The notes under the pieces were generated by a model that saw nothing but the letters and a program-made list of their open reading frames with translations, was not told the DNA's origin and did no database searches. A stretch of 32,070 nucleotides of DNA from Catajapyx aquilonaris (Eukaryota), in assembly GCA_000934665.2 (NCBI GenBank), contig JYFJ02004448.1, positions 1-32,070 of the forward strand, read 5' to 3'. Position numbers and translations under genes: made by a program. Below, piece by piece: positions 1 to 32,070 of this stretch; position 1 is the first letter of the stretch, and the number at the start of each line of letters is the position of its first letter.

Positions 1-238
1 TGAAACCCCTGGGGCATATGTCGGGGCCTCCGTACGGATTTGCATAGCGAATAACAGGAGAGACAGACATACGTCTAGAAATATGTATTAGATTAGCAAT
101 CATTTTAGACATTGTTCAAAGAATGATTGCATATAGTCAATACTCGTACAGTACATTGAAAAGTATTATATAAAAATTAATGAAAATGAAAATATGGATG
201 GGGTCCTAAAAGACCCCACGTCACGGTTCCAGGGTTAA
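1..238. mobile_element. Probable right end of a TTAA-flanked (piggyBac-type) non-autonomous element, truncated by the window edge
   Basis: Ends ...GGTTCCAGGG|TTAA (225-238), with a GGGGTC...GACCCC hairpin at 200-217. Bases ~55-93 (agacagacatac...tattagatt) resemble the terminus of the Helitron-like element at 6097-6990. Only one end is visible. Confidence 0.35.
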
Positions 239-814
239 GTAGTAGTGGTGTCTTGGCAGCACTTGCCGTTTTCAAACTTCAGCATAGATCATAGAAAATC
301 TCAAGTTATGCTACCAAGCTCATGTTGATGTTATCTAATCCGGTAAGCATATTAGGATCTGTTAAAATTAATTGCAGTAATAATCTCAGAAGCCCCTGCA
401 ATGACTCGCGCAAGAAACTGTTGTACAAGTTAAGACTGTGTGGCAAAAATAAATTAATCCAATAGTGCCTTGCATGAAAGATGGCAAGTTGAATGTGCTT
501 TTGTGTAATTTTTGTATTCTGAGTGTTGCATGGTTATCATTTTGCTTGTATTACATATTATGTTGCAAAATAAAATGCTTATTAAACTAGTGGCTTGTTT
601 TATGGTTTGTAGATTAGTGCAAGTGTCACCTGGGGAAAGTGCTATAAACAAGTGTTATTCCATCAGTAGGTGGCCTTTTGAAACAATCTTATGTGATTAA
701 TACTGCTGGTAGGTACCAATTATTCCCCCCTGCCTGTCACAAGATGAAATCCACATACTTATGCAGTGGGTGGTCCACACTCCAATACTGATGCATGCAA
801 TGGAATGTAGTGTA

Positions 815-1043
815 AAAAGTGTTTCAGAATTTAGGTCACACCTCTCTATCAGTGAAAATTTAGTGACACATTCCTCAAACCTCAATCACGTCACCTTCAC
901 CTCTCAAGTAGAGTCAACACTACCGGTATAATACATGTATAATGACAAATTGCTACACTTGCAGGTGAGGTGGCATGAGAAGTGGGAATGACGTCTGTGA
1001 TACTGGTAGTGAACAGATGTGAGCTCAATTCTGAAACACCGTG
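815..1043. mobile_element. Palindromic MITE, Tc1/mariner-like
   Basis: GTGTTTCAGAATTTAG (819-834) matches the reverse complement of CTCAATTCTGAAACAC (1024-1039) at 15/16. Imperfect complementarity continues inward (886-915 vs 951-978). The right end GAAACACCGTG|TA resembles mariner CAGGGTG termini with a TA target. Confidence 0.6.
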
Positions 1044-1335
1044 TAAGCTATTTTATACCAATTCAGTGAATCCCTTGAAACATACACTTTTCTGCTTCAA
1101 ATCTACACTACACATTACAATATTCTGAATTTAGGTGGATACAGATCACCAAATGTAGCTTGCATTAGCAAGTATGGACCATTTAGCCAAAAAAGAGCTG
1201 GCCCCAAAAAGTAGATAGCAGCATGATGGAATATATCCTATTGCTGTGCACAAATACCATATGCAATGACACATTTTCCAAGCTGTTATTTCAGTTAATA
1301 TTGTAGCTATTGACATATTGGAATGTTCCGTTCTA

Positions 1336-1656
1336 CACTCACGTCAGTAAAAACTTATGAACCTATTTCTTTTCATAAGTTATTGTGTATAGGGGGCCCG
1401 CCCTTACTTCGACATTATGATTGTCATCGTTTTGTTTACCGACTCCTAGTCAACATTGTTGACAGTGTTTACTCATATTGTTGTGTGAGTGCATCTCCAT
1501 TGGAAACTTGAAAAGTGTGAGGTTCCAGTGGTACATTTGGCAGATTTTGTTGACTAGGAGTCGGTAAACAAAACGACGTCGAAGTAAGGGCGGGCCACCT
1601 ATACAAAATAACTTATGAAAAGAAATAGGTTCATGAGTTTGTACTGAGTGTGAGTG
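1336..1656. mobile_element. MITE with ~110-bp terminal inverted repeats
   Basis: Arm 1336-~1455 (CACTCAC...ATGAACCTATTTCTTTTCATAAGTTAT...CGCCCTTACTTCGAC...GTTTTGTTTACCGACTCCTAGTCAACA) is a near-perfect reverse complement of ~1548-1656. TA precedes the left end. No coding capacity. Confidence 0.8.
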
Positions 1657-3349
1657 ATACTGCTTACATCAATAGAAAATCATGCAGGTTGTAAAGGTAA
1701 AAAGGCAACAGTCCACTATGCAAAAGTGCACAGGTGGGCTCATGCTTTTTCGAGACCTTCCAGACGCTACAGTGTTTGATGAGTTTATATGAATCTTCCC
1801 AACAGAACTCGCTAATTGAATGTGACAGTTTTGTGTCATGTGATGGATTGCATGACTATGAGACAGCAAATTATTGAAGTATACAGGTGTGAAGTGGTGT
1901 AATATTTACCAAGTTATGCAAACTACTGGCACTTTTCGCAAGTTGTCAAATGTATGCTTTAGGTGGTCCTGCTTGCCACATTAATTAGAGTACCATTTCC
2001 TTATGTAGCTTGTTTTGCAATATTAGGCAACCTTGAGTGGTGCACACCATGTATGAGTTACTCCAGCTCCCACCTGCTCCTGATACACCATATGTCCTGT
2101 GACGACAATATTGCAGCTACAAGCAGTTCAACAGTTGGTGCTGTGTTTCATCACAGGATTTGGCGATACTGTTAGTTGTGAGGCCATTGAGGCAAGACTT
2201 CCTACATTCCCACATTTGCGTGCCTCACAGTTAGGTTTACGGTTGGTTGATAGAGCAGACAGGCATCTGGCCACCCATGGTTGCCTCATTATTGGGGGCC
2301 TTACCCAAGTGTCCTCCACCACCTAGATGCCCTTGCCATTGTTGAGTCACTCACTGCCTTCCCTTCAGTCTTGGGTCCAACTTGGCAGTGCACATTTGCT
2401 GGACTTTCATGTGGAACTCTTCTTGGCTGTTGGCTCCACTCGTTTGACTCTGCTTTGCATGCCTAGGAAAGCAGACAAAAAAGAGAGCAAGAAGCGTGAG
2501 TTGCATAGATTTTAATGAGTGAGGGAGGGAGGCACAGGGGGGGAGGGGAGGCAGCAATCCAGGGCATACTACTTTCACTTCCACTGCCTTACCTGGGATC
2601 AACCTCCTTTTCCTTGTTCCTAAGGATGGTAGTCTGTATTTGTCATGTGTCTGTGACATGATGCTCTGGATGCACATTGTAGTTCATTATTTTATCCCAT
2701 TATTGTGATGCTCAAAATAAGGATTGGAAACTATAAGTAGATCTAAGTGCAGTTAGTAGCAATTTTTTGGCATTTACGTGCTTTTCTTAAGATGATGCTC
2801 TCAAGCAGTTGCTTGTAGGGGATATCATAAATATTAGCTGTTCCTATACAATACTTCGACATCCATTGTAGAAAAGGATGAATACACTCACTTGTCATTG
2901 TAGTATTACAAGCTAGTCTTTTTTGTGACATCGCAAAGTATCTGTTCCAAAATAATTGCATACAAATAAACAGCTTCGTAGGCAAAATTGCGAATAACTC
3001 TAAATGACTCAAATGGAGCATATTTTATACAATACTGTTTATAAATGTGAACTAGGCTAATACAGATGAACAACACATTGATTACTTTATGGCCAAACAT
3101 GTTGAATTCCTTTTCAAAGAAGCCACACTTCCCTCCAGAATGACATGGCATGAATATCCATACACTCACTGTGATACATATTACAGACCTTATCAAGGGA
3201 ACAACTGAAATGAATATAAAGGGGCTTCATGCAATTTATGCATATCATGAATGGTTAATTGCATGGTATATACATGCTATTTTAATTCAGGGTGCGACTG
3301 TCATGGATAAAGGCATTGGTCCATAAGGATCATCCGCAGCTCCCTCACA

Positions 3350-3463
3350 ATGACTGTGTCCTGCCACCAAGAAGTTGAGGAAGTGGGCTGCAATAACATC
3401 AGCCCATGCCCTGAGATGCTGGAGAGGGACCACCTACACCATCACCACCAGAAAGAGCTCTGA
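3350..3463 (+). other. Upstream ORF (37 aa) whose TGA overlaps the ATG of SLC35G copy 1 (TGATG)
   Basis: Hand translation gives MTVSCHQEVEEVGCNNISPCPEMLERDHLHHHHQKEL*. TGA is at 3461-3463 and the main ATG at 3463-3465. It lies downstream of a candidate splice acceptor (tttaattcag, 3290). Translation is not demonstrated. Confidence 0.4.
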
Positions 3464-4620
3464 TGACATCCCGTGGGCTCCACCGGGCGCGGCCCAGGGG
3501 CCACCTGTCCCTGGACCTGCAGCGCTTCCCCTCCAGCTCCATGGAAGCTGACCTAGAGCTTGAGCTTCTGGTATCACCAGAGTCCATCCCAGAGGATGAT
3601 GTCCTCAACAATGGATCTGTCGCCCTCCTTGCCTCTGGCCCATCTGCACTTCCCCTTCCCTTGCCTTCATCAAAGAATTCCTGCCCTCACTTGGGCCTCA
3701 TATGTGCTGCCCTTTCCAGCCTCTTCTTCTCATTATCCTCAGCCATAGTCAAAGAATTAGACCATATAAGCCCATTTCAATTGGCAGCATGTCGCTTTGT
3801 GGGTGTATTACTCCCCACAATACCCATACTCTCAGCACAGACTCAGACTTTTGGACAACTATGCCCCAGGGGCCAACGCCTCACCCTTCTCCTGCGCTCA
3901 CTTCTTGGCACTGGCAGCCTTGTAATGCAGTTCTATGCTATACGACACATGCCCTTGGCAGATGCTTCAGTCATAATTTTCAGTGTCCCCGTGTTTGTCG
4001 CCATATTTGCACGCATCTTCTTAAAAGAGCCTTGCGGCATAGCATCAGCAGCGTGCATTGCCTTAACATCAGCCGGAGTGCTCTTGATAGCAAGACCACC
4101 ATTCATATTTGACATCGGGGATGATCCTGACATACCTCGCAGTTGGAAAGGTGCTCTGGTGGCATTGGGTGGGACTGTGCTTGGTGCTAATGTGTACATT
4201 GTGCTTCGGCTTCTGAAAGGAGTCCCATCACCAGTTATCCTCCTCAACTTTGGGTTGGTGGCTGTTGCTCTCACTGTTGTTGCCACCATAATTGCTGAAG
4301 GTGGCATGTGTATGCCTGGATGTGGCCATGACCGCTTGCTGGTGCTGGCTCTAGGGGCATTCAGCTTTGGAGGTCAGATTCTATTAACACTGGCCCTGAA
4401 GTGGGAGCAAGCAGGACCAGTGGCCATAGCCAGGACAGCAGACATCGTGTTTGCATTTGCGTGGCAGGTCCTGTTCTTTGGAGAGGCACCCACTGTGTGG
4501 AGCATCTCGGGGGCAGTGCTAGTAACCTGCTCTGTGTTGGTGACTGGGCTCAGGAAGTGGGTAGCTGCCCTGCCTCCAGATTCAGCAGCAAGGAGGAGGC
4601 TGGGGTGGTTGGACAAGTAG
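3463..4620 (+). CDS. SLC35G1: SLC35G1-like EamA/DMT transporter, copy 1, intronless CDS (385 aa; alternative start at ATG 3541)
   Basis: About 10 hydrophobic segments. Motifs LGLICAALSSLFFSLSSAIVK, MPLADASVIIFSVPVFVAIFARIFLKE, ARPPFIF, PGCGHDRL, EQAGPVAIARTADIVFAFAWQ and RKW match SLC35G1 as recalled (e.g. human ...EKAGPVAIMKTMDVVFAFIFQ...). Confidence 0.92.
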   Translation: MTSRGLHRARPRGHLSLDLQRFPSSSMEADLELELLVSPESIPEDDVLNNGSVALLASGPSALPLPLPSSKNSCPHLGLICAALSSLFFSLSSAIVKELDHISPFQLAACRFVGVLLPTIPILSAQTQTFGQLCPRGQRLTLLLRSLLGTGSLVMQFYAIRHMPLADASVIIFSVPVFVAIFARIFLKEPCGIASAACIALTSAGVLLIARPPFIFDIGDDPDIPRSWKGALVALGGTVLGANVYIVLRLLKGVPSPVILLNFGLVAVALTVVATIIAEGGMCMPGCGHDRLLVLALGAFSFGGQILLTLALKWEQAGPVAIARTADIVFAFAWQVLFFGEAPTVWSISGAVLVTCSVLVTGLRKWVAALPPDSAARRRLGWLDK

Positions 4621-6096
4621 GCATTATTACATTGGAGGAACATAGAGCTGTCTTTGCACCTTTGCATTGCACACTGCCTATTCAATTAGCTTCCACTTCA
4701 AGCTCTAGGGTATGGTTACTGCTTCATACTGAATGCAGCAAGGCAGTAAGTAATATATTCATCAGTGAATAGACATGAATGTGAATATTATTCATGTGAC
4801 CAAGTGATAATGTTTTACGAAAGACAAAGTAAAAAAAAAGAACTTATATATGGAGGAAGGACTTAATGCATATGCCTCCTAGGCAAGCTTTAATTTTGAC
4901 ATCAAGGGTGCACATAATTATGAGAGATATTATGTATTTGAGATGTTCTGCATCAGAATAACGTCCAAATGCAAACAGAGTATTTAACATCTCTGTTTTC
5001 ACCCACTGGTCTGCTGTTGTCATTTTTCCATCGAACTACAGTAATTCAGAATTCATGGATTTGCTGATATTGAAAAACTATGTGCACGTAGACGAGTACA
5101 ACAGGACCACCTATCACAAGAGTTTGTTAAGAGCTTCATAGTTTTTAGTGTCCCTAATATTTTACATGTACTGTACTGTTAAATTGTAAACTCCTAAAAA
5201 TATTCTGCCCTGCTGCAAGATGTATTTACATGCCCAGTGACTGCAACATCAATGCAAAGGTGTTCAAAGTGGTCTTATAGAGCTGAGTATTGTGGATGGG
5301 AAGGCAAACCAATCTTGCATGAAGGGCAGGTCAATCCATGCCTGAACTTGACTGTGATATCTGTTGCTTAAAGTAACCAGTAAGCTGGATGATCATACGG
5401 CACTCACCTTGTGTGCACTCAGCTCTATAATAATAACAATATCATAAAAATGGATATGCATCAAAATGTGAAGGCAGCAACAGTCCTAGTGCGACAATAA
5501 TGACCTCACCTCCACCTTCAAGAGGGAAGAGTAACTTCTAGTGATATATTTTACGAGTTGCAAAAGTAAGCTTCCAATAGTGAGATATGAGAGAAGACAG
5601 TATTAATTTTAATAGCTGTGATGAGTTGTTCCTTGATTTTAGTGAGTCTTAAAGCCATCCTTAACTATCAAAAGTGGCCCTCGATATTATGAACTGTACA
5701 GTATTTATTTCCTGATTGGTTGGAATCCTTAGGATGACTTTTCCATTGTGCAGATTTTACTTAAGACTTTCTTACCTGCACCTGTTGTTGTTAAGATTTG
5801 CACCAGCACAGGTTTCTAGATAATTACTCCTTGAGTCTGATTTAGTATAATATTTGAGTGAACGTGGATCTTTTTAAAAATGCAGTACTATTGTATTAAT
5901 AATGAGCAATAAAATCAGCATTCTCTCAAGGGACATGGAAAATGAGGCCGTTTCAACCCACCAAATCTTTTCCAAGAAGTATATTGCAGTTGTACTGACA
6001 ATGAGTGTCATGATTCAGTAATAAAAGGAAGAGAAATCCAGTTTTCTCAATCTTTAATTTCATGCATCCTGTACTGCTTCCCATATTTATACATAA

Positions 6097-6990
6097 CTAG
6101 CAGGTTACCCAGCATTGCCCGGGTATGATGTGGTGGTAGTGGTCGGCATATCAATATCTATATTATTTTTAGGAAGTTTGTGTATAAAATTTGAATTCCA
6201 TATACACTCGATATGCCTTAAAACTGGTCTCATGGGCCATTGTGTAGTAGGCTAATTGCAAAAAATAAGCCAAAGTTTGTCGTTACGTGTGAAGGGGGAA
6301 GGAGGGTGACACCCTGCACAGGGCGATGATTCCTATTCTTGTACCAAACGATCCGGCAAATTTTTATCAATCTAGTCTACGCAGTAAATGAATGCCGATT
6401 AACAATTGACTTACCCCCTTCTTGCACCAAACCCTTCAATATTATTGCAGCAATTTTTGATGATGCCAGAGTGAAACTGCTGCACATGTTGTAAAGTCAG
6501 GCATCTATTGTTAGACACAACTTCTTAGTATGTAGAAATGGAAAGCCATTGTTGTGTTGTTGCTTCTGTGCAGCTTGTCTGGCTGCTTTAAGTTCTACAT
6601 GGGACTGGCGTTGACTGTCTGTTTCAGGCTGTGTCTTTCAGTTCGTTTGCATTTGGCAGCAGGAGATTGTCCAATGAGTAACGCTTCTTTAGAGGCATTT
6701 GACTCAGAAACAGGAAGGGGTTCAAGTTTCCATGGAGATGGCACAACAAAAACAAAAATTAATATATTTTTGATATTGTTGTCGGATAATCCTGCAACGA
6801 GAGGAGGTATAGGGTGTTGTGGAAGTCAGGCTCATTTTCGGAAGCTGAAACATGCGGCATCAAATTCCTCGAATAAAGTAACCTTCGGCGTGCTAGTTTA
6901 CGGCGATGTAGTGGCATTCCTCTGGATTTCTATAGCGATCAAACACACACACACACACATACATCTTCATTTATAGATATAGATTATAGA
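6097..6990 (-). mobile_element. Non-autonomous Helitron-like element
   Basis: On the minus strand it ends CTAG|T (6097-6100), just after a GC-rich hairpin (ACCCAGCATTGCCCGGGT, 6107-6124). The other end has a (CA)n tract followed by TATAGAT repeats, giving a 5' A|TC. This layout is typical of insect non-autonomous Helitrons. The 5' end is uncertain by ~10 bp. Confidence 0.6.
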
Positions 6991-7514
6991 TAGAGATATA
7001 CTTAATTCTTTTAAAAATAAGCATATGTTTCTGAGGCCAAGTTGCACCACTGAAGGTTCTACTGCAGGTAGGTTATCGACAAAGGGTCTAACAAATTGAC
7101 AGCAACAATTAACCAGCAATTTTTATAACCCATCAAACCATGCCTGCCAGTCTGCCACAGGTTCATTTTCTAACTACACCAATAATGTGTCAAGTACTCA
7201 TAATAAATAAATCTTATTAATAATAAATCCAGTAGCAAAACCTGGACAACTGTCCCATTGTTGTAGACATCTTCATAGCGTTCATAGTAAGTAGTAGTTA
7301 AGGAGATGTTGACAATATCCTTCAAAAGACATATTTACTGTGAAGACCTCTGGGATACGCCAAGGCAAACTAAAGTGTGAGTAGAATTATAAGTTTGGTA
7401 ACAATAAAAATATCAAATTAACAGTGATGTTTTGGGAACAAATCAAGTTCAGAATGTCGGGTAAATGATAGATTTTTATGCATGACATAAAATATTTTAA
7501 ATAACAAAGTGGCA

Positions 7515-7747
7515 CAGCAGTGAGCTAGTGGTTATGCCATGGCCAACCAAGCTGGAAGGTCCAGGATGCCAATCCCATCCTCACACCTTCACTTGGTAGT
7601 GTCCTTTTGTACCTTTCTACTGATGCACATCCTGGTAGAATGTACTTTCTGCTCAGGATCAACTACCCTACAGATTACTATTTATTATCATTGTTGTTGT
7701 TGTTGTTGTCGTTGTTACTATTAGCATTAATAATAATGATGATGATG
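7515..7747 (+). mobile_element. Decayed tRNA-derived SINE with a (TTA/TTG/TAA/TGA)n tail
   Basis: TGAGCTAGTGGTTATGCCATGGCCAACCAAGCTGGAAGG...AATCCC aligns with the head of the SINE at 14802-15091 (TGGTCTAGTGGCTATGTTACTGGCCAGCCAAGCGGGAGG...AATCC). A trinucleotide tail follows at ~7676-7747. Confidence 0.5.
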
Positions 7748-7783
7748 CATTCTGTAGGTAATCAGGTTCTCAGTAATGAAGAC

Positions 7784-8875
7784 ATGGACACCACACCTGA
7801 TGATGTCAGAAATGCCATGCTTACAAGCAGTCTCATCAGTTTGTCATCAGTGGAACCCCTAAACCCAGTGGAACTAATATCTACTTCCAACTCTTCCGCA
7901 AGCAGGCTCGGAAAGCGGCCAAAATATCTTGGAATATTCCTGGCTGTCATTTCAAGCTTCTTTTTTTCTGTGGCCTCAGCCACAGTGAAGACATTGAAAA
8001 TGGTGACCCCATACCAACTGGCCGTGTTCCGATTCATAGGCGTCCTCATGCCAACCATTCCCATCTTAACACTGCAAATATTCTCAATGGCTGAACTCTG
8101 GCCCAAAGGCAAGCGTTTAATGCTCCTCATTCGTTCCATCCTGGGATGCACCAGCTTGATGATGCAGTTCTATGCCATTCAACTCATGCCCCTGGGAGAT
8201 GCCTCAGCCATAATATTCAGTGCCCCAGTGTTTGTAGCCATACTCGCACGGATTGTGCTGAAAGAGCGATTTGGAAGAGCAACCTTTGTTTCCATTGTAC
8301 TTATGTCCACTGGTGTGTTATTGATTGCACGGCCTCCATTCCTGTTTGGGAGCAGCAATGGAAAGGCAGATGCCCATGATGGTACTTGGAAGGTGTCATT
8401 AATAGCACTGTTGGGCACCATCTTGTCAGCTGGGGTATATGTAATGCTTCGCATCCTCAAGGGTGTTCCAGCACCTGTTATCCTACTTAACTTCAGCTCA
8501 GTGGCCATAATTGTGACTTCATTGGCAGCGCAATTTATACCAGAAGAAGGCATGTGCATGCCTTCATGTGTGGAAAACTGGTACCAGCGCCTGGCAATTA
8601 TAGTTCTAGCTGTTGCCAGCTTCATGGGGCAAATATTGCTAACACATGCCTTCAAGTGGGAGCAAGCAGGACCTTTGTCAATCGCAAGAACTACTGACAT
8701 TGTTTTCGCATTTATCTGGCAGTATCTGATTTTTCATGAGACACCACATATCTTGAGCACAGTGGGCGCTGTTTTGATCACCCTTGCTATTATACTCATT
8801 GGACTTAAGAAGTGGGTGGCAGCACTCCCTCCCAATGCACCAGCAAGGCATAGGCTGGGCTGGCTGGATAAATGA
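7784..8875 (+). CDS. SLC35G1: SLC35G1-like EamA/DMT transporter, copy 2, intronless CDS (~363 aa)
   Basis: Co-linear with copy 1 (LGIFLAVISSFFFSVASATVK, MPLGDASAIIFSAPVFVAILARIVLKE, EQAGPLSIARTTDIVFAFIWQ, RLGWLDK*). The start is placed at gacATGg (7784), after an acceptor cattctgtag (7757). The longer ORF from 7607 runs through SINE and microsatellite sequence. Confidence 0.88.
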   Translation: MDTTPDDVRNAMLTSSLISLSSVEPLNPVELISTSNSSASRLGKRPKYLGIFLAVISSFFFSVASATVKTLKMVTPYQLAVFRFIGVLMPTIPILTLQIFSMAELWPKGKRLMLLIRSILGCTSLMMQFYAIQLMPLGDASAIIFSAPVFVAILARIVLKERFGRATFVSIVLMSTGVLLIARPPFLFGSSNGKADAHDGTWKVSLIALLGTILSAGVYVMLRILKGVPAPVILLNFSSVAIIVTSLAAQFIPEEGMCMPSCVENWYQRLAIIVLAVASFMGQILLTHAFKWEQAGPLSIARTTDIVFAFIWQYLIFHETPHILSTVGAVLITLAIILIGLKKWVAALPPNAPARHRLGWLDK

Positions 8876-11206
8876 TGATCTACCACAGCAGCAATTAAGA
8901 TCTACATATGCATACATCAAGTAAGTTGCTTATCCATACCACTACGGTCAACTAGTCTTGATATTTGTGACTCATCCTTTACTAACGTGAAATTTTTACT
9001 GGCTTTCATGATCCAAGAGAAAATGTTTTGTAAAATAATTGGGGCCTAAGCTTCATTCTCACAAGTGCATTATTTTCTCCTTAAGCAGACAAACTCTCTT
9101 TACCTGAAAAAAATGACTTTACTGGCATTTGTTTAACGTGCTGTTCTCATGATGAAGTGAAGTAAAAGTTCTCATCCTTTTGAGCCACAAAAAATCTGTG
9201 TTACCTGGTGTTACACATTGACAGACGATGAGAGTATGGTGTGATTTTTCATCTCATCCTGCTACATTATGCTTTTGAGAATGTACAATACTTTTAATGC
9301 CTTCCACTAAATCCCTGGGTCAAGTGCTGGATTTTTTCTCATGGGAAACATTTAAAATCCACTTCACCTCTGTGGATACTGTAACAAATTTCATAATGGT
9401 GTAATCAAGAAAGCATCTGTATTGAATTTAGTCAATTGAATTCCCATATAAGCAACAATGTACTGTACAAGACTCATATAAATACCTTATAGGCCTACAC
9501 TATAAATTAGCCGTGTGCCAAATGCATCCCTCTGGATGATGGAATCTTGTCAGTGCAATACTTAAATATGCACTATTATTGCTGCAACCAGAAATTGTAT
9601 GTTATTGTTAATACGCATGTTAGGTGTGCCAATTCCGAATGCAGCAACCTGTCCACAATGTGTTGCTTTCAGGTGAGGTTACTACCTAGTAACTCTGTTT
9701 AGTGGCGCTAATTTTTTCCAAGTGCAATTATTTGAAGTAGCCTAATTGGTATATGTGAACATACGTACCTCCAGCAGGAAAACTATAAACATTGTAAGAA
9801 ACCAGATGGAATTTAAGAAACACTTTCAGACTGGTTATGTTTTGCACCAGTCATGTAAACATCTTGCTTTTTAAAATACTTCAGAGACAGATGAAGAAGA
9901 GTCAATATTACTTTCTGGTTTACCAGTTAGCAAGATATTTAGTTTTGACGAGTTCCTTGAAAAATTATTACTCACATTTTTCTCCCAGCAAATCACAAAA
10001 TAGACCTTATTATTCCCTATAGGTATGATACCTCCTCTTCTAATTTCAAGGCATTTTTCTAATACCATCACAATTTTGCCTGTCAAAACTGCACAATATC
10101 AAAGTGTAAAGTCTGCGGTTTCTTTTATTTTCTTTTGTTTGGCTCTCCATAGCGTGACATTACTAGAGAGGATTCAACCCAATCAGTTGGCTCGAATACT
10201 CCCTGTTACGTCATCCATGAAGTAAGACTTTCCTCTCCAGTAAATGGAGAATAATAACAAAACCATCCTAAATATGGAGATATTTTAATTTATATTACCA
10301 TGGTTCAGTATTAATAATGACAGTCAGGCATGTAGTCAGGGGTACCTGTTTACTATTATAATGGAGCATCAAGTGATAATAATTCATTCTTTATATCTCC
10401 TGAAGGTAAGTGCATGAAAGTAACTTATAATTATTACAGCTTATTGCCAAGAAATCACAAATTCCAATTAACTGGAAGACATTTGAACTGGACCACCCAG
10501 CATCCATTAAGTAAACAATATAAATGTCAAATACATGCCACAGGCTTAATTCTGCAATGCTATAAGAATAGTCAGCAACAAGTTTGATCCTATATATGTG
10601 ATTGTTCTATTCAAGGCCTTTCCATCGCAGTGAGAATTTCTGCCACCAGACAGGGACTCTTCTATTACATCGTAATATAGATCTTCTTTTTCATTTTGGG
10701 CACAGCAGAAGACAAACTTTGACATCACTCTCCAGACAGTTTCTGGTGGGACTTTTCACCTATAAGCGAATAGATGAGAAAGCTTACCAGGAATTATATG
10801 GGGAGTGACAGAGTTTGCCCCATAAGAAAACATGCTGCATAGCTCTAGAGCAGCGGTCACACCAATATTGTCATAGCATAGAGAAAACCTTATCCAGTGA
10901 CATAAATTATCACGGTTGCAGCTTGGTTTTGAAGAGAACAATTGGGTGGGATCAAACTCACCACTGAGAATTAGTCTTACATCAATACAGCTTAAGGCCC
11001 CAGGTGTATAATAATGTGTATAATAATGCATAATATCTAATAGCTACATAATTTCCTCTGACAGAATGAACCGAAGTGTGTGGCACTGATGATCACAGAA
11101 GCCCATTGACCCTTCTCAACAACTATCTTAAAGTCCAACAGTAATGTGGTGGTGATGTCAACCATCATTTATCATATAATCTTGAAAGTACCTAAATGAA
11201 TAAGTC

Positions 11207-14200
11207 ATGTCTGGTTCCACGGTACATCCAGATGGCCATGGGTCACAGGAGATGGCTACAAACACAACTCACCAGCCCCGCAGCACAAAAAGCAGTCCCT
11301 TATTCCTCCCCTTCCCATCCAGCTCTTTGGACATTCCAGAACTGCTCATTCCAGCCTCTAGAAAAGGTACCATAACTTCAACGGTACGTCCAGATGGCCA
11401 AGGGTCACGGGAGATGTCTACAAACACAATTCAGCAGCCTCGCAGCAACAAAAGCAGTCCCTTATTCGTCCCCTTCCCCTCCAGCTCTTTGGACATTCCA
11501 GAACTGCTCATTCCATCCTCTAGAAAAGGTACCCTAACTCCAACTCTGGTACCAGGGCATGAGAGGGTAGACCAGGATGATTCTCTCCGAGTGGTTCTGG
11601 CTCCATCTGGAAGTCAACCGCTACCCTTGCATCTGGAGTTTGTTTCCCCTACCTCCTCTTTCAACATCCCACCAACTGCAAGAACAAAACGAAGTGTCAA
11701 CAAAAAGTGGAGATACCTAGGACTGGCATGCGGCGTCATTTCCAGCCTATTTTTTTCTTTGGCTTCAGCCATTGTCAAGAAGCTGGAAAATGTCAGTCCC
11801 TTTGGGCTTGCCATTTTCAGGTGCGCAACAGTTTCTTATTTTAATTTCTGTTATGTTTGCACAGGGAGAAAGGCATGTTAAGTATATGGTGGTGTAGTCT
11901 CCTAGTCCCCAGTTCAAGAGGTAATAGTGGGGAAATTATGAACTGTTAACTCCAGCAACTAGTCTTATAAGTAGAAACTTGACATAGGATAGTCACTTGT
12001 TATTTTCTTTACATTGGTTTCTGTATGGCGAACAATTGAGGGGCTGTGTGCATGAAGTGCCCATCCCCCACAAAGTGCATTTTGAGAAATGAAGCTGTAC
12101 CACGGGAAGTCCTTACACCCTGATAGTAATTAATTTTTATATGGCTTCAGGAATCATACAAACTCGCGGAGGTTTTGCATGTCGCTAACGGATGGTAGTA
12201 GCTATAATGCTACACAATAGTGGAAGAATCTCATTTTTGTTCGGTGTGGGGTGGGCCCTTCTTGCACCCACCCTCTCAATTTATAATATATTTTCCTTTT
12301 CCCCCACTTGAACTGGGGACTTCAGAGTAGCAAAAAAAATTATGAACAAATTAACACAATGTAACTAACACCACAAATCTAATGGCATTTGGTCCATCAT
12401 TAACTGCTGGTTGCAGGAATACTTCAAAGAAAATCCACAAGTACTGCATTACATATTTGGGAAAACTCATGTAAATAATAACATCCTGAAAGGAACAGGA
12501 GTTAAAGTAATATCTTCTTCTGCCTTTCAACCTTTAACTGAGTTAGAAAACTGTATAAGATTGTTATTGATTGATTACCCTCTTGCACTTGATAACAGTG
12601 AAGCACAGCAATATATTGATGCTGAGATGTAGCCATAGTGATAACTCCTAGAGATCTAATATACAGTATAAACATAGGGTTTGGTTGAAGCTGGGGCTGT
12701 GGCATCACTGGAATTCTGACAGATGTCATTGGTTCAATTATCTTGATTTTGCTGATACAAGTGCAGGAAGTACCCATTTTACGCTGTTAACTGGTTCCAG
12801 CAAAACGCGCCGTAAAGTGAAACGAGACAAAATTATTATGTAGGTAAATGACAGAGGTTCCAAAATTTCCAAAAATTTTCCATAGGCAGTACTAATATTG
12901 ATGTTTTTAATGACAAATATTGGAAACATTGATTAATGGGAGGTTCCAGGTTGAGGGCCATCAGGTTCTGGGGGCTCCTTTCCTTATTTTGGCAAGAACT
13001 GCAGTATGCGTTGGGTATTCAACAACGGTAGAGTACTTCAGGGAGTGCCGAAACTGGCTGAGACCAACAATACGGTATTGTGTATATTGATAGAAGTATA
13101 GAACCTGCCACAAGGCGGCAGAAAAAACTAAAGAAGCGCTTTTACGGTGTTATCTTCAAATATTTCAAAAAAAATCCATAAAATTATTTCAAATGTAATT
13201 TTAAAGCCAGCGTTAATGTGAAATGGGGTAAAATGGAGCGGCGTAAATTGGTTACTTCTTGTACAATAATACAATAATTTGCTTAAAACCCTTCATTTTC
13301 TACTGGTAAACTTTATCATTATTCCAGAAAATCACACTCACTGTTGATCTTTGTAATTGACTTTCATGTGCTTGAATTCAGATGTCTGGGGGTTGTCCTG
13401 CCTGCATTGCCATTCATTGCCATTCAAGTGGAAACTCCAAGCCATCTCTTCCCAAAGGGTTACCGCCTGTTCCTTCTCCTTCGTGCATCTCTAGGCACAG
13501 GAAGCATAATGCTCCAATTCTACGCCATCCGGAATATGCCCTTACCAGATGCTTCTGTCATCATCTTCAGCGTGCCTGTCTTTGTGACTATCCTAGCACG
13601 AATCTTCCTCAATGAGCCATGTGGACTGGTTACAGTGGTCGGCGTTGTGCTCACCAGTGCTGGCATGCTGCTGATTGCAAAACCCACATTCCTATTTACA
13701 CAGGTAGAGTGAAAATTAAAAATTACCATAATTACAGGATTCCTCAATAAGAGTGAAGTTACAGTTCGGCACAGATCATAATATGTGGTACATAAATTCG
13801 AAGACAACTCGAAAACCGCATTTGTCAATTGCATAATGATTCAGGTTAGTTGATTAGGTGGAGGGGTCCGGAAGACTATTAGTATAAGACTAGCCATGAA
13901 GACTAGCATACCAGTCTTTGTCATGACTAGTACTCCAACTTCATAACAGGAGGTCTCTCAGATAATGTATAATTTTTAATAACCCGACGCTGACTCAGAT
14001 TTTAATGAATTCGCACTACTGCTAATTATTTTATTATAAATATCAACGTAGCGCACTTTTGTACTTTGAAGGCACGAATCTTTGTCCTGCATGCTCGTCA
14101 GGTCAATCATATTTCCATAAAACACTTGAAATTCATCTAAATATAAATTCCGAAATAGTGTGCACAACGTTCATACGAAATGTTATTTCAAAATTTTCTA

Positions 14201-15912
14201 CAGGGACAAAACCTTCTAGATTTATTGAGTTTGGTAAGCTCTGATTTGATTTTTAATAAGATTTCAATGCCAGCCTCACCGGCATTTTGGGACGTGCCAT
14301 AACATACTGATGCTGATCTACTATTCTTGGTGAAAGGATGAAGGAGCAGAAAAAACTGAACACACCGAATGGCAGACTGTGCTGGCAGCTGTAGCAGGCA
14401 CCTTTTTTGGTGCATGTGTGTACATTGCACTCAGGACCCTCCGTGAAGTGAATCCAACCATCATACTCTTCCACTTTGGAAACACTGCCATCATGATTGC
14501 GATCATTGTACTAGTCTTTCTGGATGAACATCATCTCTGCATATTTCCCTGCCAGAGTCATAACCGCTGGCTGATGCTTGCCCTTGGAGTATTCAGCTTT
14601 TTAGGTCAATTCTTGGTCACTCTGGCACTAAGGTGAGTTAGAGCTTAGTGGAGAAAAATATTTCATCTTTAGTCTTTACAAAGTGATCAGAATCCTTGTC
14701 TGAAATCGTCTGAAATGTGTTCTTTTCCTGAGGCTAGGCTCAAAATGTTGGAGGAATGTTCATTTTTATCATAATGTACAGAACCATTTCACATGATCAG
14801 TATGGTTGTTGTTTGTATTACCCCGTGATAGGGCCAGGGGCCCTTTTAGAGGGGGGAAGGGAAGGTTCCCAAGGGAGGGTGCTCTTAAGAGGTCATTTCA
14901 GACCCTCTTAAATACCAGACCTTTTCTCTTGGCCCTGGGCAGAGAAGGGAGTGCAATTCGGCCCAGACATGTTGGGTGAAAAACGGAAAACGACCCGACC
15001 AAGCGAAGGTGACGGGGACGGGGACAGGATTTGAACCCCAAACCTCCCGCTTGGCTGGCCAGTAACATAGCCACTAGACCACCATGGCCCCCACATGATC
15101 AGTTAACTAAAGTCCAGATTTTTAGGAAAATGCCTATTTAGTTCCTTTACAGTTGGGATGGTTTTGTGACGAGATCTATCCATATCATTGATATCATAAG
15201 TGCAGGATGTGGAAATTGTAGGTTTTATAGTGCCTAAAATTGCCTATTTCGTGGTTTTGGGAACTATTTTGCCTATTTTTTGCAATGTATGGCTTTTTGC
15301 ACCTTTTCATGCCTATTTGGCCTTTTTTGGGGATAGTTTTTGAACTGTTTGGAGCAAATTCTGGACTTTCTGGGCCTATTTCAGACCAATTCTTTCAGAG
15401 GCATGTTTTTTTGTTTTTTTTGCAGAGTATTTTTTGCGCTCCTGGAAGGACAAAAATCTTTCAGAAGTAATATTACTTTCACTAATGAAAATCTACTGTA
15501 GAAAAATACTTGGTAACATAATATGCAAATTGAAACGGGCTCTATAAAGTGGTAGCATCCAGAATAATACTTCTTGCACTGTGTGTCAAATTTTGCCGAA
15601 GTTTTGGGATTACTCACATTCACCCCAACAACCTAAGGATATGGCATATTTCAATGATCATACATTAAATTACTTTGCTCTTTCTAAAGGTGGGAGGATG
15701 CAGGACCTGTAGCCATTTCAAGAACAGCAGACATTGGATTTGCTTTCATCTGGCAAATCTTATTCTTCAAGCCAATGCCATCTTGGACTAGTGCTACAGG
15801 AGCACTCCTGATTACACTCTCTGTCATCCTCACAGGGCTCAGGACATGGGTATCTACACTGCCACCTGGAGCACCAGCACTCAAGAGGCTTGGCTGGCTT
15901 ACAAACTGTTGA
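11207..15912 (+). CDS. SLC35G1: SLC35G1-like EamA/DMT transporter, copy 3, four coding exons (~484 aa)
   Basis: Exons 11207-11820, 13382-13703, 14337-14632 and 15690-15912. All introns are GT-AG with phases 2, 0, 2. Splicing keeps the frame: ...LAIFR|CLGVVLP...FLFTQ|DEGAEKTEHTEWQTVLAAVAG...VTLALR|WEDAGPVAISRTADIGFAFIWQ...KRLGWLTNC*. Confidence 0.85.
11219..11542 (+). repeat. In-frame 2 x 162-bp tandem duplication in the N-terminal tail of copy 3
   Basis: Units 11219-11380 and 11381-11542 each encode TV.PDG.GS.EM.TNT..QPRS.KSSPLF.PFPSSSLDIPELLIP.SRKGT.T. Confidence 0.92.
11904..12321. mobile_element. TIR element with a second nested inverted-repeat element, in intron 1 of copy 3
   Basis: Perfect 15-bp TIR AGTCCCCAGTTCAAG (11904-11918) / CTTGAACTGGGGACT (12307-12321). 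An inner imperfect pair lies at ~12034-12070 (AATTGAGGGGCTGTGTGCATGAAGTGCCCATCCCC) and ~12248-12281. Confidence 0.65.
12761..13264. mobile_element. Non-autonomous TIR DNA element in intron 1 of copy 3
   Basis: GTGCAGGAAGTACCCATTTTACGCTG (12761-12786) matches the reverse complement of the right end (GTACAAGAAGTAACCAATTTACGCCG) at 21/26. No clear TSD. Confidence 0.55.
14802..15091 (-). mobile_element. tRNA-derived SINE (~290 bp) in intron 3 of copy 3
   Basis: Minus strand shows an A box TGGTCTAGTGG, a B box GGTTCAAATCC and a (CAA)n tail. A 12-bp TSD CACATGATCAGT lies at 14790-14801 and 15092-15103. Confidence 0.85.
15109..15369. mobile_element. Unclassified short TIR element with internal TGCCTATTT repeats
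   Basis: AAAGTCCAGATTTT (15109-15122) vs AAATTCTGGACTTT (15356-15369) match at 13/14 as inverted repeats. Several TGCCTA(TTT) motifs lie inside. Confidence 0.45.
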
Positions 15913-16285
15913 CCAAGCCTAACAACGAGGGACGCAATTTTAAAATACATCATGAATGAAATGTATGAATATAATATATTGTCAAGTAATGCATGGGCTA
16001 CTAGTTTCAAATATTTAATTAATTCTTCGTTTCATTAAATGATTGCATTCACACTTTTAAACCCCTTTAGGGCAGGAAATACAACTCTCACTTGGTCAAT
16101 ACGTATCTCATACACGTTGGGCCAGACTGCACTTGTTATTAATTTTTGACAAAAAGTAGCCAACAAGGCTTAATCTTGCCAGATGTTTTACCGAGTTCGA
16201 TCCCCCCATCGTTAGTTAATGTATATTGACAAAACATTAGCCCATTATGTGGAGTACAGGTGACAGGCTGGATTTTATATATATA

Positions 16286-16502
16286 CACACCCGCGAGAAT
16301 AAAGATGGAGACAGCAGGCCCTCCCCTTCGGCAGGCTGCTCTGCCAATCTCAGCTGTTACGGTATCAAATATACTGCCATAAATACACAAACACATGCCT
16401 GAAGCAGCTAACTCGGTCCAAAAATAGTTCATTAATTTGAGTACGATAAAGAAAGGTCAAAAAAGGGCCTGCCATCTCCATCTTTATGCTCGCAGGGGGA
16501 CA
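16286..16502. mobile_element. MITE (~217 bp)
   Basis: GCGAGAATAAAGATGGAGACAGCAGGCCCT (~16293-16322) is inverted against AGGGCCTGCCATCTCCATCTTTATGCTCGC (~16464-16493). Both sides are flanked by TA. Confidence 0.7.
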
Positions 16503-17688
16503 TAACATGTACATTTCACTGCTACAATACGTCAACTGACCACTTTCAAGGAAACTATCATAAAATTAGCCTGGAATTGACAGAGGGATGCACGTAAAAG
16601 GCCAGAGTCAAGGTGTGTTTACGTGATTGTGGGAACCAGTGTTTTCGAGTGACTGCAAGACATTTCAGCATGAGAAATAAGTCAATGGAAAGATGGGGTG
16701 TCATAATTTTGGCATCTCAACTATTGCTCATGCTCACACCATGACAGATTCTTGCAAGCTTGTGAACACACCTTAAAGGTTGTTGGCATGAAGATTAGAA
16801 CCCAGGATCAAAGGCACAGCCTCCATGCCTAACCAGTAGACAAGGCCACCTTCGACTAATTAGATTATAGAGGTCTTAAAAACCTTTCCATGAATTACTG
16901 AAGTTGCCAGTTTTTTGAAAATATGCTTTGCATACTGCATGCAGAAAGTAGGCACCACTTCATCGCTGACTACCCCTCATAGGGAAATGTCGTGATGATG
17001 ATGATGATGATGATGATGATCTACCAATTCAAATTGATCTGGGAAAAGCAGCATTTTCAACAATTATTCAAGCATTAGAAATTATTATAATAATTTCACT
17101 GGGAAATATTTCATACTATATCCCCAGCACATGTCAATAACAGATGTCAATAACCCTTGCATCAATTAAAAGAAGAAAAATACAACAAAGGGGGTCTGCT
17201 CAAATTACAGTATTTTTTATATACGAAAATCTTACTTGCATGTTAGAAAAATTAAAGCCTTGGTATGATAAGTCAAGAAAGGTACATTATTATAATAATA
17301 CTGTCATACTGTACTACATTACAATTCCAAGATAGGAAGGCAGTGTGTGAAAGATAAGTAGTGGGAAGGTGTGAAAACATCTAAGGACCAGTTGCATTAT
17401 CAAGCAGTAGACTAATGTCATTAGAAGAGGATAATTATTATTCATTTCTTCTGGATTTACCATTGATTGTGCAAATCACTTCTGGGACTCTTTCATGTGC
17501 ATATTACAGTAGCAAGAAATGCTTAATTTCACTGTTCAGCTGTAATGTTATGAAGAAATTATTTTCAACATGCATTACACATGGATCGCATATACACTGT
17601 ATAACACTACACACTATACAGTGGGCAATGCCATTACATGACAATATATTTTTGTGCCTGCCATTGAATCAAGTTAGAAGACTTCATT

Positions 17689-19476
17689 TTACTTCAACAA
17701 ATACTTGTCTATGTCTGGTCCAAAATCCTCCAGAAATTCAGCAATGGAGGATATCATGGTAGAATCCGCAGTTATCTTCAAGAAATGCATGAACTGGTCC
17801 ACCATTTCCTCAAAGGTCTCTGGATTAAACGTCTGGAATGCTGATGCTGGAATTTTCTCTCTTGGAATGAGGTTAGACGCTAGCATAGGCAATCCCCAGA
17901 GTAGGCCAAATAGGCGCCGGTTGTTGAATTCTGATGATAACTCCTTGACACTGAATCCTGGGCTGGGGATGCCAGCAGATTCCAAGTGTTGGCTCAAGCA
18001 TGCATGGTAATGACATAAGAGCATCTCTGTATGGTCATGAAGAAATTGAAGACTGGTGCTGGTGTAAAGGAAGTAGAGGATATCACTAATGAGATGTCCC
18101 CACTGCATAGCTTGGAAATCAATGAGCATTGCTTTCTTAGGATTGATGCGGTCCTGGTCATCTGGAGAATACTGAAACATCACGTTGTTTTTTCCTGCAT
18201 CTCCATGGCACACTACACCGAACGGCTCCTGAAGGTGGTAATTGTTTGGAATGTAACACAGGCAAATGGTACAAATGATGAGTTATTCTAGAATGTTATG
18301 GAAAACAGCCCACTTCATTGAAATTACACATTTTAAAATAGTTTTATAGATTTGTAAATTGCCAATTGCAATATCTGCCACAAAAAATTTCTGGAACCAA
18401 GTGTGCACAATGCTGCTTCTCAAGAGTGTTGTCACTCTTTTTTTATTGCAGCCTACTTAGGGTGGGAACCAAGATAAAGCAACCAACTTTGGCTTTCTAC
18501 TCTCACAAGCAAATTTTATTTCTCCAGTATATACAATGGAGAATTTGAATTTTGTCATTATGCCACAGTCCACTATAATGTGATCAAGTTAACCATGCTT
18601 GTACAATATAATCAAGAACCAAGTGAGGTTTTGCATTGCTAGTGGCAATAAATAATTTTATTCAGAGCAATATCAATGAAATCATACATGTTGATGCAGA
18701 TCCATTGCCAAAAATAATTTCCCAAAAATTAAGTGATATACACTACTGCAGAAGTAATGAGGTAAATTATTTGCAAGAACAAAATGTAACTATGGCCACA
18801 ATCAACCACACCCATTCATAGCATATCCTACCTTTGCTCTGATCATTTCTGCATAAATCTCTAGCTGATGAAGCTCTATTCTCCTCAAGATGTGCAGTGC
18901 ATTGGGATGTCTTCCACCCTTCTCCAAAAGCTCACCAATGACCCGGACGCAAGTGATATTGTAGTAAGAAAAGCCAGACTTTCCATCAAAACCCATTCTG
19001 GTGTTCACCAAGATAGGAAACTCCTTTGTAGCCATCAAGTCTGGAATTTCCCACTGTCTCTTCAGACCAAAGGAAGCAGCATGCATTGCTGCCATTACAT
19101 CCAGGACTGCTTGAACATGGCTCAAATTCAAAGTTGATGGTGAAATTTGGTAACCCTTCTCAGTCACCAAGTTCTCCAGTGCTATAGCCTGCTCACTGGC
19201 AAAGTAGCAGACAGGTGCAAAGTCCATTTTTATGCCAGTTTTGGCCAGCAAAGGGACTATTTGGTTGAAAAAGGCAGCTTCCTTCTTGTATATGAGGCAG
19301 ATTTTGAATAGCTCTGAATATGAACCAGTCATGGTTTTCTTCACAAACATAAGCAAAGAGGTTGTGCAATTACTTCTTTGCAAAGTAATATCCCAATGCT
19401 CCACTCTGGAGGTGAAGTTCATCCCTTGCCAGGAGGGGGTGGTCACATTCACGGACTTCACTTGTAAGGCTGGGTC
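17689..19476 (-). CDS. Ecdysteroid kinase-like (EcKL/CHK, DUF227-type) protein, gene A; first coding exon not located
   Basis: Exons 19476-18832 and 18228-17689, joined by a phase-0 GT-AG intron (...MIRAK|EPFGVVCHGDAGKNNVMFQY...). Motifs GMNFTS, YKKEAAFF, LENL...GY, MHAASF and LIDFQ...DILYFLYTS. The exon at 19476 begins at an acceptor (ctttcag|GAC) and lacks the ~24 N-terminal residues of gene B. Confidence 0.82.
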
Positions 19477-20454
19477 CTGAAAGTTGTCAATTTGTTAATA
19501 CAACAACAACAACAACAAAAACAACAGCAACAGTATGATGATGATGATAATTCAAATAAAACATTATTTTTCTAAGTGACATATTTATGACAAGAGTTGC
19601 ATGCAGCATGCTCTTATGACACATGGTGGAGAGAGAACCTAGCAAATAATGGACTGACTGCAATGACACTAACATGACTGGTCTTCCTTGCCAGCCTCGC
19701 CCAAGCATCACCTGACTAAAACACAGGTTGAAGATTATTACTTGTCCACCGCACACTGGGTACTAGGATACCAAAATTCTGGTATACTCATATACTTCGT
19801 ACTTCATACTTTGTATTCTGTATACTCGTAAGTTTCATGCTACTGGCATTTCCATTCATTCTTGAGCTGATCCTTGCTTCATTTCCCATGTCCCTCTATT
19901 TCTATTTATCTAGAATTTCTCCAACAATGTCCTCCTTAAATGATAAGCATACCATTCACCAAATGCTCCATTGCAAGGTAATAAAACAAGGTAAACACTG
20001 CACTATAGGCAAGGATTCTGACACTGTAATAAAAACTGAAATGGTTATGAGGTGGGTGTGAAGCACCACAGATATCCAAATTCAAGTTGGATTTTCTTGT
20101 AAGATGGCATCCTTTTTCTAATTTTGTGAATGAATGAATGAAACCTATTGTAAAAGGATTCAGGACCTTGTTTAACCTGTGAGTAAATCATGGTAAAAGA
20201 GCATGTAAGGGTGTTTATAGTTATTGCTAATATTGCCCAAAGTAGTTATTTTTGCACAGCTTATTGCGCCTCAATGCAGGTGCTCTATTATGAAAAAACT
20301 GCTATATTTGACCACCTGGAAATAATTGGGCACCTGGGTCGCAACAATAAGCTCCAAATAAATTAAAGCTCCAAGCAAAATTTCCTATAACTAAAGTGAC
20401 CCACATACTTGGAACACCTTGTATAATTATTCCTTCATAATACAATCGGCAATA

Positions 20455-22310
20455 TCAAACCTGAAAATGCCTCTTTAGAGAATCCTCTAGCACCATCTTT
20501 GGTAATGGATCTTCTTCACATTGGGTATAGGCAAGGACTTCATCTTTAAAATCCTCTATGAAATCAGACAAAATGGTAGCAATGCTTCTGTCCTGTCTTG
20601 CAGCTGATTTCAGTTCCACCAGAAAGTACTCCTGTACAGCTTCTGAGTCAGTTGGATTAAAATTCAGGTCTGAAACATCTGCAGAATTCTCAGCAGGGAT
20701 CAAATTCCCAACAAGCATTGGAAGGCCACATACAAGCCCAAATAGTCTTCTTCGGAAGAAGTCACCTTGAAATTCTTCCAGAGTTAATCCTATTTGACCA
20801 TTTTTTGCTAGGCACTTATTAAGGCTGCCAAAATAGTGATGCAGCACAACGTGAAGGTGCTCCTTACGGAACTGAAGGCTAGTACTTGTGTAAAGAAAGT
20901 AAAGCAGATCTGTGGTTAGCGAGGCCCAGCGGGTTGCTTGAAAGTCCACCAATGTTGCCATCACAGGTAACTTGCACCCATCTCCAGATTCTGAGTAGAG
21001 AAACATTGTATTGTTGCTCCAGCAATCTCCGTGACATATGACGTTAAATGGTTCCTGTAAAAGTGAAATCTTGTATAAGGACAGTGGCTTTGTTCCATAT
21101 CAGATATATCTCACATCTGATAAGGTATATAATTTCCTTAACCCCAGGTCTGATTTTCATATGGCCTCTTTCAGAAAAAAACACCACATATGATGGGATC
21201 AACAATGAAAAAAAAAATCACTTTGTTTTATGTGCAATCGTCTTGGAAGGACTTTCATATCGGCTGATCGGATTTGTGAGGGGTAGGGGTATCATGTACC
21301 AATGTAACCCATGACCTAACTTTTCTTCCCGGCAGATACAAATCTATTTTCAGCAGAACAGGCCTCTTTTAGCAGATACATGATACAAGCCTAGAAGAGT
21401 AGGTAAAAGTGCTGCGTCAGCCAAAATGAAAGTCTAGCCATAGTCTCTAATCCAAAACTCAGTTCATTACTACACATCTCCATAATGCATACTGTATAAT
21501 TATAATTCTCTGTATTGTGAAACAGCTCTGCTAAGTACAAGGATTGATACAAACCTCAGGAGTGACCATTTCTGCATAAACATCCAATATTTTAGGTTGT
21601 ATTCTTCTCAGTATTTCCAATGCCTTTGGATATCCACCAGTCTCCTCTAAGAACTTGTCAATAACTTCGAACAGGGTCTGTTGGAAAAAACCAAGTCCTG
21701 GCTCGTCTTTGGTACCCATGGTGTCTTTCAGCACTGGATATCTGTTGAGCATGACTTTGCTAGGATTGTCCCACTGCTTCTTGACAACAAATGAAGCTGC
21801 ATGCAATTTGGATAAAGCTTCCATCACCTGTTTGACGTGGGTCAGACCTTGACCTGACCCAGAACGAGGGTACATCTGATAGCCCTTCGAGACCACTAAA
21901 TTCTCCAGAACCACAATTTCAGGCGAAGCATGGTAGCAAACAGGAAGAAAGTCCAGATCCAAGTCACCTTCATATTTGGCACATGATGCCCTTAGAAGTG
22001 GGAGGAAGACATTGAAGAATGCAGCCTCCTTTTCATACAGGAGACTCTTTTTGATCAACTCAGCATAATCTCCAGAAAGGAATCCCTTCTTGACAAAGAC
22101 AGGTAAGGTCTCTTTCTTTCTCCCAGAGGTTGGTCCACTTTCAAAAGTGACCTGCATATATTCCACCTTGCTCATGAAATTCCCTCCTTTCTTTGGTGAA
22201 ATGGTGGCCATCACTTGTTCTACTTTGAGAGATTCATCTTCAAAGTACTTTCGAAAGGAATCCTCAAGATCCGTTTGGCTAAGATCAGCTATTTCCACTG
22301 GATTTGCCAT
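20455..22310 (-). CDS. Ecdysteroid kinase-like (EcKL/CHK, DUF227-type) protein, gene B (~451 aa)
   Basis: Exons 22310-21555 and 21054-20455, with a phase-0 intron at the same position as in gene A (...MVTPE|EPFNVICHGDCWSNNTMFLY...). Motifs GGNFMS, YEKEAAFF, LENL...GY, LHAASF, HGDCWSNN and VDFQ...DLLYFLYTS. An acceptor ccttttcag lies 7 nt before the ATG. Confidence 0.88.
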
Positions 22311-23279
22311 GACTGTCCTGAAAAGGATAAAAGTTCACTTGTAAATTATAGTACTGTAAAGGGGTGAATCCACAGTGCAACTGCTACACTGGTACTTTCA
22401 AACATGCGATAATGTTACGCCCCTTTCTGACGTGGCCCTGATAAGATATACCTACATGATGAGCCCTCTTTAGAAAATCACCTGTACTACGTATATTGTG
22501 TTGTTCATTGCATAACAGATATGTGGCCTTGTTGTATTCATCAAGTTGGCCTTGCCTATTTCATCACGTAGAACACACTCAGAGCACAGGAGTGATAAGA
22601 AAGAACAGTCCTCTGCACAGCCTTGAAGCTGATAACCTAAAAAAATATGCTCCAGTTACACATTATCCCACTATCTTTGGCTCAGTTACTGTATTAGGGC
22701 CACAACAACGGTCAGCTGTAGTCACAGTACATATCACCTTCACACTGCTCAGAATAATTTTGTCATAAAGTAAGTGTAATCCTACTTCACTTTCGCAAGA
22801 TGTGTGTCAAACTTATGAATTACTTCTATCAGTATCATTCAAACTACCCTTTACACTTTGGAGTCAACATTGTCTAAGTTTCCAAACAATATCTAGTGAC
22901 ACTATTGCTCTTCAAAGTAAATGTCCATGATAAATAATACATTACAAACATCATTAAAAAATCAAAATTAATGAAAATTTGTGTCAACCTTGTGCATCTC
23001 ATGAAGCCAAAATGACTGGAAGGAATCAGGCATATGACAGTGAATTTCACTTTTGTTTGCATTATATTGAATTGAAAGTGCCTGTTATGGGTGTCATCTT
23101 GTGCCTTCCTTTTCATCTATGACTGTATACTAGTGTCTCTTTCACAAAAAAGCCACAATTTGTAGCTGTTCCAAGTAAAATTGCAACTTGGGTCCATGTG
23201 ATAAACATGTCAAAAGATTCCCCAAATTAAGGTCTTCCATTAACACACCAGGTCCTACCATAGGGAAATAGCTCACTAA

Positions 23280-23308
<29 letters not shown>
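23280..23308. repeat. (TTG)n microsatellite
   Basis: About 9-10 consecutive TTG/GTT units read directly. Confidence 0.85.
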
Positions 23309-23310
<2 letters not shown>

Positions 23311-25298
23311 TGACAAGAACAGGTTACAAACAACAATCAAGTTCATTTCTTAATCTAGTGGGCCAATGCAATGCAGGTTTTGTAATCCCTGTCCCAATTG
23401 ACCATCACCCTGACCTCATAATGTGCTGTTTTTATGCTTTTCATGCCTTGTCAAACTGAAAATGAAAAAAAGAGGCCACAACTATAGTCTTATTTGATCA
23501 GAAGTTTACTGGATATCAAGATCAATTTTTGCAAAATTTTAGTACCAGGGTAGCATTTAAAATTTAATTTAAAAATTGTCTTCAAGATTTAAGCATGATT
23601 ATCGATTGCCGCCTGAAACAGAATTATGACCACTGTATGTATCGTGGAGTCACCTCAAGGTGTGTACAGGGTGATCAAAATGTTAAAGTGGTGAACAGTG
23701 TAATAGACAATGTGAGTTGACGAGGAAAACATAGTGTGGAGGTAACATTTACTGGTCACCAATGAAAATTCAATGAAAATTATGGCATATGATAATGAAG
23801 ATTTCTTTTAAAATTCCATGATTATGAATATGCAATGAAGTTCATATCAAGAATGTGGTATTCTGAGATGCCCCACCATCAATCATTTTTAAAACCTACA
23901 AGCATATACCGTACACAGCCTTTTCAGTGCACAACAAGTAGCTGTTGGGTGCTGCTGCGCAAAGTGCCGCTGCCAGCCGCTGCTTTCAGAGTTTCAGACC
24001 TTGCTTCTACAAGTCATTTCCCTACAACTTTCCACAATTTGATCTCCGAAAAACACTCCGTGTAAGTGGCCCTTAAAAATTGTCAATTAATCTAGCAAAA
24101 TAATGTCATTGCTCAATATGCAGTATCAACTTATAGCTACATAAAAAAGATGGAATATCACTGTATATTTAAAAACAATGTTTTGACACCCCAAGACCTA
24201 CAGACAAGTCACTCTACACAAATTGGCACATAATAAGTGAAAGACATTACTAGTCCAATTTCAGTGGGTTTGAAATGCTGACACCACTTAGTAGTATTTT
24301 TAGTGCCTTTACTGCCTGAATAAGTCCATTTAGTCCTACACTGGCATGCTGCAGAGTGCAGAGTACTATAATACGCATTAGCACAGCATCATGCACAGCA
24401 TGGACCTCCATTACTGTTGGCAACCCTGGCTTCAAAATGGCGGCCTCCGGTAGAACATAACCTTGACACACTGACCGTGAGTTTAGCAGCCAGTGAGATT
24501 CATGGCAAAGCTGCGAATTGGGTGGGTGGGTGGGTGGGTGGGTACGGATGGGCCTTACACCCTCCATAGATCGTTGTGAACGGGGCAGAAAGGGACTGTT
24601 GCTTCGTACAAAAATTGTCAGTAGCAAGGTTCTTATTGGAATAACCTTGCACCTCACCTTGCACCTTCTTGTTGAAAATAATGTATTGTGTCAGTAGTAG
24701 ACGCTGACCATTTCGAAACTGATTAGCTCTTTTTTTTTAACGAAGTGTTGTAATGTCTGTTACATCTCGTATGGCACATTTGTAACTAACTGTAAGTGAT
24801 CATTGGGGATGTGGTAGTAATGTGATGGATCTGTAGGGAATACGAACTCCCCCAGACCGAATAGTACTGTACCACATATGCCAGGTTGGTAGAGGCCAAG
24901 GTTATCTGGGATAGGGGAGGGTAAGAGGGAAATGGAGAGTTTTGTAACATGGGAGGAAATTGGAGAACTCCTACAAAACTAGGGAGAACACAGTGAACCT
25001 CTCTAACCACTGATCCAGGGTATTCACAGAGGATTAATACGAGCATGTAGCTTGTTCTGGAATCAGTCACATAACATTTACGCACATGAATTTTGTAAAG
25101 ACTCGTCAAAATCCTCTACTGGGAAAGTTGGGTCTGTGATTCCCAAAATTTTCATGCTGTGTGAAAAATAAGTAAAATTAAACCATAATAAATCCTAACC
25201 TTTTATACTTATTGAAGACAACAACATTAGGCTAATATTATTGTTTACAGAGCAAGTACCTGACAAAATTGATCTCAGAAACCTTTTTGCATGCTCAT

Positions 25299-25648
25299 AA
25301 TAATTATTATAATAATAATTGTGGGTAATGCTTTCACCCCCAAGCGGGGGTATATCGCATGAACCTTTATTTATTTATTTCTTCAATTTTCTCAACTTCG
25401 GTGCAAGGAATCAAGGATATTGGGTAAGGATAGGGATTTTCGGGGAGGGGACACGAGTGCAAGTGCAATGTCGTTAAACGGGTCATGTGCAGTCCCCCAG
25501 GAGGTTAGGTTGCCAGACACCTCCTTGGTGCAGGTCAGCGACCCTCCTGACGCAGGTGAAAGGAAAGTTCCCCAGGCGGGGATCGAACCTGGGGCCTTTC
25601 ACACAGCAAGCCGAGACGTTACCATCTCTGCCACCACACCTCCCCCCT
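25299..25648 (-). mobile_element. tRNA-derived SINE (~350 bp), second family
   Basis: Minus strand shows an A box TGGCAGAGATGG, a B box GGTTCGATCCC and an (ATT)n-like tail. A perfect 16-bp TSD CTTTTTGCATGCTCAT lies at 25283-25298 and 25649-25664. Confidence 0.88.
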
Positions 25649-25874
25649 CTTTTTGCATGCTCATCTGTTACCAACAGATTTTGTATTGTGTTGTACTCAA
25701 ATTATTATTAATCCTTGCAATACTATACATATCACTAAGATAGCTTATGTATTTTCAGAGGTTGTGAGATTGTAGACAACTCACAGATCCAGGAACATGC
25801 AGGGGCCAATTTATTCAAGGCTGAATGCCAGACTACTTGTTAGTTGAAAACTGAGAGAATTTCCACTCACCACT

Positions 25875-28832
25875 ATGGATATGTGGCAGAAGTCAGTGTG
25901 CGAAGGGGAAGTGGAGGCACCCACTCCTGCCGCCATTCCACCAGCAAAACCGAAGAATGGCAGGAGCCACTACTTGGGCCTGACCTGTGCTGTCCTCTCA
26001 AGCCTCCTCTTCTCTATCTCTTCAGCCATGGTCAAGCATCTACGTCACATCAGCCCATTCCAGTTGACAGCGTTCCGCTTCATAGGTGTCCTGCTCCCTT
26101 CTCTTCCCATCCTGATTTGTAAGGCCACAAAGCCCACTTCTCAGTACCTCTTTCCAGAAGGTGCAAGAGTTCTGCTGATTGCCCGAGCTGTTGCAGGATC
26201 CATCAGCATGATGCTAAAGTACTATGCCTTCCAGCATATGCCATTAGGGGATGCTTCAGTCATCATGTTCAGTGTACCTGTATTTGTGGCCATCCTTGCC
26301 AGGATATTCCTCAAGGAGATGTTTGGCATTGTCAATGTTGCCTGCATATTCCTCACCACTGCAGGATTGATGTTCATTGCCAGGCCAGACACATTATTCA
26401 CAGCAGAGGTATGGATAGGAATAAGCTCTCAAACTGTAGCCTAATACAAAATGCAGATGCTTATTTTTAATTCAGTGGCTGTTGAATAGGGCAGTGGACT
26501 TAACATTTTAGATTCCTAGCACTTTCCAGAAGTAATGAAGTCCAAGTAAAGTAGTGGGTAATTCCACCGTAACTGATGCAACACCTGGAAAGGGATTCAT
26601 GATTAAACTTATTGCCATATTTTTAGAATTTTGCAACAGTAACTTGAATGGACTCTGTAAAATTAACTGACGCAACATGAAAAAGACAAGCTCTTTGNCA
26701 AGCTCTTTGGGGGGGGGGGGGGGTACTGTGGTGATGTGAAACCCTGTGTGAGCTGAATATATTTAGAAGTACTACTGTATTACAATTGAAGACCTCAGGA
26801 GAAAAGTGATCAAGGTCCACCTGAGGTGAAACTGAGATAATCACATTTTAAATTTCGAAGGCCCGTAAGGTTTCATTGTAAATCCCACTTTCAGGGCCTT
26901 CCATAGTGACCTATGATCATTATTCCACAACCACAACCAAACCATCATATTCTACACTAGGGAGAGTATCTTCGGAGATATGTAACTCATTTTTGACAAA
27001 AAAGTGGACCTTCATCTTTCTTCCCCCGAGGTCTTCAATTGATGTGATCTACACTCGAGGAGCAATTTTGTGATTATTTTAGACCACGCATATTAATGTT
27101 CATGTTTTAAGGAGAAATTTGTATTAACGTAACTGATGCAACAAACAGTCAAAAGTCGCGTCAGTTACGACTATTATATCTTGACTTTTCCATGGTTCTG
27201 CTGCTATCTGGTAGCAGAACATTGCTACACCTACTTCATCTGACATAACGACATAACGATCTGCTTTCAATAAGTCATCTACCACCCCACAATACGCGAC
27301 TTCATTTTTGGATCATGTCTCTGTTCCCGTGGAATTACCCTAGTAAGAACAGTTGAGGAAGTGCAATGCTGGATGCTTCTGATGACAATTTATGAATGTG
27401 CTTTTTGTTTTGATATCTTGTTTGTATTAGCTTGATTCTTAGGGAATCCTCCTTCAAAACGTCCGTATTAAGATAATTATTTTCATATTCGGATCCAGTT
27501 CCAAGAAGAAATTGAAGATCAATATTAAATGGTAGATGATTACATTACAAGATCCATTACCAAATAAAGAATTCTACTAGTAAAGTAGGGAATCGTATGA
27601 TTCTTCCTTTGCTGAATACATGAAGATTCTTAGTGAAAAAGCTGTTTGGCAGCATCAATTTAAAATATGACAAGAGGCATAGTGGGAGCTGAGATGCAGA
27701 CATGCAAACAAGAGCATTGCCCTCTTAGGAGACAACACCATTTACACATCAATAATAAGAAACTGTAGCTTTTCATGCTGATTCTCCCAATATGAACAAA
27801 AGCTTTCATCTAGGCTCTAGGGTCTAGGGAGTGTCAAATATCAACTGCATGTATTGCACGAGTCATTTCAGTTAATATTTCTGCTCCTTTGAATAGCTCC
27901 CTCTGACCATTTTCATATAAAAATGTGCAGGTTGCAATATTTCAATCCTTATTTATCTCACATCCCACACACCCACCCACCCACACACACTACCTCTTTT
28001 GTCATTCTATATTTTATCTTGTCTAATTGACTCGTATGTAGGCCTACTATATCACTCAAAAAAATGGAGACAATTCAGCATTAGGTTTCAATTCAAAATC
28101 GTCTTCATCTTTTTGAGCGATATAGTATCTTTTCACCAAAAATTTTGATCTGTCCAGCAAATCTGGCATCCAACCTATATTCATTCTCCATTTTTGTCGA
28201 ATCTCTTCATGATAGACGACTTCCTGAAGTGTGCACATACTGACATATCAAAAATTTATTTGTGGTTTAGATGTTTTTAAATGCAAGAAGCCAAGTTTTA
28301 ATAAAATATCTTACATTTATTTGGACCAATCCCCTAGTCAAGTGGAAGGACTGCTGATTGGGGTGGCATCATTGCTGCCATCCTAGGCACACTCCTAGCT
28401 GCTGTCATCTACATCTTGCTCAGGAAACTTAAAGGAGTCGATCCTGAAGTGATCCTTCTCCACCTGGCTAGTGTCGCTCTTGTAATCACCAACACAACAG
28501 CAGTGGTGGAAGGCCATCTCTGCATGCCTGCTTGTGGTTGGGAGCGACTGATGGTTGCAGCCATAGGTGTGCTAAGCTTTGGGGGCCAATACTCACTTAC
28601 CCTCGCCCTGAAGCTGGAGGAGGCAGGACCTGTGTCCATTGCACGGACATCAGACATTGCCTTTGCCTTCGCTTGGCAGTGGCTCATATTTGGGGAGTTG
28701 CCCACTGTGTGGAGTCTTGTAGGAGCCACACTGGTTATCTCTTCTGTTCTGGCTGTTGGCCTCAGAAAGTGGGTCATGGGGCTTTCCCCACATTCTCATA
28801 TTAGGCGCAAGTTGAACTGGCTTACAAAGTGA
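25875..28832 (+). CDS. SLC35G1: SLC35G1-like EamA/DMT transporter, copy 4, two coding exons (~342 aa)
   Basis: Exons 25875-26408 and 28338-28832, joined by a phase-0 GT-AG intron (...ARPDTLFTAE|SSGRTADWGGIIAAILGTLL...). Motifs MPLGDASVIMFSVPVFVAILARIFLKE, EEAGPVSIARTSDIAFAFAWQ and RRKLNWLTK*. Confidence 0.87.
26556..27340. mobile_element. Non-autonomous DNA transposon with 4-bp TSD (Sola2-like termini) in the intron of copy 4
   Basis: Perfect 12-bp TIR GGGTAATTCCAC (26556-26567) / GTGGAATTACCC (27329-27340), with TAGT on both flanks. The motif (CG)TAACTGAYGC recurs at ~26568, ~26664 and ~27128, and inverted at ~27155. GRG termini with a 4-bp TSD fit Sola2; the classification is an inference. 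Confidence 0.7.
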
Positions 28833-29031
28833 CCTGTAATGTAACAATTCAGTTGTAAAAACACTTTGTGACAACATTATGAATACTTTAACTTGACATT
28901 TGATGCAGACTGCCCTAAAATATACTCTAATTCACAGTATAAACTCAATTAAGTGCATCATGATAGAAACATGCAGCTTATCATGAATACTATGGATCCT
29001 AATTGACCTGTCAGTCAAGTACTGTCAGTAA

Positions 29032-29287
29032 GAGGCGCTCAGAGGAAAAACGGCATATCCCAACCGGAGTTGATTTTGAGATAAGCGGCTTTTTGTGTTG
29101 CAAGAGAATACGGTTTTCCATTGCGGACCAATTTTACAAGTGGAATATGTGAGCTTTGGCCTATTCCCAATTCATTTGGAACTTCAGCACATGAAAGGTA
29201 GATGGCAAGAGAGTACAAATGCACTACAATGTACAATCTCAAAATCGGAGGTCAGTTGGGATATGCCGTTTTTCCTCTAAGCACCTC
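29032..29287. mobile_element. MITE (256 bp) with GAG...CTC termini
   Basis: GAGGCGCTCAGAGGAAAAACGGCATATCCCAAC...GATTTTGAGAT is inverted against ATCTCAAAATC...GTTGGGATATGCCGTTTTTCCTCTAAGCACCTC. No TSD is evident. Confidence 0.78.
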
Positions 29288-30095
29288 ATTTTAAAGTTGT
29301 GCTGCAACACAATTATTTTTATAGACTTGAGATAAATGTTTAAATTAATGTTGGTTTATGTTATGGTCCTCAACGATTGGTTTTTTTCAATCGTTGGATG
29401 AACAGTTAATGTATGTGTTTGTACATATTGAGAGGTAAATATTGTCATGTTAATCACAATTCCAACTATCTTCTGATTGGTTTCAATGATTCTGTATGAC
29501 CAATCATTGTATGGTTGCTAAATGTTGATACTATAAACAAATACCTATACATTGTTGCACCCAAGTGCAGGAAAAAACATAATGGTTGCCTTTATCGTTC
29601 ATGAAACAACTACAGTTGCCAGTTAGGTGAGTAGAATCCTGCTAGGCAAGTTTCATTGTTCAATCTCCTTTAAGCAATCCCTCCGTATAGATTAAAATGA
29701 AGTTTATTCATTAGTGGAATATCTGTGATATATAGAATCAGTAGGAATAAGTGCACATAGCATTATTTGTGGAATGTTAATTGGTGTGAGTCACCTCAAA
29801 TCCTGTGGTGTAACATCCATGTCAAACTTAATTCAAATGTGCTGATATATAGTTTCAGAAAAGTATATGTCCAAGTCTGAAGTGTACTACTAATGTATAA
29901 TTGGACAACAGAAACAGGGTATAAAGTGAAAATATGAGAATAAACTACTATTTAATTAAAATTAATCTCCTAAAAATGTTGATAACCCTCATCCTGCAGT
30001 TTCTCATCTCAACAAAGGAGTCAGACACGAGTTGATGTTCAGGCTATGAGCTTGATACAAGAAGTGAATTACTGCACCTACAACTTACGCTTACC

Positions 30096-31244
30096 ATGCA
30101 CAAAATTATGGCACTTGGTTGCCATACAACCAATGATGGGGAGCAAAATTCAACCGAGTCTTCCTACACATCCGTCCACAGTTGCACTGAGCCAACAGAA
30201 ACAGAGGGATACCTTGCCCCTGATTATGAACTGCAATCTGTATCAACAGTGTCTACCTTGGAATCCTCAATCAGCACACCACCTTTAAAGCATGGGAAGA
30301 ACAGAAGGCTCGGACTTGCATGTGCCCTTGTATCAGCCTTCCTCTTCTCCATAACATCATTACTTGTCAAGATGTTGGGGCATATCTGCCCATTCCAGCT
30401 TACAACCATGCGCTTTGTGGGAATTGTTCTACCCATCCTCCCAATTCTGAGCTGCACCATCAAGAGTAAGGGCCTTAAAAAGTACCTATTTCCTCAAAAA
30501 ATGCTGCCATTCCTGTTTATCCGTGCCTTAATAGGTAGCATTGCCATGATGCTCAGATATTATGCCATCCAAAAGCTACCACTGTCAGATGTATCTGTTA
30601 TACTGTTCAGTGCACCAATATTTGTGGCCCTTTTTGCCAGGATTTTTTTGAATGAGATGTGTGGAGTGATCCTGACAGCCAGTGTTGCTCTCACCACAGC
30701 GGGACTGGTTATAATTGTGAGGTCCACACTTCTGAATGCCTCAGATGCAGATCCCTTGGACTGGACTGGACTTGTGGCTGCATTCCTAAGCACCCTGTTG
30801 GGTTCTGGGTTATTTGCAGTGCTGAGAAAGCTCCAAAATGTACCAGTGGTGGTGGTCTTCTTCCACTTTGGTGTCATTGCACTAATTGTCACTGGTTCAA
30901 CAACTCTTGTGGTACAAGACTGCCTTTGCATGCCCATGTGCTGGGATGACCGTTTGCTAGTTCTGAGCATAAGTCTGTCTGGATTTGGAGGACAAGCCCT
31001 CCTTATAATGTCTTTGAAATTGAAAAAATCTGGCCCAGTATCTATACTGCTCACTACAGATGTCATTTTTGCTTTCATGTGGCAGCACTTATTCTTTAAA
31101 GACAACACCCCCATTACCACATCTTCTATTGTGGGAGCTGTTCTAGTCATACTCTCAGGGGTGTTGATTGGTTTGCAGAAATGGGTGCTTGCACTGCCTG
31201 TAGAATCACTTACACGTAAAAGATTCAGCTGGCTCCTTGAGTAA
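30096..31244 (+). CDS. SLC35G1: SLC35G1-like EamA/DMT transporter, copy 5, intronless CDS (382 aa)
   Basis: Motifs LGLACALVSAFLFSITSLLVK, LPLSDVSVILFSAPIFVALFARIFLNE, CMPMCWDDRL, KKSGPVSILLTTDVIFAFMWQ and RKRFSWLLE*. A candidate acceptor (ctcatcctgcag, 29999) lies upstream. Confidence 0.9.
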   Translation: MHKIMALGCHTTNDGEQNSTESSYTSVHSCTEPTETEGYLAPDYELQSVSTVSTLESSISTPPLKHGKNRRLGLACALVSAFLFSITSLLVKMLGHICPFQLTTMRFVGIVLPILPILSCTIKSKGLKKYLFPQKMLPFLFIRALIGSIAMMLRYYAIQKLPLSDVSVILFSAPIFVALFARIFLNEMCGVILTASVALTTAGLVIIVRSTLLNASDADPLDWTGLVAAFLSTLLGSGLFAVLRKLQNVPVVVVFFHFGVIALIVTGSTTLVVQDCLCMPMCWDDRLLVLSISLSGFGGQALLIMSLKLKKSGPVSILLTTDVIFAFMWQHLFFKDNTPITTSSIVGAVLVILSGVLIGLQKWVLALPVESLTRKRFSWLLE

Positions 31245-32070
31245 CCATATATATGTGTGTAAAGGACCTGTAAATCACCAGGTATCACCTTCACATCTCT
31301 ATGTCACATTCTAAAAATTATGCTTTTGGGAATCCAATAAATGTACATCAGTGATTTCCTTGTCACTTTCTTCTTGAATCTCTTTGCAATTGCATTGTCA
31401 AACCAGGCAAGTGACAACATTAAAATTTTTAACGTGCAGATTTATGTGGTTAACAGCTAAAGTTTCATCAAATGAAAAAAGCTCAATTTAAAATGAATCG
31501 GTCATTTTGAAAAGGTGTCATATCCTCTGGAGATGCGCTGGAGATGACCCCTTTTCCAAATGACCGATTCAAATATTTTCTTATGGTGGGGAACACTATA
31601 AAACAAATGAGGCTGGAACGTGTATATTATTAATTGCTGGTTAGTTTTCTCAGCAATTAATAAAAAGTGCAATTCGACAGAATTTGTTTCATGGAGTCCA
31701 GTGATCCCTGCCGTAAGCATGGTTAACGTGTTCCTCCTTCATAAATGCATTTGAACAGGATTTGACCCGCTCAGGTTGGTTGCTATAAAATGACAATGTA
31801 AACAAACCAGCTAAATATTGTTGTCCATGCAGTCTGTGACAGAAGAGGCTGGTTAACTGATAGTTTCCACTAAGCCATTAAACCACATTAAACCTGGACT
31901 GTTTCTCTGACAGTACATGACAGTGAGTAATGCATGGTTTTAATCAATTAATGTAAATTGCAATGTTATTCATGATATTTTGTTGCTTACTAGAACCCAA
32001 AATATCCTGATTCATTTTGTCAAAACAAGTTCCCGACAACACACTGGAATGAATGCACTTGTTGCAAGCA

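Follow-up and report, generated by a model that had tools for sequence, protein, structure and literature searches.

A tandem array of five SLC35G1-like carrier genes with an inverted two-domain EcKL kinase gene in Catajapyx aquilonaris

The locus analysed here, in a genome of tetraconatan type (hexapod or crustacean), consists of five SLC35G1-like carrier genes in tandem (S1 to S5) and one inverted, two-domain EcKL kinase gene (EcKL-BA) located between S3 and S4. Kinase and carriers most likely came to lie close together as neighbours from two families that expanded independently, each in tandem. An evolved pathway cluster is improbable, and the kinase and the carriers are presumably not functionally coupled. 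The junction between the two kinase halves was resolved to the base from a spliced contig, and the carriers were characterized by domain searches, phylogeny and, for one of them, a structural model.

Layout and gene content of the locus

The window is the whole 32,070-nt stretch of contig JYFJ02004448.1 that was analysed. Pfam searches of its stop-to-stop ORFs gave a 3-2-2 order, i.e. three SLC35G1-like genes on the + strand, two EcKL units on the - strand and two more SLC35G1-like genes on the + strand. The EamA domain (PF00892) was found in the five + strand genes and the EcKL domain (PF02958) in four - strand exons, which make up the two EcKL units, B and A. None of the modelled S1-S5, EcKL-A and EcKL-B sequences has an internal stop or a frameshift. 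Five SLC35G and two EcKL units in this order, with exons free of such lesions, were what the initial annotation had described; ORFs, Pfam and tblastn agree with the former and the spliced gene models with the latter. Its view that both families expanded at one locus also holds: the five carriers form one clade (support 100/100, see below), and EcKL-A and EcKL-B pair as sisters with a support of 100 (FastTree, 122 rows).

The transporter paralogues are 40-57% identical in protein sequence and EcKL-A is 43% identical to EcKL-B; DNA repeats common to paralogues were looked for within the window and none was found. With proteins that far apart and no common DNA repeats, an assembly artefact was rejected as the source of the paralogues. 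On sequence grounds, S1-S5 and the two kinase units are taken to be old duplicates.

Contigs from a public run, X1, displayed canonical joints at three modelled introns (18229-18831, 21055-21554 and 26409-28337). A fourth canonical joint skips 19477-20460 and brings the EcKL-B and EcKL-A halves into one frame. Since the two halves are spliced together, the locus comprises at most six transcription units, as against seven independent genes.

A two-domain kinase gene

The features of the kinase gene are as follows.

17689..22310, - strand: EcKL-BA, single transcription unit; 844-aa ORF with two EcKL domains
22310-21555, 21054-20461, 19476-18832 and 18228-17689, - strand: exons of EcKL-BA (splice models and X1 joints)
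22310-20455, - strand: EcKL-B unit (splice model, ATG at 22310)
19476-17689, - strand: EcKL-A unit (splice model)
19477..20460, - strand: linking intron from EcKL-B to EcKL-A, 984 nt (one X1 contig)

The EcKL exons scored 55.9, 73.5, 87.2 and 98.3 bits, all above the Pfam cut-off of 22. The X1 joints at the introns of the gene all read CT..AC as written on the + strand, and the 3' UTR extends to at least 17029. The EcKL-B/EcKL-A junction comes from one contig of one run (record 2 of X1, a run of unrecorded library type); this contig matches 324 and 215 letters on the two sides of the linking intron with 0 mismatches, and the junction reads CAG/GTTTGA ... TTTCAG/GAC. The EcKL-B and EcKL-A halves are thus one two-domain gene, on one message. 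Of the 'two EcKL kinases' of the initial annotation, the two intact EcKL units stand but the count does not: because both units form one gene, spliced into one message with one two-domain ORF, two apparent kinase genes are corrected to one.

The fused 844-aa ORF contains two full EcKL domains, matching profile positions 8-416 and 11-414. The second gains positions 11-28, which are absent from EcKL-A alone: EcKL-A lacks an independent N-terminus, and the tail of the last exon of EcKL-B encodes the first residues of this half. That tail (LEDSLKRHFQ/DPALQV, with the slash at the junction) aligns with the N-terminus of EcKL-B itself (LEDSFRKYFEDESLKV). As read from the translations, EcKL-B carries the motifs CHGDCWSNN and LVDFQ, and EcKL-A the motifs CHGDAGKNN and LIDFQ. 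They correspond to the HxDxxxxN loop and the DFQ metal-binding motif, which we take to be the catalytic motifs of the kinase-like fold. Both domains look catalytically complete and are predicted to be active.

In the single-domain frame, the last sense codon begins with the donor GT of the linking intron and is directly followed by a TGA stop. When the intron is retained, the frame ends at the stop at 20457-20455. With the donor placed in the codon just ahead of this stop, one gene could yield both one- and two-domain products: removal of the 984-nt intron would join the halves into the 844-aa protein, and leaving it in would give EcKL-B as a 451-aa single-domain enzyme.

The same arrangement could be read as two separate, overlapping genes, although we hold this to be unlikely. 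EcKL-A would start within the last exon of EcKL-B, and EcKL-B would end at its own stop; translation of EcKL-A from an internal Met (KMVLEDS) would give a 406-aa single-domain kinase, and the overlap would involve 5' UTR only. The X1 contig covers just 324 nt upstream of the donor, all in the last exon of EcKL-B, and a separate EcKL-A transcript could therefore begin there; moreover, there is an in-frame ATG 12 codons upstream of the donor, the EcKL-B stop codon lies 3 nt past it, and the 406-aa product is near the usual EcKL size (reported median, 414 aa). However, the frame runs without interruption from the EcKL-B domain into EcKL-A, and the domain envelopes are only about 10 residues apart. 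The homology of the EcKL-B tail to an N-terminus also reaches, by eye, upstream of the internal Met (the computed alignment starts at LEDS), and the ancestral start would be expected upstream of that Met. Furthermore, many relatives are two-domain EcKLs whose linkers are just as short, clean two-domain proteins making up 35 of the best 150 library matches. The reading as a single two-domain gene is therefore preferred to that of two overlapping genes.

EcKL-BA probably arose when one EcKL unit was duplicated in tandem and the spacer was then lost, so that the first kinase domain ends directly at the N-terminus of the second. The nearest relatives of the pair are one collembolan, one copepod and two unnamed proteins, all uncharacterised and at a long tree distance.

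Five carriers of the SLC35G1 type

The carrier genes, all on the + strand, are listed below.

3463..4620, + strand: S1, single exon, SLC35G1-like, 385 aa; second in-frame ATG at 3541
7529..8875, + strand: ORF of S2, single exon, SLC35G1-like paralogue; start codon uncertain
11207..15912, + strand: S3, four exons, SLC35G1-like paralogue, 484 aa; predicted introns
11207-11820, 13382-13703, 14337-14632 and 15690-15912, + strand: exons of S3 (predicted splice model)
25875..28832, + strand: S4, two exons (25875-26408 and 28338-28832); 342 aa from the ATG at 25875
30096..31244, + strand: S5, single exon, 382 aa, the most divergent SLC35G1-like paralogue

Each polypeptide has two EamA repeats, as detected by Pfam for S1, S2, S4 and S5 and by Pfam plus tblastn for S3. 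Two EamA stretches were found in S1 (E 8e-24), S2 (E 1e-22) and S5 (E 3e-19), and one match per exon in S4. For S3, the first repeat is the Pfam match in exon 2 and the second was given by tblastn to the references (residues 187-350), tblastn covering all four exons. The spliced model of S3 was obtained by ranking GT..AG combinations by alignment score; its N-terminal tail bears an in-frame tandem duplication of 162 bp (11215-11538), the copies of which are 91% identical. The start of S2 is uncertain because the open frame 7529-8875 contains several candidate ATGs (7640, 7736-7745, 7784 and 7817); the reference tblastn alignment spans 7853-8872. For S4, an X1 transcript contig covers 25599-29143, and its joint, which skips 1929 nt with GT..AG ends, agrees with the splice model.

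The best 120 database matches were all EamA proteins, and the named ones were nearly all 'solute carrier family 35 member G1' (automatic annotations). S1 is 52-59% identical to arthropod proteins named SLC35G1 by NCBI; S5 gave 13 matches, the best one 39% identical, and so has no close relative in the database. In the phylogeny (IQ-TREE, 36 rows), S1-S5 form one clade inside arthropod SLC35G1 (support 100/100), where SLC35G1 proteins of crustaceans and insects surround them and a spider homologue is the outgroup. The branch of S1 is short (0.32), those of S2-S5 range from 1.6 to 5.1, the longest being that of S5 (5.13), and the long branches make the order within S2-S5 unsure. Of the 141 family-conserved columns defined with 120 reference proteins, S1 keeps 129, S2 106, S3 108, S4 105 and S5 87. 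As judged from these comparisons, the five transporters are a single lineage-specific tandem expansion, in which S1 is the conserved copy and S2-S5 are fast-evolving. S1 probably retained the ancestral carrier role, which would be organic-anion transport if the citrate data from mammals can be transferred.

The fold was checked on S5 alone, the most divergent of the five copies. Its AlphaFold2 model (pLDDT 78.6, pTM 0.76) has a predicted 10-helix DMT fold. Foldseek returned 23 matches at E <= 0.001 and all among the matches listed were DMT carriers: SLC35B1, Vrg4, the CMP-sialic acid transporter (CST), TPT, 5i20 and LicB were found, and the target-normalised TM values ranged from 0.62 to 0.76 for the first five. 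S2-S5 are intact and still look like working 10-helix carriers.

Kinase and carriers: juxtaposition or module

The kinase gene and S4 are separated by the following region.

22311..25598, no strand: divergent spacer, about 3.3 kb long, of the head-to-head pair EcKL-BA and S4, from the EcKL-B ATG to the first base of the S4 transcript contig

No Pfam domain was found in the ORFs of this interval, which is the only place of the locus where shared regulation of kinase and transporter is structurally plausible.

One can imagine that the locus encodes the phosphorylate-and-transport module suggested in the initial annotation. EcKL would phosphorylate a steroid, a xenobiotic or another metabolite, S2-S5 would carry the anionic product out or sequester it, and the genes would be kept together and co-regulated. 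We consider this improbable. It would fit with the nesting of the kinase gene within the transporter array and with the head-to-head arrangement of EcKL-BA and S4, both of which are present in run X1, as is compatible with shared regulation. Also, S2-S5 are strongly diverged from the conserved S1 while remaining intact, as expected for new substrate ranges. By analogy, DMT-fold relatives move phosphorylated or anionic organic molecules (ATP/ADP, nucleotide sugars, triose phosphate, citrate); since the usual cargo of DMT/SLC35 carriers is a phosphate-bearing or polyanionic organic molecule, transport of a phospho-conjugate is chemically plausible. In addition, our literature search found no paper pairing SLC35G1 with 'insect', so the idea has not already been dismissed in print.

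Several observations go against a module. So many pairs of families could lie side by side that singling out one EcKL gene next to five carriers, at one locus, is a post-hoc choice. SLC35G1 homologues are present where EcKLs are absent, for instance in a spider, EcKLs being reported as limited to Tetraconata. The compared EcKL and SLC35G1 proteins are on different contigs in all six species for which contig sizes were listed for both a SLC35G1 homologue and a compared EcKL (Oratosquilla, Hetaerina, Ephemera, Cherax, Periplaneta and Cylas), a weak test because one or a few EcKLs per species were taken from large families, so that a neighbouring EcKL may still lie beside SLC35G1. Finally, a scan for ecdysone-response elements gave 1 match versus 1.2 expected. 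More doubtful still is the specific proposal that EcKL-BA and S2-S5 constitute a lineage-specific conjugate-and-export unit, in which a steroid or xenobiotic would be phosphorylated by one or both kinase domains and the diverged carriers would take the anionic phospho-conjugate across a membrane, with regulation shared at least between EcKL-BA and the head-to-head S4. Juxtaposition of two tandem expansions is the reading that we retain.

Comparison with known systems and significance

EcKLs have been linked to the phosphorylation of ecdysteroids and xenobiotics, and have been proposed to act in detoxification by 'phosphorylation', as phase-II enzymes, in insects and crustaceans; mammalian SLC35G1 is reported to be a chloride-sensitive citrate transporter and a STIM1 partner. 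The background given for the two families in the initial annotation agrees with these reports, to the extent of the source excerpts. The locus resembles the EcKL family (PF02958) in its EcKL domain, in the HGDxxxxN and DFQ motifs of both halves and in being made of tandem duplicates. Two-domain models, rare but already reported among insect EcKL genes (33, or 0.8%, in the consulted part of the work of Scanlan and co-workers, bioRxiv 10.1101/2023.06.29.546846), have the same architecture as EcKL-BA. The differences from known EcKLs are that the B/A pair has no close relative and that its junction is resolved to the base. EcKL-BA thereby shows, to the base, how a gene for a two-domain EcKL can be put together.

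With SLC35G1 (TMEM20/POST) of the SLC35/DMT superfamily, the carriers share the two EamA repeats and, in the S5 model, the 10-helix DMT fold. Among the best 120 database matches, the named arthropod species appear with essentially one copy each, whereas the present locus has five in tandem, four of them strongly diverged; the citrate and STIM1 data are known for the human protein, a distant orthologue. The array is also reminiscent of arthropod detoxification arrays (P450, GST, UGT, ABC, EcKL) in having expanded in tandem within one lineage, where one copy stayed conserved and several others evolve fast. It departs from them in that SLC35G-type carriers are missing from the detoxification families named in the EcKL literature, as far as the excerpts of it extend, and in that enzyme and carrier are known here as an adjacency only.

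To conclude, this locus presents an expansion to five copies of a carrier that other arthropods have in low copy number and that is unstudied in the group. The excerpts of the EcKL literature name no carrier for EcKL products. If the conjugate-and-export unit were real, insect and crustacean 'detoxification by phosphorylation' would gain the first transporter partner put forward for it, and the SLC35G1-like genes of arthropods their first function; with a genuine kinase-carrier unit, the carrier of EcKL products would become open to experiment.

Gene content of the window

Stop-to-stop frames were read with the standard code, and 13 of them were scanned with Pfam. Carrier domains of the EamA type (PF00892) were detected in five genes on the + strand and EcKL (PF02958) in four exons on the - strand, the latter with 55.9-98.3 bits versus a cut-off of 22. 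Gene models were derived from tblastn with seven arthropod SLC35G1 queries (HSPs listed for two of the seven) and from splice-site enumeration scored against references. The SLC35G1-like carrier genes were numbered S1 to S5 in window order, and the two kinase units named EcKL-A and EcKL-B.

Gene models in the window
3463-4620, + strand: S1, one exon, 385 aa
7529-8875 (frame), + strand: S2, one exon; start uncertain, with ATGs at 7640, 7736-7745, 7784 and 7817
11207-11820 / 13382-13703 / 14337-14632 / 15690-15912, + strand: S3, four exons
19476-18832 / 18228-17689, - strand: EcKL-A, two exons
22310-21555 / 21054-20455, - strand: EcKL-B, two exons
25875-26408 / 28338-28832, + strand: S4, two exons
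30096-31244, + strand: S5, one exon

The order, i.e. three genes on the + strand, two on the - strand and two on the + strand, is exactly that of the initial annotation, whose modelled exons were also said to lack internal stops; none was found in any of the seven models. No Pfam domain was detected in 12 intergenic ORFs of 78-146 aa, and neither Rfam families nor tRNAs were found in the window. A single N is present at 26698, inside the S4 intron. An inverted repeat at 1344-1413 / 1578-1647 (70-nt arms, 94% complementary, 164 nt between them) has the appearance of a small MITE-type or foldback element.

The two kinase units are joined by splicing

Transcript evidence came from X1, the only public run containing the region (library kind unrecorded; 0.38 of sampled words present), the contigs of which were compared with the 20-kb stretch 11200-31199; S1 and S2 lie outside it. 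Four joints with canonical intron ends were obtained. Three of them coincide with the modelled introns 18229-18831, 21055-21554 and 26409-28337, which indicates that X1 carries spliced, RNA-derived sequence; that the spliced sequence consists of processed DNA copies is a formal alternative. The fourth was unexpected: one contig places 324 letters on 20783-20460 and 215 on 19475-19261, with 0 mismatches, and skips 984 nt that begin with GT and end with AG when read on the - strand.

The - strand reads ...CAT TTT CAG|GTT TGA at 20469-20455 and ...TTTCAG|GAC CCA GCC at the 19476 acceptor, so that the splice removes from the EcKL-B frame its final codon plus the stop and enters EcKL-A in phase 0. 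The resulting ORF of 844 aa contains two full domains (profile positions 8-416 and 11-414) with about 10 residues between them. Taken by itself, EcKL-A has an exon that supplies no start codon and is closely preceded by an in-frame stop, and it matches the local EcKL profile only from position 29. The HGDxxxxN loop and the DFQ motif can be read in the translations of both halves. On the evidence of the fourth X1 joint, carried by one contig, we concluded that what had been taken for two kinase genes is a single gene, spliced and with two domains (hereafter EcKL-BA). The 'two EcKL kinases' of the initial annotation are thus correct as two intact units and incorrect as separate genes. If the 984-nt intron were retained, a single-domain enzyme of 451 aa is predicted.

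The X1 junction contig extends only 324 nt upstream of the donor, which would also suit a separate EcKL-A message starting inside the last exon of EcKL-B, from a Met located 12 codons before the donor; we regard such a message as rather doubtful and retain the two-domain gene. Separate upstream start exons for EcKL-A (within 19900-20100, - strand) had been considered, either an ATG directly before GTATGC or a short 'MVCLSFKEDI' exon; both were dropped because X1 joins the 19476 acceptor to a donor in the last exon of EcKL-B.

The tail of EcKL-B, LEDSLKRHFQ followed by DPALQVKSV, aligns with EcKL-B's own N-terminus (LEDSFRKYFEDESLKVEQV), and the homologous C-terminal end of EcKL-B aligns with the true C-terminus of EcKL-A. 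The first coding segment of the second unit is therefore now inside the last exon of the first, the spacer and the ancestral start of the second unit being gone. EcKL-A and EcKL-B are 43% identical in protein and pair as sisters with support 100 in a FastTree tree of 122 domain rows, in which all supports are purely local, SH-like values.

EcKL-B exon 1 drew no match in a word-index search, a sensitivity limit, and a full HMMER search was used instead. The EcKL relatives came from insect and malacostracan species and from one collembolan and one copepod. A phylogenomic study reports EcKLs only from Hexapoda and Crustacea, and counts 33 models (0.8%) with two domains (bioRxiv 10.1101/2023.06.29.546846). 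Together with the insect and malacostracan relatives of S1, this assigns the window to a tetraconatan arthropod. Among our best 150 EcKL matches, 35 were clean two-domain proteins of 760-1000 aa. Read by eye in the FastTree tree, the two domains were direct sisters in at least 19 of these 35 proteins, and one clade of eight two-domain proteins showed separate clades for the first and second domains. Two-domain EcKLs are therefore already known, the layout being rare but described; the window kinase belongs to the EcKL family, in an unplaced lineage, and has this layout. No solved structure was related by sequence to exon 1 or exon 2 of EcKL-B.

An old array of SLC35G1-like carriers

The best database relatives of S1 were insect and malacostracan proteins annotated SLC35G1 (52-59% identical); no solved structure was related to it by sequence. 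Pairwise protein identity among S1-S5 was 40-57%, and no DNA-level repeats were found in common, which implies that the carrier duplications are old and rules out an assembly artefact or haplotype duplication. In an IQ-TREE analysis of 36 rows (the five window copies, 24 named arthropod SLC35G1, six unnamed relatives, with a spider sequence as outgroup), S1-S5 formed one clade (100/100). Taken with the sister pairing of the two kinase units at support 100, this agrees with the proposal that both families expanded at one locus. S4 and S5 were paired at 87/92; the branch of S1 was short (0.32) and those of S2, S3, S4 and S5 measured 3.05, 2.69, 1.62 and 5.13, so that the inner order is unsure, as long branches meet (an IQ-TREE warning). 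By domain the five proteins are members of the DMT/EamA superfamily, and by annotation and tree position they fall in the arthropod SLC35G1 group. Mammalian SLC35G1 is reported to transport citrate in a chloride-sensitive manner and to partner with STIM1.

Across 120 reference proteins, 141 columns were conserved at 95% or more; of these, S1 kept 129, S2 106, S3 108, S4 105 and S5 87. With S5 as query no more than 13 proteins were retrieved, the top one at 39% identity, and within the limits of this word-index search no S5-type subfamily is visible elsewhere. An AlphaFold2 model of S5 built on a 39-row alignment (pLDDT 78.6, residues 1-64 disordered) matched DMT carriers, i.e. SLC35B1, Vrg4, the CMP-sialic acid transporter, the triose-phosphate translocator and 5i20. 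Judged from this model, it is plausible that S5, the most divergent copy, is still a working carrier.

A few oddities were noted along the array. In S3, an in-frame 162-bp tandem duplication (11215-11538, 2.0 copies, 91% identical) doubles a 54-aa Ser/Pro-rich segment of the N-terminal, non-membrane tail; it is far younger than the carrier gene duplications. Intron 2 of S3 (13704-14336) and the single S4 intron (26409-28337) are both in phase 0, and their positions differ by no more than two alignment columns, inside the central loop that connects the EamA halves; S1, S2 and S5 are without coding introns. Either an old intron common to the copies was lost three times, or introns were gained in parallel.

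Others came from the X1 contigs. Cover was absent or almost absent on S3 exons 1-3 and S5, which says nothing on expression. Just upstream of the S4 start, at approximately 25480-25700, the summed contig depth was very high (518-736 at 25567-25568; bin mean of 162 versus at most 26 elsewhere); this stretch, without tRNA, Rfam match or Pfam domain, is probably a dispersed repeat transcribed at many places. A 611-nt contig at 29284-29894, between S4 and S5 and with no long ORF, may belong to S5 as its 5' UTR or leader; alternatively, it may be a non-coding transcript, either extended or independent.

Are kinase and carriers coupled?

The initial annotation had proposed a co-regulated module in which the EcKLs phosphorylate a small molecule and the carriers move the product. 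In the collection searched, no paper was found containing both SLC35G1 and 'insect'; SLC35G1 and EcKL led to separate literatures there, and no title or abstract joined them among the matches listed. Several features would suit such coupling: the kinase gene is nested within the carrier array, EcKL-BA lies head to head with S4 (about 3.3 kb from the EcKL-B start at 22310 to the first S4 transcript base detected, at 25599), both are present in X1, and the DMT fold family typically moves phosphate-bearing or polyanionic organic substrates. Against these stand observations that are adverse or neutral. SLC35G1 homologues are found in a spider, a group from which EcKLs are not reported, and the ancestral role of the carriers is therefore independent of EcKLs. 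In all six species with contig sizes listed for both (Oratosquilla, Hetaerina, Ephemera, Cherax, Periplaneta and Cylas), the sizes differ and the SLC35G1 homologue and the compared EcKL are thus on different contigs, a weak point given the many EcKLs per genome. A scan for the ecdysone-response-element consensus, one mismatch allowed, gave 1 match versus 1.2 expected; this match falls in the high-depth stretch at about 25480-25700. Overall, the results neither strongly favour nor oppose coupling, and we consider a functional link between the EcKL kinase and the SLC35G-like carriers quite unlikely. What holds of the earlier interpretation is the two family expansions, which are real.
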